A stretch of 64,000 bases of DNA, from NCBI GenBank assembly GCA_964483115.1, contig CAYZZF010000002.1, forward strand, positions 5,493 to 69,492. Direction: 5' to 3'. The notes under the pieces were generated by a model, which worked only from the letters and a program-made list of their open reading frames with translations, was not told the DNA's origin and searched no databases. The stretch is from an uncultured Gammaproteobacteria bacterium. Lineage in GTDB: Bacteria; Patescibacteriota; Microgenomatia; Levybacterales; UBA12049. Positions 1 to 64,000 of this stretch are shown here, in pieces. Each line of letters starts with the position of its first letter. Within the stretch, counting starts at the first letter, position 1. Made by a program: the position numbers and the translations under genes.

Positions 1-573
1 ATAAGATCATCAAAATCCAAAGCATTATTGTCTTGCAAAATCTTTTGATATAAAGGGTAAATTCTTGCAACAGTTTCTTGAAAATACCCCCTTATGTATT
101 TTGGATATTCCTCTTGCGTTATCAACTCATTTTTTGCTTCGGAAATTGTTGTAAGTATAGATGAGGGCTTAAAATCACGACTTGAAATGTTAAGCATTTT
201 CATACTTTCTTTAACCACATCTGTTTGATCCTGCTCGTCGTAAATTATGAAGTTTTGAGGAGTCCCGATATATTCCCCCTCGATTCTAAGAATTTTTGCA
301 CAGAGTGAATGGAAGGTGGCAATCGTAAGTTGCGAATGTGGAAGAAATTTCTTTATCCTTTCCTTCATCTCATTTGCTGCTTTGTTGGTAAAAGTAACCA
401 TTAAAATATTGACCGGATCTATGTTCAGTATTTTAATTAAATAAATAACTTTATAAATAAGGACTCTTGTTTTGCCACTCCCCGCGCCTGCCAGAATTAT
501 CATTGGGCCATCAGTTTCTCTAACTGCCCTTTTTTGTTCCCCGTTTAAGTCATTGAGAATGTCTTTTTTCATA
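1..573 (-). CDS. uvrD: UvrD/PcrA-family ATP-dependent DNA helicase, N-terminal part; gene continues beyond the window start
   Basis: The reverse translation begins MKKDILNDLNGEQKRAV...GPMIILAGAGSGKTRVL, which is the Walker A (GSGKT) region and motif I/Ia of UvrD/Rep/PcrA. The ATG start is at 573. Confidence 0.8.
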
Positions 574-615
574 ATTTATACTATAATTAATAAATCTGCT
601 TTGTAATTGTAGCAC

Positions 616-1314
616 ATGAAAAAACTTTTTATTATAGCCAATTGGAAATCAAATAAGACAATTATTGAAGCTGAAAAATGGCTTCATGATTTCCATGATA
701 AGTTTGTTTCTGAAAATATCGACCTTTCCAACAAAGAAATAATTATCTGCCCTTCATTTACTCTTTTTGAACGTGCACATTATTATTCAAAAAATTTAAA
801 TCTCCCCATAAAATTTGGCGCGCAAAATATCTCGCCCTACGATGTCGGGGCGTACACCGGGGAGGTTAACGGAAAACAGATTAAAGAGGTCGCAGACTAT
901 GTAATAATAGGCCATTCAGAGAGAAGAGATAATTTTTTAGAGAATGATGAGATGATAACAAAAAAGCTAGATATGACAAACAGATACAATCTTTGCCCAA
1001 TATTGTGCATATCGGAGCCAGCTCAAATCTCAAAAATCAGATCTCAAAGTCAAAATTTAAAACTACAAAATTTAATAATTGCCTACGAACCGTTATTCGC
1101 TATCGGATCGGGAACGCCGGATACGCCAGAGAATGCAGAAAAGATTATGCAGAATATTAAAAAAGAATTAAGAGATGTCCCTGTTTTGTATGGAGGAAGC
1201 GTAACTTCTGAGAATATTAAGGGTTTTACAAAAATGTCAAACATAGACGGAACTTTAGTAGGTGGTGCAAGCCTTGATCCTCAAGAATTTCTTAAAATAA
1301 TTAAAAATGCGTAA
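616..1314 (+). CDS. tpiA: triosephosphate isomerase
   Basis: IANWKSNKT and IGHSERR motifs with a C-terminal GGAS block; length 232 aa. Confidence 0.9.
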   Translation: MKKLFIIANWKSNKTIIEAEKWLHDFHDKFVSENIDLSNKEIIICPSFTLFERAHYYSKNLNLPIKFGAQNISPYDVGAYTGEVNGKQIKEVADYVIIGHSERRDNFLENDEMITKKLDMTNRYNLCPILCISEPAQISKIRSQSQNLKLQNLIIAYEPLFAIGSGTPDTPENAEKIMQNIKKELRDVPVLYGGSVTSENIKGFTKMSNIDGTLVGGASLDPQEFLKIIKNA

Positions 1315-2416
1315 GAGAAAGAAATATAAAAAGATCTTTTTAATTGTAATCGTTCTTGTTGTTTTATTTTTTGCAGGAAAAGCAGCTTTAAATCTTACTA
1401 GAATAGCACCGTTTCTATTTCAGCTATTTTTTAATTATGATGTAAAACTTAAACAGAGCGATGACCATATAAATATTCTCCTTCTTGGGATAGGTGGAGG
1501 AACCCATCAAGGACCAAATTTAACAGATACTATAATCTTTGCAAGCCTTGATCCTGTTAAGAATAAAATTTCTTTAATTTCAATTCCCCGCGATCTATGG
1601 ATCCCAGATATTAATGGGAAAATAAACAGCGCTTATGCAATAGGTGAGGAGGAAAGAAATGGAGGAGGACTTGTGCTTGCCGAGGCAGTTGTTCAAAAAG
1701 TTCTTGGCCAGCCCGTTGATTATGGAGTACGAATAGATTTTAGCGGCTTTATAAAGGCAGTCGATGAAGTCGGAGGACTTGATATTAATGTTGACCGTGC
1801 TTTTGATGATTTTGAATATCCAATCGATGGTAAGGAAAATGATCCATGTGGTCGTACAGACGAAGAACTTAAGACTCTCGCAACTGCCTCATCTCAGCTT
1901 GAAGCATTCCCTTGTCGATATAAGTATATCCATTTTAATAAAGGGCTACAGCGTATGGACGGAAAAAGAGCTCTTGAGTTTGTAAGATCTCGTTATGCGC
2001 AAGGGCCGGAGGGGACTGATTTTGCAAGAAGTCAAAGACAGGAGAAAGTTATCAAAGCATTTAATGCTAAAGTACTTTCTCTTGAAACAATCTTTAATCC
2101 CGCAAGAATAATAAGCCTTTACAATATTGTCAAAACGAGTATAGACACTGATATAAAAGAGAATGAATTTGATGATTTTATAAGGCTTTATCAAAAATTA
2201 AAGACTGCAAAAATTACAAATGCGGTTTTAGATATGGGTGACGTAGAAACTAAAAGGCCTGGGCTTTTAGTAACCCCCAAACCTTTAGAAGAATATAATT
2301 ATCAATGGGTTTTGGCCCCTCGCATTGGAGATGGCAATTTTTCGGAGATTCAAAAATATGTTGATTGTGAGATAAAGACTGGGAATTGCAAAATTTCTAA
2401 AGAAGTGGGGAGGTAA
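1307..2416 (+). CDS. LytR-CpsA-Psr (LCP) family cell-envelope phosphotransferase
   Basis: N-terminal TM, then LLLGIGGGTHQGPNLTDTIIFASLDP...ISIPRDLWIP, the LCP core. The start overlaps the tpiA stop. Confidence 0.8.
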   Translation: MRKRKKYKKIFLIVIVLVVLFFAGKAALNLTRIAPFLFQLFFNYDVKLKQSDDHINILLLGIGGGTHQGPNLTDTIIFASLDPVKNKISLISIPRDLWIPDINGKINSAYAIGEEERNGGGLVLAEAVVQKVLGQPVDYGVRIDFSGFIKAVDEVGGLDINVDRAFDDFEYPIDGKENDPCGRTDEELKTLATASSQLEAFPCRYKYIHFNKGLQRMDGKRALEFVRSRYAQGPEGTDFARSQRQEKVIKAFNAKVLSLETIFNPARIISLYNIVKTSIDTDIKENEFDDFIRLYQKLKTAKITNAVLDMGDVETKRPGLLVTPKPLEEYNYQWVLAPRIGDGNFSEIQKYVDCEIKTGNCKISKEVGR

Positions 2417-4721
2417 TTTTATAAATCTTTGTTCTACCATTTTGGTAAATAATTTTTCCTAGTTTTTGAAATTTTTGCTCCGCAAGATTTGAGTATTTTT
2501 GATATTCTAAATCACCGATAAATATGTAGCTAATTTTATATTTACCTATTAATTCTTTAGTAATATTGATATCTGTTGTCTCGTACAAAATTTGTACTTC
2601 TGGAATTCGCGGAGCAGGAACATCATAGGTTCCACGCCATAGCCATTCATGCACTGTCCAACCTAAAACAGTTGGTAATCCTGTATTGGCGGATACTCTA
2701 GCAAAATCCGTATAAGAGTCTCCTTGCGCCTCTAGAATTACAGGTTGTCCTTTTATATTTTTATTAATCCACAAAATCGCTTCGTAATCAGTAGGGTAAA
2801 GATTTTTAAGATAAGCTGTCCCATCAAGCCCATAATTTATCTTAAAATTATTATAATAAGAATTTATGGCAAAGTAGGGATAAATTGCAACTAAAATAAA
2901 AAATAAAATAGAAAAAATAAAAAATACAAAGTAAAAATTAAAAATATTTAATATTTTATATTTAATATTTAATATCAATCGAATAATAATGTAGCCTGAA
3001 GAAATTGAAAGCATAATAAAAGATTGATAGACTAGCTTAAACATGGTGTTCGCTCGATAGTAAGTTGTGTAAATGTCCTTAATATAAATAAATTCGGGAA
3101 TGATAATAAGAATTGTCGATAGTATTATAAGAAGAAGAACGAAAATATCCGAAGCGGCAAGCGTATATCGTATAGCGTTTAGTTTTTTGAAAACGAAAAT
3201 AAGAAAGGAAATAACCCAAAAATAGAAGAAGCCGTAAAGTATTAAGAGCTGCCAGATTGGTGATCTTTGACAGGTGTTTGGTTCAAAAAGAAATGGACCA
3301 ATTTTACCTCTGTCAATTAGGAATTGGGGTGGACATATGATACCAATTCCTGAAACAAAAGGTTTGAAATAGTGATTAAATGGGAAAGAAAAAAGGATGA
3401 AGAAAATGCCGATAAAAATAAGATTTAAAAACCATTTTGAAATTGGAATCTTTTTTTGAAACACAAAAAACAAAAAAACAAGAGCAATTAACAGAAAATA
3501 AATAATTCCGTCCCAAGCGTTTGTCATATACATTATTGCTAGCAAAAATGCTAGCAAAATCTCAAATCTCAAGTCGCAAATCGCAAAATTGTGATAGTTA
3601 AAATTTTTGAATTTTGAATTATAATTTTGATTTTTGATTTTTGATTTTTTATCTAACCGGTTATTACTAAATGTATTCATGAATATAGAAAAAAGTAACG
3701 CTATAGCAAAGAGAACGAGGGGTATATCTAGTACGTGTCCATGAAGATCAGAAACTACAAATGAGTAGATTGGAAATTCATGGATAGTATGATAGATAAA
3801 GCGGGTTGCATTTGGATACCAGTATGAGTTTGGAAAGGTAAAAGGAGAGAAGGATAATTGCCAAAATGGAACCGGATTGTCATTTTGGTAAGGTTTGAAA
3901 AAAGCATAGATTGTTTGTAAGTTTCCCGCAAAAGAAATAAGAAAAGCAGTCAAAAAACCGGCAATTATCGCTCGGGGTCCTGCCCCGAATTTACCTCCCG
4001 CCAGTGCTCGTTCAGATTTTTCACTGCGCGCTGTCGGGAGCCCGTCCAGTCGTGTCGCCCCTCGCATCAAAAAATATATTAGGTTTGCTCCGATTGAAAA
4101 AGAGGCAGTAAAAGTAAAAGCAAAGATAGTTGCAAGCATCAGATTAAAGGTTATATTGGAAGGAATACCAGATAATTTGGTTAAAACCGCAGTTGCTAGG
4201 TGGCCAAAATAATAATAGTTGATCGAGAAGGGCGTAAACCACATGTCCTTTGGAGGAAAATATTCGGATCTAAGAATTGAATTAACAAAACCGAAATCCA
4301 TATACTTCTCAAGTCCATGAATATCAGGTGCGTATGAGCGAACATAAGACCAAAAGAAAAGTGCGATTATAAATAGTATTTCCTCAAAAACAAAGATTAC
4401 CCATTTCTCTTTTAAGATTATTAAAAAAGCACTTTTTATTCTTAAATAGCCATTATCTATTTTAAAAACCAAAGAAAGATTAAATATCAAAAGTAAAGTC
4501 AAGATAAATGCCAATGTTAATCCAGTAAAAGGAGCTATATAGGTAACACCTAAAATAAAAGCTACATAAGAAATAATCACAGTACCAATTATTTTTGAAA
4601 AAATGTACCCTTTGTCAAAGAAGTTCTTAAAAATTCTTGTGGCTGACGGTAGAAAGATAAAACCAATTACAAAAATCACAAGCCACCATTTTAAAATAAA
4701 TATAAAATCAAAAAATTCCAT
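2397..4721 (-). CDS. large polytopic membrane protein (DUF2298 / YYY-type) with C-terminal extracytoplasmic domain
   Basis: More than 12 predicted TM helices. The C-terminal block is YPTDYEAILWINKNIKGQPVILEAQGDSYTDFARVSANTGLPTVLGWTVHEWLWRG. It carries an in-frame low-complexity insertion derived from the dispersed repeat at 3556-3655. Confidence 0.6.
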   Translation of the reverse strand: MEFFDFIFILKWWLVIFVIGFIFLPSATRIFKNFFDKGYIFSKIIGTVIISYVAFILGVTYIAPFTGLTLAFILTLLLIFNLSLVFKIDNGYLRIKSAFLIILKEKWVIFVFEEILFIIALFFWSYVRSYAPDIHGLEKYMDFGFVNSILRSEYFPPKDMWFTPFSINYYYFGHLATAVLTKLSGIPSNITFNLMLATIFAFTFTASFSIGANLIYFLMRGATRLDGLPTARSEKSERALAGGKFGAGPRAIIAGFLTAFLISFAGNLQTIYAFFKPYQNDNPVPFWQLSFSPFTFPNSYWYPNATRFIYHTIHEFPIYSFVVSDLHGHVLDIPLVLFAIALLFSIFMNTFSNNRLDKKSKIKNQNYNSKFKNFNYHNFAICDLRFEILLAFLLAIMYMTNAWDGIIYFLLIALVFLFFVFQKKIPISKWFLNLIFIGIFFILFSFPFNHYFKPFVSGIGIICPPQFLIDRGKIGPFLFEPNTCQRSPIWQLLILYGFFYFWVISFLIFVFKKLNAIRYTLAASDIFVLLLIILSTILIIIPEFIYIKDIYTTYYRANTMFKLVYQSFIMLSISSGYIIIRLILNIKYKILNIFNFYFVFFIFSILFFILVAIYPYFAINSYYNNFKINYGLDGTAYLKNLYPTDYEAILWINKNIKGQPVILEAQGDSYTDFARVSANTGLPTVLGWTVHEWLWRGTYDVPAPRIPEVQILYETTDINITKELIGKYKISYIFIGDLEYQKYSNLAEQKFQKLGKIIYQNGRTKIYKITSPLL
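3556..3655. repeat. intragenic in-frame copy of dispersed AT-rich repeat (TTTTGAA-type, plus GCAAATCGCAAAATTGTGAT core-like segment)
   Basis: The segment aatttttgaattttgaattataattttga is near-identical to the reverse complement of the dnaK-downstream intergenic copy (33965-33995). It encodes a K/N/F-rich stretch with no stop codon. Confidence 0.6.
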
Positions 4722-5274
4722 TTTTTAAATGTTTTTCTGCAAATTCTCTAAGATCTATTATGGGCACTAAATTTTTTGGAAGACGGACTTTTTTTGGAAA
4801 TGTTCCTTTCAGCCAAAAAAAATCTATTCTGGGATTTCTTTTCGACAAATATAAAAGAAGATCAAGATCGTCATCAACAAATTTTGTTAATTTTAATTTT
4901 CTTATCATTTTATCTTTTAATAAATGAGGTTGCTCATTTTCGAAATTAAAATACATTTTTTTGAAAAACTTTTTTAATTTATGTCTTTTTAGCCAAATTT
5001 CTGTTTTATTTTTTAAAAAACCAAATCTTCCAGAAATAAGAAAAATATCCAATTCATTAATTTTTGTAATTTCAGAAAGCACTTCAATGTTTTTCTTAAT
5101 TGGGGATCTTAGCATCCAATGATGTGATAAAATTCTTATTTTTTGCTCAAATTCACTTGGAAATCTGTAGACTAATTTATGATTCTTTTTTTTGTATAGC
5201 CTGTCAATAATTGAGCTTGGGATAAAAGGAGGATAATCTACAAAAACCTTATCAAAATCAAATCCTATCCTCAT
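4708..5274 (-). CDS. HAD-superfamily hydrolase-like protein (possible phosphatase/nucleotidase)
   Basis: N-terminal GFDFDKVF resembles HAD motif I (DxD). Length 188 aa. Overlaps its neighbours within an operon. Confidence 0.45.
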   Translation of the reverse strand: MRIGFDFDKVFVDYPPFIPSSIIDRLYKKKNHKLVYRFPSEFEQKIRILSHHWMLRSPIKKNIEVLSEITKINELDIFLISGRFGFLKNKTEIWLKRHKLKKFFKKMYFNFENEQPHLLKDKMIRKLKLTKFVDDDLDLLLYLSKRNPRIDFFWLKGTFPKKVRLPKNLVPIIDLREFAEKHLKNGIF

Positions 5275-5277
5275 AAC

Positions 5278-6333
5278 TTAATATGAATTAAATAATTTAC
5301 CCCAATTTGTCTTCATAAAATTATCGATTCTTTTTCTGCCAATAAAATTATACCAGTAGCCATCATGATATAGATTGGAAGCCAAATATGACCATGGAGC
5401 AATAAAGGTTTGAAGCAATACTTTCTCAATATTTTCAGGAAGCTTATGATAAATAAATTTCTGGCCGCGTGAAGCGAAAGTATCGCTTGTTTTAAACCTC
5501 CATGAAGAAGGTAATTTTACATTAACATCAGGGGATAATGTCCCCAATTTTAATTTGTCTGCAAGCCTTAAATATTTTAATTTTTCAGGTTTAAAGCCCA
5601 TTATTTTTGCAACAACCGCATCTATGGCCACTAAATCGGATGAAGCAAAAAGATAATTTTTTTCTTCCCAATCCATTGCACGAGGACCTGAACCTTTTCC
5701 CACAATAGCTCCATCTGTCACACCTAAAATAGCAGGATGAATTTCTTTCTGGATTGTCAAAAGATCAACAATTGCCTCATGAATATATCTATGTGCAAAG
5801 TGTCTCACTTCTCCAAGCATTCCAAAATAATTCTTTATACAGCCGGTAGTGGTAGTGAATACGTGCATTTTGGCAGTGGCTAAATGGATTATGTTTTTAT
5901 TGAAAATTATTTCAGGAAGCAAAATTCCTTTCGGGAAAATTTTATCTAAAATTAGCATTTTATGCCTCGGTTTATAATAGATATACTTTTCATCAGTCAA
6001 ATAATGCATTTTCACTCCGTATTTTTTAAAAACCTTATCCCATTTATTATTTATTGTTCCCTGATAAACATTAGTGACTACAGTTCTATTTTCCAAAGGA
6101 ATTATTTTTTTAGGATTGAAGCCATCTTCAATCAAAGATTTTATAACACCCTCTAATTCCCATGGGGGAGTTGAACATGCGGGATAAAATTTAGTCCAAG
6201 ATAAATTAATTTTTAGAACCGTTTCTTTTTCTGGATTGAAATATCTTTTATATTGTGTTAATTCAAGCAGTTTTTTATAATCCTTCAAAACTGTTTCGGG
6301 TTTTGTCCTAACAAAAAATACTTTCGCCTTCAT
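5278..6333 (-). CDS. DUF362-domain protein
   Basis: Overall resemblance to the DUF362 family (about 350 aa, GVTDGAIVGKGSGP block). Function unknown. Confidence 0.45.
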   Translation of the reverse strand: MKAKVFFVRTKPETVLKDYKKLLELTQYKRYFNPEKETVLKINLSWTKFYPACSTPPWELEGVIKSLIEDGFNPKKIIPLENRTVVTNVYQGTINNKWDKVFKKYGVKMHYLTDEKYIYYKPRHKMLILDKIFPKGILLPEIIFNKNIIHLATAKMHVFTTTTGCIKNYFGMLGEVRHFAHRYIHEAIVDLLTIQKEIHPAILGVTDGAIVGKGSGPRAMDWEEKNYLFASSDLVAIDAVVAKIMGFKPEKLKYLRLADKLKLGTLSPDVNVKLPSSWRFKTSDTFASRGQKFIYHKLPENIEKVLLQTFIAPWSYLASNLYHDGYWYNFIGRKRIDNFMKTNWGKLFNSY

Positions 6334-6356
6334 AATCTATGTATTTTAACATAAAT

Positions 6357-8057
6357 TTACTTATCATTTTTCTTGAAAATCATAACCTTAGGATGGTCAT
6401 ATACGGTGAAAGATTCATCTGCGTTCTGATCATTTATGTCTATATTTGTAAAAGGAATTTTCGGGTATATGGCAAATTCGGCTACTTTTTCAAATCTCAA
6501 TTTTCCTGAAAAAAGATTTTTATAATATTCTGCTGTCTCTCTATAGCAAGGATTAGGAAATAATTTTTGACAATCAGTTAATTTTTGAAGCGGTACATAA
6601 AGTCTGTTGGAAGCAATAATAATATAATCTGTTTGTCTTAATTCAGTGTTTATTATAGACCATTTTTGAGGAGTGTCTTGGTTGTAAAGCGCAAGAGTTA
6701 AGATATTATAATTTTGTGCTCCAAAAAGAGGCAAACTATCATCCCAATGCTCTATTGCTATTGTTTTCCCTTGTGGTATATTTTCATTTATCCAATAGGA
6801 TGCCTGAACTCTAGTGTTTGGTTTTGTATAGATATTAAGGAAAGATAAAGTCCAAGTAAAAATACTACCAATAAATACCAATACTACCAATAAATACCAA
6901 TTACCAATCCTAATCTTTAGAAAAGTGGAAAGCTTATATATAAAAACTCCGGCAAAAACGGAAAGTAAAGGGTATAGAGGTAGCATATATCTCATAAAAC
7001 CTATTGCAAAACTTCCTGTTACTAAGAAATAAGTAAAGAAAAAGGCGATGATAATTATCAACTTATAATTGATTTTTTTAATTAATGAGACAGTAACATA
7101 GATTGTTCCTGAAAAAGCCAAAATTGCCAAAAAAGGTCCCTCTCCCCAAAGAAAAATATTTTTTAATTCATAAAAATAAGGAATTTTACCTACATATTGA
7201 AGCGTATAAGGAAACACAAAGGCATTGTGCGTCATTTGATATTGCTCAAGAGTCTGTTTCTGAAACTGCGGAAAATCTAGAATTGCATAGGGCTCAAGTA
7301 TTACAAAAGTTATAATAGTTCCAAAAATTATAATTAAACCTTCTGAGAAAAGACGTTTAAGAAAAATGGGTAGATGGGAAAACCAAATATGAGGCTTATG
7401 AGGTTGACGGAGGAAAATAAACAGAAAATCAATAGCAAGAGCAAGTCCAATAGAAATAATAAGAGGCAATGCGCTTACTTTAGTTGCTAAAGATAATCCA
7501 AAAAAAAGACCAATTAACAAAGCTTTCTTTTTGCTCGGCTTTTCATAAAAAAAAGATAGCATATATAAAGTTGCAAGAATAAAAAGAGAAAGCAAAGTAT
7601 CAACTGCATAAAAATGAGATGTTTGAAGGGGAAAAACACTTATTGCATAAAAAAAGGAAGAAAATAAGGCAACTTTTTGATTGAATAATTTTCTAGCAAG
7701 AGAAAAAATAACTAAAATAACTACTAAATCAGCAAAAACAGAAATAATCCGTCCAATAATATTAATTCCCGCATAGGTTGCAAAAGATGGATTTAAGAGA
7801 CCTGCAATACTTCCAAAAATTTTAAGAAGGTAAATAGGGAAACTTCCGTAAGCAAAAAAACGAGGATTCAGTGGGCTTTGAGGAGAAAAGAATTCGCTAG
7901 CATTTGAAGGGAAATGGAGCGGAAGAGCATACATTACTATTGCTCTTTCATCAGGATGAAGATGAAATCCTTGGTCCCAATTTAATCCATATATTCTTAA
8001 AAAGCTTGCGAGAATTAAAATCCCTAATAAAAGTAAATTTATACGTAAATTCTTCAT
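6357..8057 (-). CDS. GT-C fold membrane glycosyltransferase (PMT/ArnT-like, GT39/GT83)
   Basis: Polytopic protein. The first loop carries HLHPDER (the acidic DE motif), followed by FFAYGSFPIYLL. It is a paralog of the next gene. Confidence 0.7.
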   Translation of the reverse strand: MKNLRINLLLLGILILASFLRIYGLNWDQGFHLHPDERAIVMYALPLHFPSNASEFFSPQSPLNPRFFAYGSFPIYLLKIFGSIAGLLNPSFATYAGINIIGRIISVFADLVVILVIFSLARKLFNQKVALFSSFFYAISVFPLQTSHFYAVDTLLSLFILATLYMLSFFYEKPSKKKALLIGLFFGLSLATKVSALPLIISIGLALAIDFLFIFLRQPHKPHIWFSHLPIFLKRLFSEGLIIIFGTIITFVILEPYAILDFPQFQKQTLEQYQMTHNAFVFPYTLQYVGKIPYFYELKNIFLWGEGPFLAILAFSGTIYVTVSLIKKINYKLIIIIAFFFTYFLVTGSFAIGFMRYMLPLYPLLSVFAGVFIYKLSTFLKIRIGNWYLLVVLVFIGSIFTWTLSFLNIYTKPNTRVQASYWINENIPQGKTIAIEHWDDSLPLFGAQNYNILTLALYNQDTPQKWSIINTELRQTDYIIIASNRLYVPLQKLTDCQKLFPNPCYRETAEYYKNLFSGKLRFEKVAEFAIYPKIPFTNIDINDQNADESFTVYDHPKVMIFKKNDK

Positions 8058-9679
8058 AATTTTTTTTCAAAGATAAATAGTGTTGGTCTATCAAAAACAC
8101 TAGCGGTTTCTTCAAAACTAAATACCGGGTTTCCAAGATAAGTTATTTTGCAAAAAATGTCACAAGGGGTTTCATAAATTTCTATAAATCCCAATTTTTG
8201 ATTAAAAATATTATTGTAAAATTTATACCCTTTAGGAAATTGTTTTGGATTACTAAGTCTTGTATCTATAATTCTTTGGCTTGGGAAAACTGCAACTTCG
8301 TTTGTTTTTAATAGAAAAGAGAGTTCTAAGTCTTTATTTTCCATAGTATCAAGATCATAAAAATTAAAAAGAGTGATTATTGGGAAATTTCGATTAAAAG
8401 GAAGAATTCCTAGATCATAAACTTCGCTTAAAATTTTTGCATCATTTTTAACATGCTTTCTTGCCCAAGATGCAGCATCTACACGGGTATCAATTTTAGC
8501 ATAAACAGTTATAAAATAAGAAATTGCAAACACAAAATTTATTATTGTGATAAAAATTAGAAGATAATTTATAAGATTTTTTTTCAGAAAAGCGCGAAAA
8601 TCTGAGATGGCAAAGCCAATAATTAAAAATATAAAAGGCAGAGTTGGTAACACATAACGAGTCCATTTAGCAAAGAAGAAAGCTTGAGATAAAAATATTA
8701 AAAGGAAAGCTATGAGAAGTAAGAAAATATAATAGTTTTTATTTTTTATAAATATATAAATTAAATAAATAAGACAGACAACAAAAATAATTGTTGTAGA
8801 AGGATTTAGAAGAAAAGGATATATTTTGAGAAATTGATAAGCAATTGGAACAGTACCAAAAAACTCTTGCGTATAAAAAACAGGGAGTGTCCCAAGAGCA
8901 ACAGATGATTCATAGTTCATGCTAAAGAGAAAAGATTTGAAATCAAAAACAGAAAATGGGGAAAATATAAAAAAGGTTATAGCAGAAATAGTAAGAACTG
9001 AAAATAATTTCAAAAAGATCTTTTTATATTTTTTCTTTTCAATTCTTGCATTTAGAAAAATTGAGATTAATGGTATAGGAAAGAAAACAAGATTCGAAAT
9101 CTTTGTCGCTGCAAGAAAACCTAAAATCACACCTGATAGGATAATGTTTTTAAGTGTCATTTTTCTATAAATTTTTACGCTTATGAAAAATAATAAAGAC
9201 GCAAAAAAAGCACTTACCGTTTCGAATGTGCCGAAATGTGCAAATTGAATAAAACCTACACTTAAAATTGAAAATATCGAAGTAGTAATAGCTGCGGTTT
9301 TATCTTTTATTTCTTTAGCAATGAAATATAAAACGGGAATAAGAAGGGTGCTTAACAATGCAGACATAAAGCGGGAAATTAAAATGGCATTCTCAAAAGA
9401 AACTTGGGACATGGAATCAGAAATTTTAGTTTGGAAAATCACATTTTTTACAATTCCGGCAAAGAATATTAAATAAATAGGGAAACTTCCGTAAGCAAAA
9501 AAATGAGGATTCATTTGAGTTGGAAAATTAAGCTGGGAAACAGCGGCGGCAATGTTCCTTTCATCGGGATTAAAATAAAAAGGAGCGCCCCAGTCAAGAT
9601 TATAAAATCTTAAAAAAGCTCCGAAAGCCATTAAAATAAACAAGAATAACAACTCTTTGTTATTTAATATTTTTTTCAT
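8054..9679 (-). CDS. GT-C fold membrane glycosyltransferase (PMT/ArnT-like), tandem paralog
   Basis: FYNLDWGAPFYFNPDERNIA...HFFAYGSFPIYLIFF has the same architecture as 6357-8057. Confidence 0.7.
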   Translation of the reverse strand: MKKILNNKELLFLFILMAFGAFLRFYNLDWGAPFYFNPDERNIAAAVSQLNFPTQMNPHFFAYGSFPIYLIFFAGIVKNVIFQTKISDSMSQVSFENAILISRFMSALLSTLLIPVLYFIAKEIKDKTAAITTSIFSILSVGFIQFAHFGTFETVSAFFASLLFFISVKIYRKMTLKNIILSGVILGFLAATKISNLVFFPIPLISIFLNARIEKKKYKKIFLKLFSVLTISAITFFIFSPFSVFDFKSFLFSMNYESSVALGTLPVFYTQEFFGTVPIAYQFLKIYPFLLNPSTTIIFVVCLIYLIYIFIKNKNYYIFLLLIAFLLIFLSQAFFFAKWTRYVLPTLPFIFLIIGFAISDFRAFLKKNLINYLLIFITIINFVFAISYFITVYAKIDTRVDAASWARKHVKNDAKILSEVYDLGILPFNRNFPIITLFNFYDLDTMENKDLELSFLLKTNEVAVFPSQRIIDTRLSNPKQFPKGYKFYNNIFNQKLGFIEIYETPCDIFCKITYLGNPVFSFEETASVFDRPTLFIFEKKL

Positions 9680-9683
9680 TTAA

Positions 9684-10958
9684 TTAAATTACAATTTTCG
9701 CCACTTTTTGTCCAAGCTCCACCGCATAATTAGTACCCCTATCCCACGGATAAATTTGGTCTATATTGGCAAGATAAACGTTTTTGATAGGCGTTTTGAA
9801 AGGAGGTATTATTTTTCCATACCCAACCTCCATAACAGGCTGGGCAAAAGGAGCTTTAAAAACCTCATAGCTTATAACATATTGCTTATAGTTTGGATTT
9901 ATTTTCTTAAGAAACGGATCATAAATTTTTAGAAGTTCATCTGCTGCCATTTGCATATAAGGATGATCGAAAGGAAGATAATTGCCTATGTACACTATGT
10001 GTTCATTATTATAATATTTTTTGTCCATAAAATTTGTATGTTCAACCACAGCCATTAAAGGATTTTTTCTTTCGCAAATATTTAACCAGTATGTTCCATC
10101 AATAAGGAATTGTTTTTTAAGCCTCAAAATAAGATTGATCGCTCCTAAACTTTTAAGGCTTGCAAGTTTACTCTTGTAATCTAAAGGGAGTTCGGGGACA
10201 ATTTTTAAAAATAGAAAAGACGGCAAAGTAACAATTAACGAATCAAATTCATTTTTTTCAATTTTTGAATTTTGAGCTCCAATTTTAATTTTTGACTTTT
10301 GAAATTTGATTTTTGAAACCTCAGTATTATAGTAAAATTTTCCGCCTTTTTCTTGAATTTTTTCTTCAAGAGCTTCAGAGAATTCTAAAAACCCTCCTTG
10401 TGGATAAACAAGGCTTGGAGTTCTTTTTTTAATTCTTGCCCAAAACCATGCAAGAGAAATATCTTTTGCGAGATCACCAAATTTTCCTTTAAGAAGCGGA
10501 CTCCAAACCATTTCATAACCCTTTTTGCCCATAATTTTTAAAAGAATTTCGTTTGCTTTATATTTATCAAAGATTTTTAAAAAAGGGCTGAACTTTAAAA
10601 AACCAAGAGCCAATCCCATTCTAATTTTCTCAATAAAATTAAGGAGAGGGAAATTAATTAGAGTAAATGGAGAATCAAGTTGGTAAACTCCGCCCTTTAT
10701 AAAAGTTGAGGTTTTAGGTCTTTTGACAATAACTGGATAATTTATTTCTCTTGCTAAATCTAAAACTGTTTTATCATTTGTAAACCAATGATGGTAATGT
10801 TCTTCCACTGTCCATTTCCACCCCTTTTTTTTATAACCAATTGCAAGGCCTCCTGGTTTTGCCCCTTTTTCAAAAACTGCTACTTCATGACCATTTTTTA
10901 CCAATTCAAAAGCAGCGGACAGTCCGGTAAAGCCCGCACCAATAATTGCTATCTTCAT
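9684..10958 (-). CDS. Rossmann-type FAD/NAD(P)-binding oxidoreductase (amine-oxidase / UDP-galactopyranose-mutase-like fold)
   Basis: MKIAIIGAGFTGLSAAFEL...VFEKGAKPGGLA is a GxGxxG dinucleotide fold. Contains an in-frame repeat insertion at 10255-10318. Confidence 0.7.
   Translation of the reverse strand: MKIAIIGAGFTGLSAAFELVKNGHEVAVFEKGAKPGGLAIGYKKKGWKWTVEEHYHHWFTNDKTVLDLAREINYPVIVKRPKTSTFIKGGVYQLDSPFTLINFPLLNFIEKIRMGLALGFLKFSPFLKIFDKYKANEILLKIMGKKGYEMVWSPLLKGKFGDLAKDISLAWFWARIKKRTPSLVYPQGGFLEFSEALEEKIQEKGGKFYYNTEVSKIKFQKSKIKIGAQNSKIEKNEFDSLIVTLPSFLFLKIVPELPLDYKSKLASLKSLGAINLILRLKKQFLIDGTYWLNICERKNPLMAVVEHTNFMDKKYYNNEHIVYIGNYLPFDHPYMQMAADELLKIYDPFLKKINPNYKQYVISYEVFKAPFAQPVMEVGYGKIIPPFKTPIKNVYLANIDQIYPWDRGTNYAVELGQKVAKIVI
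10255..10318. repeat. intragenic in-frame copy of dispersed repeat
   Basis: aattttgacttttgaaatttga is a 22-bp exact match to the reverse complement of the groEL-downstream copy (20931-20965). Confidence 0.6.
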
Positions 10959-12286
10959 AAGGAAAGACTTTGGGCGAGAAGAAAAAGGAATACTCCAGTA
11001 ACAGTAATTGCCAGACCAATTATTCCAAAATTTACAATATTAGGATCGCCGGGTGCTGGTAGGGTGGGGGTTGGAGTCGCAGAACTTACCGGCGGTTCGG
11101 TAGGCATAATTGTTGGCGTAGGAGTTGCGGTTGGAGTTTGGGTTGGTGATGGAGAAAAAGCCGGCGTTGCGGAAGGAGTTGCCGATTGTGCAACTTGAGT
11201 TCCTGATGCATAGACAACAAAAGATTGAATTATTGTCCGTAGAATTCCTAAAGCATCTCTTGTAGTAATAGATATTGTGTGTGTGCCAGGCGAAAGGGGA
11301 GTATCAGGACGATAACTCCAGTTTCCAAAACCATCCGTTTCTACTTGAGCTTGTATATTTTCGGTGGAGCGAATAGTTATTGAAACAGTACTGTTTGGAA
11401 GAGCAACACCTTCGAATTTTGGTTGTTGATCGGAAAACCCTTGGTCCTTTTTAGGTATTAAAATTTCAGGACTTTTTGATGTTGTTTTTGCTAAGACAGG
11501 CAGAGCAGAAAAAACAGTCGATGAAGATGGGGTAGCAGGAGGTGAAACTAATGTAAAATCATAATCGTAGGATAGAATTATCGTAGGTACTTCTGTTGAT
11601 GAATTCGACAGTTCAATATTTGATGATAAATCCGCAGAAACTATTAGCATTTTAATAATAGAGTTTTCTTTAAGAGTCACGTATGAAGAAAGGTCGCTTA
11701 CTCTAAGAAGGTTTAATGGGATTTCATAGCTTCCGTCTTCTTTTGTTAGAGTTGATATTGCCTGCGAGTTACCTGCTGTTAGATAAACTATGGCTTCTTT
11801 TGGCGGGTCGCCATCGGGTAATTGAACCTTGCCCGAAACCTTTTTTTGCAAAGAACTCAAGGATGCAATATTCGGTCCTGTTGTTATACTAAAGGCAGCT
11901 CCGTTTTGAAGAAATGTGTCTTGCCCTGAAGTGATTGAAAAATAATAAGAAGTATTTGGTGTTAAATTTTTTACACTAATGCTATGAACTGCATGAGGAG
12001 TAAGCGAGCTCTTTTGTTCTCTTTCGTCCAATGCTGTTTGCCCTAAATTTCTATCTTTATCAAAATTTATAGATCCTAGAACAGCTGCGTCTGTTAAAAA
12101 AGATACTGTAAATGATGTGTCGGAAACATTAGTTATTCTTATATTTTTTGGAGAATTTGAAGGCCCAGCAAATCCAGTAAAGATTACCCTTCTTTGGACA
12201 AGAAATGTTGTTGTGCCTATTCCAATTACTATTACCAATAACCCGATTAATGTTGGTATGCGCTTATTCCAAATGCTATTTTTCAT
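10955..12286 (-). CDS. cell-surface protein: N-terminal TM/signal anchor, beta-rich (Ig/FN3-like) domains, PT-rich linker, C-terminal PGD + TM anchor
   Basis: The C-terminus is ...SATPTPTLPAPGDPNIVNFGIIGLAITVTGVFLFLLAQSLSL. The PT-rich region is SPSPTQTPTATPTPT. Confidence 0.55.
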   Translation of the reverse strand: MKNSIWNKRIPTLIGLLVIVIGIGTTTFLVQRRVIFTGFAGPSNSPKNIRITNVSDTSFTVSFLTDAAVLGSINFDKDRNLGQTALDEREQKSSLTPHAVHSISVKNLTPNTSYYFSITSGQDTFLQNGAAFSITTGPNIASLSSLQKKVSGKVQLPDGDPPKEAIVYLTAGNSQAISTLTKEDGSYEIPLNLLRVSDLSSYVTLKENSIIKMLIVSADLSSNIELSNSSTEVPTIILSYDYDFTLVSPPATPSSSTVFSALPVLAKTTSKSPEILIPKKDQGFSDQQPKFEGVALPNSTVSITIRSTENIQAQVETDGFGNWSYRPDTPLSPGTHTISITTRDALGILRTIIQSFVVYASGTQVAQSATPSATPAFSPSPTQTPTATPTPTIMPTEPPVSSATPTPTLPAPGDPNIVNFGIIGLAITVTGVFLFLLAQSLSL

Positions 12287-12567
12287 GGGGCAGTTCCTCC
12301 TTGAAGTTGTTGCTGAGCCGGTGTTGTTGCTGTCTCTTCTGGGGTAGGAATTACGTTCCCCATCTCATAGATTGGATATATTACCTCTCTGTTTTTAAGA
12401 TTCTCAATAGTTTTGGCATCAAAATCAGGATTTATGGGAGAAATCTGAATACTTAAGGGTGTCGATATAGTACTAACAACCAAATTGTCATATATACTAA
12501 AAATAATCCATGCGATTATTATGATAAAAGTAGATATTAGTAAAAAAAGAATATCTCTCTGTTTCAT
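12283..12567 (-). CDS. small bitopic membrane protein (pilus-operon associated)
   Basis: N-terminal TM (ILFLLISTFIIIIAWIIFSIY). Translationally coupled to pilO on one side and the surface-protein gene on the other. Confidence 0.4.
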   Translation of the reverse strand: MKQRDILFLLISTFIIIIAWIIFSIYDNLVVSTISTPLSIQISPINPDFDAKTIENLKNREVIYPIYEMGNVIPTPEETATTPAQQQLQGGTAP

Positions 12568-12570
12568 TTT

Positions 12571-13224
12571 TTATTTTTTAAAATAAGCCTTTCCTAAAAT
12601 ATTAAATTGCAGAAGCCCCTGTTCTGTTTCGCTGCCCTTTTTATTTATAGAGAGCGTATCTATAGAAAGCACCCTTTGCATTTTAGTTAGGGATGATAAA
12701 AATTTTGTTATATCCTCATAGGACCCTTGCCCAGAAATAGAAAAGGAGAACGAGGAGTATTTGCTCTGATCAGTTGAAGGAGGCTCAGCCTCTACCTGAA
12801 AGCTTTGAAGATTGGTAAGTATGATATTGGAATTTTTTGCAATCGATTGTAATTGTGCCAAAAGAGTAGGAACCTCTGGATTTTTGGGAATACTAGCCAA
12901 AACAATTGGTAAGTCGCTTTGTATAAGATTATATTTTTTTTGGAGAACTGATAGATTATTAATCTTTTCTTCTAGTTTTTGATCAACATATTTACTGTCA
13001 GCCAGCTGCTTTTTAAGCTTTGCAATCGTTGATAAAGTTGGATTTATTGCAAATAAACCAAAAAAGGACAGAGCCACAAGAGATAAGACAATGCTTGTGA
13101 ATCTTTGTGTTTTTTCTTTCTTAAAGTCAGGCAAGAGCTCAAAATATTTATTATTCTTGATATTTCTAAAAATATTGCCTGCTTTGTTTTGTTCTTTCAT
13201 AAAATAATCTTTATTCTTGCGCAA
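12571..13224 (-). CDS. pilO: type IV pilus assembly protein PilO-like
   Basis: Short cytoplasmic N-terminus, one TM, a coiled-coil, then a ferredoxin-like C-terminal domain; about 200 aa. Sits immediately downstream of the PilN-like gene. Confidence 0.5.
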   Translation of the reverse strand: MRKNKDYFMKEQNKAGNIFRNIKNNKYFELLPDFKKEKTQRFTSIVLSLVALSFFGLFAINPTLSTIAKLKKQLADSKYVDQKLEEKINNLSVLQKKYNLIQSDLPIVLASIPKNPEVPTLLAQLQSIAKNSNIILTNLQSFQVEAEPPSTDQSKYSSFSFSISGQGSYEDITKFLSSLTKMQRVLSIDTLSINKKGSETEQGLLQFNILGKAYFKK

Positions 13225-13750
13225 GTGTAGCTGTAATGCTCACGGTGATAGTTGTACTTGATAGCTTATTTTCTATTTTGTCTATACTTACACTTTTTAT
13301 ATTTTTTGAATTTCTTAAAGAACTAATAAAAACGCCAAGAGATGAGACTAATTGAAGATTTGCCTCTATGGTTAGACGATTTTCAGAAATAAGAAAATTA
13401 TTGAAGGTCATTCCTTGAGGAGCAAAACTAATGATCTCTTTTAAGATGTTTAATTTTTTCCCGCCCAAAGTGGAAAAATCAGATGTTAACTTAAGCCTAT
13501 CTTGTAAGTCTCTATAGGTATCTTCTCGATTTTTAAAATATTGTACAATTGTCTGCTCTTGTTTAATTTTTGAATGAAGATCAATAAGCTGTCTGTCTAA
13601 AGAGAATCTATATAAGAAAGCAGATAAGGCAATAAGCTCAATAATTATTACAACAAGCCGTCCTATTGTTAGTGCCCAATTTATAAATTTATCGAAGAAA
13701 TCTATACGTTCCTCTCCCAATAAATTTATAGATGGATGTCTTTTTACCAT
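13211..13750 (-). CDS. pilN: type IV pilus assembly protein PilN-like
   Basis: N-terminal SINLLGEE, the conserved PilN INLLP-type motif, followed by a TM and periplasmic domain. Confidence 0.55.
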   Translation of the reverse strand: MVKRHPSINLLGEERIDFFDKFINWALTIGRLVVIIIELIALSAFLYRFSLDRQLIDLHSKIKQEQTIVQYFKNREDTYRDLQDRLKLTSDFSTLGGKKLNILKEIISFAPQGMTFNNFLISENRLTIEANLQLVSSLGVFISSLRNSKNIKSVSIDKIENKLSSTTITVSITATLAQE

Positions 13751-13784
13751 CGCACTTTTAGTCTAGGGATTTTTTTAGTTTTTG

Positions 13785-14075
13785 TCAAAGAGAGGACGAG
13801 AAGGATTTTTTGCTTTGAGCAGATCTTTTCTTAACAATTTTTTTAACAATCATTTTTGCAAGTCTTGATTTTATTCTCACCGCTTTATTTTTATGAATAA
13901 CGTTCTTTTTAGCAGCTTTGTCTGCCATACTTAAAGCTTGTTGAACAGATTTTTTGGTTGGAGTTTTTATTGCCCTTTTGATAGCAGACTTTAAAAGATT
14001 TTTTAATTTTTTGTTTTCAGTCATTCTCTTTGCGTCTTTTCTTAATTTTTTCCGAGCTGATTTTATCACTGGCAT
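13785..14075 (-). CDS. rpsT: 30S ribosomal protein S20
   Basis: MPVIKSARKKLRKDAKR... is basic and 96 aa long, a typical S20. Confidence 0.8.
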   Translation of the reverse strand: MPVIKSARKKLRKDAKRMTENKKLKNLLKSAIKRAIKTPTKKSVQQALSMADKAAKKNVIHKNKAVRIKSRLAKMIVKKIVKKRSAQSKKSFSSSL

Positions 14076-14111
14076 AGGTGGATTTTAGCATGTTATACTT
14101 TAAATTACAAT

Positions 14112-15770
14112 ATGGCCAATAATTTTTTTAAAAAAGGTTTGAATCTTCTCCTTGCACGACAAACCAATATTTTATCTGCCGCTTTTATCATAATGATAAC
14201 GATTATCCTCTCGCAGATATTAGGGCTTGTTCGACAAAGACTTCTGGTCGCATTTTTCGGAGCCTCAGATACCTTAGGAGTTTATCTTGCGTCATCTCGT
14301 CTCCCTGATTTTCTATTTCAGCTTATTGTTGCCGGTGCACTTTCCTCTGCTTTTATTCCAGTCTTTTCTGATTATCTTGGGAAGCAGAAATATGAAGAGG
14401 CGTATAGAGTCGGCTCAACACTTCTTTACTTGGGGCTTATTTTGTTCTCTTTTTTTGCTGTTATCCTTTTTATCTTTGCAGGTACCTTCTCAAAACTTAT
14501 TGCCCCGGGCTTTTCACCCTCGCAAATTTTACTTATGGCAAAGCTTATGAGAATAATCACTTTTGGAGAATTATTATTTATTATCGGAAGTTTTTTTTCA
14601 GCTATTCTTCAGTCATATAACCATTTTTTTATTCCAGGGATTGCTGCGGCCCTTTATAATCTAGGGATAATTATAGCAATTATAACCCTTTATCCTATCT
14701 TTGGAATTTTTTCAGCAGTCTACGGAGTTATACTTGGCGCATTTATTTTTGTTATTATTCAGCTGCCTTTCATAAAAGATGTTAAATTTTCTTTCAAACC
14801 TTCATTCAACATCAAGGAAAGCGGGGTAATTCAGGTAGTAAAACTTATGTGGCCAAGAACCCTGTCGATAGCGATCTTTCAATTGGGGACTATAATAACT
14901 GTGACTTTAGTATCATTTCTCCCTTCGCCTGGAAGAAGCTATGTCATTTTCGATTATGCCCAAACCCTTGCTTCTGCGCCAGTTGTTCTTATTGGTCAGG
15001 CAATAGCTCAAGCCGCTTTTCCAGTTTTATCGCGCGAGAAAGACAGACTTGATGATTTTAAAGCAACCTTTATCACAAGTTTTAATCAAATGCTTTATCT
15101 AGTACTTCCTATTTCTGTTCTCTTTTTGGTTCTCCGTATCCCAATTGTCAGACTTGTTTTCGGTGCAGCAGCCTTTGACTGGCAAGCAACAGTTTCAACC
15201 GGAAGAACGCTTGCCCTGTTCAGCATCTCAATTTTTGCTCAGGCCCTTATCTATTTAGTTTCAAGGGGTTTTTACGCTCTTCATGATACCAAAATCCCGC
15301 TTATTGTAGGTAGTGCAACAACAATACTTATGTTAGGACTAGAAGCATTATTTATTTTTACATATCGTCTCGGAGTTGATAGCCTTGCAACTGCTTTTTC
15401 AATTGCAAGCATTGCAAATCTTGTAATTTCACTTATCCTTCTTGATTTTAAAATAGGCGGATTTAAGAAAACTACATTCCTTCTTTCAATTACAAAAATA
15501 TCTGTTGCAACTATCTTTACAGGTTTTGCTCTCTACATTCCTGTAAAACTTTTGGACCGTTTGGTCTTTGATACGACAAAAACCATTAATCTTCTGATTC
15601 TAACCGGAATCTCATCGTTTGTAGGGCTCTCGCTTTATCTTTTTTTAACCTGGCTCTTTGATGTAAAAGAAGCATCAACTTTTATTTTACTATTTAGGAA
15701 AATTGGCAACTGGAGAGAGATATTAAGTGGAAGTGAGGAGACAATCGATGCTACAAGAATAAATCCATAA
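14112..15770 (+). CDS. murJ: lipid II flippase MurJ (MviN)
   Basis: LLVAFFGASDTLGVYLASSRLPDFLFQLIVAGALSSAFIPVF is the MurJ N-terminal signature; 14 TM. Confidence 0.85.
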   Translation: MANNFFKKGLNLLLARQTNILSAAFIIMITIILSQILGLVRQRLLVAFFGASDTLGVYLASSRLPDFLFQLIVAGALSSAFIPVFSDYLGKQKYEEAYRVGSTLLYLGLILFSFFAVILFIFAGTFSKLIAPGFSPSQILLMAKLMRIITFGELLFIIGSFFSAILQSYNHFFIPGIAAALYNLGIIIAIITLYPIFGIFSAVYGVILGAFIFVIIQLPFIKDVKFSFKPSFNIKESGVIQVVKLMWPRTLSIAIFQLGTIITVTLVSFLPSPGRSYVIFDYAQTLASAPVVLIGQAIAQAAFPVLSREKDRLDDFKATFITSFNQMLYLVLPISVLFLVLRIPIVRLVFGAAAFDWQATVSTGRTLALFSISIFAQALIYLVSRGFYALHDTKIPLIVGSATTILMLGLEALFIFTYRLGVDSLATAFSIASIANLVISLILLDFKIGGFKKTTFLLSITKISVATIFTGFALYIPVKLLDRLVFDTTKTINLLILTGISSFVGLSLYLFLTWLFDVKEASTFILLFRKIGNWREILSGSEETIDATRINP

Positions 15771-15817
15771 ACTTTATAGATGTAATTTAAATCCTCCTCT
15801 GTTATAATTTCTCCGCT

Positions 15818-17602
15818 ATGGACCAAGAGAATATTAGAAACTTTGCTCTAGTTGCTCATATTGATCATGGAAAATCAACTCTTGCGGACCGCATTATGGA
15901 AATATGTGGTGCAGTTCCCAAAAAACATGAGCCTCAAATTTTAGACAGTCTTGAGCTTGAGAGGGACCATGGCATTACTATCAAATTAAAAGCCGTTCGT
16001 TTAAACTATACCTTAAACGCTATACCCTATCAGCTGAATTTGTTGGATACTCCGGGACATGCTGACTTTTCTTACGAAGTTTCAAGATCTCTTGCTTCTG
16101 TTGAAGGTGCCTTGCTCATTGTTGATGCAACACAAGGAGTGCAGGCACAGACTCTTTCCAATTTTAACCTGGCAATGAATGCCAAACTTACGCTGATTCC
16201 GGTCATCAACAAAATTGATATGCCACAGGCGGATGTCTTAAAGACTACTTTAGAACTTGTCGGTTTGGGATTTAAGGAAAATGAAATTATAAAAGTTTCA
16301 GCCAAAACAGGAGAAAATGTGGAAAAATTACTTTCAGAAATTATTGATAAAATACCTCCTCCCCGAGTTATTACAGACAAGCTCGTCTCTCTTATTTTCG
16401 ACTCAAGCCTTGATCCTTACAAAGGAGTTATTGCTACGGTGAGACTCTTTGGCGGATTACTAAAAACAGGCGATGAAATTTTATTTATGGCAGCAAAAAC
16501 AAAAGGTCAGATTTTACAATTAGGTTATTTGACTCCTAAACCATTTTATTCACAAGAGCTAAAAAAGAGAGAGATTGGATTTATTGTTACAAATATAAAA
16601 GATTTATCTCTGGTAAAGGTCGGGGATACAATATGTCATCCAAAAGAAATAGTTGCTCCGCTTCCTGGATATCAAAAGGTAAAGCCCGTGGTCTTTCTTT
16701 CTTTTTTTCCGCTCAGCTCATCTGATTTTCCGAAAATGAAGGAGGCTTTTGAGAAACTTAAATTAAATGACGCATCCCTTATCTATTCAAATGAGTCATC
16801 CGTTTCTTTGGGTCAGGGTTTTCGTGTAGGCTTTCTCGGTCTTTTGCATGCGCAGATTACTCAAGAAAGACTTGAAAGAGAATATGGTCTTGATATTATT
16901 GCGGCGTCTCCCTCTGTCAATTTTATTATTGATGGTAGAACAATCAATAAGCCTTCGGATTTTAACCCAAATTTAAATTCTCAAGTTCTTGAACCATATG
17001 CAAGAGCTACAATTTTTGTACCCCATAAATATTATGGGCAAATAAGCGATTTGATTTATAAAAAGCGTGGAACGATTGAACATTTTGAAAATATTGGTGC
17101 ATCTTTGAAGATTGAAGCAGTTATTCCACTTCTTGAGATATTAATCGGTTTTTATGATGAGCTTAAGTCTGATACTTCTGGGTTTGCCTCTTTAGATTTT
17201 GAAGTAATTGATTATCGAAGGGCAAACTTGGTAAAACTGGATATCTTGGTAAATCATGAGTCAGTTGAGGGTCTTTCGCAGATAATCCCATTTGAAAAAG
17301 CACAGGAGTTTGGGAAAAAACTAGTCAGTAAACTTAAAGAAGAAATTCCACGCCAGAATATTCCAATTCCCATACAGGCTGTTATTAATTTTGCAAGAAT
17401 AAAAGGAGGAATTGGTGGAAAAATTTTAGCCCGGGAAACAATCCCAGCTTATCGAAAAGATGTTACGGAAAAACTATATGGCGGGGATGTTACGCGCAAA
17501 ACAAAACTTTTAGAAAAACAGAAAAAAGGCAAGAAACGAATGAAACGTTTCGGCCAAATAGAAATTCCCCAAGAAGCCTTTCTGGCAGTTTTAAAATTTT
17601 AA
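15818..17602 (+). CDS. lepA: elongation factor 4 (LepA)
   Basis: NFALVAHIDHGKSTLADR, and a LepA-specific C-terminal domain. Confidence 0.95.
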   Translation: MDQENIRNFALVAHIDHGKSTLADRIMEICGAVPKKHEPQILDSLELERDHGITIKLKAVRLNYTLNAIPYQLNLLDTPGHADFSYEVSRSLASVEGALLIVDATQGVQAQTLSNFNLAMNAKLTLIPVINKIDMPQADVLKTTLELVGLGFKENEIIKVSAKTGENVEKLLSEIIDKIPPPRVITDKLVSLIFDSSLDPYKGVIATVRLFGGLLKTGDEILFMAAKTKGQILQLGYLTPKPFYSQELKKREIGFIVTNIKDLSLVKVGDTICHPKEIVAPLPGYQKVKPVVFLSFFPLSSSDFPKMKEAFEKLKLNDASLIYSNESSVSLGQGFRVGFLGLLHAQITQERLEREYGLDIIAASPSVNFIIDGRTINKPSDFNPNLNSQVLEPYARATIFVPHKYYGQISDLIYKKRGTIEHFENIGASLKIEAVIPLLEILIGFYDELKSDTSGFASLDFEVIDYRRANLVKLDILVNHESVEGLSQIIPFEKAQEFGKKLVSKLKEEIPRQNIPIPIQAVINFARIKGGIGGKILARETIPAYRKDVTEKLYGGDVTRKTKLLEKQKKGKKRMKRFGQIEIPQEAFLAVLKF

Positions 17603-17606
17603 AAGA

Positions 17607-18788
17607 TTAGAAGGCAAAGAATAAGGCGCCTGCGATAATTGAGATTACTAATCCGAAAATTCCTATACCAATTATTGTATCTCCAGGACCGGGTGGGACA
17701 ATGGTTGGCGTCGGCGTTGTCGCAGAGGATTGAGAAGCAGTAACAGTTATGTTTTGTGCGCAAGCCGAGCTGCTACTTATAGCTTCGTTATTGTCAGTTA
17801 AAATTGAAGTTGCAGTGAAAGTACCAGCATTATTATAAGTGTATGATATTGGTACATTTACAGAATTTGAGCCTATTCCTCCGCCGGTCGTAACATCTTG
17901 TATGGATCCATCCCCAAAATCAAATGTAACCTTATTGATTGTTCCGTCTGGATCATTGCCGTTTGCCGTTAAGGTTATGGAAAATGGAGCTGTACCTGTT
18001 CCAGATCGATCAATTGATAAACTTGAACAAACCGGAGCTTGGTTTATAGGCCCTCCTTGACCTGGGGTAGGAGTAGAAGTTATTGGTGGTAAAGATGGAG
18101 TAGGGGACGGCAAGGTAGGAGTAGGACTTATCTCACTCGGCGTTGGAGAGGGTACCGCGCCAGTTATGGTTACTTCTGCAGGATTGGTTGTTGAGAGGAC
18201 ATTCTCGTTAAATTGTTCGGTCGCAGCAATTGATAGCACTTGCGTTTGATTGCCAAATGTGATTTTGGTTGGGATACCTAGACCAGTTGGGGCTATGGCC
18301 TGAAAAGTCACAGTTGCAATGGTTGTTTTTGTCTGAATTGCTTTTGTAGGGTCTGCCCCCACAGAAAGGGTTGTTGTAATAGTACCAGGTTCATATACTG
18401 GTTCCTGAAGGGTTGAAGGCAGCACTTTAGCGTCTGAAACAAGACCAGAGCCAGCTGTTGCAAGTTTTGTTCCATCGTAAGAGATGACTAATTTAACAAA
18501 AGAAACCTGATTTTTCTCTCCGGGATCAAGGGAGACATCAAAACTTACTGTTTGTCCAACAGAAGTGGTTGCAGTGGTGGGGACAAAAGAAAGAGTTGTT
18601 GCTGCCACAGCCCTTCCCCTTATCTCTTGCTGTTTTTGGACAAGATATACAGTGAGTGGAATTGCTACAAGAAGTATTATTATAATTCCGGATAAAACTA
18701 GCTTTTTAGGAGATAAAGACATAAATTTAATTAGTCTTAGTTTATCGTATAGAAGAAAAAGGGGTATGTCAACCCCGAACCACATCAT
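17607..18788 (-). CDS. cell-surface protein with PKD domain, ST/P-rich linker and C-terminal PGD + TM anchor
   Basis: PKD-like block FDFGDGS...YTYNNAGTFTAT. The C-terminus is TPTPTIVPPGPGDTIIGIGIFGLVISIIAGALFFAF. Confidence 0.6.
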   Translation of the reverse strand: MMWFGVDIPLFLLYDKLRLIKFMSLSPKKLVLSGIIIILLVAIPLTVYLVQKQQEIRGRAVAATTLSFVPTTATTSVGQTVSFDVSLDPGEKNQVSFVKLVISYDGTKLATAGSGLVSDAKVLPSTLQEPVYEPGTITTTLSVGADPTKAIQTKTTIATVTFQAIAPTGLGIPTKITFGNQTQVLSIAATEQFNENVLSTTNPAEVTITGAVPSPTPSEISPTPTLPSPTPSLPPITSTPTPGQGGPINQAPVCSSLSIDRSGTGTAPFSITLTANGNDPDGTINKVTFDFGDGSIQDVTTGGGIGSNSVNVPISYTYNNAGTFTATSILTDNNEAISSSSACAQNITVTASQSSATTPTPTIVPPGPGDTIIGIGIFGLVISIIAGALFFAF

Positions 18789-18815
18789 GACTAAAGTATT
18801 ATATGCTATAGGTTA

Positions 18816-18844
18816 TTGACAGGAATTTAATTTTGTTGTATAAA
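18816..18844 (+). promoter_or_regulatory. sigma70-like promoter of groES-groEL (TTGACA-17-TATAAA)
   Basis: ttgaca at 18816-18821, a 17-nt spacer, and tataaa at 18839-18844. Confidence 0.5.
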
Positions 18845-18845
18845 T

Positions 18846-18872
18846 TTAGCAATCACTTAGATTAAGTGATAT
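18846..18872 (+). promoter_or_regulatory. degenerate CIRCE-like inverted repeat (possible HrcA operator)
   Basis: TTAGCAATC-N9-AAGTGATAT. The first arm matches the CIRCE half-site 8/9. Within it is a perfect 8-bp palindrome ATCACTTA-gat-TAAGTGAT. Confidence 0.35.
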
Positions 18873-18906
18873 TTTTTGGTTAAACTTTATAAACTTTACA
18901 TAAGGT

Positions 18907-19209
18907 ATGGCAAAAAAGACGACCAATATAAAGCCATTATTTGATAATGTTCTTATAAGACCACTTGAGGCAGAAGAAAGAACTGCAAGTGGGATTATTC
19001 TTCCAGATACTGCAAAAGAAAAACCCCAGATCGGAATTGTCATGGCAATAGGCCACGGTGCTACAAACGATGCAGGAAAACTTATTCCTGTGACTGTTAA
19101 AGTTGGACAAAAAGTTATGTATAAAAAATGGGGTGGAAATGAAGTTAAGATTGATGGCGAAGACTGGACAATGGTTGAACAAAAAGATATCCTCGCAATA
19201 GTTGGATAG
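18907..19209 (+). CDS. groES: co-chaperonin GroES
   Basis: IKPLFDNVLIRPLEAEERTASGIILP. Confidence 0.95.
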   Translation: MAKKTTNIKPLFDNVLIRPLEAEERTASGIILPDTAKEKPQIGIVMAIGHGATNDAGKLIPVTVKVGQKVMYKKWGGNEVKIDGEDWTMVEQKDILAIVG

Positions 19210-19262
19210 CGTATAGCGTTTAGGGTATAGTTTAAACTAAATTCTAGACACTAACGAAGTAA

Positions 19263-20930
<1,668 letters not shown>

Positions 20931-20965
20931 CAAAAATCATAATTCAAATTTCAAAAGTCAAAATT
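20931..20965. repeat. intergenic copy of dispersed repeat (tcaaaaatcataattcaaatttcaaaagtcaaaatt)
   Basis: Matches the dnaK-downstream copy and the intragenic copies. Confidence 0.6.
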
Positions 20966-20986
20966 AACCGCATTGGCGGTTTTTTG
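20966..20986 (+). terminator. rho-independent terminator after groEL
   Basis: aaccgc-attg-gcggtt hairpin followed by a T5 run. Confidence 0.6.
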
Positions 20987-21027
20987 TTGACAAATTCATT
21001 GTAATAAATATCATTTCTTGCTATATT

Positions 21028-21879
21028 GTGTTCACCACTCTCTTTATGAAAAAAATAATTTTATACACAGTTCTAATCTTGATTGTTATAGTGGCCTTTT
21101 CGGGATTAGTATACCTTCTTAATCAAAAATCTGGTAAAGGAGCACTCCAAGTCACCTCAACTCCTCAAAGCAAAGTTTATTTGGATGGTAAGTTTATAGG
21201 GAATACTCCTCTTTGTAGATGCGGCGTATCGAACATGTTACCTATTGGTAATTATACTATTCAACTTTCCCCGGTTAAAGCTGATCTCAAGTCGTTTGAA
21301 GAAAAGATAACTATAAATAAGTCAACGCTTACTGTAGTTGATAGAAGTTTTGCTATTGGATCTGAATCTGCGGCAAGCATTATTACTCTTTCTCCACTTG
21401 GCGATAATAAAGAGATTGAACTTATGGTTATTTCTTTTCCGTCAAGATCAAATGTATTTTTAGACAATAGTCCTGTTGGTATTACGCCTCTTCTTTTGAA
21501 AAATATAACCCAATCAGACCATGACTTGAAGATAACTAAAGATGGATACATTGACAGATCAGTAAGAATAAGAACAACAGCTGGATTCGTGCTTAAGTCT
21601 ATAATTTACCTTGGCATAAATCCAAATATTTCAACTTCTTCATCGACATTTTCTCAACCAACTCCATCGGCTCCTTCTGTAACAAAAATATTAATTCTGG
21701 ATACTCCTACAGGATTTTTGAGAGTTAGAGAAAGTAGTTCGCTTGATTCTTTAGAAATAAACAGAGTTAAACCAGGAGAAACATTTGAACTAGTTGATGA
21801 AAAAGAAGGTTGGTTTGAAATAAAATTATCAAATGGAAAACTCGGTTGGATAAGTACGCAATATGCAAAAAAACAATAG
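21028..21879 (+). CDS. PEGA-domain protein with C-terminal SH3b domain
   Basis: N-terminal TM; two PEGA-like motifs (VYLDGKFIGNTPL, VFLDNSPVGITPL); C-terminal GWFEIKLSNGKLGWIS, an SH3-like segment. Confidence 0.55.
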   Translation: MFTTLFMKKIILYTVLILIVIVAFSGLVYLLNQKSGKGALQVTSTPQSKVYLDGKFIGNTPLCRCGVSNMLPIGNYTIQLSPVKADLKSFEEKITINKSTLTVVDRSFAIGSESAASIITLSPLGDNKEIELMVISFPSRSNVFLDNSPVGITPLLLKNITQSDHDLKITKDGYIDRSVRIRTTAGFVLKSIIYLGINPNISTSSSTFSQPTPSAPSVTKILILDTPTGFLRVRESSSLDSLEINRVKPGETFELVDEKEGWFEIKLSNGKLGWISTQYAKKQ

Positions 21880-21880
21880 A

Positions 21881-22825
21881 TTAGGGAGCAATAAAGTATA
21901 CTATTGCAATGACTAAAATAACCCAAACAACGACGGTTGTAAGAAGCGGTCTATCCGAAAGTAAGACTTTTTCAGGACTTTCTCCTTCATGTTTTTCATA
22001 AACATCTTGGATATATCTCATTAGTCCATAAACCACAGGTACTATTGTAATCATTAGCCATTTTCTATATAAAAATGATGGAAGAAAATCCGGAAGAAAT
22101 ATACTAATTCCCAGTCTGAATCCTTTGGGATTTTCCAAAAACGTAAAAAGTGAATAGAATACAAAAGTTGATGTAGCAAATATTGAAGTATAAACATCAA
22201 GCAATCTTTCAGAATAATGAGATAGAGATCTTCGAACATCTGCAATACTAGCCCCTTTTATTTGAGAAACAAGGGTGAGTTCGGATTTTCTTTTGCCAGT
22301 AGCCAAAAACAGAGAAAGAGAAATGATAGTCAGCAAAAGCCAGACTGATATATGGAAACCACTTGCAAATTCACCAGCATACACTCTTAATATATAACCT
22401 GTAGATATAGCCAGAATATCTGCGACGGCAACCGACTTTAGGGAAAGAGAGTATAGAAATTGAATTAATAAAAATATCAAGATTACTATGAAAAACGCCG
22501 GCGTTACATAAATAAAGGACAGATAGAGAGATACAGCCATTAAAATAAGAGCTAAACTTATTGCAGGTATTGTTTTGACATCGCCGTGGGCTAACGGGCG
22601 AAATCTTTTGAACGGGTGAAGTCTATCGCTTCTTATATCAAAATAATCGTTAATAATATACGTTGCAGAAGATACTCCGCATAAAATAAAAAAACCGATT
22701 AGAACCTTTTCAAATACCGGTAAATAAAATAATTGTCCAGAAAAAGTTATAGCAGCAAAGATTGCTAAATTTTTTATCCATTGTCTAGGTCGTAAAAGTC
22801 TTAAAATATTATATATTGTTTTCAT
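21881..22825 (-). CDS. UbiA-family prenyltransferase, decaprenyl-phosphate phosphoribosyltransferase (DPPR synthase)-like
   Basis: N-terminal LLRPRQWIKNLAIF and NDYFDIRSDRLHP, the UbiA Asp-rich motif. Confidence 0.65.
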   Translation of the reverse strand: MKTIYNILRLLRPRQWIKNLAIFAAITFSGQLFYLPVFEKVLIGFFILCGVSSATYIINDYFDIRSDRLHPFKRFRPLAHGDVKTIPAISLALILMAVSLYLSFIYVTPAFFIVILIFLLIQFLYSLSLKSVAVADILAISTGYILRVYAGEFASGFHISVWLLLTIISLSLFLATGKRKSELTLVSQIKGASIADVRRSLSHYSERLLDVYTSIFATSTFVFYSLFTFLENPKGFRLGISIFLPDFLPSFLYRKWLMITIVPVVYGLMRYIQDVYEKHEGESPEKVLLSDRPLLTTVVVWVILVIAIVYFIAP

Positions 22826-23885
22826 TTTCAGTTTTTCTTAAAAATAAGTGTAGGAAGAGTAAGGCACCCCCTATCAAAATTATTATCATAATAACTGCAA
22901 AAAATTTTCCCTTGCTTGATAAGAACAAAGAAAGGGAGCCTAATATAGCAGAAATAAGCCAATAAAACAATGCAATTGTTCTTTGCGAAAAACCCATGTA
23001 CAAAAGTATGTGGTGGAGATGTTTTTTGTCATGCCAAAACGGAGACTTTCCTTCCAGAACTCTACGGATAATTGTAAATACTCCATCAATCATTGGTACT
23101 CCCATAACTAAAATTGCAGTAGCCAGCTTTGCGCTTGAGAGAATCGAGATAGTAGCCAACAAAAGATAAATTGCAGTCGCTCCATATCCTGGGAAAATCT
23201 TAGCAGGGTAAAAATTAAAAATTAAAAATCCCAACGCAGCTCCTGCGAGCATAAAAGAAAGTTTCGCGCTGATAAGATTTGTCTCATCAATTATGGGAAA
23301 ACGAAGGCTAAGAAGTCCTATTACAACAGCGGAAATTGCTACAATTCCTGGCATTTGTCCATCAACACCTTTACTCCAATTTAGCATATTCATAACCCAT
23401 ACAATCCATACAAGGGCAATAAGATCTGACAATACTAATATTGAATGATGTCCAAAAAAATCAAATGAGATACGGAAAATGTTTAGATAAAGAATTCCGC
23501 CAAATGGATTGGTTACAAAAGGTATTCCTACACCACTTCCGACAACAATGCCAGCTGATACTATATTTATAAAAAAACGCGCATAAGGAGATATGTCAAA
23601 TTTGTCATCCAAAACCCCAATTATAAGAGCAAGAAGAGAGGCTAAAAAAAGAGCGATTACAATTTTTGTCATAGGTAAAAATAAAATTCCCGAAGTTAAT
23701 ACTCCTATGAAAAGAGGAATTCCTCCTCCTCTTGGAACTGGTTTTTTGTGTATTACGGCAGGATGTTTATGAGAGAATGGGTCATCAACTACGCCTATCT
23801 TCTTAGCAATAACTAACCAAATGGGCGTTACAATCGCTGTGCTGACAAATGCCGTTACAAAAGGTAGGAATATTATATTTTGCAT
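22809..23885 (-). CDS. GT4 polyprenyl-phosphate sugar-1-phosphate transferase (MraY/WecA family)
   Basis: About 10 TM, with VLDDKFDISPYARF and the MNxxNxxDGxDG-like block MNMLNWSKGVDGQ. Confidence 0.75.
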   Translation of the reverse strand: MQNIIFLPFVTAFVSTAIVTPIWLVIAKKIGVVDDPFSHKHPAVIHKKPVPRGGGIPLFIGVLTSGILFLPMTKIVIALFLASLLALIIGVLDDKFDISPYARFFINIVSAGIVVGSGVGIPFVTNPFGGILYLNIFRISFDFFGHHSILVLSDLIALVWIVWVMNMLNWSKGVDGQMPGIVAISAVVIGLLSLRFPIIDETNLISAKLSFMLAGAALGFLIFNFYPAKIFPGYGATAIYLLLATISILSSAKLATAILVMGVPMIDGVFTIIRRVLEGKSPFWHDKKHLHHILLYMGFSQRTIALFYWLISAILGSLSLFLSSKGKFFAVIMIIILIGGALLFLHLFLRKTENENNI

Positions 23886-23894
23886 GAGCCAATA

Positions 23895-24248
23895 TTAAAT
23901 TATCAAAGATATCGTCCTTAGGATAAAAAGAAAAGATAGAAAAGCAATAAGAAGGCTTGTTGTTGCAAGTATACGAGATAAAACCTGCATCTTTTTATAG
24001 ATAATTGATGAAATGACCATATTAATAATAGAGATAAAAAATGCTAAAGCTATAGGGATAAATATCATAATTGTTGTTCCAAGCCTGATGTTGCCCCAGG
24101 GAAGTTGGTTAAAAAGAGGAATAAAGGGAGGAAGAGAACTATAATAAAAAAGTATATAGACAACTGTAATAATAACTAAAATAAAAGATGTGGAAAATCC
24201 AGCCAAAATTACTTTGTCCTCTTTTGCATCCTTAAAAAATTCGTTCAT
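23895..24248 (-). CDS. small polytopic membrane protein, unknown function
   Basis: Three predicted TM helices; packed between glycosyltransferase genes. Confidence 0.4.
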   Translation of the reverse strand: MNEFFKDAKEDKVILAGFSTSFILVIITVVYILFYYSSLPPFIPLFNQLPWGNIRLGTTIMIFIPIALAFFISIINMVISSIIYKKMQVLSRILATTSLLIAFLSFLFILRTISLII

Positions 24249-25722
24249 AAATTACAGTATTGTCAATTCTTACGCCCCGGCCATAATTATAAAGAGAGAA
24301 AGGAATATTGCCTTGGTCAGGAAGCACCACAATAAATTTCACTTTTTTATCTAAGACAGCTTTTTGTGTATTTTTTATTCCATCTTTATAACCTGTTATG
24401 TGGTAAGCTACTGCATATTTCCCGGGAGGGAGCTTATTGGATAGCGTGTATATTTGAGCATTGTTTCCCCAGACAAATATTGTATCTTTATTAGTTGTTC
24501 TCATTTTGATAAATTGTGCAATTTCATAATCTACAGCCGTTTGTCTATCAAAAAACGCCTGATAGGAGGAAACGGTTTTTTTACCCATGATAAATGATAA
24601 AAAATTCTGATAGTAGAAGATTGTTTTACCATAAAAGTTAAAATCTTTAACAATAAATAAAAGAAAAATTATAAAAATTGAAGCATTTATCAATTGATAT
24701 TTCTTGTCCCAAAAAAGTAAACCTAAAAGCAATATAAAACTTGGCAGAAGTACTAAAAGATAATGTGTATAGGGCCGTTGGGCAAAGTAGGCATTAAAAA
24801 GAGAGAATGAAAACCAAAGGAGTATAAAAAGAGTAGTTTTTGAAAATTTATTTCTTTTTGTAAATAAGAAAATAGTAAACAGAATTAGCAAGAATAACTT
24901 AAAGAATAGAAATCCCTGAGGAATAAAAAATTTATTTCCATATCCTACATATGACACATTTTGGAGAAATGTTGCCTGAAGGAACTCTTTAAATGCCCCG
25001 GCAGTTAGGAAAAATAATATTGATATTAATATCGGAATCAAAAACCCTATTACAAAAATCAATAGTGGTTGCAGAAGATTATCAAAATTTTTCCTAATCA
25101 ATGAGCTTTTAAGGGAAACCTTGACTGGCAGGTTTATAAATAAAATAAATAGGAAGAAAGCTGCAAAATCAAAAACTGCAACAACCTTAAAAAGAAAAGC
25201 TACTCCAAGAAGAAGACCAGAAAAAAAAAGAATTCCCTGCTTTTTTGCTGGAATTATGTCAAAGATAAAAAAAGCGGCAAAAAGTATTGGGAAGAGTATG
25301 AAATTTTCTGCATTTGCAATGTTCCCTTCAAGAAGCGGTAGTCCAAAAAGGACTGCAAAAAGTAAAGTAGTAATAAATACTATATTTTGTCCACTTTGTT
25401 TGTTTTGAAAAAGTTTTTTTACAAGAACAAAAAAAACAATTATTGCCAAAATTCCAAAAATAATAGAAACAAACCGCAGAGCAAATTGGTCAGAATTAAA
25501 AAGAGCATACAGTAAATAAAGCAGAGGCGGCTTGTTGTCCCAAATATCTCTATAAAGAAGTCTTCCATTACGGAGTGCAATACCTAGTACTTGATAGATT
25601 CCTTCATCGCCATACCAATACGGTTCAAAAAGAGAGGGAAGACGAAGGAGAAAAAAAACAAAAGACGCTAGTAGAAGAAACCAAACATCTTTACTCTTTT
25701 CAGCTTTGGCAATAAGCCTCAT
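24232..25722 (-). CDS. GT-C fold membrane glycosyltransferase (ArnT/PMT-like), third copy
   Basis: LFEPYWYGDEGIYQ (DE motif in the first loop); polytopic; 496 aa. Confidence 0.6.
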   Translation of the reverse strand: MRLIAKAEKSKDVWFLLLASFVFFLLRLPSLFEPYWYGDEGIYQVLGIALRNGRLLYRDIWDNKPPLLYLLYALFNSDQFALRFVSIIFGILAIIVFFVLVKKLFQNKQSGQNIVFITTLLFAVLFGLPLLEGNIANAENFILFPILFAAFFIFDIIPAKKQGILFFSGLLLGVAFLFKVVAVFDFAAFFLFILFINLPVKVSLKSSLIRKNFDNLLQPLLIFVIGFLIPILISILFFLTAGAFKEFLQATFLQNVSYVGYGNKFFIPQGFLFFKLFLLILFTIFLFTKRNKFSKTTLFILLWFSFSLFNAYFAQRPYTHYLLVLLPSFILLLGLLFWDKKYQLINASIFIIFLLFIVKDFNFYGKTIFYYQNFLSFIMGKKTVSSYQAFFDRQTAVDYEIAQFIKMRTTNKDTIFVWGNNAQIYTLSNKLPPGKYAVAYHITGYKDGIKNTQKAVLDKKVKFIVVLPDQGNIPFSLYNYGRGVRIDNTVIYERIF

Positions 25723-27221
25723 ATCTTTTCTGTAACTTTGTATTCAAGTCTTTTTCCAAGCATAAGTTGAGTATGAGAAATAAGAGCAGGAAGTGTTGAT
25801 AGAAAAAATCCAACAATTGGCAGAAGCACGAATTCAAGAGGAAATAAAAATTCCCTTGCCTTACCCAGAAACATGTTGCGAGGCCTATTTCTAAAATCAA
25901 TAATAACCATTACTAAAAGTGCAAAAAGACAAGAAGTTAAAATAGCAGCAGCAATGCCTGGAAGTCTGTATCCAAGAGCTGTTCTTGAGAAAGCAGGATT
26001 TATAAAAGGTATGATATTTGCTGCAATAGTTATTATAAACCAGTTTACAGGCCAAAGGAAATGATCTAAGAGTACATTATATAGCATAACAGTTTTTCTA
26101 ATAAAAGGCACGTTGGGTATTGTAAGCCACCACTTTATAAATAAGGGGTCATCAGATACGCCCCATGACCAGCGTCTTTCCTGATCATATTTGTTTTTGA
26201 GACTTTTTAGGAATGTTGAAGAAAGAGGAGCATCCATTGATGTTTTTAGAAAAATTGGTTCAACCCAAGCATTTCCAGCGAGTCTAAAAAAGGCTTTAAA
26301 AAAAATTCTGTAATCCTCAGGGATTACATCTGTATCCCAAAAGTCGATTCTCTTTAAAAGTCTAAAAGAGAGAGAATAAGTTGAATTCGCAACAAGTTTA
26401 TCTTTTTGTACAAGAACAGCCATTCGCCAAACGCTTCCGAAAAATGCGATAATTCTTGTTGGTGCTGGTATTTTCCAGAAATTATTATAATTAACGTTTG
26501 CTGACTGCCAAAATTTATTGTATGGTTTAGAATCAGTTAGAAATTTATAAGATAGATAGGAAAAATATTGTTTATCAAAAATTGAATCTGCATCAACAGA
26601 AGACACAGTTGCGTAATCTATATCTATAATTCCTTTTTGAATCAGTTCTTTATATGCCATTTTTCCTGCGTATGCCTCATTTGATGATTTACCTTTTACT
26701 TCTCCTGAAATGTCAGGATGATAAGTAGCAAGCATTTGTCCAAAAACCTTTTCAAAATCTTTGATTAGGATATCTGCTTTCTCCTTTGCATCTTTTTCTC
26801 TTTGTTCCATGGCCAATACTATATAGATTCTTTTTGTGGGGAAGGTTTGGCCTGCTATTGATTTGATAGTTTCTCTTAATTTTTCTACCTTTTCTTTATA
26901 ATTTGGAAGAATAACAACATGAGAAAGTTTTTTAAACCCTTCAACTGCAGAGGACTCTTGAAACCAATCCTTTTTTTCGGCTTTTTTTATTTTATTAGAT
27001 GCAATAATTGCGGTGGCCGCAAGAAAGAATGATTTGTAAAACCAATAAACATCAAAAAATAGTATAAAATATGCAACAAAAAAAGGAATAACCAAAGAAC
27101 CCCAAATAGGAAATAAAATAAGCATCCAGGAAAAAAAGCCCGGCAGTATTTCCAAAAACCGCCTCGTTTTTACCGGATAGCGGATAAAAATTCTATTAAA
27201 AAAATCACTCATAAAGATCAA
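25719..27221 (-). CDS. membrane GT2 glycosyltransferase, processive (cellulose/chitin-synthase-like) type
   Basis: VVILPNYKE, SSVDADS (DxD), and QERRWSWG (Q-x-x-R-W motif), with flanking TM segments. Confidence 0.7.
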   Translation of the reverse strand: MIFMSDFFNRIFIRYPVKTRRFLEILPGFFSWMLILFPIWGSLVIPFFVAYFILFFDVYWFYKSFFLAATAIIASNKIKKAEKKDWFQESSAVEGFKKLSHVVILPNYKEKVEKLRETIKSIAGQTFPTKRIYIVLAMEQREKDAKEKADILIKDFEKVFGQMLATYHPDISGEVKGKSSNEAYAGKMAYKELIQKGIIDIDYATVSSVDADSIFDKQYFSYLSYKFLTDSKPYNKFWQSANVNYNNFWKIPAPTRIIAFFGSVWRMAVLVQKDKLVANSTYSLSFRLLKRIDFWDTDVIPEDYRIFFKAFFRLAGNAWVEPIFLKTSMDAPLSSTFLKSLKNKYDQERRWSWGVSDDPLFIKWWLTIPNVPFIRKTVMLYNVLLDHFLWPVNWFIITIAANIIPFINPAFSRTALGYRLPGIAAAILTSCLFALLVMVIIDFRNRPRNMFLGKAREFLFPLEFVLLPIVGFFLSTLPALISHTQLMLGKRLEYKVTEKI

Positions 27222-28027
27222 TCTCTTTTCAAATCGAGTCTAAAAATATTATTAACGTTTTCTGTTGTTTTTTCAATGGCCTTTTTAAATGAGACACCTT
27301 TAATTTTAGAGAGAAAGTTCCCAACAATTATAACATAACTTGGTATATTTCTACTACCCCGATGGGGCACTGGAGCTAGAAATGGACTATCAGTCTCGGC
27401 AACAATTCTATCGATTGGAGCGTATTTGACAAGCTCAGAAAGCGCAGTATCTTCACCTGGAGATAAACCTTTATAAGTAATATTTCCGTCAAATCCTACA
27501 TAAAATCCAAGTTCAAGTATCTTTTTAAGAAAATCAGTATTTCCGGACATACAGTGAAACATTCCCGGAGGATTTAATAAGAGTGATTTATGAGCATTTA
27601 AAATTTCAATAATTTTTTTTCCAGCTTGGCGATTATGGATCTGAAGCGGAAGTTTTAATTTATTTGAAAGTTCAATTTGTTTGACAAAAACTCTTTCCTG
27701 AAGTTCTGGTTCAACAATAGCATTAGATTTATAGCTATAAAAATCCATTCCGCATTCTCCAATTCCTACAACTTTTCGGTTTTTTGCCATTTTTTCAAGC
27801 TCTTTGTCCCAATCCTTTTCTAATTTATCGGCATGATGAGGATGGATTCCGATAATTGCATACAAGTTTCCATATTTTTCCGCTAGATCAATTGCTTTTT
27901 GGCTTGAATCAATCTTGGTTCCAACATTTATAATCTTCGTAACCCCGTCCTCAAAAGCTTTCTTAATGACCTCATCAAAATCTTTCTCAAAAGCTTTAAA
28001 ATTCAAATGACAATGTACATCAACCAT
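27218..28027 (-). CDS. tatD: TatD-family metal-dependent DNase/hydrolase
   Basis: MVDVHCHLNF...IGIHPHHA, and a C-terminal ETDSPFLAP. Confidence 0.9.
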   Translation of the reverse strand: MVDVHCHLNFKAFEKDFDEVIKKAFEDGVTKIINVGTKIDSSQKAIDLAEKYGNLYAIIGIHPHHADKLEKDWDKELEKMAKNRKVVGIGECGMDFYSYKSNAIVEPELQERVFVKQIELSNKLKLPLQIHNRQAGKKIIEILNAHKSLLLNPPGMFHCMSGNTDFLKKILELGFYVGFDGNITYKGLSPGEDTALSELVKYAPIDRIVAETDSPFLAPVPHRGSRNIPSYVIIVGNFLSKIKGVSFKKAIEKTTENVNNIFRLDLKRD

Positions 28028-28183
28028 ATTTCAAGATTTACAAGATATAGTATAAATTCCCCTCTGATATAATGCAATTATTTTATTATTAAAACGGGAA
28101 CGTTTACTCTGCGGCCATTCAAAAATGGTGATAACCCATCTCTTATTAAAAATATTAATAATAAAAAAATATATAAACCTACC

Positions 28184-28560
28184 TTGAATATTCCATACCC
28201 CTATACTATTAAAGATGCAAAGGACTGGATTAATAAAAATAAAAAATACATCAGAGACAATTCTTTAAAAGCGGTAAATTTTACAATTGACATTAAAGGA
28301 AAAGTGGCTGGCGGTATTGGTATTTCTAAGACAGAAAATAGTGAAGGAGAATGTTATTGGTTAGGTGAAGACTATTGGGGCAGGGGAACAATGTCGGAAG
28401 CGTAAGAGTTATGACAGATCGTGTTTTAAAAAACTCAAATTGAAGAGAATTTATGCATATGTTTTTTCTTTCAATAAAGCTTCAATGAAAGTATTGGAAT
28501 AAAATGGATATAAACTTGAGTAAATTTTGAAGGGAAATCTCTTAAAAGACGGAGGAAAAA
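28184..28560 (+). pseudogene. fragmented GNAT N-acetyltransferase (RimJ/RimL-like) remnant
   Basis: The 73-aa ORF ends after YWLGEDYWGRG. Downstream frames continue with ...RIYAYVFSFNKASMKVLEKNGYKLE, interrupted by stops and frameshifts. Confidence 0.55.
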
Positions 28561-28595
28561 CTCGACGATTATAAATTCTCAAAGATTGCTCAAAA

Positions 28596-30044
28596 TTAAA
28601 TTCTTGGGAAAAGAGGTGGTTTGGAAATTATTTTTGGGCCTTTGAATTGTTCTTCGATTTTTTTGGCCGTTTCGGGCAAGAATGGTTCCAAAAGTCCTGC
28701 AATCTCCTGGATCTGATCTACACTATGAGCAAGAATATCTCTAATTTTTGATTCTCTATTTTGTATCAAAAGCCACGGTTTCTCATCGTTTATGAATTTA
28801 TCAAGATTTGCTATCTTTGTCCATATAAAAGAAAGAGCGTCATTGAATCGAAATTCTGAGATTGCCCGCGAATAATCTTCAATTGAAATAACATGACTTG
28901 AAGTTCCATCAGGTGAGCCCATTTGAATATAGTTTCCTGTTTCACAGAGTTTTGCAACACGAGAAATAAGATTTCCTAGTCCATTTGCCAAGTCTGCGTT
29001 ACAGGATTTTACAAATTTATCTTCCGAATAATCCCCGTCTGCAAACGGCGATATGTAGCGCAGAAGATAGTAACGAAGTGCCTCCGCTCCATATTTTTTA
29101 ATTAGGTCCAAAGGGTCTATTACATTGCCTAGGGTTTTTGACATTTTTTGTTCGTTGACTGTTATGTATTCATGGACAAATATATTTTTTGGCAGTGCAA
29201 GACTAGCAGAGAGAAGAAAAGCTGGCCAATAAATAGCATGAAACCTTAGAATTCCTTTACCGATTACATGCAAATCTGCTGGCCACCATTTATTATATTT
29301 TTTCTCATTCTGTCCAAAACCAACTCCGCTTTGGTAAATATTTAAGGCATCAAACCAAACATACATTTTTTGCGAAGAGTCATTTGGGACAGAAACCCCC
29401 CAGTTTTTAGCTCTTTTATTTGATCTTGAAATACTTATATCAGAAAGCCCCTGTTTAATAAATGAAAGCATCTCGTTTTTGCGGTTTTGCGGTATTATTT
29501 GTATTTCGTCAGATTTTATAAGCTTTTCTATTTGAGACTGATACTTTGAAAGTTTAAAAAAATAATTTTCCTCAGATACCTCTTCGAGTTTTTTCCCCGG
29601 GTGTTCAAAACATTCTCCTTTCTCATTCAATTCGCTTTTTTCATAAAACAATTCACAGCCAATACAATAAAGTCCTGTGTATTTCTTTTTATAAATATCT
29701 TTACTGCATAATTCCCATAACTTTTGTGAGGCAGAATGATGTTTTGGATCGCTTCCTCTTTGAAAAACATCAAACTGCACATTTAGCTTTTTAGCAAGCT
29801 CTTTAAAAAGTTTGCTGTTTTTGTCAACTAATTCCTGGACTGGAATTTTTTCCTCCTCGGCCGCCTGAACATTTTTTAAAGCATTTTCATCAGAGCCGCA
29901 TAAAAGAAGAACATCTTCTCCAATTTGCCGATGATATCTGGCAATTACATCAGACTCCACAAACTCAAGTGCGTGTCCGATATGAGGTTTAGCATTAACA
30001 TAAGGAATCGCATTGGTAATATAAAATTTATTAGCTTTTGCCAT
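28596..30044 (-). CDS. metG: methionyl-tRNA synthetase (short form)
   Basis: YITNAIPYVNAKPHIGHALE (HIGH motif) and KMSKTLGNVIDP (KMSKS motif). Confidence 0.85.
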   Translation of the reverse strand: MAKANKFYITNAIPYVNAKPHIGHALEFVESDVIARYHRQIGEDVLLLCGSDENALKNVQAAEEEKIPVQELVDKNSKLFKELAKKLNVQFDVFQRGSDPKHHSASQKLWELCSKDIYKKKYTGLYCIGCELFYEKSELNEKGECFEHPGKKLEEVSEENYFFKLSKYQSQIEKLIKSDEIQIIPQNRKNEMLSFIKQGLSDISISRSNKRAKNWGVSVPNDSSQKMYVWFDALNIYQSGVGFGQNEKKYNKWWPADLHVIGKGILRFHAIYWPAFLLSASLALPKNIFVHEYITVNEQKMSKTLGNVIDPLDLIKKYGAEALRYYLLRYISPFADGDYSEDKFVKSCNADLANGLGNLISRVAKLCETGNYIQMGSPDGTSSHVISIEDYSRAISEFRFNDALSFIWTKIANLDKFINDEKPWLLIQNRESKIRDILAHSVDQIQEIAGLLEPFLPETAKKIEEQFKGPKIISKPPLFPRI

Positions 30045-30088
30045 GAGGTAATTCTATCAGAGAAAAAAGAGTGCGACAAGAATTTATA

Positions 30089-30424
30089 TTATTTTTTGTA
30101 ACTGAAGAAGAGTTCAAGTGTAAGAAATAATATTAAAAGAATTATCAGAAAGAAAATATGAGTTAGATAAAAAAATCTAAGAAGTAAATAGATTACGACG
30201 AATAGACCCACAAAGAGTCCTCGTCGGAAGTTGCTTAAAATGTAAGAAAAAAGAGAAAAGAGAAATAGAAAGATAGCAATAAAAAAGATTGGAAGGATAG
30301 GAAATTGAAAATTGAAAGTTGAAAGTCGAAAGTTTGGCGCAAGGGATACTATTATAGATGCGAGAATAGCTAAGAACAAAAAGCTAATAACTAAAAGCCA
30401 AACTGGTCTTTTCCTGTTTCTCAT
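30089..30424 (-). CDS. small polytopic membrane protein, unknown
   Basis: Three TM helices. Contains an in-frame repeat copy at 30295-30337. Confidence 0.4.
   Translation of the reverse strand: MRNRKRPVWLLVISFLFLAILASIIVSLAPNFRLSTFNFQFPILPIFFIAIFLFLFSLFSYILSNFRRGLFVGLFVVIYLLLRFFYLTHIFFLIILLILFLTLELFFSYKK
30295..30337. repeat. intragenic in-frame copy of dispersed repeat (ggaaattgaaaattgaaagttgaaagtcgaaag)
   Basis: TTGAAA-type tandem units, the same family as the other copies. Confidence 0.5.
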
Positions 30425-30627
30425 AAAATTAGTTTAGCATAATTTTTCTTCTTCTTTTCTGTCAAGAAAAGAAGCAAAAGCTCTCACAAGTCTTGTCTTG
30501 TGCTCTCAAAGTTTCGTTCACACCTCCTCTGCAATATCACGCCCCCTTTTTTACGTATTCACTCAACTTCTCGTGCATTCGACATGCGGATTGGCGACTT
30601 TATATATAAATAAAAAAATTTTGGGGC

Positions 30628-30656
30628 TTGACAGAGATTAGCAGTCGTGTTATATT
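30628..30656 (+). promoter_or_regulatory. sigma70 consensus promoter of hrcA operon (TTGACA-17-TATATT)
   Basis: ttgaca at 30628-30633, a 17-nt spacer, and tatatt at 30651-30656. Confidence 0.7.
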
Positions 30657-30664
30657 ACTGCTAA
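30638..30664 (+). promoter_or_regulatory. CIRCE element (HrcA operator) overlapping the promoter
   Basis: TTAGCAGTC-N9-TACTGCTAA against the consensus TTAGCACTC-N9-GAGTGCTAA, with 8/9 inverted-repeat arms. It is followed by a second imperfect palindrome, aaccccgattaaatcgggatt. Confidence 0.75.
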
Positions 30665-30697
30665 TCCAACCCCGATTAAATCGGGATTGCAAACAAC

Positions 30698-30821
30698 AAA
30701 TTCCAAATTACAAATCTAAAGTAAATTCAAAATTTCAATATCGAAATGTTTTGAATTATGAAAATTTGAAATTAAGTATTATTTAGGATTTGCTGCTTTG
30801 AAATTGGAATTTTTAAGAAAT
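30698..30821 (+). repeat. dispersed repeat copy in the hrcA 5' leader (shared about 75-bp block with the rnj leader)
   Basis: The block tttgaaattaagtattatttaggatttgctgctttgaaattggaattttt closely matches 52288-52340 and the reverse complement of 56145-56200. Confidence 0.6.
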
Positions 30822-31553
30822 ATGTATAACTTAACGCAGAGACAAATTGAGATATTAAAAAGTCTTATAGAAGAATATATAGAAACTGCAGCTCCTGTAG
30901 GTTCTGAAACTTTAGAAAAAAAGTGTAGTATAAGCGCCTCCCCTGCAACTATAAGAAACGAGATGGTAAAACTTACGCAACTTGGTTACCTTCAAAAACC
31001 TCATTCTTCAGCCGGCCGTATGCCTACACCTTCGGGCATGAAATTCTATGTTAATCAACTCATGAAAGAGAAAGAGATTTCTGTGGCTGAGGAAGTAGAT
31101 GTTAGAGATAAGGTATGGGATTTTAGAAATCAGGAGCAAAAACTTTTAAAGGAATTAACAAGATCGCTTGCTGACAAAACAAAGACCTTGGCAATTACTT
31201 CAACCGATGAGGGTGATTTTTTTTGCGCAGGTTATTCTCACATCCTAGACATACCTGAGTTTTTTGATATAGATGTAACAAAAAATCTACTAAGCGTTCT
31301 TGATGAGTTTGACTACTTTAATAATATTTTTTCAAGTATAATTGATGAAGAAGATATCCACATACTTATAGGAGATGAACTTGGGCCAAAACTTAGAGGT
31401 CCATATGGATTTGTTTTTAGACATTACAATACTCCTAAACACTCAACTGGGGAGATTGGAGTAATCGGACCAAACAGACTTGACTATACTTCTGTAGTAC
31501 CAACTGTTCGATATTTTGGTGATTTAATTGAAGAGATTGCAGAAGGATGGTAA
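30822..31553 (+). CDS. hrcA: heat-inducible transcription repressor HrcA (short form)
   Basis: MYNLTQRQIEILKSLIEEYIETAAPVGSETL is an HrcA N-terminal winged HTH. The ATG at 30822 is preferred over the TTG at 30798, which lies inside the repeat. Confidence 0.8.
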   Translation: MYNLTQRQIEILKSLIEEYIETAAPVGSETLEKKCSISASPATIRNEMVKLTQLGYLQKPHSSAGRMPTPSGMKFYVNQLMKEKEISVAEEVDVRDKVWDFRNQEQKLLKELTRSLADKTKTLAITSTDEGDFFCAGYSHILDIPEFFDIDVTKNLLSVLDEFDYFNNIFSSIIDEEDIHILIGDELGPKLRGPYGFVFRHYNTPKHSTGEIGVIGPNRLDYTSVVPTVRYFGDLIEEIAEGW

Positions 31554-31603
31554 TTTAAAATAGAATATAAAATATAAAAATTAAAAAGGACTATTGAAGT
31601 GAG

Positions 31604-32044
31604 ATGGCAAAAAAAATAAAGAAAAATGCTGAAGAAGTTGAAAAAAAAGAACAAGAACTTGAAGATCAATTAAAAAGGATTTTAGCGGATTATCAGAATC
31701 TTGAGAAAAGAGTTGCCCAGGAAAAAGAGGAATTAAAAAAATCGGCAAACAGAGAGCTTATATTGCGGTTTTTGCCAGCACTTGATACACTAATTCTTAC
31801 AGATAAACATACTCAAGACGAGGGATTGAAATTGAGCATCAAACATATCTTTGATACGCTGGAAAAAGAAGGCCTTAAGAAAATCGAGGCAAAAGGACAG
31901 GATTTCAATCCGGAATTTATGGAAGCAGTGCATGTAGTTCAAGGTGAGGAAGGAAAAGTTATAGAAGAATTAAGAACAGGTTATTTTTTAAATGATAAAG
32001 TTTTGCGACCAGCACAGGTGGTTGTCGGACGACAACAAAATTAA
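31604..32044 (+). CDS. grpE: nucleotide exchange factor GrpE
   Basis: Coiled-coil N-terminus, ADYQNLEKR, and a C-terminal beta domain. Confidence 0.9.
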   Translation: MAKKIKKNAEEVEKKEQELEDQLKRILADYQNLEKRVAQEKEELKKSANRELILRFLPALDTLILTDKHTQDEGLKLSIKHIFDTLEKEGLKKIEAKGQDFNPEFMEAVHVVQGEEGKVIEELRTGYFLNDKVLRPAQVVVGRQQN

Positions 32045-32065
32045 AAATTTGACTGAAAGGAGCAT

Positions 32066-33967
32066 ATGGGAAAAATTATTGGAATAGATTTAGGCACAAC
32101 AAATTCATGTGTTGCCGTTATGGAAGGAGGAAGTCCCAAGGTTATTCATAGTGCAGAAGGAAGAAATGTTATACCATCGGTTATTGACCCGATTTCTCAT
32201 GTCGTTGGAGATGTAGCAAAAAGACAGCTTGTTCTTAAGCCTAAGAGCACTATTTTTTCCATAAAGAGGCTCATGGGTAGAAAATTCAAGGATGTATCAG
32301 TGCAGCAGGATATAAAATGGCTTCCATATACTGTAAAAGCTGGGAGAGACGGGATGGCGGTTGTTGAAGTTGATGGACGAACTTTTACTCCTCAGGAAAT
32401 TTCAGCCCAGATTTTGCAAAAAATTAAAAGTGATGCAGAAAGTTATCTAGGTAGCAAAGTTACACAGGCTGTTATTACTGTCCCTGCGTATTTTGACGAT
32501 TCACAGCGTCAAGCAACAAAACAGGCTGGAGAAATATCAGGACTTGAGGTTATGCGTATTATTAATGAGCCGACAGCAGCCGCTCTTGCCTATGGATTGG
32601 ATAAAAAAAATGCTCACACAATTGCTGTCTATGATTTAGGCGGCGGAACATTTGATATTTCAATTTTGGAGCTTGGAGAAGGAGTGTATGAGGTAAAATC
32701 AACAAATGGAGACACGCACTTAGGTGGAGATGATTTTGATCAAAAGATTATCGACTATATTGCAGAAGAGTTTAAGAAAGAGCACGGGGTAGATTTAAGA
32801 CGCGACCCGCAAGCACTGCAAAGACTCAAAGAAGCGGCAGAAAAGGCAAAGATAGAACTATCCACTGCTCAAGAAGCCCAGATTAATCAGCCATTTATTA
32901 CTCAAGGAAAAGAAGGACCACTGCATCTAACTATGACTCTAAGCCGTGCAAAACTTGAACAAATCGTTGATGAGCTTATTGAAAAAACAACAAAACCTGT
33001 TGAACTAGCCCTAAAAGATGCAAAAATTAAAGTCTCTGATGTTGATGAGGTTGTCCTGGTTGGAGGAATGACCAGAATGCCTAAAATTGTTGAAACAGTT
33101 ACTAAGTTCTTTGGTAAAGAGCCGCATAAAGGCGTTAATCCCGACGAAGTAGTAGCAGTTGGCGCGGCAATTCAAGGTGGAGTATTAGGAGGAGAAGTAA
33201 AAGATGTTCTTCTTCTTGATGTTACGCCTTTGACTTTAGGAATCGAGACATTGGGAGGGGTTGCAACCCCGCTTATTTCTAGAAATACAACTATACCTTC
33301 TTCTAAATCTCAAATTTTTTCAACAGCAGCAGATAATCAGACACAGGTTGAAATTAATGTTCTTCAGGGAGAACGTCCTATGGCAGCCGATAATAAATCA
33401 TTAGGCAGATTTATTTTAGACGGAATACCACCTGCCCCTCGCGGCATTCCTCAGATTGAGGTAAGTTTTGATATCGACGCAAATGGAATCTTAAATGTAA
33501 AAGCTCAAGACAAGGCAACTGGAAGAGAACAAAGTATTAAGATTACAGGTTCAACTGGCTTAACAAAAGATGAAATTGAAAAAATGACAAAGGAAGCAGA
33601 AAGGCATGCAAAAGAAGATTTGGAGAAAAAAGATAAGGTTGAGGCCAGAAATGCGGCGGATTCGCTCATCTTTACAGCCGAAAAAACTCTTAAAGAAGCA
33701 GGGAATAAAGCAGATCCGACTTTGAAAAAGGAAGTTGAAGATAAAGTTTCCGAGCTTAAATCAATTCTTGACACAGGCAGTAAAGATGATCTTGAAGCGA
33801 AAACAAAAGACTTATCTGATGCTTTACAAAAAGTAGGTCAGGCAATGTATAGTCAGCAACAGGCAACTTCCGACCAACAACAAACAACTGGAGACGCAGA
33901 GGAGACAAAACAAGAAGAGAAAAAATCCGACAAGGAAGAACCAGTTGAGGGAGAAGTCGTAAATTAA
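32066..33967 (+). CDS. dnaK: chaperone DnaK (Hsp70)
   Basis: [21 protein letters not shown], and full-length Hsp70. Confidence 0.97.
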
Positions 33968-33995
33968 TTCAAAATTCATAATTCAAAATTCAAAA
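33965..33995. repeat. intergenic copy of dispersed repeat (ttcaaaattcataattcaaaattcaaaatt)
   Basis: Its reverse complement is near-identical to the intragenic copy at 3598-3640. Confidence 0.6.
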
Positions 33996-33998
33996 TTG

Positions 33999-34022
33999 GC
34001 CGCGGAGACGCGGTTGTTTGTT
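33999..34022 (+). terminator. hairpin plus U-rich tract between dnaK and dnaJ (attenuating terminator)
   Basis: gccgcg-gaga-cgcggt stem-loop followed by ttgtttgtt. Confidence 0.45.
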
Positions 34023-34037
34023 ATAATATTGTAGCTT

Positions 34038-34934
34038 ATGGCAGAACAGAAAGATTTTTACGAAATTTTAGGCATTTCGAAAAATGCAACAGCCGATGAA
34101 ATAAAAAAGGCTTATAGAAAGCTTGCTCTTTCCTATCATCCTGATCGTAATAAGACTAAAGAAGCTGAGGAAAGATTTAAAGAGATAAATCAAGCTTACG
34201 AAGTTTTATCAGATTCAAAAAAAAGACAGGCTTATGACCAATTTGGGCAGACAGCTTTTACTCAAGGGTTTGGCCAGTCACCTTTTGGAGAAGGTTTTAG
34301 TGGACAGACAAGAACTGGGCGCTACGGACCGTTTACTTATACATACTCAGCTGGGCCGGGCGCTGATGAGGGCTTTGATTTTGGAGGATTTTCTGACCCA
34401 TTTGAAATATTTGAACAGTTTTTTGGTGGAGCTTCACCTTTTGGCTCACAAGCCCGCCAAAGACCAATTTACTCTCTAACAATTGAGTTCATGGAAGCAG
34501 TACATGGAACCACAAAAAAGGTAGTAATTGGTGGGAAAAATCAAACCATAAAAATTCCTAAAGGAGTTGACAATGGGTCAAGAATTCGTTTTGGTGAATA
34601 TGATGTAATTTTGGAGGTGCAACCAGACAGAAGATTTAGAAGAGAAGGTACAGACATAATTTCGGATGTTGAAGTTTCATTTACTAAGGCAGCTTTGGGA
34701 GATACGGTAACGGTTGAGACAATCGATGGACCAGTTAAGCTTCGTATCCCTGTCTCTACACAGCCGGGCACAGTTATACGTTTAAGACAAAAAGGAGTTC
34801 CTTATCTTCGAGGCTCAGGCAGAGGAGATCATTATGTGAGAATAAAAGTTATAATCCCTAAACATCTGACCAGCCACCAAAAAAAACTTCTTGAGGAACT
34901 TGAAAAAGAATCAACTAAAAAAAGCTGGTTTTAA
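34038..34934 (+). CDS. dnaJ: DnaJ-family co-chaperone lacking the Zn-finger domain (type II)
   Basis: J-domain (YHPDRNK) and a G/F-rich region; no CxxCxGxG repeats; C-terminal substrate-binding domains. Confidence 0.85.
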
Positions 34935-34981
34935 GAATTTTCTAATTGTGGTTTTTGAGCAAAATATGCTACGATTAGTAT

Positions 34982-35302
34982 ATGTTACTATCCGGAGTTT
35001 TAGGTGCTACTTCTTGCAGAGTGAATGAAAAACTAACCGATTTTGGGTGTATTCCTAATGACCCCGTTGCTTTTGTTGCCAAATTTTATGGTATTGGACT
35101 TGGATTAATTGGCGGTGTTGCGATACTTTTTATTATCTACGGAGGGTATATTATTCTTGCTTCCCAAGGTGATCCGGTAAAATTGAATACTGGTAAAAGT
35201 TATATATATTATGCGATTGCCGGACTTCTCCTGGCAATTTTTGGATTTGTTTTTGTTCAGGTGATTGTTGTTGACATATTGCACATACCTGGGTTTAAAT
35301 AA
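34982..35302 (+). CDS. small two-helix membrane protein (pilin-like; TrbC/VirB2-like topology)
   Basis: Two long hydrophobic helices (IGLGLIGGVAILFIIYGGYIIL and YIYYAIAGLLLAIFGFVFVQVIVV) separated by a short polar loop. Sits 6 bp upstream of the large membrane protein. Confidence 0.45.
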   Translation: MLLSGVLGATSCRVNEKLTDFGCIPNDPVAFVAKFYGIGLGLIGGVAILFIIYGGYIILASQGDPVKLNTGKSYIYYAIAGLLLAIFGFVFVQVIVVDILHIPGFK

Positions 35303-35308
35303 GAATAT

Positions 35309-37627
35309 ATGATAAAATTTCTGCCCATTCTGCGAAAGATTCTTTTTATTCTTATTGCATTTTTTGTAATAGGACTTTCGCTATTTAGTTTTACTGCAAT
35401 AGCAAAAGCACAGTCAGCCCCAACCCCAACTGGAGTACCTGAAGGTTCCTGGGTAAAAGATCAGGAGGTAACTTTTGTTGGTAAAACTGCTGCCCGGTCA
35501 GGAGAATTTTTAGATTGGACGCTAAAAAATTATGATTGGTCCTCTGTTTCGCCGGGGACAAGCAATCCACTTGCTACATTTTGGGCGACTATTAGAAATA
35601 TTGTTTATGCGTTTTTTATTCTTTTTGTTTTGGTAACAGCGTTTGTAATTATTGTTACTCGAGGAAGAAACATAACAGTGGCCAAATTCATACCCAAACT
35701 TATTATCATAATTCTTTTGGTAACATTTTCTTTTGCATTAGTTCAATTTATCTATCAAGTTACAGATGCAATACAAGGCTTTTTCTTAAAGAGCCCATCT
35801 CCTGATTGTACTTCCATTTGTCAAAAAGATCTCTTTTACTGGGGTTGGAATTATCAAGATTTTGAAGGTTTCCGTTTTATTGATCAAGCCGGTACTTATG
35901 ATGAATCAGCTTTTATAGCTCTTCTCCTTGTTAGACTTACCGCTCTTACCTATTATGTTATGGTTGGAATACTTATACTTAGAAAAATAATACTTTGGTT
36001 TTTTATTATAATATCGCCCATATTTCCTCTTCTTCTTTTGTATTCCCCAATTAGAAATACCGCCAAAATCTGGGTCGGAGAGTTTTTTCGCTGGCTTTTA
36101 TATGCGCCTATATTTGCAATTTTTTTGTCCGGGCTAGTTGTAATCTGGCGCTCACAGACGAACATACCCTTACAGTTTAATCTTACAAATACAAAAGTTA
36201 TCTACCCAACTGCCATAAACATTCTTCTTGGAGGGCCCGGACAAGTATTATCATACGTTTCTCCCGCTCAATCAAATAGCGTAAACAACATTGACACTTT
36301 CGCCCTTTATGTAGTTGCGCTTCTTATGCTTTGGGTCGTTATAATTTTGCCGTTTCTTCTTCTTCAGATTTTTCTTGATTATCTTAACAATTTTTCATTC
36401 GGAGAAAGTGCTATTTTAAAACAGCTCATAGCTGGAGGATCAGCGTTTGTAAATAGAGCTGGTCCTGGACTAACTCCTCCGCCCCCTACGATTCCTGCTG
36501 GTATAGCCCGTGCTCTACCATTTATTCCAGGTAAGGTTGAGATACCCGAGATAAGAGCAACAGAGGCTATTATCAATGCACAAGTCGCAGATATGAGAGG
36601 AATACAGGCAAGTTCAGATATACTTCGTCTAGCTAGTCTAAGCGTTCCTACCATGCGTGATATCGCAAAATATGAAACTGCTCTTTTATCCTCAGACATA
36701 GGTAAGCATCAAGATATAGCAAGATTTCACGAAACATTAGAGGGAATTGCCAATCCAAAAAGGGTGGCAACACCTGCGGAAAGACAAAATTATAATCTTA
36801 TGCAGGGAAGACTAAAACGGGAAGCCCAAAGAGGGGATCCTCTGGCATCCTCCATATTATCCGCTGCCAGTATCGTTTCTAAATCTTCTTTACAAAATAA
36901 ACAAGAGGAAAATGCAAGAGTAGGCAGTATCCTTTCCAGGATGAATAATCTTGCTAGCATAATTTCAACTGAGGAGAAAGAAAGACTAAACGCAATAAAA
37001 TCGTCTCTTATAGAAGCTGCGCAGAAAGGGGATCCTCTGGCAAACTCTATTCTATCTGCGATGAAAGAAGGCAAGACAGAAATAGATGAGAAACTTAAAG
37101 AACAGCTGCTTGAAGCAAAAGAAAGAGGAAGCGCGCTAGCTGCATCAATTTTAGAACAAGCTGGTGTTTCTGTTACTGTACAGACGTTCCCTGTTACAAA
37201 TCGTGTGCAAGCAGTAAGTATAGATGATTACGAAGCGGTAAAGAAAGTCTGGCAAGAAAATTATCAGAAACTTGAGCCGCCAAGAACTATTGAAGGAAAA
37301 CAAAAAAACAGGGAAGAATGGATTATAGGAGACATAGATAGGATTACAGAAACTATTAATCTTCTTACATCGGAAGATGTTCAGAATATCAAAAAGGGCA
37401 TGGAAGAGGTTTCTGCAATACTCCCCTTCCTTCTTATAGGAGGGTTTGCTCAGACAGAAGTTATTGCCTATCTTAAAGCAAAACTTGAAGCTGCAAAATC
37501 AGTTTCCGAAGAAATCAGCAAAAAAGAAGAGGAAGAAGAAACTATGCTTGGAAGAGAGAAGGCTAAAACAGATAAGCCAGCGGAGATGGAAATGAAAGAA
37601 GAAGTTAAAGAAAACCAAAATAATTGA
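35309..37627 (+). CDS. large polytopic membrane protein with signal peptide and C-terminal cytoplasmic repeat/acidic domain; unknown function
   Basis: Signal-like N-terminus and about 8-10 TM helices. The C-terminal region carries a triple GDPLAxSILSA repeat and an EEEEE tail. Confidence 0.55.
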   Translation: MIKFLPILRKILFILIAFFVIGLSLFSFTAIAKAQSAPTPTGVPEGSWVKDQEVTFVGKTAARSGEFLDWTLKNYDWSSVSPGTSNPLATFWATIRNIVYAFFILFVLVTAFVIIVTRGRNITVAKFIPKLIIIILLVTFSFALVQFIYQVTDAIQGFFLKSPSPDCTSICQKDLFYWGWNYQDFEGFRFIDQAGTYDESAFIALLLVRLTALTYYVMVGILILRKIILWFFIIISPIFPLLLLYSPIRNTAKIWVGEFFRWLLYAPIFAIFLSGLVVIWRSQTNIPLQFNLTNTKVIYPTAINILLGGPGQVLSYVSPAQSNSVNNIDTFALYVVALLMLWVVIILPFLLLQIFLDYLNNFSFGESAILKQLIAGGSAFVNRAGPGLTPPPPTIPAGIARALPFIPGKVEIPEIRATEAIINAQVADMRGIQASSDILRLASLSVPTMRDIAKYETALLSSDIGKHQDIARFHETLEGIANPKRVATPAERQNYNLMQGRLKREAQRGDPLASSILSAASIVSKSSLQNKQEENARVGSILSRMNNLASIISTEEKERLNAIKSSLIEAAQKGDPLANSILSAMKEGKTEIDEKLKEQLLEAKERGSALAASILEQAGVSVTVQTFPVTNRVQAVSIDDYEAVKKVWQENYQKLEPPRTIEGKQKNREEWIIGDIDRITETINLLTSEDVQNIKKGMEEVSAILPFLLIGGFAQTEVIAYLKAKLEAAKSVSEEISKKEEEEETMLGREKAKTDKPAEMEMKEEVKENQNN

Positions 37628-37687
37628 TATTAAAAGTACCATCAGTGCTAAAATATATAAAAGGTAATGCTGTAAATAGATAGAAAT

Positions 37688-40243
37688 ATGTTTGGAAATT
37701 TATTCGGTTCAAGAAATTTTGAAGTAAAAACCGGGACTACTCAAGTTCCGCAGCAGGTGCCGGCATCTCCTTCTGTGCCGTCAGTCCAATCTGTCCAGCC
37801 TCTCCAATCTAATGTTGTCGGATCTGCCATGAACCCATCTTTAAGGCAGGATTTATCAGTGTTATCTCATTTAGACGCTAGAGCATCACAAGTATTACAA
37901 GCTGCTAAAAATGAAACAAAAAGAATTCAGCAATCACTTATTGAACCAGAGCAAATTCTCTACGGACTTTTATTTGACGGCGAAGTTTTCAAACTTATTT
38001 CACAATTTTCTTCAGACCCTACAAAGATCGTTAAGGAAATTGAAAGTAAAGAATCAGTCGGAAGTTTTATAGGAGAATCAACTCTGTCAGATACTTCAAA
38101 AAAGATCTTTGAAGATGCATATTCGATGGTAAAAAAAAGAGGAGTTGAGTTTATAAGTCCTGAAGATATTCTATTATCTCTCTTTTCACAAAGTGTAGGA
38201 GTCTCAAATTATCTTCAGTCAGAGGGAATTAAAAAAGAAGACATTGAAGAAAAACTTTCAAAGACATCAAGCTATGTCTATGGTAAAAAATCTGCACTTG
38301 AAAGTTTTGGTGTTGATTTGACAGAACAGGCGAGAAACGGGGAACTTGATCCAATTGCAGGACGAGATAAGGAAATTGAAAGACTTGTCCACATACTTCT
38401 TCGCAGAACCAAAAATAACCCTATTGTTATAGGAGAGGCAGGAGTTGGAAAAACAGCCATTGTTGAAGGATTAGCTCAAAATATCATAAAGGGCACTGCC
38501 CCCCGCGATCTTCTAGAAAAAAAAATTATCCAGATTGATTTATCCTCTCTTGTTGCGGGGGCATCGCACCGGGGGGAATTTGAGGAAAGACTCAGAAGCG
38601 TTATAAAAGAAACCCAAGCTGCAAGCGGAGCAGTAATATTATTCATTGATGAGATCCATACTTTGATTGGAGCAGGAGATACAGAAGGGGCTTTGGATGC
38701 ATCAAATATTATAAAGCCTTTTTTGGCAAGAGGACAACTCCAGATTATTGGAACAACAACGACTGCTGAATATAGAAAATATTTTGAAAAGGATAAAGCC
38801 TTTGAGAGAAGGTTTCAATCGGTTTTGGTTGCCGAACCCGATGAGAAAACAGCCGTTGAAATGCTTTTGGTTCTTAAAACAAAATACGAGAATTTTCATA
38901 AAGTTGTTCTGCCACAAGAGACTCTTGAGGCATCCGTTGCCCTATCAAAACGCTATATTGGCGAGCGGTATTTACCCGATAAGGCAGTTGATCTCCTGGA
39001 TGAGGCAGCAGCAGAAGTAAGGCTTTTGCAAAACGAAGGGAAGAGATCTGATAATACTGTTTCAAAAAGTGATATAGAAAAAGTTGTTTCAGGTTGGACA
39101 GGAATTCCTATAACAAAACTTACAGAAAATGAAAGCGAGAGACTTTTGCATCTTGAAGACACAATTCACAAGCGCTTAATCGATCAGGAAATGGCAGTTA
39201 AAACTGTTGCAGAAGCTGTAAGGCGAGGAAGGATCGGATTGTCAAGTGCCCAAAGGCCTATTGCATCATTTATATTCTTGGGACCAACCGGGGTTGGAAA
39301 AACAGAACTTGCAAAAACACTCGCTTCGATTCTCTTTGGCAAAGAGGAGGCAATGGTGAGACTTGATATGAGTGAGTATATGGAAAAACATGAGGTCGCA
39401 AAACTTATTGGCGCCCCTCCCGGTTATGTTGGTTATGAAGAAGGGGGTCAGTTAACAGAGGCAGTCAGGATAAAACCTTATTCTATAGTTCTTTTGGATG
39501 AGATAGAAAAAGCGCACCCGGATGTCTTTAATATTTTACTCCAGCTTCTTGAAGATGGAAGACTTACCGATAATAAGGGCAATACAGTATCTTTTAAGAA
39601 TACGATTATTATTGCAACATCAAATATCGGTAGTATGCTAATACAGCAGCAGTTGGAAACAGACAAAAAGGGAGGTTCGGAATTGCAGGAAAAAAGTGAT
39701 GCGAAAAAATTTGAGGAGCTTTCAAAGACCCTCCTTGCAGAACTTAGAAAATTCTTTAGACCCGAACTTTTGAACCGTTTTGATGGAGTTGTGATTTTTG
39801 AACCTTTATCTTTGAAAAACATGCTTTCTGTTGCCCAGCTTGGTATAGATGCAACTAAAAAATTGCTTAATCAACAGGGTATTGATCTTGATATTACACA
39901 AGAAGGGCTTTCTCAACTTGCTCGTGAAGGCTATGACCCGGTTTATGGAGCAAGACCGCTAAGGCGTCTTATTCAAAGCTCTATAGAAAATCCAATCGCT
40001 GTGCTTCTTATAAATAAAACTTTTATAGCAGGGGACAAGATTTTGATTGATTTTGATAAGATAAAAGAAGAGTTCATTTTTACAAAAGTTGCTCTGTCCC
40101 CAACCCAGCCAGGAACAACACAAGGCGAAACCCTGAATCCAGTTTCGGCAAATGACGGAAACTTTCCACCAGCACAACCTTTACAGCCGGAGGCACCACC
40201 AATACAGGGGATTGATGACACTCAAATGCAACCACAAAATTGA
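37688..40243 (+). CDS. clpB: ClpB/ClpC-family double-ring AAA+ chaperone lacking the M-domain, with disordered N- and C-terminal tails
   Basis: Clp_N repeats. D1 has GRDKEIERLVHILLRRTKNNPIVIGEAGVGKTA and Walker B FIDEIH. D2 has LGPTGVGKTELAK, LLDEIEKAHPDVFNILLQLLEDGRLTD and GARPLRRLIQ. Only about 9 residues separate DLLDEAAAEV from the D2 linker. There is no LGF ClpP loop. Confidence 0.85.
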   Translation: MFGNLFGSRNFEVKTGTTQVPQQVPASPSVPSVQSVQPLQSNVVGSAMNPSLRQDLSVLSHLDARASQVLQAAKNETKRIQQSLIEPEQILYGLLFDGEVFKLISQFSSDPTKIVKEIESKESVGSFIGESTLSDTSKKIFEDAYSMVKKRGVEFISPEDILLSLFSQSVGVSNYLQSEGIKKEDIEEKLSKTSSYVYGKKSALESFGVDLTEQARNGELDPIAGRDKEIERLVHILLRRTKNNPIVIGEAGVGKTAIVEGLAQNIIKGTAPRDLLEKKIIQIDLSSLVAGASHRGEFEERLRSVIKETQAASGAVILFIDEIHTLIGAGDTEGALDASNIIKPFLARGQLQIIGTTTTAEYRKYFEKDKAFERRFQSVLVAEPDEKTAVEMLLVLKTKYENFHKVVLPQETLEASVALSKRYIGERYLPDKAVDLLDEAAAEVRLLQNEGKRSDNTVSKSDIEKVVSGWTGIPITKLTENESERLLHLEDTIHKRLIDQEMAVKTVAEAVRRGRIGLSSAQRPIASFIFLGPTGVGKTELAKTLASILFGKEEAMVRLDMSEYMEKHEVAKLIGAPPGYVGYEEGGQLTEAVRIKPYSIVLLDEIEKAHPDVFNILLQLLEDGRLTDNKGNTVSFKNTIIIATSNIGSMLIQQQLETDKKGGSELQEKSDAKKFEELSKTLLAELRKFFRPELLNRFDGVVIFEPLSLKNMLSVAQLGIDATKKLLNQQGIDLDITQEGLSQLAREGYDPVYGARPLRRLIQSSIENPIAVLLINKTFIAGDKILIDFDKIKEEFIFTKVALSPTQPGTTQGETLNPVSANDGNFPPAQPLQPEAPPIQGIDDTQMQPQN

Positions 40244-40246
40244 TGT

Positions 40247-41845
40247 ATGAGCGATGGAAACATAAACCTCCTCCAGACAATTCCGGTTCAACACTTCAAT
40301 CCCCAAGACAAAAAGACCGCAATTTTTGGAACAAAAAAATTTATTTTCTCAGTTCTTTTTATAACTATTTTTGCAATCGCCTCTTTTATTTTCTTGGTAT
40401 CTTCAAAAAAACAATCTATGATATCACCCTCGGCTAATCCTTATCCCGCAAAATCTTTTAAAATGTGGGAGATTACATTTGTTTACGATACTGAAAAACA
40501 AACGCTCTCAGTTAAAAGTGCAATTATTAAGACTGGAACAGCAACTGCTTCCAATCTGGGACTGTCGCCATATAAACTTCTAGTTTTTAATAAAAATAAC
40601 AACGTTATTTTCAATACAGACATTCATATAACAGAAGGAATTCTCTATGATATTGATGGCCCGCCCAATGCTACTTCATCACCAATTATTGTTCCTTCTA
40701 CGCCCAAAACATTTGAAAACGTTGTTTATATCCCGTTATTTCAGAGTGCAAAAAAGATAGAGGTAACAAAAAATGGTATTAAGATATTGGAATTTACTCT
40801 CCCTAAAGTTACAGGATTTAATTTAATTAATCAAACATTTGCCGTAAATGGACCGGCTTGTACAACCAATCTAAAGATTGTATTTATTAGCGACGGATAC
40901 AACAGTGAAAGCCAGTTTTATAGCGATGCCCAAGAAGTGGTTAAAAAGTATATTTCTCTTTCTCCCTATTCTGAAAAGCCAGATATATTTGATTTTAAAA
41001 TGGTTTACAATACTATTCCTCTTGGTTGTGCTAAGAATGGTGTTCTATATACTGAGTGCTTGAGTTCTTTACAGACAATAATAATGGAAAAAAATATAAT
41101 TTTTGGAAAATATCCAGAACTTCAGGGAATTGATGGCGATCATTTAAAATTTATAGTTCTAGCAGATGCGCAACCTGAGCTATTTGGTGGATTGTTATAT
41201 ATGGGAGCTATGGAAGGCGTAGGCGGAGTTTATGGAGTCTTTGAAACGCGAGACCGCGATAAATTACCGACTGTTGCCTCCCACGAAGTATTAGGACATG
41301 CAGTAGGCTATCTATATGATAGATATGTGTATAGCTCAGGCCCAAATTCTCAGGAAAGAAGTGTTTTTCCAGAGAGCAACTGTAGTAGAAGTCAACAAGG
41401 AGCGTCCTTTTGGCAAAGCATTAATGGAGGAGGAGCATATCAAGGTTGTACATCTGAGTATTTGTTTGGACCTTACCCGCGTGATTGTGGGACAGGAGGA
41501 ACACGTGAGTCTATAATGAGTCTGGTAAGTTGTGGTTCAAGTGAATTTGATCCAGTCGAGCAAGCATGGATAAGAACTAATGTTATCTCAAAATACCAGT
41601 CTTGCAGTGGAAGCAGTCCATCCGCTTCTTTTCCGCCGACCTCGACTTCAATCCCCACTTTAGTTCCCAGGCAACCAACATCTATACAAGAGCCAGTTGT
41701 TACCCCAACCAGCACTTCCAGTGTTCCAACCACAGTTCCTACTTCAGCATCATTAACTACTTATGATTGCTATTCTGATCCAAACTGTCGTAATTCTGGC
41801 CAAGGGAATATTCAGCTATGCCCTCTTGTCTGCACTCCCAAATAA
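40247..41845 (+). CDS. membrane-anchored extracytoplasmic Cys-rich protein with HExxGH zinc-metallopeptidase motif (M64-like)
   Basis: N-in TM anchor; HEVLGHAVGYLYDRY; many Cys; C-terminal PT-rich region. Confidence 0.5.
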   Translation: MSDGNINLLQTIPVQHFNPQDKKTAIFGTKKFIFSVLFITIFAIASFIFLVSSKKQSMISPSANPYPAKSFKMWEITFVYDTEKQTLSVKSAIIKTGTATASNLGLSPYKLLVFNKNNNVIFNTDIHITEGILYDIDGPPNATSSPIIVPSTPKTFENVVYIPLFQSAKKIEVTKNGIKILEFTLPKVTGFNLINQTFAVNGPACTTNLKIVFISDGYNSESQFYSDAQEVVKKYISLSPYSEKPDIFDFKMVYNTIPLGCAKNGVLYTECLSSLQTIIMEKNIIFGKYPELQGIDGDHLKFIVLADAQPELFGGLLYMGAMEGVGGVYGVFETRDRDKLPTVASHEVLGHAVGYLYDRYVYSSGPNSQERSVFPESNCSRSQQGASFWQSINGGGAYQGCTSEYLFGPYPRDCGTGGTRESIMSLVSCGSSEFDPVEQAWIRTNVISKYQSCSGSSPSASFPPTSTSIPTLVPRQPTSIQEPVVTPTSTSSVPTTVPTSASLTTYDCYSDPNCRNSGQGNIQLCPLVCTPK

Positions 41846-41883
41846 TAAATTGCAATTTAGACAAAAACCTCTTACACTAAAAA

Positions 41884-42197
41884 TGATGGCTTGGGATTTT
41901 TTAAAATTTTGGTTCTTCGAAGCTCCAAGAGAAATATTAAATTTCTTTACCTCCCTTAACAAATCTTTTCTGGAATTAGTTTCTCTTCAACTTTTGGTAA
42001 AAACATATTTTAAAGCCTGGAAAAATGAGTACAGGGAGGGACTGGTTGGATTCTCGATTGCAATGGGAATATTTATAAAAACCCTTGTTATTTTTGCCGA
42101 TATAATTTTGTTTTCCATTCTTTTGTCAATTGAAATAATATTATTTTCTGCGTTTATTTTTTGGCCGATTGGAACAGTCATTTTGCTTTTTATTTAA
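41884..42197 (+). CDS. small membrane protein, unknown
   Basis: Two TM helices. The ATG at 41884 is preferred because it avoids the overlap with the upstream gene. Confidence 0.35.
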
Positions 42198-42198
42198 T

Positions 42199-44580
42199 AT
42201 GATCGGATACGCAAGAATTTATAATTTTTACACAACAAATATTATAAGATTATTAAGATTTGTTATTTTTATTTTTCTTCTATGGAGTACCTATCAATCT
42301 GTTTCTAATAGTTTTTTCCTTTCTGCCTCCTCTCGCATATCAATTTTTCTTCTATCCGTCTTCTTAATACTTGAGGTTTTTTTTCGCTTTAAAATCTCAA
42401 GATTGACTCCCAGAGTTTCGATTTCAGAAAATGAAGGCAAAAATATCTACACATCCTTTACTTTTAAAAGTTTATATGTTTTTTTAGGCAAAACAACATC
42501 AATAATAAAATTACTTCTTAAAGAAAAATCCAGCCTTTTTATTCTTGAAAAATCAGACATCAGGCAAAACGAGGTGTCACTTATCGATATTTCAAAAGAA
42601 GACTTAGGTGCGTATTCCCTTGAGGTTTCAAAAAATCTGAAGGGAAAATTTGTAACTACAATGGATATTTTAGTTTCCTATCTTCTATTAACTGAAGACA
42701 AAACCAAACTCTTGTTTAATAAAAATCTTAAAAAAGAGGAGCTAATGCATATTCTTTACTGGGCTCGCTTAAGATTTTCTGATGAAGAAAATCCAAAACC
42801 TTTTATGATAAATTTTTGGGGGGAAGGAATTGGAGAAGGCATGGTTTCGGGTTGGACTATAGAAACAAAAAAATACATGGTTGATAAAACATCGGAGATT
42901 TTAAGAAAAAGGACAACTCTCTTTGGGAAAGAGTCTGAATATAGACAGATCTTAGAAGCGTTATATCAGCAAAAAAGTGTTATTCTAGTTGGGGAGCAAG
43001 GGGTTGGTAAAGAAGAAATTATTGAAAGCCTTGCTTTTGAAAGTTTTACCGGCAGTTTGAGAGGAAGCCTTTATCATCAGAGGTTTTTTGAGCTTTTGAT
43101 TGATGCGCTTATTGCAGGATCTCAAAATCAAGGAGAACTTGAATCCCGTCTTGATGCAATTATCGCAGAGCTTGCCCACTCTGGCAATATAATTGTTTAT
43201 ATCCCATCTTTTGAAAATATCTTGGGATCTTCCTCTTTCCATATCGACCTTTCAGGAGTCCTTGCTCCGTATCTTGAAAGAGGAGTAATTCGCATAATTG
43301 CAACTGTTAGCCTTGGAGCATATAAAAAATTTGTTGAGGCGCGAAAAACACTGATGAATGCGTTCCAAGTTGTAAAACTTGAAGAGCCTGACAAGGATTT
43401 GACTCTACAGATGTTATTTAGGAAAACTCTAGATATTGAGGGAATTTACAGCGTTGATTTGACTTACAAATCTGTTATCGCGGCAGCTACGTACGGAAAA
43501 CAATATTTACCAGGAAGTTATTTGCCTGGCGCGGCTTTTGAGCTTCTTAAAGACACCGCCAATATGGTATTTCTTAGAGGTAAAAAAATTGTTGAAGAGG
43601 AGGATGTTATTGAAAAAGTAAAGACCCAAACAAAAATTGCAATTGGAAAGCCAAAAGGAAAAGAGAAAGAATTACTGCTCCATCTTGAGAATGAGATGCA
43701 TAAGCGAATTATTGATCAGGAAGAAGCTGTATCAGAGGTCTCAGAAGCTATGCGGCGGCTTCGAACAGGCATTACCACTCTTAATAAACCTATTTCATTT
43801 TTATTTTTGGGACCTACAGGGGTTGGAAAAACAGAAACAGCAAAAACTCTAGCCGCGCTTTACTTTGGAGGAGAAAACAAAATGATAAGGCTTGATATGA
43901 GTGAATATTCGGGGGATGACGCAGCCAGAAGACTATTGGGATCTTTACCGGGTGAAGAAGAAGAAAGAGGAGAGCTTACAGATAAAGTCTATGATAATCC
44001 GTTTTCATTAATTCTTCTTGATGAATTTGAGAAGGCAAATATTAATGTACTTAATTTATTCTTGCAGGTTTTGGATGACGGGCGACTAACTGATAATAAA
44101 GGAAGAACCGTATCTTTTGTCAATGCTATTATTATTGCAACCTCAAATGCCGCATCAGAATTTATTAGAGAGGAGATCGGAAAAGGTGCTACTGTAAATA
44201 AAAAATTTCAAGAAAAACTTCTCGAGTTTTTACAAACAAAAGGAATTTTTAAGCCAGAGCTTCTAAATAGGTTTGACGGAATAATTGTTTTTAAACCATT
44301 AGGGCAAGGAGAGGTGGTTCAAGTTATAAAGCTTTTGCTTTCAGAATTATCTAGAAAAATGCAAGAGCAGGATGTTGCTATCATTTTCGATGACAAAATA
44401 ATAGAAAAAATTATTAACGAAGGTTTTGATGAACAGTTTGGCGCCCGCCCCCTGCGCCGATATATTCAGGACAACATCGAAGATTTAATTGCCCAAAAAA
44501 TCTTAAAGGACGAGATAAAACGCGGGGACAAAATTTCCGTCTCAACTGATGGAAATCAATTTCTAATTTCTAAATCCTAA
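42199..44580 (+). CDS. membrane-anchored Clp-like AAA+ ATPase with degenerate D1 and intact D2
   Basis: N-terminal 2 TM (LLRFVIFIFLLW, ISIFLLSVFLILEVFF). D1 Walker A is degenerate (GEQGVGKEE, no T/S after the Lys), and D1 Walker B is replaced (YIPSFENIL). D2 is canonical: LGPTGVGKTETAK, LLDEFEKA, GARPLRRYIQ. Confidence 0.75.
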   Translation: MIGYARIYNFYTTNIIRLLRFVIFIFLLWSTYQSVSNSFFLSASSRISIFLLSVFLILEVFFRFKISRLTPRVSISENEGKNIYTSFTFKSLYVFLGKTTSIIKLLLKEKSSLFILEKSDIRQNEVSLIDISKEDLGAYSLEVSKNLKGKFVTTMDILVSYLLLTEDKTKLLFNKNLKKEELMHILYWARLRFSDEENPKPFMINFWGEGIGEGMVSGWTIETKKYMVDKTSEILRKRTTLFGKESEYRQILEALYQQKSVILVGEQGVGKEEIIESLAFESFTGSLRGSLYHQRFFELLIDALIAGSQNQGELESRLDAIIAELAHSGNIIVYIPSFENILGSSSFHIDLSGVLAPYLERGVIRIIATVSLGAYKKFVEARKTLMNAFQVVKLEEPDKDLTLQMLFRKTLDIEGIYSVDLTYKSVIAAATYGKQYLPGSYLPGAAFELLKDTANMVFLRGKKIVEEEDVIEKVKTQTKIAIGKPKGKEKELLLHLENEMHKRIIDQEEAVSEVSEAMRRLRTGITTLNKPISFLFLGPTGVGKTETAKTLAALYFGGENKMIRLDMSEYSGDDAARRLLGSLPGEEEERGELTDKVYDNPFSLILLDEFEKANINVLNLFLQVLDDGRLTDNKGRTVSFVNAIIIATSNAASEFIREEIGKGATVNKKFQEKLLEFLQTKGIFKPELLNRFDGIIVFKPLGQGEVVQVIKLLLSELSRKMQEQDVAIIFDDKIIEKIINEGFDEQFGARPLRRYIQDNIEDLIAQKILKDEIKRGDKISVSTDGNQFLISKS

Positions 44581-44706
44581 ATTCCAAATAAATTCCAAAT
44601 CCAAAATGCCAAAACCTAAAACAAATAGTATTGAAATTCCTGGACTGTTTGATTTCAGCCATTCCGCCCCAAAAGCTCCTTGTAAAAATTAAAACCACAA
44701 AAATCG

Positions 44707-44735
44707 TTGCTACAAAATAGCAAATTTGGTATACT
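44707..44735 (+). promoter_or_regulatory. sigma70-like promoter of nusA-infB operon (TTGCTA-17-TATACT)
   Basis: ttgcta at 44707-44712, a 17-nt spacer, and tatact at 44730-44735, 9 nt before the nusA ATG region. Confidence 0.55.
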
Positions 44736-44744
44736 GTTTCAATT

Positions 44745-45785
44745 ATGCCAGCACTGCAGCGAAGTGAATTTGCACTTGCCTTAAATCAGGTCGCCAACGA
44801 GCGTGGCGTTGATATTTCTGTGGTTTTGGAAACGGTTAAAAATGCGATAATTGCCGCTTACAAGAAAGATCATCCTGGAATAAATGTTGAGGATTATTCG
44901 GCAGCTTTGGATAAAAATACCGGCGAAACAAAAATATTTTACAAAGATAAAGATGTTACCCCTCCAGGATTTGGTAGGATTGCGGCTCAAACCGCCAAGC
45001 AGGTAATCTTGCAAAAAATTAGAGAAAAAGAAAGAGAGGCAATCCTCTCAGATTATAAAACAAGAGTTGGAACTGTTATTAATGGTATGATTTTACGATT
45101 TGCTGGGCTAAATATAATCGTTGATATCGGAAAGACAGAAGCAATCATGCCACAATTTGAGCAAATACAAAATGAGAAATATTATCCTAATCAAAGACTA
45201 GCTGTTTACCTTTTGGAGATAAAAGAAGGCCTAAAGGGAGAAGAAGTAATAGTCTCAAGAGTAAATAATGGGCTCTTGGAGGGTCTGTTTAAGAGAGAGG
45301 TTCCGGAAATTGCGCAAGGATCTGTTGAGATTAAAAATATAGCCAGAGAGCCTGGAAGCAGAAGTAAAATAGCAGTTTATTCTGCTCAGAGCGGTATTGA
45401 TCCAGTTGGAAGTTGCGTTGGGCAAAAAGGCGTGAGAGTTCAAGCAATAATTCAGGAGTTTGGAGGACTTGAAAAAATTGACATCATTCAATGGCAGGAG
45501 GATCTAAAAGATTATATAGCGCAAGCATTGTCCCCTGCCAAAAATGTTAAAGTGGAACTAGATGAGGAGGAAAAAACTGCCCGCGTAACTGTTCCAAATG
45601 ATGAACTTTCACTCGCCATTGGGAAAGATGGACAGAATGTTCGGCTTGCCTCAAAGCTTACAGGGTATAGGATTGAGATAGAAGGAGAAGAGACAGATGA
45701 AGATACAAAAGATAAAAATGAAGAAAATGAAAGAGACATTATTGAAAAAAATAAAGCTAAGGCTAAATCAAAAGATGAAAAATAA
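44745..45785 (+). CDS. nusA: transcription termination/antitermination factor NusA
   Basis: N-terminal domain, S1 and two KH domains (GSCVGQKGVRVQAI); K/E-rich tail. Confidence 0.9.
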   Translation: MPALQRSEFALALNQVANERGVDISVVLETVKNAIIAAYKKDHPGINVEDYSAALDKNTGETKIFYKDKDVTPPGFGRIAAQTAKQVILQKIREKEREAILSDYKTRVGTVINGMILRFAGLNIIVDIGKTEAIMPQFEQIQNEKYYPNQRLAVYLLEIKEGLKGEEVIVSRVNNGLLEGLFKREVPEIAQGSVEIKNIAREPGSRSKIAVYSAQSGIDPVGSCVGQKGVRVQAIIQEFGGLEKIDIIQWQEDLKDYIAQALSPAKNVKVELDEEEKTARVTVPNDELSLAIGKDGQNVRLASKLTGYRIEIEGEETDEDTKDKNEENERDIIEKNKAKAKSKDEK

Positions 45786-45927
45786 ATTACAATACCAAGA
45801 TATCAAATTACAAATAAATTCAAATAATCAGGAAACAAAATCCAAAATTTATGTTTAAAACACTTGGAATTTCGGATTTAGGATTTGTTTGGAGTTTAGA
45901 TATTAGAGTTTGGAATCTTAATTTATT

Positions 45928-47436
45928 ATGGAAAAGAAAAATAAAACAAAAACCATTGCCTCTCCTTTGGCTTCCATTCCTCCTGTCGTGACTGTATTGG
46001 GTCACGTGGATCATGGAAAAACAACTCTTCTTGATGCAATTCGCAAAACCAACATTGCAGAAAAGGAGAAAGGCGGAATAACTCAAAAAATTGGTGCATC
46101 AAAAATAGAGTTTATAAATAATGAACAGAGAAGGCAAATAACTTTTATTGATACGCCAGGTCATGAAGCATTTTCTAAAATGCGTGGAAGAGGCATCCAA
46201 GCGGGAGATGTAGGAATTCTTGTTGTATCATCAAGCGATGGAGTAATGCCACAGACAAAAGAAAGTATTTTATATCTTAAACAAGCCAATATACCTTTTA
46301 TTGTTGCCTTGACAAAATCAGATCTCCCAAATAGGAATCCCGAAAAAATTAAACAGCAGCTGATTAAGGAAGGAGTAGAAATCGAGGCTTTTGGAGGAAA
46401 TGTCCCTGTTATTGAAGTCTCGGCAAAAACCAACACGAACATAAAGGAGCTTTTGGAATTAATACTTCTTGTCTGGGAACTAAACTTTAACAGTTCAATA
46501 TCAGAAACTGGAAGTTTTGTGGCAATTATTATTGAATCAAAACAGGATGCTAGAGTAGGTCCTCTTGCAACGCTTGTTATAAAAAATGGGACGTTGTCGA
46601 TTAAAGATGAATTGATCTGTGATGGTGTATATTGTCGAGTAAAGTCAATCATAAATGATCGGGGAGAAAAATTAAAAAGCGCAACAGTAGGGCAAGCTGT
46701 TGAGGTTTTGGGATTTGAGAAAGTTCCCAGTGTTGGTTCTTTAGTTATTAAAAAGGGTGCTGAGGTCGTCCACGAAGGACCAGTTAAAAGTTATTCGGCA
46801 TCGAAGCTCGTTATGCCAGACATTAGACGTCAAACGATACGGGAGACGAAACCGTTTACCCAAGACGACGATAGCCATCTTATTTCTGTTATTCTTTGTG
46901 CGGATACATTAGGTTCTCTTGAGGCAATAGTTAGTATACTGCCCAGAGAGGTAAATGTGGTTTTGCAAAAAACAGGCAACGTTGCGCCGGCAGATGTAAT
47001 ATTTGCAAAATCAACCGGTGCAATAATTTTGGGGTTTCATATAAAAATCCAGCCTGACATTTTAAGACTTGCTAAGACAGAAAAAGTATTAATGAAAAAT
47101 TATATGCTCATCTATGAATTGACAGATGAAATTAAAGATGTTCTAGAAGGTAAACAGTTAGAGCAAAAAGAAATTTTAGGTGTTGCCAAAGTTGTAGCTT
47201 CTTTTCCATATGAAAAAACTAAAGTATTGGGAATAAAAGTGATTGAAGGAAGAATAGCAAAAGGGGACAGAATAAGATTATTAAGGGGTGATAATACGAT
47301 TGGTGAAAGCGCGATATCATCTTTGCGCCAAGGAAAAAATCCTATTTCTAAGGTTGAAAAAGGGAATGAGGCGGGCATAATAATCTCTCCTTTTCTTGAC
47401 TTTGCCATAGACGATGTGCTAATATCTCTGGGTTAA
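45928..47436 (+). CDS. infB: translation initiation factor IF-2 (short, N-terminally truncated form)
   Basis: PVVTVLGHVDHGKTTLLDAIR, DTPGHEAF; G domain plus C-terminal beta-barrels. Confidence 0.9.
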   Translation: MEKKNKTKTIASPLASIPPVVTVLGHVDHGKTTLLDAIRKTNIAEKEKGGITQKIGASKIEFINNEQRRQITFIDTPGHEAFSKMRGRGIQAGDVGILVVSSSDGVMPQTKESILYLKQANIPFIVALTKSDLPNRNPEKIKQQLIKEGVEIEAFGGNVPVIEVSAKTNTNIKELLELILLVWELNFNSSISETGSFVAIIIESKQDARVGPLATLVIKNGTLSIKDELICDGVYCRVKSIINDRGEKLKSATVGQAVEVLGFEKVPSVGSLVIKKGAEVVHEGPVKSYSASKLVMPDIRRQTIRETKPFTQDDDSHLISVILCADTLGSLEAIVSILPREVNVVLQKTGNVAPADVIFAKSTGAIILGFHIKIQPDILRLAKTEKVLMKNYMLIYELTDEIKDVLEGKQLEQKEILGVAKVVASFPYEKTKVLGIKVIEGRIAKGDRIRLLRGDNTIGESAISSLRQGKNPISKVEKGNEAGIIISPFLDFAIDDVLISLG

Positions 47437-47447
47437 AAATAATTCTT

Positions 47448-48434
47448 ATGGATAGAAGAACGTCTGAACAAATACGAGATTTACTGGAAGTTAGCAATAA
47501 GATTGGAATTGCAGTTGGCAAAAACTCAGGAATTGATGAATTAGCAGGGGCACTTGCGCTTTATCTGGCTCTTCTTGAAAGAGGCAAGAATGTATCAATT
47601 GCTTGCCCAACTGACCCTCTGGTTGAACATACTGTGCTTGTTGGGATTGATAGAGTAAAGAAAAATTTTGATGGTGCAACAGGAGATATGGTAGTTTCTT
47701 TTCCCTACAAAGAGGGCGATATAGAAAAAATCTCTTATACACTTGAGAATGGACTTTTAAATATTATAGTTAAGGGCGGAGAAGAAGGACTTTCATTTAA
47801 CGAGAATGATGTTATTTTTAAAAGGTCCGAGGGTAATCCAGAGCTTCTTTTTGTTGTAGGCACTTCGAAATTGTCTGATCTTGATAAAATATTTGATCCC
47901 CATGCTCTTAGAGATACTAAGGTTATCAATATAGATAATAAGCGCGATAATCAGGGATTTGGAGACATAGTTTTGGTTTCTTCTAATTTCTCATCGGTAT
48001 CCGAAGGAATTACAGATCTTTTAATACTTCTTGATATTTCAATAGATATTGATATAGCACAAAATCTTTTATTAGGAATAGAAAATGCTACGAATAACTT
48101 TCAAGGTCCCAATACGAGTCCGGTTGCTTTTGAGATGGCAGCTGCCCTTATGAAAAAAGGAGCCAGAAGAACAGGAACAAGTTTTAGAAGACAGCAATCG
48201 GTGCCGCTTGAAGAAGTTTCTTCTATTTTTTCTCCTAAAGATTCTAATATTCTTAGTCCAATTGACAAAGATGAGAAAAGAAATTCATCTTTAGATAAAC
48301 AGGCCACAAAAGATCTATCTGCCGCCCGCCTGCCGGGACAGGGCAGACCCGCTTCGCAGCGAGGTGAGCAACGTAAAAACCCTCCAGTTGATTGGCTAAC
48401 CCCAAAGATTTATAAAGGCTCAACAAATATTTAA
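47448..48434 (+). CDS. DHH/DHHA1-family (NrnA-like) protein with degenerate catalytic motifs and disordered tail
   Basis: Overall NrnA-like layout, but the DHH motif position reads IDNK and no GGGH motif is seen. In the infB operon it occupies the slot usually held by rbfA/truB. Confidence 0.45.
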   Translation: MDRRTSEQIRDLLEVSNKIGIAVGKNSGIDELAGALALYLALLERGKNVSIACPTDPLVEHTVLVGIDRVKKNFDGATGDMVVSFPYKEGDIEKISYTLENGLLNIIVKGGEEGLSFNENDVIFKRSEGNPELLFVVGTSKLSDLDKIFDPHALRDTKVINIDNKRDNQGFGDIVLVSSNFSSVSEGITDLLILLDISIDIDIAQNLLLGIENATNNFQGPNTSPVAFEMAAALMKKGARRTGTSFRRQQSVPLEEVSSIFSPKDSNILSPIDKDEKRNSSLDKQATKDLSAARLPGQGRPASQRGEQRKNPPVDWLTPKIYKGSTNI

Positions 48435-48514
48435 CTTTTTTCAGTCTTCCCTTCGGACATAAAATAAAATTAGAGTATTGAGGGCGCAAGGAAAACTTGC
48501 TATAATTAAAATCT

Positions 48515-48784
48515 ATGCCACTGACATCAACGCAAAAACAAGAAATTATAAAAAAATTTCAGACAGGAAAAGGAGACACTGGAAGTCCAGAAGTTCAGAT
48601 TGCTCTCTTAACAAGCCGCATTGACAAATTAACAGAGCACCTTAGAGAACATCAGCATGATGTGCACTCAAGACGCGGGCTTCTTTCGATGATTGCAAAA
48701 AGGAGAAGACTTATAAACTTTCTTAGAGGTGTTGATAAGACTCGTTATGCTTCTGTTGCAAAGAATCTTGGTCTTAAGGATTAA
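48515..48784 (+). CDS. rpsO: 30S ribosomal protein S15
   Basis: [35 protein letters not shown]. Confidence 0.95.
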
Positions 48785-51067
48785 ATGAATAAAACCATCG
48801 TTGTACTAGAGTTAGCAGGTAAAACACTTACACTTGAAACAGGAGAGCTTGCAAAACAAGCCACCTCTTCAATATTAGCCAGACTTGGAGATACAATGGT
48901 GCTTGTTACGCTTGTGGTGGGAAATGTGCGGGAAGACTTAGATTATTTTCCTCTAACTGTTGAATATGTCGAAAGACTGTATGCAGGCGGAAGAATAAAA
49001 GGAAGCCGCTGGGTAAAACGCGAAGGAAGACCAAGTGATGACGCAATACTAACCGCCCGGCTTATAGACCGTTCTATAAGACCGCTTTTCCCAAAAGAAT
49101 ACAGGAAAGAAATCCAGATAGTTGTTACTGTTCTTTCTGTAGATGGTGAAAATGAGCCGGATGTTCTATCAATTATTGCAACCTCTGCAGCTCTTACAAT
49201 TTCTCCTGTGCCTTGGAAGGGTCCAATTGGAGCAACCAGAGTCGGTCTTGTAAGGGAAAAAAGTAACGGAAACCTGGAGTATTTGATAAATGCCGATGTT
49301 GCAGAAAGTGAGTTTTCAGAGCTTGACTTAGTTGTTTCACAAACAAAAGAAAAAACTTTAATGCTTGAAGCGGGTGGACAGGAGGTAAGCGAAGACATAA
49401 TGTCTGCGGCAATAGAAAAAGCACATACGGAGAATAAAAAAATTATAGGATTTATAGAAGATCTTGTAAAAAAAGTTGGTAAGAAAAAGGAAACCATTTC
49501 TCCTGATACAAAAGTTTCTGAACTTATTCAAAGATTTGAAAAAAACTATAAAGAAGAAGTCTCTTCCCTTATTAAAGCAAGAGCCAATAAAGAAGGCAGT
49601 CGAACAGAAACAGGAGAGCTTGTTGACAAGATCTTTGAGGAAGAAAAGGCAGCAAACCTAGAGGTTGAGATTGATAAAAAGCTTATCTTAAGAGCGATTG
49701 AAGAGTTTTTATTTAAGATTGTCAGAAATGATATTTTAAAAAATGGCAAAAGACCTGATGGTCGAAAAGCTGATGAGATTCGTCAGATAAGCTCACGGGT
49801 TTCAGTTCTTCCAAGGACTCATGGATCTGCTATTTTTCAGAGAGGCGACACCCAAGTATTAACTGTTGTGACTTTGGGTTCTCCAAGACTTGAACAATTG
49901 GTTGAGACAGCAGAAGGGGAAGAAACAAAACGGTACATGCATCATTATTCAATGCCTCCTTATTCGGTTGGTGAGACAGGAAGAATAAGTTTTCCATCAA
50001 GACGCGAGATAGGACATGGAGCGCTAGCTGAAAGAGCACTTCTTTCAGTTATCCCAAAACAAGATGTATTTCCATACACTATACGAGTTGTTTCAGAAGT
50101 TCTATCTTCAGATGGTTCAACATCAATGGCTTCGACATGCGGTTCAACCCTGGCTTTAATGGATGCAGGAGTGCCAATCGAGAACGCAGTTGCAGGAATT
50201 GCTATGGGGTTAGTTTCAGACACTGATAAATATGTTATTCTTACCGATATTTTGGGTCTTGAGGATTTTTCAGGAGATATGGATTTTAAAATTGCAGGGA
50301 GTAAAAAGGGTATTACCGCAGTTCAGCTTGATGTAAAAAATGATGGATTGACCACTGCTCAAATAAAAGAGACCTTTGAGGGTGCAAAGAAAGCTCGACT
50401 TGCAGTTCTGGAAAAAATGTTTTCTATAATACCCAAGACAAGAGAAGAGGTTTCAAAATATGCCCCCAAAATAGAACTTATTCATATCCCGGTTGAAAAA
50501 ATTGGAGAAGTAATTGGTCCTGGAGGGAAAATAATCAGAAATATTATTGCTCAAACCGGTGCAACTGTAGATGTTGAAGATGATGGAACTGTTTCGATAT
50601 CTGCTACAACCGAGGATGCAGTGAAAAAAGCAGTAGAATGGGTACAAGGGTTAACTCGCGAAATAAAAGTTGGAGAAACATTTGAAGGTGAAGTTAAAAG
50701 GATTTTGCCATTTGGAGCATTTGTAGAATTGTTACCTGGCAAAGAAGGTATGGTTCATGTTTCACAGATGGGACATGGGTTTGTTAAAAATCCAGCTGAT
50801 GTCGTTTCTATTGGACAAAAGATAAAAGTAAAAGTTTTCGAAATAGATGAGCAAGGAAGAATAAATCTTACTATGAAACTTGCTAGTGAAGATAAGGATT
50901 TTAGTAGAGGTCAAGATTTTCAAAAAAGACCACGTCAAAGACCAAAGTCCGAAGAGCATCCATTATCAAGACAATTCAGAAGAGAACGAGCTGAAAGTTT
51001 TGATAAACCCCGTGGCTTTCCCCAAAGACGACCACGTGGCTCTAATTTCCGCAAATCTTCCTATTAA
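48785..51067 (+). CDS. pnp: polyribonucleotide nucleotidyltransferase (PNPase)
   Basis: Two RNase PH domains, KH, S1, and an RG-rich tail. Confidence 0.95.
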   Translation: MNKTIVVLELAGKTLTLETGELAKQATSSILARLGDTMVLVTLVVGNVREDLDYFPLTVEYVERLYAGGRIKGSRWVKREGRPSDDAILTARLIDRSIRPLFPKEYRKEIQIVVTVLSVDGENEPDVLSIIATSAALTISPVPWKGPIGATRVGLVREKSNGNLEYLINADVAESEFSELDLVVSQTKEKTLMLEAGGQEVSEDIMSAAIEKAHTENKKIIGFIEDLVKKVGKKKETISPDTKVSELIQRFEKNYKEEVSSLIKARANKEGSRTETGELVDKIFEEEKAANLEVEIDKKLILRAIEEFLFKIVRNDILKNGKRPDGRKADEIRQISSRVSVLPRTHGSAIFQRGDTQVLTVVTLGSPRLEQLVETAEGEETKRYMHHYSMPPYSVGETGRISFPSRREIGHGALAERALLSVIPKQDVFPYTIRVVSEVLSSDGSTSMASTCGSTLALMDAGVPIENAVAGIAMGLVSDTDKYVILTDILGLEDFSGDMDFKIAGSKKGITAVQLDVKNDGLTTAQIKETFEGAKKARLAVLEKMFSIIPKTREEVSKYAPKIELIHIPVEKIGEVIGPGGKIIRNIIAQTGATVDVEDDGTVSISATTEDAVKKAVEWVQGLTREIKVGETFEGEVKRILPFGAFVELLPGKEGMVHVSQMGHGFVKNPADVVSIGQKIKVKVFEIDEQGRINLTMKLASEDKDFSRGQDFQKRPRQRPKSEEHPLSRQFRRERAESFDKPRGFPQRRPRGSNFRKSSY

Positions 51068-51131
51068 CAAGTCTATTTATATAGATTGTTGTTTGTTGTA
51101 TAGAATATTTCTCTTGTAGTATTATAGATAT

Positions 51132-52199
51132 ATGGATTCTTTTACTTCTTTGGAAAGCCAGATACAAAAGCTTGAGGAAAAAGTTAAATCAATAGAGCTT
51201 CCTTCGGATTTGCTGGAAAAAATAGAAGGGATGATAAATTTGCTTCGAGCAAGTCTTAAAAGTGGAAATGCCTCATTTATAAATTATGAAAGTGTTTCAG
51301 CCTATGTTAATTGGATTGTCTCTTTGCCTTTTGCTAAAGAAACTAAAGATATTCTAGATCTTCATCGGGCAAAAGAGATTTTGGATAAAAATCATTACGG
51401 ACTTTCGGGTGTCAAAAATAGAATTCTGGAGTATTTATCGGCAATTATTTTAAGTATGCAAAACAACACATCAGGAGGAGTGATACGAGCACCGATCCTT
51501 TGCTTAATTGGTCTTGTTGGAACTGGTAAGACAACACTTGCTTACTCTATTGCAGAGGCTCTGGGACGGAGGTTTGAGAGAATACCTTTTGGAGGAATGG
51601 GAGATGCAAGGGCACTACGCGGTCAGTCTCGCGCAATGTCTGATGCAGAACCAGGAGCTATCATTAAAAAATTAGTTAATGCCCAAAGTAAAAATGCTGT
51701 TATTCTTCTTGATGAACTAGATAGAGTGGCAGAGTCTGCTAGAGCTGACATTATGGGAGTTTTGGTGGAGCTTTTGGACCCCGAACAAAATAAAGCATTT
51801 ACAGACCATTATATTGACTATCCATTTGATTTGTCTCATGTTTTGTTTGTTACAACAGCAAATAATTCAACTAACATCTCAACAGCAGTATTAGACAGAC
51901 TTGAGATAATACAAATGCCTTCTTATTCAGATGAGGAGAAAACGTCCATTGCAAGAAGTTATCTATTCCCGAAAATTCGTACTCAGACAGGATTATCAGA
52001 ACAACAAATACTTATTGATGATGCTGTTTGGCCTTTGGTAATAAGACCTTTAGGTTTTGACTCGGGAATAAGAAGCCTTGAGAGGACAATTGAGGGGATT
52101 TGCAGAAAAACCGCAAGGTTTATTGTCGAAGGAAAAGTGCCCCAGGGAGCATCTGTCCACATAACAAGCGAGAATTTTAAACAATTTTTACTAACCTAA
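51132..52199 (+). CDS. Lon-like AAA+ ATPase module without N-terminal LON domain and without S16 protease domain
   Basis: HYGLSGVKNRILEYL; LCLIGLVGTGKTTLAYSIAEALGRRF; LLDELDR; VELLDPEQNKAFTDHYIDYPFDLSHVLFVTTANN; SGIRSLERTIEGICRK. The ORF ends before any protease-domain sequence. Confidence 0.8.
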   Translation: MDSFTSLESQIQKLEEKVKSIELPSDLLEKIEGMINLLRASLKSGNASFINYESVSAYVNWIVSLPFAKETKDILDLHRAKEILDKNHYGLSGVKNRILEYLSAIILSMQNNTSGGVIRAPILCLIGLVGTGKTTLAYSIAEALGRRFERIPFGGMGDARALRGQSRAMSDAEPGAIIKKLVNAQSKNAVILLDELDRVAESARADIMGVLVELLDPEQNKAFTDHYIDYPFDLSHVLFVTTANNSTNISTAVLDRLEIIQMPSYSDEEKTSIARSYLFPKIRTQTGLSEQQILIDDAVWPLVIRPLGFDSGIRSLERTIEGICRKTARFIVEGKVPQGASVHITSENFKQFLLT

Positions 52200-52352
52200 T
52201 GAAAATCACAGACATCAAATCACTCGCTTCGCAACGAGGCAAGCAAATCACAAATAAATTAAAAGCTACAATATCAAAAAGTCTTGAATTTTGAAGATTT
52301 GAAATTAAGTATTATTTGAAATTTGCTGCTTTTGGTTTGAAATTTAGATTCT
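52200..52352 (+). repeat. dispersed repeat element in the rnj leader; left arm of an inverted-repeat pair
   Basis: The 39-bp core aaatcactcgcttcgcaacgaggcaagcaaatcacaaat (52217-52255) is an exact inverted match to 56229-56267. The block attatttgaaatttgctgcttt is shared with 30776-30800 and 56160-56185 (reverse complement). Confidence 0.75.
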
Positions 52353-54023
52353 ATGGATAATCAACTATCATTTATTCCCTTAGGGGGAGTTGGAGATGTT
52401 ACAAAAAACATGTATCTTTATGAATATAAAGATGAGATTTTAATTGTTGATTGCGGATTTGGGTTTGCAGATGAGACAATGCCTGGAGTAGATCTTCTAA
52501 TTCCAGATATTTCTTACCTTAAAAAAACCTGCCTGCCGGAAGGCAAGGCTAACAAAAAGATCATCGCTATGATTTTGACCCACGGACATGAGGATCACAT
52601 TGGTGCGATTCCTTATGTACTTGCGAACCTTCCTAAATTCCCAATATTTGGCTCGAAACTAACAGCCGCTCTTGCCAATGAGAAACTTAAGGAGTTTGGT
52701 ATAAAGAACAATGTTCAGACCATTAACTTTAATCAAATACTTAATTTGGGAAGTTTTCAAGTGTCTTTTATAAGAGTTACTCATTCAATAATTGATTCAG
52801 CCCATATTCTTATTAAGACACCGGTTGGTAATTTTTATCATGGTAGTGACTTTAAGTTTGATCTTACGCCAGTTGATGGAAAACCATCAGAGCTTTCAAA
52901 GATTGCTAAGGCAGGAGAAGAGGGCGTCGTCTGTCTTTTTTCTGATTGTTTAGGAGCAGAAAGACCAGGACATTCACCTTCTGAACGGGCAATAACCCAG
53001 AGTTTTGAAGAAGAATTTAAAAAGACCAAAGGTAAAATATTTGTAACCACATATTCTTCAAATATTTCAAGATTAAATCAGGCAATTGATGTGGGAATAA
53101 AGCTTGGTCGAAAAGTTTGCTTTGTGGGAAGATCTCTTCTTAAATCTCGCGATATCGGAAAGAGGCTTGCCTACATGAATTACCCATCTTCTTTGGAAAT
53201 TGCGCCGCAGGATGTAAAAAAAATGAATCCAGCGCAGGTTCTTGTGCTTGTTGCAGGAAGTCAAGGGCAGGAGGATTCAGCTCTTGTAAGAGTTGCAAAC
53301 GGAGAAGACAGAGATATTAGGATTGCAAAAGATGACGTTGTTATTTTTTCGGCCGATCCCATTCCTGGTAATGAAACTAGCATTAATTCTTTAATCGATA
53401 CAATAGCAAGACAGGGAGCAAAAGTGGTTTATTCAGAAATTACCGATGAATTTCATGTTTCGGGTCATGGTTCTCAAAATGATCTAAAACTTCTTATTGA
53501 TCTTGTCCGTCCCAAATTTCTTTTTCCAATCGGCGGAACATATAGACAAATGGTTGCATATCGATATTTAGCAAAAGAGCTGGGTTTTGGAGAAAGGGAA
53601 GTGATATTATCTGATGATGGGCAAGAAATAAAATTTGATAAAAATACAATATCACTTGGAAAGAAAATTTCGCTTTCAAATATATTTGTAGATGAATTAA
53701 CAGGAGAAGCAATCGAGAATTATGTAGTATTTGACAGGGTTAAGATTGCAAAAGAAGGACTTATCATTGTGATAGTCGAAATAGATTCAAACACCGGGCA
53801 TCTCGCTTCTTCTCCTGATATATTAACAAAAGGATTTAAATACGAAAACATAAAAAATTTGGCAAAAAGAGTTCAGAGAGCCCTTGAAGAATCTATTGGA
53901 AAAAGAAGAGAAAAAGTTATTAATTGGGTTTATTATAAAAAGATTGTAGAGCGGGTTACAGAGCAAATTCTTTTTAAAGAAGGTAGACAGCCTCTTATAG
54001 TACCGGTTATCCTTGAAGTATAG
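52353..54023 (+). CDS. rnj: ribonuclease J
   Basis: LGGVGDVTKNMYLYEY, THGHEDHIGAIPY (beta-lactamase HxHxDH), beta-CASP and C-terminal domain. Confidence 0.9.
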   Translation: MDNQLSFIPLGGVGDVTKNMYLYEYKDEILIVDCGFGFADETMPGVDLLIPDISYLKKTCLPEGKANKKIIAMILTHGHEDHIGAIPYVLANLPKFPIFGSKLTAALANEKLKEFGIKNNVQTINFNQILNLGSFQVSFIRVTHSIIDSAHILIKTPVGNFYHGSDFKFDLTPVDGKPSELSKIAKAGEEGVVCLFSDCLGAERPGHSPSERAITQSFEEEFKKTKGKIFVTTYSSNISRLNQAIDVGIKLGRKVCFVGRSLLKSRDIGKRLAYMNYPSSLEIAPQDVKKMNPAQVLVLVAGSQGQEDSALVRVANGEDRDIRIAKDDVVIFSADPIPGNETSINSLIDTIARQGAKVVYSEITDEFHVSGHGSQNDLKLLIDLVRPKFLFPIGGTYRQMVAYRYLAKELGFGEREVILSDDGQEIKFDKNTISLGKKISLSNIFVDELTGEAIENYVVFDRVKIAKEGLIIVIVEIDSNTGHLASSPDILTKGFKYENIKNLAKRVQRALEESIGKRREKVINWVYYKKIVERVTEQILFKEGRQPLIVPVILEV

Positions 54024-54040
54024 GTATATAATAAATTAGT

Positions 54041-56143
54041 ATGGCGAGAAGGCATTATAGAAGACGCAAGTTTAAGCTCAAACTTAAGAAAAGTACGGTT
54101 TATTCAATCTTTTCTTTTGGGCTAATTTTAATAGGTTTAATACTTCTTCTATCTTTTACCAAAAGTCAACCTTCATTTATTGTCTTGAGTAATCTTTTAC
54201 AAAAATATTTTGGTGCGGTTTCTTTTCTTTTGCCATTAGAGCTTATTTTTTTAGGATTTTTGTTTTTAAGACTTAAGTTTTTTTTGTCTCGTACCAACGT
54301 CTCGGTTGGTTTTTTCCTCCTTTTTTTATCTTTGGATGCTTTAATAAAAGGTGGAAAGTTTGGGGGATACCTTTTTAAGATATTGGCTGATATTCTTACA
54401 AATCTGGGAGCAAATATAGTTTATTTAGCAGGTGCATTTGTTGGTTTCATTGTTTTGTTTGATACTTCGATTGACGAGCTTTTGGATTTTTTCGTTTCTC
54501 TGTGGAAAATAATTTTGAAATTTTATCCAACCAAACTTCTCGCCTTTTTTAGAACAAAGAAAGCTACCGGCTTTAAAAATAGGCCAATAACCATAAGAGG
54601 AGGATTAAAAGAATCTCCAAGCTTAGCGAGTCGCGAGATAACAGTTGCCGCACAAGCTAAAAAAGACTCTATACTTCTTTCCGATAAGCTAGTTAGCAAT
54701 CCTTTAGCAACTGGAGTAGTGTGGGAGTATCCACCCTTATCTCTTCTTTCTGATTCATCGACGCAAAAGGCAGACAGAGGAGATATAAAAAGGGTAGCCA
54801 GTGTTATTGAAAATACGTTGCAGAGTTTTGGTATCGAAGCAAAAGTTGTTGAAGTAAATTTGGGTCCTGCTGTTACCCAATATGCACTTGAGATTGCTCT
54901 TGGAACAAAAGTTTCAAAAATTACTTCTCTTTCAAATGATTTAGCTCTTGCAACAGAAGCACCAACTGGACAGATAAGAATTGAGGCTCCTATTCCAGGA
55001 AGGAATTTGGTCGGGATAGAAATCCCCAATAGGAGTTTGGAAATTGTCGCACTTAAGACAATGCTTGAGTCAGATACAATGAGAAAAAGCAAGTCAAAGC
55101 TTACTGTGTCTTTGGGTCTTGATGTTTCGGGAAACCCCATTGTTGCTGATGTTAGTAGGATGCCCCATGTTTTGATTGCTGGAACAACGGGATCTGGAAA
55201 ATCAGTTCTTATAAATTCTTTCATAGCGTCTCTTTTATTTCGAGCCGCACCTTTTGAGGTAAAATTGATTCTTATTGATCCTAAAAGGGTAGAGCTTACC
55301 GGATACAATGGTATACCTCATCTTATGACACCTGTTATTGTTGAGATTGAAAAAATATTATCAGCTCTGAAGTGGGCAATGGATGAGATGGACCGACGTT
55401 ATAAAACCTTTGCCGAAAGAGGAGTTAGGAATATAGATGCTTATAATGAACTTTCAGGTTTTCAAGCCCTTCCTTATATTGTTATTCTAATAGACGAATT
55501 GGCAGACTTAATGGCATTTGCTCCGGTCGAGGTTGAAGATGCAATAGCCCGTCTTGCTCAGATGGCGCGTGCCACAGGAATTCATCTAGTTGTTTCCACT
55601 CAAAGACCATCAGTTGATGTTATAACAGGACTTATTAAAGCAAACATCCCTTGCCGTATTGCTTTTAATGTTTCATCAATGGTTGATTCAAGAGTTATAA
55701 TTGATATGCCAGGGTCTGAAAAACTTTTGGGCCGGGGCGATATGCTTTATATCCCGCCCGATCAAGCAAAACCAACCCGTATACAGGGAGCATATGTTTC
55801 GGACAGAGAAGTCAAAAAGTTGGTTGACTATCTCAAATCAAAAGGCCCGCCAGTTGAATACACAGAAGAGGTTACCTCAAAGCCGCTTGTGACCCGAGGA
55901 GGAGGATTTTTTGGAGCTGGGCGCGACCCACTTTTTGAAGAAGCAATAAGGATTGTTTGTCAACATGACAGAGCATCTGCATCTCTTCTTCAACGTAGGC
56001 TTTCAATCGGTTATTCAAGAGCTGCCCGGATTTTGGATCAGCTTGAAGAAGCAGAAATTGTAGGACACGCAGAAGGCTCAAAGCCGCGAGATGTGTTAAT
56101 TAGAAATGCAGAAGAACTAATAAGCAGCTTGCAGGAACAATAA
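54041..56143 (+). CDS. ftsK: DNA translocase FtsK/SpoIIIE
   Basis: N-terminal TM helices, PHVLIAGTTGSGKS, and a C-terminal gamma winged-helix. Confidence 0.9.
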   Translation: MARRHYRRRKFKLKLKKSTVYSIFSFGLILIGLILLLSFTKSQPSFIVLSNLLQKYFGAVSFLLPLELIFLGFLFLRLKFFLSRTNVSVGFFLLFLSLDALIKGGKFGGYLFKILADILTNLGANIVYLAGAFVGFIVLFDTSIDELLDFFVSLWKIILKFYPTKLLAFFRTKKATGFKNRPITIRGGLKESPSLASREITVAAQAKKDSILLSDKLVSNPLATGVVWEYPPLSLLSDSSTQKADRGDIKRVASVIENTLQSFGIEAKVVEVNLGPAVTQYALEIALGTKVSKITSLSNDLALATEAPTGQIRIEAPIPGRNLVGIEIPNRSLEIVALKTMLESDTMRKSKSKLTVSLGLDVSGNPIVADVSRMPHVLIAGTTGSGKSVLINSFIASLLFRAAPFEVKLILIDPKRVELTGYNGIPHLMTPVIVEIEKILSALKWAMDEMDRRYKTFAERGVRNIDAYNELSGFQALPYIVILIDELADLMAFAPVEVEDAIARLAQMARATGIHLVVSTQRPSVDVITGLIKANIPCRIAFNVSSMVDSRVIIDMPGSEKLLGRGDMLYIPPDQAKPTRIQGAYVSDREVKKLVDYLKSKGPPVEYTEEVTSKPLVTRGGGFFGAGRDPLFEEAIRIVCQHDRASASLLQRRLSIGYSRAARILDQLEEAEIVGHAEGSKPRDVLIRNAEELISSLQEQ

Positions 56144-56285
56144 AAATAAAATTCCAAATTCAAAGCAGCAAATTTCAAATAATAATTAAATTCAGATTTT
56201 TAAGATCTAAAACATTTGAATTTTGAATTTGTGATTTGCTTGCCTCGTTGCGAAGCGAGTGATTTTGGATTTGTAATTCAATGCT
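56144..56285 (-). repeat. dispersed repeat element, inverted copy (right arm of the inverted-repeat pair flanking rnj-ftsK)
   Basis: Reverse complement of the 39-bp core plus the ttatttgaaatttgctgctttgaatttggaatttt block. Confidence 0.75.
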
Positions 56286-56915
56286 ATGATAAGAGTTGGG
56301 CAAAGACTTGAGGAGGAACGTGTAAAAAAAAGGTTAACTCTTAAAGAGGTTTCGTCGGCAACAAAAATAAGAGTAGAATTTCTGCAAGCTCTAGAAAGAG
56401 GAGATTATAAAAGGCTTCCTTCTGCTTCCTATGCCCAAGGTTTTGTCAGAAACTATGCTAAATTTTTGGAAATGCCAGAGGAAGAGACACTTGCGCTATT
56501 TAGAAGAGAATTTGATGAAAAAAAAGAATTTAAAGTTTTGCCGGAAGGATTAATCGAGTCCTCTTTCCCTATTCGCCGATTTAAAATAAAACAAATAGTT
56601 TTATTGGTTATTCTAGTTTTTCTCTTGCTTTTTGGATATATAGTTTTCCAATACAGGTATGCTATATTCAGTCCTCCTCTTAATGTAGCAACCCCTCAGG
56701 AGACAGCAGAAATTTCCTCCCAGACATTAGATGTAAGCGGTACCACTGATCCTGCATCAACCATTTTTGTAGATGGTGAGCAGGTTTCAGTTAATAGTGA
56801 TGGGACTTTTAAAAAAGAAATAGTTGTTTTTCCTGGTAAAACAATAATTACAATAAAGGCAGTCAATAGATTTGGTAAGCAAACCATCATAAAGCGCCAT
56901 GTTGTGGTAAAATAA
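56286..56915 (+). CDS. rodZ: RodZ-like cytoskeleton protein (XRE-type HTH + TM + C-terminal domain)
   Basis: N-terminal HTH (LTLKEVSSATKIRVEFLQALERGDY), one TM, and a C-terminal beta-rich domain. Confidence 0.55.
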   Translation: MIRVGQRLEEERVKKRLTLKEVSSATKIRVEFLQALERGDYKRLPSASYAQGFVRNYAKFLEMPEEETLALFRREFDEKKEFKVLPEGLIESSFPIRRFKIKQIVLLVILVFLLLFGYIVFQYRYAIFSPPLNVATPQETAEISSQTLDVSGTTDPASTIFVDGEQVSVNSDGTFKKEIVVFPGKTIITIKAVNRFGKQTIIKRHVVVK

Positions 56916-56921
56916 CAAATT

Positions 56922-57420
56922 ATGAATTTACAGAAGTTAATTAAGTACGCAGAAAGCCCTGACAATTCGATAATCCGAACAGAGATTTGGAGAGATTTTG
57001 TCGGATGGAACAACCGGAGACGCGGAGAGAACGGGTTTTTACCAAACCAATTAAAAAATCATAATTTAAAGAAAGTTTTGGATGTAGCACTTGGCGATGG
57101 TGTCGGCAAGTTTTGCAGATATTACAAATAATCATATACTAATTCAGTATGAGCATAAACATGGCAAGAAAGTGTACTACTACGGCTATCCATTTAAAAA
57201 AGGAGAATTATTCTTTTAAAAGAGGCAGGAGTTTCAAGAATTGAGCAGTACAGCGATTATGAGCTGGGAGACAATCCCAATGCAGATTTTTATTGGTACG
57301 TCTCTGGGTTAAATAAAAACACTTTGTTACAACAATATTATAACGATTATAGTCTAAATCTTGTCTTTATCCATCAATCTTCTTTCTTAGGTTGTTAGCC
57401 TATTAACCTACTAGGTCTTT
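56922..57420 (+). pseudogene. decayed gene remnant (possible class I SAM methyltransferase)
   Basis: A 69-aa ORF carries KKVLDVALGDGVG (MTase motif I-like). Downstream frames give coding-like peptides (HKHGKKVYYYGYPFKKGELFF; LKEAGVSRIEQYSDYELGDNPNADFYWYVSGLNKN) broken by stops and frameshifts. Confidence 0.3.
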
Positions 57421-57547
57421 TGCGGATTGTTTGTTTATGATTGATCCCGCACCAATTAAATGTTTGAAAGACTGATATTTAAAGCTATAGTTTTACCGAT
57501 TGGCGCTGGGTTGACATTTAAAAATTCCAATGTTATCTTAATAAAGT

Positions 57548-57823
57548 ATGATAGATCCTGCCCAAACAGCACTATTTTTAGTAATTATAGTTTTGACACT
57601 TCTTCTTTTGGTATTGGGTATTCAAGTTTTTTTTATTTTAAGGGAGCTTAGAAAAACTGTTGATAAGGCAAATAAAGTTCTAGATGATACAGGAGTTATA
57701 ACCGAAAGCGTCTCAGCTCCTATTGCCAATCTTTCGACTCTTGCCACAGGAATAAAAACAGGTGCGGCAATTGCAGGTCTTTTAAAAAAGAAAAAATTAA
57801 AAAGGAGAACTGAAGATGAATAA
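57548..57823 (+). CDS. DUF948-like small membrane protein
   Basis: N-terminal TM, then VDKANKVLDDTG. Confidence 0.5.
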   Translation: MIDPAQTALFLVIIVLTLLLLVLGIQVFFILRELRKTVDKANKVLDDTGVITESVSAPIANLSTLATGIKTGAAIAGLLKKKKLKRRTEDE

Positions 57824-58136
57824 CAGTGGCAACGGAAACAGATTTTTTGATGGATTCTTGTGGGGAGCTATTATAGGTGGAGGATTGGTGTTTCTTCTTG
57901 GGACAAAAAAAGGAAAAAAACTTCTCAAGACGATTTCTGAAGAAGGTGTGGAAGGGCTTTCAGAACTACTCGAAGAGCAGATTGATAAAGAAGAAGATTT
58001 TGAGAATGAAGTTCCTGAACAAGTTCCTCAAATCAAGCCGTCAAACGGAAACGGAGTCGTAAAACAAACTCAAGAATCTGTCTCTGTTAAGAAAGAAACA
58101 AAACCTGCAAGAAGATTTTTTAGAAGAAAATCTTAA
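57816..58136 (+). CDS. YtxH-like protein
   Basis: GFLWGAIIGGGLVFLLGTKKGKKL, and an acidic/K-rich tail. Confidence 0.55.
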   Translation: MNNSGNGNRFFDGFLWGAIIGGGLVFLLGTKKGKKLLKTISEEGVEGLSELLEEQIDKEEDFENEVPEQVPQIKPSNGNGVVKQTQESVSVKKETKPARRFFRRKS

Positions 58137-58260
58137 TAAGATTCTGCGTTGAGGTTGCTCACGAAAATCTTCTTGTTCCGCAGATCATACTATATCTAAA
58201 CTTTTTACTGGTCTATTCCAACTGCGAACAGCGAAAATTTTGTAAGCCCCTCACGCTAAA

Positions 58261-59217
58261 TTATAATCCGTATTTTTTGATGTTTGTGTTGTGTTGTTCA
58301 ATAGTCTCTGAAAAATGCAAATTCCCGTTTTTGTCCGAGATATAATATAGATAATTTGTTTGTGCAGGATTTACTGCAGCAGAAAGTGCTGAAAGTCCAG
58401 GATTTGAAATAGGAGTTGGGGGAAGACCCACATTTTTATAAGTATTGTAGGCAGATGTGATGTTTAAATCATCTGCTGATAAGCTCTTTTTCCACCATGT
58501 TTGCGTAGACTCTTGGTAACCAAGAGCATATTGGATCGTTGCGTCAACATCAAGCTTCATACCAATCTTAAGTCTATTTAATATTACACTTGCAACCAGT
58601 GGTCTGTCCTGCGGAAATTTTGCCTCCCTTTCAACTATTGATGCGACCGTAACTATTTCATTTTTTGATAAACTTGAACGACTTATATCAATAGTTTTAT
58701 ATTTTTTATCAAAGTTGCCTTTCATAAGAGTTACAATCAGGTTTATATCAGCATCTTTTGGAATAAGATAAGTATCTGGAAAAAGATAGCCTTCATTTGT
58801 TACAAGGATATTTTGCCACTGCGGTTTGTAGGTTGGGATGTTTTTTTTAAGAAGCTCCGCAACTTCCGTAGCTCTTATGCCTTCAGGAATTGTGACCCAA
58901 ATATCAAGTGTGCCATGAGTTAGGTTCTGAATTATGTTGTAGAGACTCATGGACGGACTTAAACGAAAGTCTCCAGCCTCAAGATCTTTATCAAACCCTA
59001 ATCTTTTTGTGAGAAGAAAGAATATAATAGGATCCTTGATAAGCCCTCTTTTTTTAAGGCTATTTCCGATTTCTCTTACTCCTTCTCCTTTTGAAATAAC
59101 AAATATCTGCGAGGTTTTATTTGTAGTATCAGCAGGCTGTAAGCCATTTTTCCACCAGATAATTCCGCCTGCAGTGATAAATACAATGATAATGATAAGA
59201 ATAAATAACCTTCTCAT
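58261..59217 (-). CDS. mltG: endolytic murein transglycosylase MltG (YceG-like)
   Basis: N-terminal TM, YceG-like domain, ASIVEREA (catalytic Glu region). Confidence 0.85.
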   Translation of the reverse strand: MRRLFILIIIIVFITAGGIIWWKNGLQPADTTNKTSQIFVISKGEGVREIGNSLKKRGLIKDPIIFFLLTKRLGFDKDLEAGDFRLSPSMSLYNIIQNLTHGTLDIWVTIPEGIRATEVAELLKKNIPTYKPQWQNILVTNEGYLFPDTYLIPKDADINLIVTLMKGNFDKKYKTIDISRSSLSKNEIVTVASIVEREAKFPQDRPLVASVILNRLKIGMKLDVDATIQYALGYQESTQTWWKKSLSADDLNITSAYNTYKNVGLPPTPISNPGLSALSAAVNPAQTNYLYYISDKNGNLHFSETIEQHNTNIKKYGL

Positions 59218-60518
59218 TATAAAAAGCTTATTGGAAAAAGAGTAGCTGATTCTCTTCCCTTTTTAAGATTATACATGCTCTCACTGTACAATGTATAGAG
59301 GATTTCTCCGCTTTTGACTTTTTCCCCAATCTTTTTATTCAAAAAAATTCCTGATCCTTTTTGAATTGGAGCTCCCAAAAATTTTGCGACAACAGTCAGA
59401 TTTTCGCTATTTACACTTTTTACAATGCCATTTTTTGTCGCTCTTAGTTTAAATGAGAATTTTCCTGGTTTTAGATTTCTGCTGTCTATATTTGGATTCC
59501 CTCCTTGTTCTTTGATTATTTCCTTTATCTTTTTTAAAGCAAGGCCGCTTTTTAAGATTGCTCTTGCCCAACCAAAACCGTCTTTATATTTGCTTCTAAC
59601 ACTTTCATTAAGATTTTTTGAAGAATCCTTAAGGCAGAGCTCTAAAAGATTGCCTGCAAGATCAATACTTCTTTTTTCAAGATCATTAGGCCGGTTTGGT
59701 TTTTGTTCAAGCACTCTTAATGCTTCTTGAGTTTCTAAAATAGGGCCAACACCGCGGCCTGCCGGTTCGTCAGTCTTATGAATTAAAACTTTTATTTTTA
59801 TATTAAACTTTTTAGCCAAAAATCCAAATTTGTCTTTTAGAATTTCGGCGTCTTTTATTCTATGTACTTTTACCATTCTCCCATATGGAAGATCTATCAC
59901 CACATGGTTTGAACCAAAAGCAACCTTCTTGGCCATTATAGAAACTAAGATCTTGTCAAAACTTTCAAAAAGCAGGGGCTTTTCAACATTTATTATTACG
60001 TCATCAGCAGGTGCAATGCTAAAAGTCCCTCCCCAAACAATACAGCCGTTTGTCTTTTCTACAATTTTATAAATTTTGTCTTTTGGTAATTCAACCGGCG
60101 ATAGTACTTCCATATCATCAGCCGTTCCACCGGGAGTTGTTATTGCCCTTGATGAGCTTTTGGGAATAGTAAAACCTGCCGTGGCAACAATTGGTACGAC
60201 AATCAAAGTCGTTCTTGTCCCCGGTACCCCGCCAATCGAGTGTTTATCAGCAACAATGCTCTTGTTAAAATCGAGATGTTCTCCTGTATCAACCATAGCG
60301 CGGGTCAAATAATATAGTTCTTTATTGGTAAAACCTTTAGAGTAGCCCGACGCGGCAAAATATGTGGTCAGCACTTCCCCGAGTCTATTTTTTGCTATCT
60401 CATCCATTACAGCGTAGATTTCCTTGTATGTTAATGTTTTGCCAACTAACTTTTTTCTTATAGCATTAAGTGCCTTTCTTAATTCCTCCTCCTCGTTTTT
60501 AAATACTTTTTGTTTCAC
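59217..60518 (-). CDS. AMP phosphorylase / thymidine-phosphorylase-family nucleoside phosphorylase (archaeal-type)
   Basis: DKHSIGGVPGTRTTLIVVPIVATAGFTIPKSSSRAITTPGGTADDME. The SSRAIT...GGTAD pattern fits AMP phosphorylase better than bacterial DeoA (SGRGLGHTGGTLD). Confidence 0.75.
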   Translation of the reverse strand: MKQKVFKNEEEELRKALNAIRKKLVGKTLTYKEIYAVMDEIAKNRLGEVLTTYFAASGYSKGFTNKELYYLTRAMVDTGEHLDFNKSIVADKHSIGGVPGTRTTLIVVPIVATAGFTIPKSSSRAITTPGGTADDMEVLSPVELPKDKIYKIVEKTNGCIVWGGTFSIAPADDVIINVEKPLLFESFDKILVSIMAKKVAFGSNHVVIDLPYGRMVKVHRIKDAEILKDKFGFLAKKFNIKIKVLIHKTDEPAGRGVGPILETQEALRVLEQKPNRPNDLEKRSIDLAGNLLELCLKDSSKNLNESVRSKYKDGFGWARAILKSGLALKKIKEIIKEQGGNPNIDSRNLKPGKFSFKLRATKNGIVKSVNSENLTVVAKFLGAPIQKGSGIFLNKKIGEKVKSGEILYTLYSESMYNLKKGRESATLFPISFL

Positions 60519-60667
60519 CCTGCCCCTCCTTTTATCTGCTTTACTGCCAAAGCTATAATGCCTTTTAGCAAAGAGAGTATAAAATAAATTGCAGAGTTGA
60601 TAATCCGATAAATAGTCGGCCAGATTTGAACCAGAATTGCTTTTAATCTATTTTCTTGTTGCATAAT

Positions 60668-61396
60668 TTAAATCTTCTCTAATCTTGCTTTCATAATAAG
60701 TCTTTTCCAAGTCGTTCCAGGAGGAGTACAAGTAACAAGAGTTAGATAAGAATTACTATAGTCTTGAGAAAATATCGAGATATCATCTGGATTAACGACA
60801 TTTATATTAAAAATTCTATAAAGATAAATCACCCCATCTACATTAACATAAACTACATCACCTTCTTGTAAGTTATATAAAGTTGCAAAGATTGTTTTGT
60901 AGTCCTTTGGATTAAAAAGCTGAGGAAGCGTTGAATGCCCAAATATTACAGCATTACCTTTATCAGGCGGAATTGCAGTCCCCTGATAGTTTACCAGATG
61001 CCTAGCAAGATCGTTATCGGTTGTTGAGACAACCGCATCTTTTATATTAAGTTTTGGGATGGAGATACTATATGTTGGAATTTTGGGCTTTTTCCCTAAG
61101 GAGGGACGGTAGCTTGGGAACCAGTTCTGCGCATTAGTATAATCCACTCCTGTTATTGTATTTTGAGCCTGATAGATTAAACTGCTAATCTCAGAAGTTA
61201 CAACATTGGTTTTTGGTATTGAGGTTGTAAAATCTTTCATGGTTGTCTTCCCTGAAAAATATATTTGCCATGACAATATAGGATAAAAAATATAAAAGAC
61301 AATAGTAAGCCCAAAAAACAGAAAAAGAAGGCTTAGGATGCGAAAAAATTTTTTGCGACTTTTTGTGTTTCTCTTAAAGTAGTAATATTTACTCAT
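60668..61396 (-). CDS. sortase-family transpeptidase
   Basis: N-terminal TM; VIFGHS (catalytic His), LTLVTCTP (TLxTC catalytic Cys) and a downstream Arg. Confidence 0.75.
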   Translation of the reverse strand: MSKYYYFKRNTKSRKKFFRILSLLFLFFGLTIVFYIFYPILSWQIYFSGKTTMKDFTTSIPKTNVVTSEISSLIYQAQNTITGVDYTNAQNWFPSYRPSLGKKPKIPTYSISIPKLNIKDAVVSTTDNDLARHLVNYQGTAIPPDKGNAVIFGHSTLPQLFNPKDYKTIFATLYNLQEGDVVYVNVDGVIYLYRIFNINVVNPDDISIFSQDYSNSYLTLVTCTPPGTTWKRLIMKARLEKI

Positions 61397-63617
61397 TGAT
61401 TCTGATTGTAATTTTTATGTTGCCTGGTAGTATCGGAAGCATTTTGGGAATAAACGGCAGGCTAAAGTAAGACATTACATTAACATTTGAAACCTCAGGT
61501 ATTTTTGATAATATCTCCTGAGCTTGTTTTACAGACTTCCCGCTGATCTCCTTCCTTATTTTTTTATCATTAATTTTTGGTTTAACTATCGCCGTGATGG
61601 TAAGATTTGCAGAAACATCTTTATTTTCCTGCTGTCTTACATCCTTTGTTTCAACTCTTATATCAGTCGGGTCAATAGCAAGATCATTGGAAGTTTCATT
61701 TTTAAGAAGCGTTTGCGAAAATGAGATAAGATCATTTTTTGCATAAGAAATCCCTTGATATCCGACAGAACCCTTAAGCGTTACCTCGCTTGCCTCGTCT
61801 CCTACATTCTTATCGAAATTTTTATTATCAATTTTTGTATTTATAAAAACAGGAAGAAGAGTTTTATCATTGGATATCTTTTTTGAAAGGTCGTCCCTTG
61901 CCTTTTGTTCTAATTTTTTAGGCAGGTCGGCAAGTAATTTTGCCACATCATCTTTTGACACAACTTTTATATTTTTTTTTGTGCCTCCAGAAAAAGGATT
62001 GTCGTTTTTAGCGGCAATTGAGAGACTTTCTCCTATTGAAAATTTAACATTTGAAGGTAAATTATATTCCGTACCAATTTTAGTGGCAGTAACAGACATG
62101 TTGGCTTTGCCAGGAGTCGTACCTGTAAATATATCCCCCGATGCAGAAGATACAGTCACATTTTTGTCAAGAACAAATTCCAAACCATTACTAGAGGTTA
62201 TTGAGGTGTCTGATGATAGAGTTTGTGGGTCTGTGGAGTTGTTAAAAATTGTTACTGTTCCTTTTGCTTTCGTCCCTGTCTCTTTTTCCCCAGTCACAGC
62301 CGTAGAAATGCTTCCGTCCTCTGATATAGATGCAAGCTCGGCAGAAATAATACTTTTTGAAGGATTGGTAGTTGCCGATATAGAGAAGATAACATTTTGA
62401 TTCTGCTTTACAGTTTTTGGATTTATAGTAAGTGAAACCTCTGCTCGGGTTACAAATACATAAAGCAAAATAACAAGAATGATAACAGCGACAATAGGGA
62501 TTAAAAATCTAGTCTGATTTTTGGGAAGTATAGATAAACCCCTTTTTACAGGATTTTTTTTAAGATTTTTAAAAAGCCTAAAAAGAATGTCCCTTACGCC
62601 AAGAAGAATCATAGATGCAGTTTGTGGCAGTTGTTTTTTTTGAGCTTCCTCAAGTTCTTCTTCTGGGATTTCGGCAATTTGTTCGCCCACAATTTCTTGC
62701 GGGATTTGCGGCTCTTCTTTTTTGGGTGGGGGTTTCTTGGCAACATCTTTATTCTCAACAAATCCGAGATATTCTGAAGATACCTCTTCTGTTTCCCTAA
62801 GACCTTCTTTTCTCTTTTTTTCTAAACTTTCTTCTTCGATAAATTCTTCTTGTAGCTCTTCTTCAAAGACTTCAAAACCCATTTGAGTTGCCGCGCCAAA
62901 TAATACCGCTCTTGCGTCGAATTCATCGGCCAAGGTTGTTACCTGGGGAATATGGAGAAATGGCAGACTCTTGCCCCAGCGGTGATTTATAAATTCTTGG
63001 GTTATATCTTCGTCTGCGTCAAAAATTGTAATGCGAGATGGAAGAATCTCAGAAGATGTAAAATGTTTTAGAAGAGTATCAACTGTTAAAGCAGGTGAAT
63101 CAGGGATTTCTGAGGTTTTTGTTTCTGTTATCCTTCCGGCTCTAACCAGCGCAACCGAGACAAACTTCTTTCCTATTTCAACAAGAATTGTTGAAACGGG
63201 TGCACCTTCTTCTTTTGCAAGAAGGTGGGCTATAGCTTCAAAGATTACCAAAAAACCTATTGGCTCAAGGCCTAGCTCATCACTTACCTTTTTGAGTTTT
63301 AAAAGATAGTCCCTTTTTATTTTGTTGTCTTCAACCCAAGTCTCCTTGACACCAAAAATTGTTTTTATAGTCTTTGATTCTGTTGGAAGGAACTGTTCTG
63401 CAGTTGATACTGTTTTATCTAAAACCTCAAGTAATTCATCTATTGACGCATCCTCAATCGAATTTTTGAAGTGCTCTTTGTGTTTACCAACGACCCGAAT
63501 TTTACCCGAGAGTTCCTCGAAGATTACGGCATTTGCCTCTTCATTTCGAAGAACTAAGGCTAGAAAATATTCCGGTTTTTCTTTTCTCTCCAAAAAGGGC
63601 AGGGAAGGTAGTTTCAT
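61389..63617 (-). CDS. bitopic membrane protein: N-terminal actin-like (FtsA/PilM-like, degenerate) cytoplasmic domain, one TM, large S/T-rich extracellular domain
   Basis: Segments YFLALVL..AVIFEELSGKIRVVG and STILVEIGKKFVSVALVRAGRI resemble actin-fold phosphate and adenosine motifs but lack the Asp/Gly residues. TM is RFLIPIVAVIILVILLYVFV; about 380 aa lie outside. Overlaps the sortase gene. Confidence 0.45.
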   Translation of the reverse strand: MKLPSLPFLERKEKPEYFLALVLRNEEANAVIFEELSGKIRVVGKHKEHFKNSIEDASIDELLEVLDKTVSTAEQFLPTESKTIKTIFGVKETWVEDNKIKRDYLLKLKKVSDELGLEPIGFLVIFEAIAHLLAKEEGAPVSTILVEIGKKFVSVALVRAGRITETKTSEIPDSPALTVDTLLKHFTSSEILPSRITIFDADEDITQEFINHRWGKSLPFLHIPQVTTLADEFDARAVLFGAATQMGFEVFEEELQEEFIEEESLEKKRKEGLRETEEVSSEYLGFVENKDVAKKPPPKKEEPQIPQEIVGEQIAEIPEEELEEAQKKQLPQTASMILLGVRDILFRLFKNLKKNPVKRGLSILPKNQTRFLIPIVAVIILVILLYVFVTRAEVSLTINPKTVKQNQNVIFSISATTNPSKSIISAELASISEDGSISTAVTGEKETGTKAKGTVTIFNNSTDPQTLSSDTSITSSNGLEFVLDKNVTVSSASGDIFTGTTPGKANMSVTATKIGTEYNLPSNVKFSIGESLSIAAKNDNPFSGGTKKNIKVVSKDDVAKLLADLPKKLEQKARDDLSKKISNDKTLLPVFINTKIDNKNFDKNVGDEASEVTLKGSVGYQGISYAKNDLISFSQTLLKNETSNDLAIDPTDIRVETKDVRQQENKDVSANLTITAIVKPKINDKKIRKEISGKSVKQAQEILSKIPEVSNVNVMSYFSLPFIPKMLPILPGNIKITIRINE

Positions 63618-63620
63618 AAA

Positions 63621-64000
63621 TTAGTCATGGACTTTGGCATAAATTCTTCTTTGCCCATACCCAATATTTTCTTGCTTTATTATCTTAAACCTTTTGAGTC
63701 GTCCTGTAAAATCAACATGCGGCCCTCCGCAAAATTCTTTAGAATAGTCGCCTATAAAATATACTTTTACTTTATCTTCATATTTTTCATCAAAAAGTCC
63801 TATTGCCCCAAGTTTTTTTGCTCTATCAAGAGGCATTATTTCAAAATGAACAGGCAGATTCTCTTCTATCTTTTTATTTACAATGTCTTCTACTTTTGTA
63901 ATTTCACCATCGCTTAGTTTTCTTTCAAAATTAAAATCAAATCTCACCCGCTCAGTTGTGATATTTGAGCCTGTTTGGAAGACATGATTTCCCAAGACAT
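63621..64000 (-). CDS. AlaX/alanyl-tRNA-synthetase editing-domain-like protein, C-terminal part; gene continues beyond the window end
   Basis: CGGPHVDFTGRL...ENIGYGQRRIYA is a tRNA_SAD-type motif. The ORF is open to the window edge. Confidence 0.55.
   Translation of the reverse strand, partial: VLGNHVFQTGSNITTERVRFDFNFERKLSDGEITKVEDIVNKKIEENLPVHFEIMPLDRAKKLGAIGLFDEKYEDKVKVYFIGDYSKEFCGGPHVDFTGRLKRFKIIKQENIGYGQRRIYAKVHD

Follow-up and report, generated by a model that had tools for sequence, protein, structure and literature searches.

The window analysed here, a 64,000-nt stretch of DNA, carries three copies of a small, non-coding, AT-rich palindromic repeat, and we think it rather likely that this is a lineage-specific element gained in short spacers by spread of the MITE/REP/STRR kind. 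The copies are imperfect palindromes of ~125–150 nt with pairwise identities of 74–80% (blastn E 1e-20 to 1e-24, n = 3). A profile built from the three returned each of them (nhmmer; Table 1), and a repeat search of the window recovered the same three as direct or inverted repeat pairs; these were the only copies visible in the 64 kb. The initial annotation had described a dispersed, palindromic, AT-rich repeat with TTTTGAA-type units and a GC core. That description is borne out in the leaders of hrcA and rnj and downstream of ftsK, where 30698–30821, 52200–52352 and, inverted, 56144–56285 hold as long copies by both blastn and nhmmer. Judging from the source names of its RNase J, HrcA and FAD-oxidoreductase homologues, the window is part of a Candidatus Levybacteria (Patescibacteria/CPR) genome, and it was compared with loci from Levybacteria relatives (L025, L026 and L029–L036). 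Exact-pattern scans of 185,579 species-representative genomes, JGI metagenomes and IMG/VR with the best-conserved 23-mer gave chance matches only.

Copy 1 separates the CIRCE operator from the hrcA ATG (30822). Its family-homologous part spans 30681–30815, with a separate small GC hairpin (CCCCGATTAAATCGGG, 30670–30685) at the 5′ edge of the copy. Copy 2 makes up the entire 153-nt spacer from the stop of the AAA/Lon-lid gene (52199) to the rnj ATG (52353), and copy 3 the 142-nt spacer from the ftsK stop (56143) to the ATG of the HTH_25 gene (56286). All three stand immediately 5′ of start codons, with both orientations represented among them. The arms of the repeat are two inverted runs of 7-nt units, CAAATTC/AAATCAC-type against GAATTTG/TTTTGAA-type, so that either strand can fold as a long imperfect AT-rich hairpin.

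Table 1. Positions of the repeat copies, their cores and the heptamer arrays in the window.
Feature	Position	Strand	Evidence
Repeat copy 1, hrcA leader	30668–30821	+	nhmmer E 1e-31; blastn E 1e-23 vs copy 2
Repeat copy 2, rnj leader	52200–52352	+	nhmmer E 3e-44
Repeat copy 3, after ftsK, inverted	56144–56285	-	nhmmer E 3e-37
hrcA promoter TTGACA-17-TATATT, overlapping CIRCE operator TTAGCAGTC-N9-TACTGCTAA	30628–30667	+	conserved in L030–L032
GC-rich core of copy 2	52217–52255	+	39-nt exact match to copy 3 core
GC-rich core of copy 3	56227–56265	-	exact inverted match to 52217–52255
Diverged GC-core relative, 21/25 nt, in frame	48346–48370	+	local alignment, shuffle p<1/300; blastn E 0.02
Heptamer-array pair in DUF2298 loop, AAATCGC x4.4 + TTTTGAA x6.6 (read on + strand)	3557–3649	-	TRF
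Heptamer array in FAD oxidoreductase, TTTTGAA x8 (read on + strand)	10263–10317	-	gap-free alignment; L029 array
Heptamer array in 111-aa membrane protein, GAAAGTT x5	30301–30334	-	TRF; orthologues
Heptamer array CAAAATT x5, groEL stop to intrinsic-terminator hairpin	20931–20965	+	TRF
Heptamer array AATTCAA x4.6, dnaK stop to terminator hairpin	33966–33997	+	TRF
Heptamer array CAAATTC x8.6, running across the ClpB-like gene's stop codon	44557–44613	+	TRF
nusA-infB spacer, inverted heptamer arrays forming a hairpin	45786–45927	+	fold z -2.47; family-profile E ~0.008

The spacers that hold the copies are far shorter in relatives. The AAA-rnj spacer measures 153 nt here vs 6 nt in L026 and 20 nt in L034, the ftsK-HTH spacer 142 nt vs 15 nt in L026, and the distance from CIRCE to the hrcA ATG 155 nt vs 2 nt in L030, 22 nt in L031 and ~30 nt in L032. 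Since the orthologous spacers are only 2–30 nt long in these related Levybacteria, the three copies represent lineage-specific gains. Homologous copies at non-orthologous sites, together with empty sites in L026, L030, L031, L032 and L034, form one of the patterns by which MITEs are recognised. In L025 unrelated AT-rich arrays occupy two of the three copy sites, and other Levybacteria have different inverted heptamer arrays at the same spacers; inverted arrays were seen in spacers of the window and of L025, L033, L034 and L035. The L025 arrays indicate that the spacers may be array-prone, and the similarity of copies 2 and 3 could in part reflect gene conversion instead of transposition. Comparison of the three junctions with the empty sites gave no consistent target-site duplication, and no sharp terminal inverted repeat boundary was found in the three copies; since the palindrome takes in the entire element, each end is roughly the inverse of the other (AAATTCCAAAT / ATTTGGAATTT). 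A Pfam scan of 40 window proteins found no transposase and no Y1_Tnp among them, and ARAGORN found no tRNA. As no target-site duplication, no sharp terminal inverted repeats and no partner transposase were found in the window, we infer mobility only from presence and absence. The repeat would have spread by copy-and-paste or by conversion, as is typical for MITE/REP/STRR-like elements, and would persist because compact operon spacers tolerate it. Transcribed with the hrcA leader and with the AAA-rnj-ftsK-HTH polycistron, the copies would add a stable hairpin at which transcripts could be processed or exonucleases halted.

The position of the copies might instead reflect selection for a cis-acting RNA, a leader or intercistronic hairpin (a site for processing by RNase III or RNase J, a stabiliser of mRNA or a heat-labile AU-rich 'thermometer') recruited 5′ of hrcA, rnj and the HTH_25 gene. 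All three end 10–25 nt before a start codon, as a selected leader would, one of them ahead of the heat-shock repressor, in its operon leader, and another upstream of RNase J itself. Long AU-rich hairpins are predicted (copy 1 as a long imperfect one), a comparable hairpin between nusA and infB is conserved in three genomes, and a role in transcript stability has been proposed for cyanobacterial STRR hairpins, the function of which is unknown (PMC2670836). Against this, copy 3 is oppositely oriented relative to its downstream gene, and spacers of 2–30 nt suffice in relatives. Fold z-scores were modest overall (-1.4 to -3.2), and on the sense strand those of copies 1 and 2 were weak, about -1.7. 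RNAalifold found no convincing covariation among the three copies, and Rfam gave no match at gathering score (E-value scans returned only noise at E>0.3). We regard a selected leader element as improbable.

The GC-rich core of the repeat is confined to two copies. The 39-bp core reported by the initial annotation is exact in copies 2 and 3 but absent from the hrcA copy, where neither alignment nor exact k-mer matches found it. The GC-rich part of the copy 2 core is 22 nt long (CTCGCTTCGCAACGAGGCAAGC); in both copies this mini-hairpin is nested in an AAATCAC heptamer array and has AAATCA direct repeats on both flanks. On the + strand, the copy 3 core reads CTCGTT-GCGA-AGCGAG followed by TGATTTTGG and is terminator-like, and the + strand of this copy is predicted to fold at -34.7 kcal/mol (z -3.15). 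These features raise the possibility, to our minds a quite unlikely one, that each copy encodes an sRNA on its T/G-rich strand, antisense in cis to the leaders of hrcA and rnj. The transcript, of ~75–90 nt, would be driven by a conserved promoter-like block, TTCAAA-16-AATAAT, and end at the GC hairpin and a U-run. In copies 1 and 3 the most conserved AT-rich block (TATTATTT..ATTTGCTGCTTT) does include the promoter-like match, the GC hairpin (GCGA loop) with its T-run scored as terminator-like on the T/G-rich strand, and this strand folds better in the same two copies (z -3.0 and -3.15). However, the promoter match is weak (9/12, with a first base other than T), and in a genome of 35% GC such matches are common, shuffles giving ~1 per 500 nt; copy 2 has no -35 match, copy 1 has neither core hairpin nor U-run, and no Rfam family corresponds.

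A diverged relative of the GC core was detected in frame towards the end of a hypothetical protein, hyp328 (47448–48434), whose tail contains it within a GC-rich insertion of 14 aa (RLPGQGRPASQRGE). This insertion is missing from five orthologues, which marks it as lineage-specific. On these alignments, the source genome does hold repeat material inserted in frame, but at sites other than those previously proposed. The initial annotation had counted at least eight related copies, three of them in-frame inserts in DUF2298, the FAD oxidoreductase and a small membrane protein, and had likened these inserts to Rickettsia palindromic elements (RPEs). In addition to the in-frame relative in hyp328 (48346–48370), one RPE-like family would draw on repeat material in frame in the lepA loop and in FemAB (L029/L036), on the TTTTGAA-type units and 18–20-nt exact matches common to the sites, and on the DUF2298 tract, a palindrome in a variable loop with weak similarity to the family (E 0.05). 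We nevertheless find such a family very hard to sustain. Only three copies are homologous; the other five listed are short period-7 arrays whose E values range between 0.05 and >1. Against the family profile (nhmmer), E exceeded 1 at five sites (10255–10318, 20931–20965, 33965–33995, 30295–30337 and 44575–44640) and was 0.05–0.09 for the DUF2298 tract (3554–3618).

Orthologues tell the same against the intragenic sites. The FAD-oxidoreductase tract (aa 214–235) aligned without gaps to 22 same-length orthologues, and the L029 orthologue carries a period-7 array in the same register (10650–10698), so that the proposed insert is ancestral coding sequence. The membrane-protein array is likewise ancestral, being conserved at the same place in L030 (843–874), L031 (4786–4809) and L032 (4772–4803). 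The DUF2298 arrays (on the sense strand TCAAAAA-type, then GCGATTT-type units) lie in a loop that is hypervariable in length among 24 homologues and that holds TTTCAAA x10 in the L029 orthologue; here we find a resident array and no demonstrable new copy of the element. Thus two of the three proposed inserts are ancestral, the outcome that the initial annotation had named as refuting it, and the third is a resident array, and no ~140-nt copy is inserted in frame in an ORF. The repeat resembles RPEs in size, palindromy and AT-richness, whereas its host lineage is unrelated to theirs. The FemAB array, too, entails no net insertion relative to the FemX structure.

The remaining sites behaved similarly. 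What had been taken for copies downstream of groEL and dnaK are ~30-nt heptamer arrays between stop codon and intrinsic terminator (E>1), and the dnaK-downstream array is absent from relatives, which have other sequence in its place. The tracts at 44575–44640 and between nusA and infB, said to be of similar flavour, are indeed heptamer arrays but not copies (family-profile E>1 and ~0.008). The nusA-infB arrays are kept at the orthologous position in L025 (profile E 3e-4), and L026 retains the right arm only. Of the close matches reported between sites, the 22-bp one at 10271–10292 proved to be a 20-nt exact inverted match (10290–10309 vs 20944–20963), and the one linking 3603–3630 with 33966–33995 contains an 18-nt exact match (3605–3622 vs 33978–33995). 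Markov-3 and Markov-5 shuffles yielded ~1 shared 18-mer pair per window (maximum 6), so that matches of 18–20 nt are just modestly above chance; by their sequence they are explained by common TTTTGAA heptamer arrays. In self-comparison, the three long copies exceed what low-complexity DNA yields by chance.

Heptamer arrays are themselves in excess. Tandem Repeats Finder returned 24 period-7 arrays in the window vs 2.8–3.5 (maximum 8) in Markov-1, -3 and -5 shuffles, with no excess at periods 5, 6 and 8. Nine other Levybacteria loci gave 30 vs 5.6 in shuffles at period 7 and 10 vs 1.1 at period 14, and unrelated controls contained 11 period-7 arrays in 174 kb. Exact-match runs of at least 10 occurred at lags 7 and 14 only. 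Intergenic DNA makes up 6% of the window, yet holds 9 of the 24 arrays, and arrays in operon spacers are often paired, inverted and hairpin-forming. The supposed copies outside the family are instances of this lineage-wide heptanucleotide-array trait, which is 5–8 fold over expectation and is found in spacers and in tolerant protein loops. Such arrays probably supply the raw material from which the palindromes are assembled. We give virtually no credence to the view that nothing here repeats beyond chance for low-complexity AT-rich DNA, and rejected it for the three copies and the period-7 excess: it fits the weak matches, the five sites at E>1 and the ~1 shared 18-mer per shuffled window, but not the three long copies (E 1e-20 to 3e-44), the 39-nt exact GC-rich match or a 5–8 fold excess specific to periods 7 and 14.

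Considered as a lineage-specific repeat gained in spacers, the element has its closest known analogue, by comparison of features, in the cyanobacterial STRR heptamer repeat, along with MITE-like and small dispersed repeats. The units of STRR1–3 are CCCCAGT, TTGGTCA and CAACAGT; these GC-containing units were not seen here, where the units are AT-rich and site-variable (TTTTGAA, CAAATTC, AAATCAC, GAAAGTT, ATAGCGT). The hosts differ too, a CPR bacterium here and heterocystous cyanobacteria there, and the Levybacteria arrays also occur in coding loops. Given the unit sequences and the Levybacteria host, the arrays are an analogue of STRRs and not a member. STRRs are tandem 7-bp units found mainly in the intergenic spacers of operons and often hairpin-capable, as in the hupS-hupL spacer (PMC2670836), and the Levybacteria arrays share with them both a significant excess of 7-nt unit arrays and an intergenic location with hairpin potential. 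A 22-nt GC-rich hairpin within an AAATCAC array, in two copies and with a diverged relative elsewhere, recalls the SDRs, reportedly described in Nostoc by Elhai et al. 2008 (Genome Res 18:1484) as hairpin-forming mobile units of 21–27 nt, often within tandem heptamer repeats or mini-transposons. Here there are only two copies and one diverged relative, the likeness is one of description, and mobility is suggested only by presence/absence of the three element copies and one lineage-specific in-frame insertion.

The Correia/NEMIS (Neisseria), ERIC/IRU (enterobacteria) and RUP/BOX (Streptococcus) elements are likewise non-coding imperfect palindromes of 100–150 nt, intergenic in either orientation, and are co-transcribed with flanking genes such that RNA hairpins are possible. 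The Levybacteria repeat differs from these MITE-like elements in its heptamer-array arms, in the three copies seen, and in that no TA-like target-site duplication, defined terminal inverted repeats or matching IS/transposase were found in the window. REP/BIME/REPIN elements (RAYT/Y1) are similarly hairpin-based, non-autonomous and intergenic; however, REPs are GC-rich palindromes 20–40 nt long that number in the tens to hundreds and usually form inverted doublets, whereas here there is one GC mini-hairpin per copy, with 2–3 mini-hairpin copies in 64 kb and no RAYT found in the window. One distant Levybacteria locus carries a Y1_Tnp gene (L035, 17382–18035).

More tentatively, and by analogy, an active process in Levybacteria might make heptanucleotide arrays and pair them into hairpins, in the manner of STRRs and SDRs though independently evolved; this is possible, but we do not favour it. 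Such a process would fill operon spacers, nest GC mini-hairpins inside arrays and overwrite tolerant loops of proteins while leaving protein length almost or entirely unchanged. If this were true, two very distant phyla would have in common a dedicated mechanism, enzymatic or by conversion, that has yet to be described. Candidates for overwritten loops are the FemAB segment, the lepA loop, the 14-aa hyp328 insertion and the FAD-oxidoreductase array. Aligned with the solved FemX, the FemAB heptamer array (L029/L036) was interrupted by one gap only, of 1 residue, on the FemX side. In lepA, a 36-nt patch of the coding sequence is common to the groES-groEL spacer.

Three of the copies proposed in the initial annotation, upstream of hrcA, upstream of rnj and, inverted, after ftsK (copies 1 to 3; Table), proved to be true copies of one sequence, an AT-rich imperfect palindrome of ~140 nt. 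A repeat search of the window recovered all three as mutual direct or inverted repeats, copy-versus-copy blastn aligned them at 74-80% identity across 90-150 nt (E 1e-20 to 1e-24), and an nhmmer profile of all three copies recovered them at E 3e-44, 3e-37 and 1e-31. Between copies 2 and 3 there is an inverted match of 39 identical nt (52217-52255 with 56227-56265); its GC-rich 22 nt, CTCGCTTCGCAACGAGGCAAGC, are missing from copy 1. The claim of at least eight copies did not hold: the same profile gave E>1 at 10255-10318, 20931-20965, 33965-33995, 30295-30337 and 44575-44640, E 0.05-0.09 at the DUF2298 tract and E ~0.008 at the nusA-infB spacer. The exact matches that had been quoted between some of these sites are present in shorter or shifted form (20 nt, 10290-10309 versus 20944-20963; 18 nt, 3605-3622 versus 33978-33995), and about one shared 18-mer per window is expected in Markov-3 and Markov-5 shuffles.

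Copy number here refers to the sequence examined from the source genome, namely the 64-kb window and 1.6 kb from L036, its leftward extension. An exact-pattern scan of genome, metagenome and viral contigs with the best-conserved 23-mer, TATTATTTNNNATTTGCTGCTTT, found no further copies. Its 13 matches in genome contigs and 10 in metagenome contigs were all from unrelated taxa, with only ~23-40 nt matching, and viral contigs had no match for either the 23-mer or the GC core. Logan contig ends were rejected as a sign of extra copies; a 4031-nt contig stops exactly 30 nt (k-1) into the inverted 39-nt cores, and its break is explained by the known pair. Copies 2 and 3 form inverted repeats around the 3.8-kb rnj-ftsK segment (52200-56285), a composite-transposon-like or inversion-prone layout; no inversion of this segment was seen in the gene order of relatives.

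Synteny around rnj is kept in five other Levybacteria loci, and the orthologous spacers of relatives are short. Each copy is thus an insertion immediately before a start codon, occupying a spacer that is minimal elsewhere. All relatives compared retain the hrcA promoter (TTGACA-17-TATATT) and the CIRCE operator. Filled and empty sites, when compared, did not reveal a consistent target-site duplication, nor was a sharp terminal repeat found. We infer that the copies spread by transposition or conversion. Pfam scans found no transposase among 40 window proteins. The sole candidate hairpin-mobilising enzyme among all loci seen is a 217-aa Y1_Tnp transposase (IS200/IS605 or RAYT-type) encoded at 17382-18035 of L035, a more distant Levybacteria locus.

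Element copies, heptamer arrays and related features (L025, L026 and L029-L035, loci of other Levybacteria; L036, leftward extension of the window's own genome; array coordinates from Tandem Repeats Finder)
Feature	Position in window	Sequence or length	Other loci
Copy 1 (+), upstream of hrcA	30698-30821	CIRCE to hrcA ATG, 155 nt	L030 2 nt; L031 22 nt; L032 ~30 nt
Copy 2 (+), upstream of rnj	52200-52352	AAA-rnj spacer, 153 nt	L026 (GCA_023379505.1, RNase J 77% identical) 6 nt; L034 20 nt
Copy 3 (-), after ftsK	56144-56285	ftsK-HTH spacer, 142 nt	L026 15 nt
Array	3605-3649	TTTTGAA x6.6	
Array	10263-10317	TTTTGAA x8	
Array	20931-20965	CAAAATT x5	
Array	30301-30334	GAAAGTT x5	
Array	33966-33997	AATTCAA x4.6	
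Array	44557-44613	CAAATTC x8.6	
Inverted arrays, AAA-rnj spacer			L033 AACCTAA / TTAGGTT; L035 TTAGC.. / GCTAA.. units
Inverted arrays, ftsK-HTH spacer			L035 CATGGTT / AACCATG
Inverted arrays, pnp-AAA spacer			L034 AAAGTTC / GAACTTT
nusA-infB spacer	45786-45927		L025 3059-3203; L026 3702-3795
hyp328 (hypothetical protein) gene	47448-48434		
hyp328 insertion	48318-48375	RLPGQGRPASQRGE	
Diverged GC-core relative	48346-48370	21/25 nt	
FemAB array		AAATCAC x4, then TTGGAAT-type units	L029 19020-19100; L036 1-60
lepA patch	15996-16031	36 nt	
groES-groEL spacer patch	19205-19240	36 nt	
Patch motif in DUF2298 gene	3160-3182	AAACGCTATAC (heptamer ATAGCGT)	
GC-rich island of DUF2298 (- strand gene 2397-4721)	3965-4074	RGATRLDGLPTARSEKSERALAGGKFGAGPRA	

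The arms of each copy consist of 7-nt units (e.g. ATTGCAA ACAACAA ATTCCAA ATTACAA ... TTTTGAA TTATGAA AATTTGA). An AAATCAC-type run holds the GC core, with an AAATCA repeat on each side of it; on one strand the core forms CTCGTT-GCGA-AGCGAG followed by a T-run. The C-terminal tail of hyp328 carries a GC-rich in-frame insertion of 14 aa that contains the core's diverged relative (shuffle p below 1/300; blastn E 0.02); this insertion is found only in this genome and is absent from five Levybacteria orthologues. The GC-rich island of DUF2298 was rejected as a relative of the GC core or of the hyp328 island (shuffle p 0.4-0.7). That island is 61% GC in a 35% GC genome, and most homologues lack it.

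An alternative to a copied palindrome is a selected cis-RNA leader. Folding, suggested as a check in the initial annotation, predicted a long imperfect hairpin for each copy on either strand (-21 to -35 kcal/mol, z -1.4 to -3.2). RNAalifold returned a weak consensus (-9 kcal/mol, covariation term +0.81) with no covariation among the three copies supporting a conserved RNA structure, and Rfam E-value scans of the copies gave nothing. Across three genomes, conservation of the nusA-infB spacer far exceeds that of other spacers. Immediately before the infB start, its right arm is a run of heptamers containing GGA (such as GGATTTG and TTTGGAG); this arm is retained in L026, where the left one is missing. 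These spacers (n=3) are conserved in sequence with just one compensatory pair. Given this single pair and the missing left arm in L026, a conserved RNA structure is unsupported there. Another rival reading is an antisense sRNA family. Copy 3 is opposite in orientation to copies 1 and 2. Promoter and terminator scans found no convincing outward promoter in the three copies. As judged from sequence, the copies may act on RNA as a processing site or an exonuclease barrier, or may do nothing.

The other listed copies are instead short arrays of 7-nt units. The window contains 24 period-7 arrays compared to 2.8-3.5 (maximum 8) in Markov-1/3/5 shuffles, with no excess over the same shuffles at periods 5, 6 or 8. 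Nine other Levybacteria loci (147.6 kb) carry 30 period-7 arrays versus 5.6 in shuffles, and 10 of period 14 versus 1.1; 23 loci of unrelated taxa (173.7 kb) carry 11 period-7 arrays as a raw count. Runs of 10 or more exact matches occurred at lags 7 and 14, with none at lags 4-6, 8, 10 and 13 and one each at lags 9, 11, 12 and 15. Intergenic DNA makes up 6% of the window and holds nine of its 24 arrays. The same operon spacers in other Levybacteria hold different inverted heptamer arrays, and the array downstream of dnaK is absent from relatives, which have other sequence at that site. Explaining the heptamers as DNA-uptake sequences was rejected, since the unit sequence varies from site to site.

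A further, unlikely alternative is the single RPE-like (Rickettsia palindromic element) family of the initial annotation. Of its three proposed in-frame members, those in the FAD oxidoreductase and the 111-aa membrane protein are ancestral, and the one in DUF2298 lies in a variable loop and is no more than a putative element copy. The FAD oxidoreductase tract (aa 214-235, VSKIKFQKSKIKIGAQNSKIEKNEF) aligns gap-free with orthologues (e.g. VKELKSQNSKVKIIIQNSKVSDYDF) of equal length (424-428 aa), and in the L029 orthologue these codons hold a TCAAAAG x7 array. The membrane protein array occurs at the same place in L030, L031 and L032. The DUF2298 loop varies in length and sequence among 24 homologues and holds TTTCAAA x10 in L029; the tract is an array resident in this tolerant loop.

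Repeat patches also occur in other coding sequences. FemAB of L029, which carries an in-frame palindromic array, aligns without net insertion to FemX of solved structure (6snr), the sole gap being one residue in the solved chain. The window's own genome carries the same array, inside which a Logan contig ends. The lepA and groES-groEL patches are inverted and 92% complementary over 36 nt (blastn E 2e-9), and the lepA loop, LNYTLNAIPYQ, exceeds that of the L029 orthologue by 4 aa. Together, the FemAB array and the lepA/groES-groEL patch indicate that, in this genome, coding loops and spacers share short repeat patches. The motif common to the lepA/groES-groEL patch was also seen in the DUF2298 gene.

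The best-supported reading has two layers, a heptamer-array propensity and one specific copied palindrome. The first would be a tendency of the whole lineage towards heptanucleotide arrays, frequently paired as hairpins in spacers. The second would be one ~140-nt palindrome, assembled from heptamer arrays and with a nested GC mini-hairpin, that was copied to at least three spacers of this genome. The mini-hairpin is reminiscent of the small dispersed repeats of Nostoc, which Elhai and colleagues (in 2008) reportedly found to be 21-27 nt long and located inside heptamer arrays. For the arrays themselves, the closest analogue is the cyanobacterial STRRs, hairpin-capable 7-bp repeats of intergenic spacers with unknown function and a possible effect on transcript stability (PMC2670836).

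In the small, tightly packed genomes of CPR/Patescibacteria, non-coding repeats are poorly known. Full-text literature searches returned no paper connecting REP-like or palindromic elements to Patescibacteria or the candidate phyla radiation; the sole paper found that named CPR and miniature inverted-repeat elements deals with diversity-generating retroelements. At this locus, a Levybacteria lineage has gained ~140-nt hairpin repeats in otherwise 2-30 nt spacers, one of them between CIRCE and hrcA, 7-nt tandem arrays are in 5-8 fold excess across the whole group, and heptamer arrays persist within coding loops. This provides a second, phylogenetically remote system for asking why heptamer repeats arise, a question also open for the cyanobacterial STRRs. 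In practice, assemblies break at such repeats, as the Logan contigs do in the GC core and the FemAB AAATCAC array, and gene callers run ORFs through them (e.g. a 268-aa HrcA call in L030).

The window (GC content ~35%) encodes TIM, LytR, DUF2298, FAD oxidoreductase, PilO, S20, MurJ, LepA, GroES/EL, MetRS, HrcA-GrpE-DnaK-DnaJ, two ClpB-like ATPases, NusA, IF-2, S15, PNPase, an AAA/Lon-lid protein, RNase J, FtsK, an HTH_25 protein, YceG, a sortase and others; neither a tRNA nor an Rfam match at gathering score was found in it. The nearest homologues of RNase J, FAD oxidoreductase and HrcA carry the source names Candidatus Levybacteria or Patescibacteria. Downstream of dnaK, L030 (4121-4255) and L031 (8136-8260) have in common a conserved element of ~85 nt (tcgctcggaactaaattttttcttggac...ttcctcgctta). 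This element, absent from the window and L032, could be an RNA or a further small element of spacers. In many window genes (e.g. at 34015-34040, 44718-44747, 48490-48517, 15795-15820) a TATAAT-like box precedes the ATG by only ~6-12 nt and a Shine-Dalgarno sequence is missing, a pattern that suggests leaderless or near-leaderless mRNAs; the hrcA start in relatives likewise lies 2-30 nt after CIRCE. Two non-coding stretches of unusual length, 28028-28595 (568 nt) and 56916-57547 (632 nt), are probably decayed pseudogenes, with intact genes there in relatives (a 204-aa gene in L031, a 260-aa methyltransferase in L026). A 51-nt direct repeat (7831-7881 and 9474-9524; 88%, 31 nt exact) near the 5' ends of the adjacent genes PMT_2 (6357-8057) and hyp541 (8054-9679) probably reflects paralogous N-termini.

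What the first reader, a model, noticed from the sequence alone, without database searches (positions are those of the whole stretch)
34982..44580. Heat-shock-operon-linked membrane/AAA+ cluster: pilin-like 2-TM protein, 772-aa polytopic protein, M-domain-less ClpB, extracellular HExxGH protease, membrane-anchored Clp ATPase with dead D1
Six same-strand genes follow immediately after hrcA-grpE-dnaK-dnaJ: a 106-aa two-helix protein (TrbC/VirB2-like topology), a 772-aa signal-peptide polytopic membrane protein (internal GDPLAxSILSA repeats, acidic tail), a ClpB-like double-AAA+ protein with no coiled-coil M-domain and no ClpP-docking loop, a membrane-anchored Cys-rich extracellular protein with an HExxGH zinc motif, a small membrane protein, and a second Clp-like ATPase. 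That second ATPase has two N-terminal TM helices and a D1 ring whose Walker A (GVGKEE) and Walker B (SFEN) look catalytically inactive, while D2 is canonical.

A membrane-tethered Hsp100 with a pseudo-ATPase D1, paired with an M-domain-less ClpB that could not engage DnaK in the usual way, is not a described arrangement. The co-linear gene order suggests one envelope proteostasis or secretion-associated module, possibly under HrcA/CIRCE control through read-through from dnaJ.
Basis: partly seen in the sequence, partly recalled or inferred. Interest (0 to 1): 0.75.

Follow-up and report, generated by a model that had tools for sequence, protein, structure and literature searches.

The report
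Heat-shock-linked pilin, channel, Clp ATPase cluster
In an uncultured ultra-small bacterium (Candidatus Levybacteria), the DnaK heat-shock operon runs straight into a conserved set of genes for a secretion-type pilin, a divergent VirB6-like membrane protein, two unusual Clp/Hsp100 ATPases (one membrane-anchored and half-dead) and a swappable surface protease; the combination looks like an undescribed envelope machine.

Summary
The six genes are real, sit at the stated coordinates and have nearly all the stated features.

- **g1:** a VirB2/T4SS-pilin-like 2-TM protein.
- **g2:** a remote TrbL/VirB6 homologue with a helical 'GDPLAxSIL' repeat tail.
- **g3:** a ClpB/ClpC-like double AAA+ protein with no M-domain and no ClpP loop. 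Its D1 pore-loop Tyr is His.
- **g4:** a membrane-anchored HExxGH protease.
- **g5-g6:** an invariably adjacent pair. g5 is a small 2-TM protein. g6 is a 2-TM-anchored Hsp100 whose D1 Walker B, Arg fingers and both pore-loop tyrosines are lost family-wide, while the D2 ATPase motifs are intact.

Comparative results:

- Of 74 independent g2 loci, about 95% keep dnaK-operon, g1, g2, g3. In one lineage the block lies between dnaK and dnaJ.
- Some g3 orthologues carry g2's repeats.
- The g4 slot holds unrelated proteases (S8, M4, M28, M64-like) that share a cluster-specific C-terminal 4-Cys tag.
- A CIRCE element heads the operon.

I read this as a Levybacteria-specific, T4SS-derived envelope module run by Hsp100 ATPases. 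The gene linkage is shown; the mechanism is inferred. I found no description of it in the literature.

The parts
30628..30664 (+). Promoter-like site (TTGACA-17-TATATT with TG) overlapping a CIRCE-like inverted repeat, TTAGCAGTC-N9-TACTGCTAA, upstream of hrcA
   Evidence: The same element lies 30-220 nt upstream of hrcA in at least 33 related loci. None was found in front of g1, g3 or g5.
30798..34934 (+). hrcA (30798-31553), grpE (31604-32044), dnaK (32066-33967), dnaJ (34038-34934)
   Evidence: ORFs. Orthologues carry the HrcA, GrpE, HSP70 and DnaJ Pfam families. A terminator-like hairpin lies between dnaK and dnaJ at 33997-34016.
34982..35302 (+). g1: 106-aa VirB2/T4SS-pilin-like protein. 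It has a short N-tail with a Cys-x10-Cys loop (aa 12-23), two TM helices and a conserved D.L.IPGF C-terminus.
   Evidence: There are 58 distinct orthologues with a highly conserved pattern. Orthologues and paralogues pass the PF18895 threshold, and one nearly reaches the TrbC/VirB2 threshold.
35309..37627 (+). g2: 772-aa divergent VirB6/TrbL-like polytopic membrane protein. Parts: signal peptide; TM domain at about aa 89-362 with the invariant LRKIILWFFI...NTAKIWxGEFFRWLLYAP; helical repeat tail (GDPLAxSIL at aa 509, 574, 607); conserved C-terminal module; acidic end (aa 738-772).
37688..40243 (+). g3: 851-aa class-I Hsp100 with a Clp_N domain and two intact AAA+ modules. It has no M-domain (junction aa 443-474) and no ClpP-docking tripeptide (loop aa 649-689). 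The D1 pore loop is AGASHRGEFE (Tyr->His). It has P/Q-rich disordered N- and C-terminal tails.
   Evidence: Orthologues of 1300-1500 aa carry g2-type repeats at their C-terminus.
40247..41845 (+). g4: 532-aa N-terminally membrane-anchored extracellular M64-like metalloprotease candidate. It has HEVLGH at aa 346-351, a P/T-rich linker and a C-terminal 4-Cys tag, CYSDPNCRNSGQGNIQLCPLVC, at aa 508-529.
   Evidence: The slot holds S8, M4, M28, M64-like or cohesin proteins in other genomes. The tag is found only in slot proteins.
41883..42197 (+). g5: about 104-aa protein with a conserved T[YF]FKPWKNEYRxGLVGFSIAMG motif and two C-terminal TM helices. It is the obligate upstream partner of g6.
   Evidence: It is adjacent to g6 (from a 4-nt overlap to a 3-nt gap) in every locus, including the distant paralogue L107.
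42199..44580 (+). g6: 793-aa membrane-anchored Hsp100 paralogue. It has a TM hairpin (aa 14-66) and a Clp_N-like helical domain. D1 is degenerate: Walker A GEQGVGKE (aa 265-272), Walker B IPSF (aa 335-338), no Arg fingers, pore loop QNQ. D2 is intact (GPTGVGKT, LLDEFE, sensor-1 N, LNRFD, GARPLRR) but its pore-loop GYVG is deleted (aa 581-593). There is no M-domain.

Best explanation
This is a module specific to Levybacteria (Microgenomates, CPR). It is grafted onto the HrcA/CIRCE-controlled dnaK operon and has two parts.

**Part A (g1-g4): a T4SS-derived surface apparatus**
- g1 is a VirB2-like pilin and g2 a divergent VirB6-like membrane platform.
- g2's helical-repeat tail is inferred to be cytoplasmic and to recruit g3.
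- g3 is a soluble Hsp100 with no M-domain and no ClpP loop. I propose it supplies the ATP-driven pulling that extracts, assembles or recycles pilin-type subunits. That is the job VirB4 does in canonical systems.
- The g4 slot encodes the variable extracellular payload. It is a Sec-exported, N-terminally anchored protease whose conserved C-terminal 4-Cys tag docks it to the apparatus.

**Part B (g5-g6): a separable membrane pair**
- g6 has a non-hydrolysing D1 ring, which probably serves for assembly, and an active D2 ring.
- It has no aromatic pore-loop residues. It most likely works as a non-threading remodeller or as a membrane tether (possibly in mixed rings with its paralogue g3), not as an unfoldase.

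**Shown:** gene content, motif states, conserved linkage, repeat sharing, the protease slot with its tag, and the CIRCE element.

**Inferred:** tail topology, g2-g3 docking, the role of the tag, the division of labour between g3 and g6, and co-transcription.
For: **Linkage**
- Among 74 distinct g2 proteins sampled on g2 alone, g1 is directly upstream in 60 of 63. g3 is within 1.7 kb downstream in 49 of 51. The dnaK operon is upstream in 41 of 43.
- In 8 loci the g1-g2-g3(-g4) block lies between dnaK and dnaJ, so the block moves as a unit inside the operon.
- In L104 g3, a pilin array and g2 stay together away from dnaK.
- g3 and g4 overlap by 4 nt in many loci. g5 and g6 overlap or are 1-3 nt apart in all loci.

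**Physical-link hint**
- The C-terminal extensions of long g3 orthologues match g2 residues 463-632, with pairwise E values of 1e-9 to 2e-10.

**T4SS ancestry**
- g1 and its relatives hit PF18895 and TrbC.
- 9 of 24 g2 relatives hit TrbL/VirB6.
- The published survey found VirB6 'scarce' in Microgenomatia and attributed this to divergence (PMC12102498).

**Payload**
- Of the large slot proteins scanned, 17 are Peptidase_S8, 6 are M4, 3 are M28, 3 are M64-like and 3 carry cohesin domains.
- All 35 regex hits for the 4-Cys tag are slot proteins. The only hit in the 64-kb window is g4.

**g6 family**
- The D1 Walker B Asp is Pro in 91 of 100 sequences. The D1 Walker A Lys is Arg in 26 of 100. The D2 motifs are invariant.
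- The AF2 model shows a TM hairpin, a helical N-domain and two AAA+ modules (pLDDT 84).

**Regulation**
- A conserved CIRCE element sits only at the head of the operon.
Against: - No experiment or expression data exist.
- Every sampled locus comes from one candidate phylum, so conserved synteny could partly reflect shared descent.
- g5-g6 occurs without g1-g4 next to it in 9 of 22 genomes. The six genes are therefore not one obligate machine.
- g2's topology is ambiguous. Counting six TM helices after an N-out start would place the repeat tail outside the cell.
- g4-type proteins have their own signal anchor and need no special exporter.
- The slot is empty in 10 loci (9 with gaps of 0-161 nt, plus L105).
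- A canonical VirB4 encoded elsewhere in the genome could serve g1 and g2. I could not scan whole genomes.
- g3's position might simply reflect a ClpB-like heat-shock role.
Confidence: 0.45

Rival explanations
1. The genes share a neighbourhood and a regulator but not a function.
- g3 and g6 are the lineage's divergent heat-shock Hsp100 chaperones, naturally placed beside dnaK.
- g1 and g2 are spare parts of the CPR type IV secretion system and work with a VirB4 encoded near dnaA.
- g4 is a nutritional exoprotease.
- The order is kept by descent within one phylum and by compact operon packing.
For: - All loci are from Levybacteria-like genomes.
- g5-g6 stands alone after dnaJ in 9 of 22 genomes.
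- In L003 a g2 paralogue lies away from any Clp gene.
- The published survey places the CPR T4SS core near dnaA and often finds pilins far from virB4.
- clpB and clpC genes commonly belong to heat-shock regulons (general knowledge).
Against: - g2-type repeats are fused to g3 in a sister lineage.
- The g1-g2-g3 block relocates as a unit into the dnaK-dnaJ gap, and also to a non-dnaK site in L104.
- Unrelated proteases replace one another in one slot while keeping a slot-specific C-terminal tag.
- g3 and g4 show 4-nt overlaps, which suggest translational coupling.
- g3 lacks the M-domain needed for canonical DnaK cooperation.
Confidence: 0.3
2. The cluster is an envelope protein quality-control module induced by heat.
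- g3 in the cytosol and g6 at the membrane (with g5) extract or hold misfolded membrane and secretory proteins.
- g4-type anchored proteases degrade damaged surface proteins, much as HtrA does in monoderm bacteria.
- g1 and g2 are abundant envelope clients or a stress sensor.
For: - The cluster sits inside a CIRCE-headed chaperone operon.
- g6 is membrane-anchored like FtsH.
- A protease with an extracellular catalytic domain is nearly always present.
Against: - g6 has no aromatic pore-loop residues in either ring, and g3 has lost the D1 pore-loop tyrosine. Both are odd for extraction or unfolding motors.
- The idea does not explain why a pilin and a VirB6-like protein are the most tightly linked partners.
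- It does not explain why g3 shares repeats with g2.
- It does not explain the protease tag.
Confidence: 0.15
3. The cluster encodes an Hsp100-driven export translocon, analogous to Plasmodium PTEX.
- g3 unfolds cytosolic cargo and threads it through a g2 channel to the cell surface or into a host cell.
- g1 forms the external conduit.
For: - g3 keeps a canonical D2 pore loop and two active ATPase modules.
- It lies next to a VirB6-like polytopic protein that has a long tail.
- There are precedents for Hsp100 proteins coupled to membrane pores, namely HSP101-EXP2 (PMC6550532). PTEX HSP101 is among g3's PDB sequence matches.
Against: - No cytosolic cargo candidates are encoded in the cluster. 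The only variable 'cargo-like' proteins carry Sec-type signal anchors.
- VirB6 proteins are not known to form stand-alone protein-conducting pores (general knowledge).
- No coupling-protein-like or relaxase-like genes are nearby.
Confidence: 0.1

Closest known systems
Class-I Clp/Hsp100 ATPases (ClpB, ClpC, ClpA)
   Same: - g3 and g6 have the Clp_N-type N-domain, two AAA+ modules and the ClpB_D2-small domain.
- Their best PDB sequence matches are S. aureus and B. subtilis ClpC and T. thermophilus ClpB.
- g3 has intact Walker A/B motifs in both rings and a canonical D2 pore loop.
   Different: - Neither protein has an M-domain, which makes them ClpA-like.
- Neither has the ClpP-docking tripeptide, which makes them unlike ClpA and ClpC.
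- Both score below the NCBIfam cut-offs for ClpB and ClpA.
- g3 has His in place of the D1 pore-loop Tyr and has long P/Q-rich tails.
- g6 adds two TM helices. It has lost the D1 Walker B, the D1 Arg fingers and the aromatic residues of both pore loops.
Minimal VirB2 + VirB6 + ATPase systems: the archaeal Ced DNA-import system (CedA1/CedA/CedB; PMC9905601) and the MPF-FATA-like T4SS of Patescibacteria (PMC12102498)
   Same: - A small two-TM VirB2-like pilin is encoded next to a polytopic VirB6-like protein and a hexameric ATPase gene.
- CPR genomes are already known to carry PF18895 pilins, pilin arrays and VirB6 homologues.
   Different: - The adjacent ATPase is an Hsp100 AAA+ protein, not a VirB4/CedB-type ATPase.
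- No VirB4, VirB3, VirB8 or coupling protein lies in the window or within 8-10 kb in about 100 loci.
- The block is embedded in a heat-shock operon, not near dnaA.
- g2 was probably missed by published VirB6 profiles.
Hsp100 ATPases coupled to membrane machines: Plasmodium PTEX (HSP101-EXP2; PMC6550532) and Francisella ClpB in type VI secretion (PMC7182274)
   Same: - A ClpB-family ATPase is recruited to a secretion or translocation apparatus and does not act only as a general disaggregase.
   Different: - Those ATPases keep their M-domain and pore-loop tyrosines.
- Their partners are unrelated to VirB6 and VirB2.
- No bacterial example pairs an Hsp100 with T4SS-type membrane parts.
AAA+ rings that do not hydrolyse or do not thread: NSF-D2-type assembly rings and Torsins (PMC5425593)
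   Same: - g6's D1 keeps a P-loop but has lost its catalytic residues, like an assembly ring.
- g6 is related to ClpB D2, is membrane-associated and lacks aromatic pore-loop residues. It is encoded with a small membrane partner (g5). In these respects it resembles Torsin with LAP1/LULL1.
   Different: - g6's D2 keeps its own Arg finger and sensor-2, so it needs no activator to complete its active site.
- g6 is bacterial, has two rings and faces the cytoplasm (inferred).
- No homology between g5 and LAP1 is implied.
C-terminal sorting or docking tags on secreted enzymes (T9SS CTD, LPXTG/sortase, PEP-CTERM/exosortase, dockerin-cohesin)
   Same: - Otherwise unrelated secreted hydrolases share a short, conserved extreme-C-terminal module.
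- Their genes lie beside the candidate partner machinery.
   Different: - The tag is a roughly 25-residue 4-Cys motif, C-x2-D-P-x-C-x6-9-[IL]Q-x-C-x-L-x-C-T-x-x. It has no TM helix and no basic tail.
- No processing enzyme is identified.
- The sortase in the window (60668-61396) is 16 kb away, and no LPXTG motif is involved.
FtsH
   Same: - It is an AAA+ ATPase anchored by two N-terminal TM helices and belongs to the heat-shock/proteostasis repertoire.
   Different: - g6 has two AAA+ modules of the Clp type, no protease domain and no pore-loop aromatic residue.

Membership tests
ClpB (NCBIfam TIGR03346), tested on g3 | Whole-protein score above the curated cut-off | tested here: not met
   g3 scores 876.9 bits against a cut-off of 1232.1, and the match is split into two stretches.
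ClpB, tested on g3 | Coiled-coil M-domain of about 120 aa inserted in the D1 small subdomain (the DnaK docking site) | tested here: not met
   Only 29-31 residues lie between PDKAxDLxDE and GWTGIP in g3 and in all 21 of its 52 orthologues where both motifs were located. S. aureus ClpC residues 423-457 have no counterpart.
ClpB/ClpC/ClpA, tested on g3 | Two AAA+ modules with intact Walker A/B, sensor and Arg-finger motifs, plus the D2-small domain | tested here: met
   Pfam finds AAA, AAA_lid_9, AAA_2 and ClpB_D2-small. The motifs GEAGVGKT, ILFIDEIH, GPTGVGKT and LLDEIE are present.
ClpB/ClpC/ClpA, tested on g3 | Aromatic pore-loop residue in D1 (KYR) and in D2 (GYVG) | tested here: inconclusive
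   D2 has a canonical GAPPGYVG. D1 is AGASHRGEFE in 49 of 52 orthologues (AGAAHRGEFE in two, AGASRRGEFE in one), so the Tyr is absent in all 52.
ClpA/ClpC (ClpP-activating Hsp100), tested on g3 and g6 | Conserved [LIV]-G-[FL] ClpP-docking tripeptide in the D2 surface loop | tested here: not met
   In g3 orthologues the loop is 35-95 aa long, charged and variable. A hydrophobic-Gly-hydrophobic match occurs in only 2 of 50. g6 has a short loop with no motif. The ClpA model scores 706.8 bits against a cut-off of 993.
Class-I Hsp100, tested on g6 | Catalytically competent D1 (Walker B Asp-Glu, Arg fingers) | tested here: not met
   g6 has IPSF where IDEx is expected. That position is Pro in 91 of 100 orthologues. 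The Arg-finger RR is replaced (LMNAFQ). The residue after the Walker A Lys is unconstrained.
Class-I Hsp100, tested on g6 | Competent D2 ATPase site | tested here: met
   GPTGVGKT, LLDEFEKA, ATSN, LNRFD and GARPLRR are invariant or nearly so.
Class-I Hsp100, tested on g6 | Soluble cytosolic protein with substrate-threading aromatic pore loops | tested here: not met
   Two N-terminal TM helices are predicted. The D1 loop is QNQ and the D2 GYVG is deleted.
TrbL/VirB6 (PF04610), tested on g2 | Profile match above the Pfam threshold | tested here: inconclusive
   The window protein gives no hit. Of 24 family members, 9 match at E <= 0.05, best 5.7e-6. Precomputed TrbL or TrbL_3 hits exist on 3 relatives.
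TrbL/VirB6, tested on g2 | Polytopic inner-membrane protein (5 or more TM helices) with a VirB6-like fold | tested here: inconclusive
VirB2/TrbC/T4SS_pilin (PF18895, PF04956), tested on g1 | Profile match above threshold, and a protein of about 100 aa with a two-TM hairpin | tested here: inconclusive
   g1 itself scores 20.9 bits against a cut-off of 26.6. An orthologue in L001 and paralogues in L083 and L103 pass, at 30.6-33.9 bits (a third L103 copy scores 26.5, just under the cut-off), and one scores 26.8 against 27.9 for TrbC. The two-TM topology is met. No cleavable signal peptide is present.
Type IV secretion system (as a system) | A VirB4-family ATPase encoded with the membrane components | tested here: not met
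   No VirB4, CagE or DUF87-type protein was found in the 64-kb window. None was recognisable within 8-10 kb in L001-L106. Whole genomes could not be scanned.
Peptidase M64 / zincins, tested on g4 | Profile match above threshold and an HEXXH zinc motif | tested here: not met
   PF09471 scores 16.8 bits against a cut-off of 26. The motif is HEVLGH, with the two histidines five residues apart, and it is conserved as HE[FVL]xGH..G.L[YW]DRY. From memory, peptidase M49 (DPP III) uses HELLGH, so this spacing can bind zinc. That point was not tested here.
HrcA/CIRCE regulon | CIRCE inverted repeat at the operon promoter | tested here: met
   The element TTAGCAGTC-N9-TACTGCTAA lies at 30638-30664 and overlaps a promoter-like site matching 11 of 12 consensus positions. 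It is conserved upstream of hrcA in at least 33 loci.
HrcA/CIRCE regulon | g1-g6 transcribed from that promoter | not testable with these tools
   The evidence is indirect only. Gaps are short, no terminator-like site lies between dnaJ and g1, and the block lies between dnaK and dnaJ in 8 loci.

The most novel reading that the evidence does not exclude
The cluster may encode a previously unrecognised kind of bacterial envelope machine.
- It would be a T4SS-derived pilin/VirB6 apparatus whose motor is an Hsp100 (Clp) ATPase and not VirB4.
- The motor would dock through a shared helical-repeat module.
- The apparatus would display or release interchangeable proteases addressed by a dedicated C-terminal 4-Cys tag.
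- It would be assisted by a new membrane-anchored, non-threading Hsp100 subfamily (g6) and its small partner (g5).
- The whole set would be co-regulated with DnaK as part of the epibiotic or scavenging lifestyle of Levybacteria.
Probability: 0.3. Interest if true: 0.9.

Novelty: new variant of a known kind. Interest (0 to 1): 0.75.

Why it matters
**Hsp100 biology.** g6 defines a membrane-anchored class-I Hsp100 subfamily of about 60 clusters at 50% identity. It has a pseudo-ATPase D1 and no pore-loop aromatic residues. That challenges the view that bacterial Clp/Hsp100 proteins are soluble threading motors. It also offers a bacterial counterpart to Torsin-like, non-threading AAA+ proteins.

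**A DnaK-linked Clp without an M-domain.** g3 shows that a ClpB-like protein can stay embedded in the dnaK operon after losing the M-domain that normally couples it to DnaK.

**CPR cell biology.**
- The g2 family probably supplies the VirB6 component reported as 'missing' in Microgenomatia.
- This VirB6-like protein and its pilin are tied to AAA+ chaperones and to tagged surface proteases, not to a VirB4.
- If these parts work together, this is a new way of building or servicing a cell-surface structure in organisms that depend on contact with, and scavenging from, other cells.
- The 4-Cys tag would be a new sorting or docking signal, useful for predicting the surface proteome.

Tried and rejected
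**Searches that failed or returned little**
- The genome-collection scan with a 29-sequence N-terminal alignment of the g6 family failed, because no stretch was conserved enough. A closer 8-sequence alignment worked but reached only Levybacteria-like genomes.
- The third homology search, using a profile of distant g6 N-termini, returned only 7 fragments. The taxonomic breadth of the distant g6 subgroups therefore stays unresolved. One look-up showed another g5-g6 pair in a Levybacteria genome beside type IV pilus genes.
- PDB sequence searches with the g2 tail and with g4 gave nothing useful.

**Ideas considered and rejected**
- g6's dead D1 is a sequencing error. The same substitutions occur in 100 orthologues.
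- g3 is ClpA. It has no ClpP loop and scores below the ClpA cut-off.
- g3 is a T6SS ClpV. It scores below that cut-off (668 against 885 bits), and there are no T6SS genes nearby.
- The window's sortase serves g4. It lies 16 kb away and g4 has no LPXTG motif.
- There is a second CIRCE element in front of g3. Only a half-site, CAGTGCTAA, is present in the g2-g3 spacer.

**Other negative results**
- No tRNA or mobile-element signature was found. This is a housekeeping chromosomal region.

Full report
**Setting.** The window is a housekeeping stretch of a CPR/Patescibacteria chromosome with 31-40% G+C.
- It has no tRNA genes or mobile-element marks.
- Exact copies of g2 and g6 occur on a 107-kb NCBI contig.
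- Their closest named relatives are 'Candidatus Levybacteria', that is, Levyibacteriota in the Microgenomates group.
- Around the finding lie metG, a small hydrophobic ORF, hrcA-grpE-dnaK-dnaJ, the six genes, and then nusA-infB.
- The rest of the window encodes envelope glycosyltransferases, MurJ, LepA, GroEL, PNPase, RNase J, FtsK, a sortase and similar functions. There is no VirB4-like ATPase.

- g1 (106 aa) has two TM helices. It gives weak hits to T4SS_pilin (PF18895) and to a mycoplasma ICE pilin-like family.
- Across 58 distinct orthologues its pattern is nearly fixed: C-x8-10-C, then DP..FV, TM1, a short basic loop, TM2, and D.L.IPGF.
- g2 (772 aa) has a signal peptide, a very conserved polytopic N-terminal half, a helical tail with three 'G[DS]xLAxSIL' repeats, a conserved C-terminal module and an acidic end.
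- g3 best matches ClpC and ClpB structures.
- The junction from D1 to D2 in g3 is only 29 residues. S. aureus ClpC residues 423-457 and the whole ClpB M-domain have no counterpart.
- The D2 surface loop that carries the ClpP-docking tripeptide in ClpA and ClpC is, in g3 orthologues, a variable charged stretch of 35-95 residues. No hydrophobic-Gly-hydrophobic motif is conserved in it.
- g3 falls below the curated cut-offs for ClpB, ClpA and ClpV.
- g4 has an N-terminal signal anchor, a conserved HE[FVL]xGH..G.L[YW]DRY motif (HEVLGH here) and a Cys-rich end.
- g6, read from ATG 42199, has two N-terminal TM helices and a Clp_N-like helical domain.
- Its D1 is degenerate: GEQGVGKE, IPSF for IDEx, no Arg fingers, and pore loop QNQ.
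- Its D2 has intact ATPase motifs, but the pore-loop GYVG is deleted.
- g6 is 36% identical to g3 over 724 residues. It is co-linear with g3 through the junction that lacks the M-domain, so the two are paralogues.

**The oddities are properties of the families.**
- In 100 Levybacteria g6 orthologues the Walker B Asp position is Pro in 91.
- The Walker A Lys is Arg in 26, and the next residue is essentially free.
- The D2 motifs are invariant.
- An exhaustive profile-free search with the N-terminal 470 residues found about 60 clusters at 50% identity that share the TM anchor, down to 27% identity. After those come ordinary Clp D1 domains.
- Across these representatives the same picture holds. 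D1 Walker B and Arg fingers are lost in nearly all, D2 is intact, and there is no GYVG.
- One subgroup keeps a Tyr or Phe a few residues downstream.

**Gene linkage.** I sampled twice, independently.
- The first scan searched species-representative genomes with the g6-specific N-terminus. It gave 22 Levybacteria-like loci.
  - g5 lies immediately upstream of g6 in every readable case, from a 4-nt overlap to a 3-nt gap. The pair always sits between dnaJ and nusA-infB.
  - g1-g4 intervene in the seven loci that contain a g3 homologue. They are absent between dnaJ and g5 in nine.
- The second scan searched metagenome contigs with the conserved g2 membrane domain. It gave 80 loci with 74 distinct g2 proteins at 38-69% identity.
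  - g1 is directly upstream in 60 of 63 readable cases.
  - g3 is within 1.7 kb downstream in 49 of 51, and directly adjacent in 34. The four larger gaps I inspected each hold a roughly 460-aa secreted protein with no Pfam match.
  - The dnaK operon is upstream in 41 of 43.
  - In eight loci the order is hrcA-grpE-dnaK-g1-g2-g3-(g4)-dnaJ-g5-g6. The block has moved as a unit into the operon.
  - The two exceptions, L103 and L104, are a divergent version with arrays of two or three pilin genes, g2 and a SpoIID-like cell-wall hydrolase. In L104 g3 is still on the same strand 3 kb upstream.
  - g3 and g4 overlap by 4 nt in many loci.
- A distant g6 paralogue in another Levybacteria genome again has a g5 homologue (40% identity) overlapping its start. 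It lies beside type IV pilus genes and not beside dnaK.
- I conclude there are two modules. g1-g2-g3 with a variable g4 is one, and g5-g6 is the other. They are usually, but not always, concatenated behind the dnaK operon.

**What g1 and g2 are.**
- An orthologue of g1 carries a precomputed PF18895 hit.
- Paralogues in L103 pass the PF18895 threshold, and one nearly reaches TrbC/VirB2 at 26.8 against 27.9 bits.
- Larger proteins of 280-500 aa upstream of hrcA in five loci consist of a signal peptide, a Cys-rich ectodomain, a PPPPSPPC linker and a C-terminal g1-type pilin domain. One example, L083, was scanned and scores 30.6 bits for PF18895, above threshold. So this lineage uses the pilin domain as a membrane or filament module for displaying ectodomains.
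- For g2, 9 of 24 relatives match TrbL/VirB6, with a best E of 5.7e-6.
- The AF2 model is all-helical, with pLDDT 76.7.
- I accept g2 as a remote VirB6 relative on the sequence evidence and treat the fold evidence as weak.
- This fits the published survey of the Patescibacteria T4SS. It found VirB2-like pilins widely, often far from virB4. It found VirB6 'scarce' in Microgenomatia and suggested extreme divergence. It mentions no Clp or AAA+ partner (PMC12102498).

**Two findings that argue for a functional unit.**
- **Shared repeats.** In a sister lineage g3 is 1300-1500 aa long. Its C-terminal extension is built from the same repeats as the g2 tail. Pairwise BLAST against window g2 residues 463-632 gives E values from 1e-9 to 2e-10, and each extension holds several G[DN]xLAxxIL units.
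  - A repeat shared by a cytosolic ATPase and the tail of its membrane neighbour suggests two things. The tail is probably cytoplasmic. The two proteins probably meet each other or bind a common partner.
- **The protease slot.** The position between g3 and g5 is filled by different secreted enzymes in different genomes. Among the large slot proteins scanned, 17 carry Peptidase_S8, six thermolysin M4, three M28, three the M64-like domain of the window type, and three cohesin.
  - Despite unrelated catalytic domains, they share an N-terminal anchor, a P/T-rich linker and an extreme-C-terminal motif, C-x2-D-P-x-C-x6-9-[IL]Q-x-C-x-L-x-C-T-x-x.
  - All 35 regex matches in the fetched loci are slot proteins. 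The only match in the 64-kb window is g4.
  - The slot is empty in 10 loci: nine with gaps of 0-161 nt, plus L105.
  - Replacement of one protease family by another while a slot-specific tag is retained is what one expects of interchangeable cargo addressed to a neighbouring apparatus.

**Regulation.**
- A CIRCE-like inverted repeat, TTAGCAGTC-N9-TACTGCTAA, overlaps the best promoter-like site in the region, upstream of hrcA.
- It is conserved at that position in at least 33 loci and is not found before g1, g3 or g5.
- The only terminator-like hairpin in an intergenic gap between hrcA and g6 lies between dnaK and dnaJ.
- Read-through control by HrcA is therefore plausible, and nearly unavoidable where the block precedes dnaJ. 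It remains untested.

**Most likely mechanism (inference).**
- g1 and g2 form a T4SS-derived pilin and platform pair in the membrane.
- g3 is brought to the g2 tail and provides ATP-driven pulling to extract, assemble or recycle pilin-type subunits. VirB4 does this in canonical systems and CedB in the archaeal Ced system (PMC9905601).
- The g4-slot protease is exported by Sec and attached through its Cys tag as the functional payload.
- g6 with g5 is a membrane-anchored ATPase with a D1 that serves only for assembly and smooth pore loops. It more likely remodels or tethers, perhaps in mixed rings with g3, than threads substrates.
- Partial precedents exist for Hsp100 proteins serving membrane machines: PTEX HSP101-EXP2 and Francisella ClpB in type VI secretion (PMC6550532, PMC7182274). 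Torsins are a precedent for non-threading, membrane-associated ClpB-D2 relatives (PMC5425593).

**Main rivals.**
- The genes may be merely co-located and co-regulated, with independent functions and a VirB4 elsewhere.
- The cluster may be a heat-induced envelope quality-control module.
- It may be a PTEX-like exporter.
- The separability of g5-g6, the ambiguous g2 topology, the restriction to one phylum and the lack of any expression or interaction data keep my confidence in the specific mechanism below one half.

**Novelty.**
- Each family has known relatives, so I file the finding as a new variant of known kinds.
- I found no description of a membrane-anchored Hsp100 with a pseudo-ATPase D1.
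- I found none of an Hsp100 without an M-domain embedded with VirB2/VirB6-like genes in the dnaK operon.
- I found none of the 4-Cys-tagged protease slot.
- Public annotation calls g6 simply 'ATP-dependent Clp protease ATP-binding subunit' and g2 'hypothetical protein'.

Noticed in passing
L083:3-1493(-), L086:1898-3277(-), L089:1203-2312(-), L092:2516-3355(-), L099:1009-2238(-): Proteins of 280-500 aa encoded divergently upstream of hrcA. The three I read (L083, L086, L099) combine a signal peptide, a Cys-rich repetitive ectodomain and a PPPPSPPC linker with a C-terminal g1-type T4SS_pilin domain. In this lineage the pilin fold serves as an anchor or filament module for surface display.
   Followed up: partly
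L103:6667-10319 and L104:4333-10178: A divergent version of the cluster. It has arrays of 2-3 pilin paralogues (two of three above the PF18895 threshold, the third at 26.5 against 26.6 bits, one near the TrbC/VirB2 threshold), a g2 homologue, a SpoIID-like cell-wall hydrolase and several unannotatable 190-714-aa proteins. It lies away from the dnaK operon. In L104 g3 is still 3 kb upstream.
   Followed up: partly
L027:6365-7741, L028:10355-11737, L033:10251-11636, L041:10209-11591: In up to 15 loci a gene of about 460 aa is inserted between g2 and g3. It has an N-terminal hydrophobic anchor and no Pfam match. It may be a lineage-specific accessory component. I inspected four of these loci.
   Followed up: partly
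L107:9657-11019 (Levybacteria contig JAUSNA010000069.1): A second, distant g5-g6 pair (g5 is 40% identical) sits divergently next to a type IV pilus cluster (PilB-like T2SSE, PilC-like T2SSF, N_methyl pseudopilins). This hints that g5-g6 may serve envelope filaments in general.
   Followed up: partly
window 51132-52199 (+): A 355-aa protein has an AAA domain and a Lon-type lid domain but no Lon protease domain. It is a stand-alone Lon-like ATPase lying between PNPase and RNase J.
   Followed up: no
window 60668-63617 (-): A sortase gene overlaps the end of a 742-aa protein with a weak Baseplate_J-like hit. The same pair, with the same neighbours (YceG, pyrimidine phosphorylase), occurs in L003, so it is a conserved unit.
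   Followed up: no
window 37628-37687 (g2-g3 spacer): The 60-nt spacer contains CAGTGCTAAAAT. This is a CIRCE right-half-like sequence that also reads as an extended -10 (TGcTAAAAT). It could be an internal promoter for g3, or it could be chance.
   Followed up: no
window 37688-37870 and 40078-40240 (g3 termini): g3 has P/S/Q-rich, low-complexity N- and C-terminal extensions. In long orthologues these grow to about 180 and about 200 residues. Such disordered tails are unusual for bacterial Clp ATPases.
   Followed up: partly
window 30089-30424 (-): A 111-aa, extremely hydrophobic ORF (3-4 TM helices, F/L-rich) lies between metG and the hrcA promoter. It has no annotation.
   Followed up: no
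window 2397-9679 (-) and 24232-25722 (-): Several PMT_2-type (dolichyl-phosphate-mannose-like) glycosyltransferases and a DUF2298 membrane protein point to extensive envelope or protein glycosylation capacity. This may bear on the P/T-rich linkers of the slot proteases.
   Followed up: no
L013:7026-7577, L031:13056-13604 and similar ORFs after g3: ORFs of about 180 aa just upstream of the S8 slot proteases. In the two tested with a hit (L013, L031) they encode a Fervidolysin-type N-terminal prodomain; L005 and L071 gave no Pfam hit. They overlap the protease ORF, so they are either separately encoded prodomains or frameshifted starts of the protease gene.
   Followed up: partly

Follow-up and report, generated by a model that had tools for sequence, protein, structure and literature searches.

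An open reading frame on the forward strand of the 64-kb window (the whole stretch of DNA that was analysed), running from the ATG at 42199 to the stop codon at 44580, encodes a Clp/Hsp100 paralog of 793 amino acids. It is predicted to be held in the membrane by an N-terminal hairpin, to contain a single competent ATPase ring and to lack the aromatic residues of both pore loops. Its gene is obligately linked to that of a small membrane protein directly upstream. An anchored, one-ring, aromatic-free Hsp100 with a small partner has apparently not been described previously; full-text literature searches turned up no description of a membrane-anchored bacterial Hsp100.

The region 42199..44580 is a real, conserved gene, assigned from the open reading frame call, Pfam, NCBIfam, orthologs, hydropathy, AlphaFold2 and Foldseek. 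All five motifs quoted by the original prediction are present in its translation, and the same protein (100% identity) occurs on contigs from two separate runs, SRR5161805 and SRR5161795. At least 120 orthologs are found in the Levybacteria/Microgenomates, with 55–69% identity; intact full-length open reading frames span at least 50 genomes at the species level and at least 120 protein clusters, and no frameshifts or stops were seen in the ATPase orthologs. The identical protein in two runs and the same pattern in 120 orthologs rule out a sequencing error. Across more than 100 orthologs, the second AAA+ module (D2) is more conserved than the first (D1), at 70% and 55%, respectively, and the anchor, N-domain and linker contain many invariant, family-specific residues. 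This pattern, at 55–69% identity, indicates that the ATPase is under purifying selection. A TTG at 42169 was considered as an alternative start and rejected; it is located inside the partner gene, and the orthologs begin at M-x-x-YA[KR]IY, corresponding to ATG 42199.

The proposed membership of the Clp/Hsp100 family is borne out by Pfam, which finds AAA_2 (1e-45) and ClpB_D2-small (1e-21) in D2, and by Foldseek, whose highest-ranking matches among PDB folds are ClpC, ClpC1 and ClpB (E-values 1e-53 to 1e-41, 28–36% identity). Two tandem AAA+ modules followed by a ClpB_D2-small domain, as in class I proteins, are recognized by both. PF00004 (AAA) matches within residues 535–655 and nothing in D1, where Pfam reports only a weak AAA_lid_9 match. 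The equivalog cut-offs of NCBIfam are not reached for ClpB, ClpA, ClpV, ClpK or ClpG, with scores far below them for ClpB (447 versus 1232), ClpA (374 versus 993) and ClpV (335 versus 885). The protein resembles ClpC, ClpA and ClpB in its Clp_N-type N-domain, two tandem AAA+ modules, D2-small domain and canonical D2 Walker A, Walker B, sensor-1, Arg finger and sensor-2. It differs from them by its N-terminal transmembrane hairpin and obligate membrane partner, and by the absence of the D1 Walker B Asp/Glu, the D1 Arg fingers, the pore-loop aromatics, the M-domain and the ClpP-docking loop. It thus departs from class I proteins in lacking aromatic pore-loop residues and, as predicted from its motifs, a catalytically competent D1; it also has neither the [LIV]-G-[FL] docking loop of ClpA/ClpC nor the coiled-coil M-domain of ClpB/ClpC.

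The anchor (all coordinates are on the forward strand) begins with an amphipathic helix of residues 2–12 (42202..42234), identified by alignment and in the AlphaFold2 model, in which YA[KR]IYxFY is conserved. Two putative transmembrane helices follow, residues 14–37 (42238..42309) and 43–66 (42325..42396), both based on hydropathy, alignment, AlphaFold2 and charge. The first has a nearly invariant Arg20 at its cytoplasmic end; the second contains a nearly invariant, intramembrane Glu59 and is followed by FxFKIxR. Kyte-Doolittle values exceed 1.6 at residues 10–28 and 40–58 (19-residue windows), and AlphaFold2 models helices at 14–37 and 43–66 with pLDDT values of about 76–91. A search of the orthologs for the same anchor showed paired hydrophobic N-terminal segments in 76 of 121 aligned sequences, the others being mostly N-terminally truncated gene calls. 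The mean number of Lys and Arg residues is 1.5 in the N-terminal tail, 1.9 at the cytoplasmic end of the first helix, 0.8 in the loop between the helices and 3.4 after the second. Hydropathy, conservation, charge bias and the AlphaFold2 model support the predicted hairpin with both termini inside and the ATPase part in the cytoplasm, the orientation originally proposed.

The original prediction also held that these helices replace the N-domain, which the structural model contradicts. Residues from about 80 to 197 (42436..42789) fold with pLDDT values above 90 as a diverged Clp_N-type domain, and the top 45 or so Foldseek matches in the PDB are all Clp/Hsp100 N-domains (E-values 0.03–1, probability up to 1.0, TM-scores 0.4–0.58). 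By sequence, Clp_N is matched in the N-terminal 240 residues neither by a profile search against the PDB, which gave no significant match of any kind for this region, nor by Pfam; the Clp_N double repeat is recognized at the fold level only, in a separate structure model. A homolog search to gauge the extent of the wider family, run with a weak profile of the distant N-terminal regions and a word index swamped by hydrophobic words, gave no match at E ≤ 1e-5, a result that does not speak against further members. The model thus indicates a transmembrane anchor added ahead of a diverged Clp_N domain that is still there. At the junction of the N-domain and D1, the alignment reveals a family-specific, Trp/Gly-rich motif, FWGEGIGExWVxGWTIETKKYxxDxT (residues 206–231; 42814..42891), with Gly208, Gly210, Glu213, Gly218, Trp219, Glu222, Lys225 and Asp229 invariant. 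The most distant relatives keep it as GGIGxDWAxG[YW]TxxLxx[FY]xxDIT; it is modelled with low confidence (pLDDT 39–57).

The D1 module (residues 241–490; 42919..43668), delimited by motif alignment, appears to be a pseudo-ATPase. Its Walker A motif, GEQGVGKEE (residues 265–273; 42991–43017), retains GxxGxG in all 120 orthologs, with Lys (86), Arg (33) or Val (1) at the lysine position and the following Thr/Ser kept in 53 of 120. The Walker B remnant IIVYIPSFEN (residues 331–340; 43189–43218) has lost its aspartate: the position is occupied by Pro in 108 orthologs, Ser in 10, Glu in 2 and Asp in none. Non-Arg residues have taken the place of the Arg-finger pair at the former site TLMNAFQ (43348–43368), where the neighbouring ClpC has ERRFQ, and the pair is absent from all 120 orthologs. 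The D1 ring is therefore predicted to be incapable of ATP hydrolysis, in agreement with the degeneration first noted, although it may still bind nucleotide since GxxGxG[K/R] is kept. A canonical Walker A in orthologs had been named as a sign of a local error. Some orthologs do carry GKT or GKS, but Walker B and Arg fingers are gone in every one of them, so the degeneration is family-wide and a local error is excluded. Distant relatives in other Patescibacteria retain the D1 Walker A and B motifs, indicating that the decay of D1 is secondary and happened later, in the Levybacteria clade, on an ancestral architecture that already had anchor, partner and aromatic-free pore loops.

The D2 module with its D2-small domain (residues 491–793; 43669..44577, from Pfam and motif alignment) contains Walker A GPTGVGKTE (residues 538–546; 43810–43836), Walker B LILLDEFEKA (residues 604–613; 44008–44037), sensor-1 IIATSN (44131–44148), the Arg finger LLNRFD (44260–44277) and sensor-2 GARPLRR (residues 748–754; 44440–44460). 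These motifs are essentially invariant across orthologs and, as far as can be read from them, the D2 ATPase site is fully intact with all catalytic elements present, as had been predicted. The pore loops are different in nature. Neither the D1 loop AGSQNQGELESR (43114–43149) nor the D2 loop LPGEEEERGELTD (43945–43983) conforms to the K-Y-R and G-Y-V-G patterns, respectively; an aromatic pore-loop residue occurs in 4 of 120 orthologs in D1 and in 6 of 120 in D2, and the aligned distant relatives have none at the GYVG position. Throughout the extended family this site is an acidic loop (PGEEEERGE in the window protein), with about 4 Asp/Glu per 11.5 residues. Between sensor-1 and the Arg finger of D2, a ClpB-like segment with a mean length of 39, the ClpP-docking tripeptide ([LIVM]G[FL]) is found in none of the 120 orthologs. 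The M-domain is absent, as judged against the reference lengths of ClpA, ClpB and ClpC: just 96 residues separate the D1 sensor-2 (LPGAAFE) from the D2 Walker A, and the AlphaFold2 model contains no long helical insertion. Pfam detects no fused protease domain in the ATPase, Peptidase_M41 included, and tblastn gave no match to ClpP within the 64-kb window. The original proposal of a membrane-localised unfoldase with a single active ring thus holds for the anchor and for D2 as the only active ring, but the unfoldase activity is doubtful, given the missing aromatics, ClpP loop and M-domain.

The partner gene (41883..42197), identified from homologs, adjacency and hhalign, encodes a 104-residue membrane protein of no known family; its TAA stop codon is 1 nt ahead of the ATG of the ATPase. 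The protein contains the motif FLKFWFxEAP...FSLxLLxKTxFxPWKNEYRxG, followed by about 50 hydrophobic residues with conserved Lys66, Asp73, Glu84 and W-P. Searches of Pfam, NCBIfam and the PDB returned no consistent family, and its 225 homologs are all annotated as hypothetical and all come from Patescibacteria. The proteins are 104–131 residues long, without an AAA-like domain. In 48 of 48 species loci the partner is directly upstream of the ATPase, at −4 to +5 nt in 36, at 6–130 nt in 6 and fused in-frame in 6; the fusions are spread over several lineages. The linkage is obligate and extends to the distant relatives, where the partner precedes the ATPase in five out of five (hhalign probability 88–99.8%) with differing other neighbours. 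Profile-profile comparison also shows it to be related to the N-terminal parts of distant fusion proteins (hhalign 96.8%, E-value 2e-10). The fusions imply that the partner C-terminus must be on the outer side, which is hard to square with two transmembrane helices after a Lys/Arg-rich loop. The original prediction did not mention this gene. Together, partner and ATPase form a family found only in Patescibacteria, which are uncultivated and tiny.

Several known systems share part of this architecture. Torsins, of the eukaryotic ER and nuclear envelope, are Clp/Hsp100-related AAA+ proteins with an N-terminal hydrophobic membrane tether, no aromatic pore loops and the transmembrane partners LAP1 and LULL1 (PMC5425593). 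They consist of a single Clp-D2-like AAA+ module in the ER lumen and have no Arg finger of their own; the cofactor contributes one through its AAA-like luminal domain. The likeness in tether, missing pore-loop aromatics and membrane partner may be read as an analogy only: the window ATPase has two modules and its own D2 Arg finger, and its partner has no AAA-like domain, which places it outside the Torsins. FtsH, usually tied to membrane-protein quality control, likewise has two N-terminal transmembrane helices, which position its hexameric AAA+ ring beneath the membrane. Its single AAA module, however, belongs to the classic clade, carries an aromatic pore loop and is fused to an M41 metalloprotease. 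The window ATPase has none of these features, and its modules are of the Clp type. In NSF D2 and PEX1/PEX6 D1, one ring keeps the P-loop scaffold without hydrolysis, mainly for assembly, and the other ring is the motor. The window D1 resembles these in keeping GxxGxG[K/R] without Walker B and Arg finger, but they are classic-clade, eukaryotic and soluble, and their active ring has aromatic pore loops.

The most likely arrangement is that partner and ATPase act as one membrane-embedded complex, and we consider it probable that this is a two-component, ClpP-independent AAA+ remodeler driven by D2. The ATPase would form a Clp-like hexamer beneath the membrane, with D1 as a structural ring and D2 as the sole motor; intramembrane charges, Arg20 and Glu59 of the ATPase and Lys66, Asp73 and Glu84 of the partner, may pair the two proteins. 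Working without ClpP, the complex would remodel or extract membrane-associated clients without canonical Tyr-driven threading, and the acidic D2 loop may engage juxtamembrane segments that are rich in Lys/Arg on the cytoplasmic side of membrane proteins. A more specific version, which we regard as possible but tentative, is an unrecognised two-part membrane machine of Patescibacteria that dispenses with Tyr threading, either as a Torsin-cofactor-like remodeller of assemblies in membrane or envelope, without translocation, or as a novel type of membrane-protein dislocase whose acidic pore loops seize Lys/Arg-rich, 'positive-inside' client segments. The ATPase might instead be a canonical unfoldase or dislocase that acts at the membrane and pulls its polypeptide substrates through the pore, following the logic of FtsH or Msp1 with D2 as single active ring and perhaps feeding a protease; this would fit the Clp/Hsp100 fold, the intact D2 site, the D2-small oligomerisation domain, the anchor and the proteostasis genes nearby. 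We think this unlikely: aromatic pore loops, described as a conserved feature of Clp/HSP100 proteins that is critical to their processive unfolding activity (PMC5425593), are missing from both modules, with GYVG replaced by the acidic loop, and no ClpP-docking loop, ClpP gene in the window or fused protease domain was found. As read from the sequences, the missing aromatics argue against threading.

Another reading connects the module to secreted peptidases whose genes are just upstream and which it would help to export, anchor or mature. These peptidases belong to different families (M64-like, S8 and M28) but all end in a Pro/Thr-rich linker and a 4-Cys C-terminal tail. Genes with this tag directly precede the partner gene in the window, in loci L003, L004 and L005, and in 11 of 50 species loci; every tagged open reading frame in about 0.8 Mb of loci sits there, including the only one of the window. 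Most of the 50 loci, however, lack a tagged gene within 8 kb, so the association may be synteny by descent in one subclade. None was seen among the called neighbour genes of five distant relatives either, the partner has nothing channel-like or sortase-like and the 4-Cys tail has no transmembrane segment, making a role in the handling of these peptidases improbable. That the gene is a decaying, functionless copy of the neighbouring ClpC-like gene might be supposed from its degenerate D1 motifs, variable among orthologs, and from the proximity of the canonical paralog. This reading is effectively refuted by the full-length frames in so many species and clusters, the essentially invariant D2 motifs, the invariant residues of anchor, N-domain and linker, and a partner that is strictly conserved and repeatedly fused; we assign it almost no probability.

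Hsp100/Clp proteins are, in the textbook view, soluble, double-ring machines that thread substrates by Tyr loops, and FtsH is, to our knowledge, the one bacterial AAA+ machine for quality control that is widely recognised as membrane-integrated. The predicted protein departs from this norm in being integral to the membrane, in having a dedicated membrane subunit and in lacking pore-loop aromatics despite a perfect D2 site, three departures that make it a natural experiment on motors without threading or a second active ring. The stepwise decay of D1 between lineages may be useful for tracing the origin of pseudo-ATPase rings. The mechanism of Torsins is unsettled, and the parallel drawn here could provide a simpler bacterial model. 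Members of the Candidate Phyla Radiation have minimal genomes, live attached to other cells and have a largely obscure envelope biology; a conserved, ATP-driven membrane module confined to them offers a concrete target that can be expressed and studied.

A proteostasis neighbourhood, hrcA-dnaK-dnaJ ... clpC, lies upstream and shares the strand of the ATPase; in it, the canonical ClpC-like paralog is 2 kb upstream of the ATPase. The combination of ClpC and peptidase genes is present in about half of the loci, within only a part of the Levybacteria, and therefore says little about function. Ahead of hrcA, there is one degenerate, CIRCE-like inverted repeat.

The membrane-anchored Clp/Hsp100 paralog (the ATPase) has 793 residues and is encoded on the forward strand, in a reading frame spanning 42199 (ATG) to 44580 (stop). 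A TTG at 42169 is mechanically possible as a start but falls within the upstream gene, and the amino-termini of orthologs match the start at 42199. All motif strings quoted in the original prediction are present in the translation, and contigs from two independent sequencing runs encode the identical protein. Pfam assigns AAA_2 (1e-45) and the D2-small domain (1e-21) to the second AAA+ module, D2; the first, D1, gives only a weak AAA lid match, and PF00004 matches are confined to D2, with none in D1. The NCBIfam models for ClpB, ClpA, ClpV, ClpK and ClpG all match, far under their cut-offs (447 versus 1232 bits for ClpB). There are at least 120 orthologous clusters (55–69% identity); where named, their records read 'ATP-dependent Clp protease ATP-binding subunit' of Candidatus Levybacteria or Patescibacteria. 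Mean identity of 120 orthologs to the window protein is 70% for D2, the best-conserved part, 55% for D1, 54% for the N-domain and 46% for the anchor.

The ATPase contains two conserved hydrophobic segments, residues ~14–37 and ~43–66; database entries without the full amino-terminus are truncated gene calls. A confident AlphaFold2 model from a 99-sequence alignment (mean pLDDT 83.9, pTM 0.74) has an amphipathic helix (2–12), helices at 14–37 and 43–66, a helical domain (83–197), and then D1 and D2. Lys plus Arg counts (N-tail, 1.5; start of TM1, 1.9; connecting loop, 0.8; after TM2, 3.4) fit a predicted hairpin with both ends inside and a cytoplasmic ATPase part. Conserved segments, modelled helices and charge bias all agree with the two-helix anchor and cytoplasmic AAA+ part originally proposed; Arg20 (TM1) and Glu59 (TM2) are near-invariant. 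The accompanying claim that these helices replace the N-domain does not hold. Clp_N was not detected by sequence in the region after the hairpin; a separate model of residues 68–240 has a pLDDT above 90 across the helical domain, and its top ~45 Foldseek matches in the PDB are all Clp/Hsp100 N-domains, including those of ClpC, ClpC1, Hsp104, ClpB and ClpA, as well as ClpC2. Since the matches are exclusively of this kind, the model indicates that a diverged Clp_N-type domain is retained, with the anchor placed in front of it. Between N-domain and D1 (42814–42891, forward strand) lies a Trp/Gly-rich motif, FWGEGIGExWVxGWTIETKKY, the most conserved element specific to the family. Even the remotest relatives keep it, as GGIGxDWAxG[YW]T; canonical ClpC has no counterpart. 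The region is modelled at very low confidence; candidate roles are a membrane interface, a partner contact or a substrate site.

The states of both ATPase sites were read from an alignment of the 120 orthologs with the ClpC-like protein encoded 2 kb upstream (37688–40243). The Walker B Asp of D1 is never present (Pro in 108, Ser in 10, Glu in two), the catalytic Glu is chiefly Asn or Ser, and none of the 120 keeps the Arg-finger pair (ERRFQ in ClpC), whose positions hold non-basic residues instead. The P-loop glycines, GxxGxG, are present throughout; the Walker A Lys position is Lys in 86 and Arg in 33, and the following Thr/Ser is retained in 53. This variability implies that GKEE in the window is one state of a drifting site and not an error. 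The degenerate D1 site noted originally is thus consistently dead across the 120 orthologs; the motifs exclude ATP hydrolysis by D1, while phosphate or nucleotide binding may survive. D2 is intact, as predicted, with Walker A (GPTGVGKT), Walker B (LLDEFEKA), sensor-1 (ATSN), Arg finger (LLNRFD) and sensor-2 (GARP) near-invariant.

The pore loops are AGSQNQGELESR in D1 and LPGEEEERGELTD in D2, the latter equivalent to PPGYVGYEEGG of ClpC. An aromatic residue is found in only four (D1) and six (D2) of the 120 orthologs, and the mean content of the D2 loop is 3.9 Asp/Glu and 0.6 Lys/Arg in 11.5 residues. No ortholog has an [LIVM]G[FL] tripeptide between sensor-1 and Arg finger of D2, a segment of ClpB-like length. 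Only 96 residues separate D1 sensor-2 from D2 Walker A, which, against the reference lengths, leaves no M-domain. No ClpP is encoded within the 64-kb window. Aromatic pore loops are described as conserved in Clp/HSP100 proteins and critical for processive unfolding, and Torsins as peculiar in lacking them (PMC5425593). The label of unfoldase is therefore hard to maintain, with aromatics, ClpP-docking tripeptide and M-domain all nearly or entirely missing.

Directly upstream, at 41883–42197 on the same strand, is the gene for the partner, a 104-residue membrane protein whose TAA ends 1 nt ahead of the ATPase start codon. It carries an N-terminal FLKFWFxEAP and a central FSLxLLxKTxFxPWKNEYRxG, followed by ~50 hydrophobic residues with conserved Lys66, Asp73, Glu84 and W-P. 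None of its 225 homologs has a name, and every one comes from Patescibacteria; many share a contig with the ATPase. In 50 species-representative genomes picked via the N-terminal profile (Levybacteria, Gottesmanbacteria, Microgenomates), the partner is directly upstream in all 48 loci having upstream sequence: in 36 the two genes overlap or are spaced by −4 to +5 nt, in six they are 6–130 nt apart and in six they are fused in-frame. The fusions run partner, single TM helix (equivalent to TM2), N-domain; this layout implies that the partner C-terminus is on the same, outer, side as the TM1–TM2 loop.

When a profile of the N-terminal 240 residues was searched exhaustively against 1.84 billion proteins, just 140 clusters (50% identity) were recovered, so the anchor and N-region are clade-restricted. 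More distant full-length relatives (815–890 residues), Berkelbacteria and other Patescibacteria among them, share the hydrophobic N-terminus, the Trp/Gly-rich motif in its GGIGxDWAxG[YW]T form, lost D1 Arg fingers and a D2 without GYVG. Several have canonical D1 Walker A and B motifs, such as P0330 (GPAGVGKT, ILFIDEVQ) and P0343 (GPTGVGKT, ILFIDEIQ). Three carry a fused partner-like N-terminal domain (hhalign 96.8%, E 2e-10), and five further members have a partner homolog of 109–131 residues immediately upstream (hhalign 88–99.8%). The other neighbours differ at all five loci, so the conserved unit is the two-gene module. On these comparisons, anchor, partner and aromatic-free pore loops are ancestral, and D1 decay is a later process, progressing within the Levybacteria lineage.

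The best-supported reading is that ATPase and partner form a membrane-embedded, ClpP-independent, two-component AAA+ remodeler. D2 would be the sole motor, D1 would serve structurally as a pseudo-ATPase ring, and the partner would be an integral subunit. Membrane-protein clients might be caught electrostatically by their Lys/Arg-rich cytoplasmic segments; alternatively, the complex might run a Torsin-like, non-threading remodelling cycle. A canonical dislocase, a less likely reading, would likewise sit in the membrane, but the acidic, aromatic-free D2 pore loop argues against canonical threading. The degenerate D1 might suggest a decaying paralog, a reading made very improbable by the near-invariant D2. 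A role in exporting or maturing the tagged secreted peptidases encoded next to the module is a further, unlikely alternative, to be weighed with the differing neighbours of the distant members. Fold and ATPase chemistry belong to a known family; architecture, partner and pore-loop state do not. Public annotation has a generic Clp ATP-binding subunit and a hypothetical protein, and full-text literature searches found no account of an Hsp100 anchored in a bacterial membrane.

These peptidases (window 40247–41845, tail 41762–41842; L003 5629–7596; L004 4190–5794 and 6462–7628; L005 5693–7594; 11 of the loci L006–L055) are always encoded just upstream of the partner gene. They belong to unrelated families (M64-like, subtilisin S8, M28 aminopeptidase; one with a cohesin domain) and end in a Pro/Thr-rich linker and a common ~27-residue tail, Y[ND]Cx(4-6)Cx(6-8)[IL]QxCxLxCxP[KNQ]-stop. 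No NCBIfam model matches this four-Cys tail; it appears to be a C-terminal tag, so far undescribed, by which Levybacteria sort or anchor proteins.

The window is AT-rich (~35% GC), and its genes are those usual for a CPR core region (GroEL, LepA, MurJ, HrcA, DnaK, DnaJ, NusA, IF2, PNPase, RNase J, FtsK). From 30798 to ~56900 all ORFs of at least 150 residues, taken as genes, are on the forward strand, and as far as the ATPase the gaps between them are short. A CIRCE-like inverted repeat, TTAGCAGTC-N9-TACTGCTAA (30638–30664; three mismatches to consensus, 0.02 expected by chance), precedes hrcA by 134 nt; hrcA-dnaK-dnaJ stand further upstream of the ATPase on its strand, a context compatible with a proteostasis role, though no proof of it. 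The window and three orthologous loci share the order T4SS-pilin-like small protein, large membrane protein, ClpC-like protein, secreted peptidase(s), partner, ATPase, NusA, IF2. Of the 50 loci, about half have a ClpC-like gene no more than 8 kb upstream. Between dnaJ and clpC are the pilin-like protein (34982–35302, 106 residues; NF045849, a conjugal-transfer family, E 4e-6; PF18895 T4SS_pilin in the L003 ortholog) and, downstream, a 772-residue membrane protein with an acidic Lys-rich tail (35309–37627); in L003 and L005 this large membrane protein is likewise encoded ahead of the ClpC-like gene. The ClpC-like neighbour, though 'canonical', is itself unusual: it lacks an M-domain (103 residues from D1 sensor-2 to D2 Walker A) and the [LIV]G[FL] ClpP-docking loop, has His at the expected Tyr position of the D1 pore loop (SHRGEFEER), and bears a ~60-residue N-terminal extension and a Pro/Gln-rich C-terminal tail. 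Judged by their motifs, both Hsp100s of this organism look unable to dock ClpP. A 355-residue protein (51132–52199) combines an AAA module with a Lon-type lid (PF22667), without the Lon protease domain; its position is kept in L002 and L003.

Around distant family members, a rhomboid, a Band_7/SPFH protein and a peptidyl-prolyl isomerase are encoded within 6 kb upstream in L057 (1–3595), and L058 (1318–2223) and L059 (1986–3260) each encode an S11 D-Ala-D-Ala carboxypeptidase no more than 3 kb upstream; these single loci hint at membrane or envelope quality control. Many GenBank records with the Levybacteria-type module (L006, L011, L018, L021–L024, L026, L034, L038, L040–L042, L048, L050, L053) bear the title 'uncultured Gammaproteobacteria bacterium' (TPA_asm MAGs); since gene content and similarity point to Patescibacteria, these organism names look wrong.
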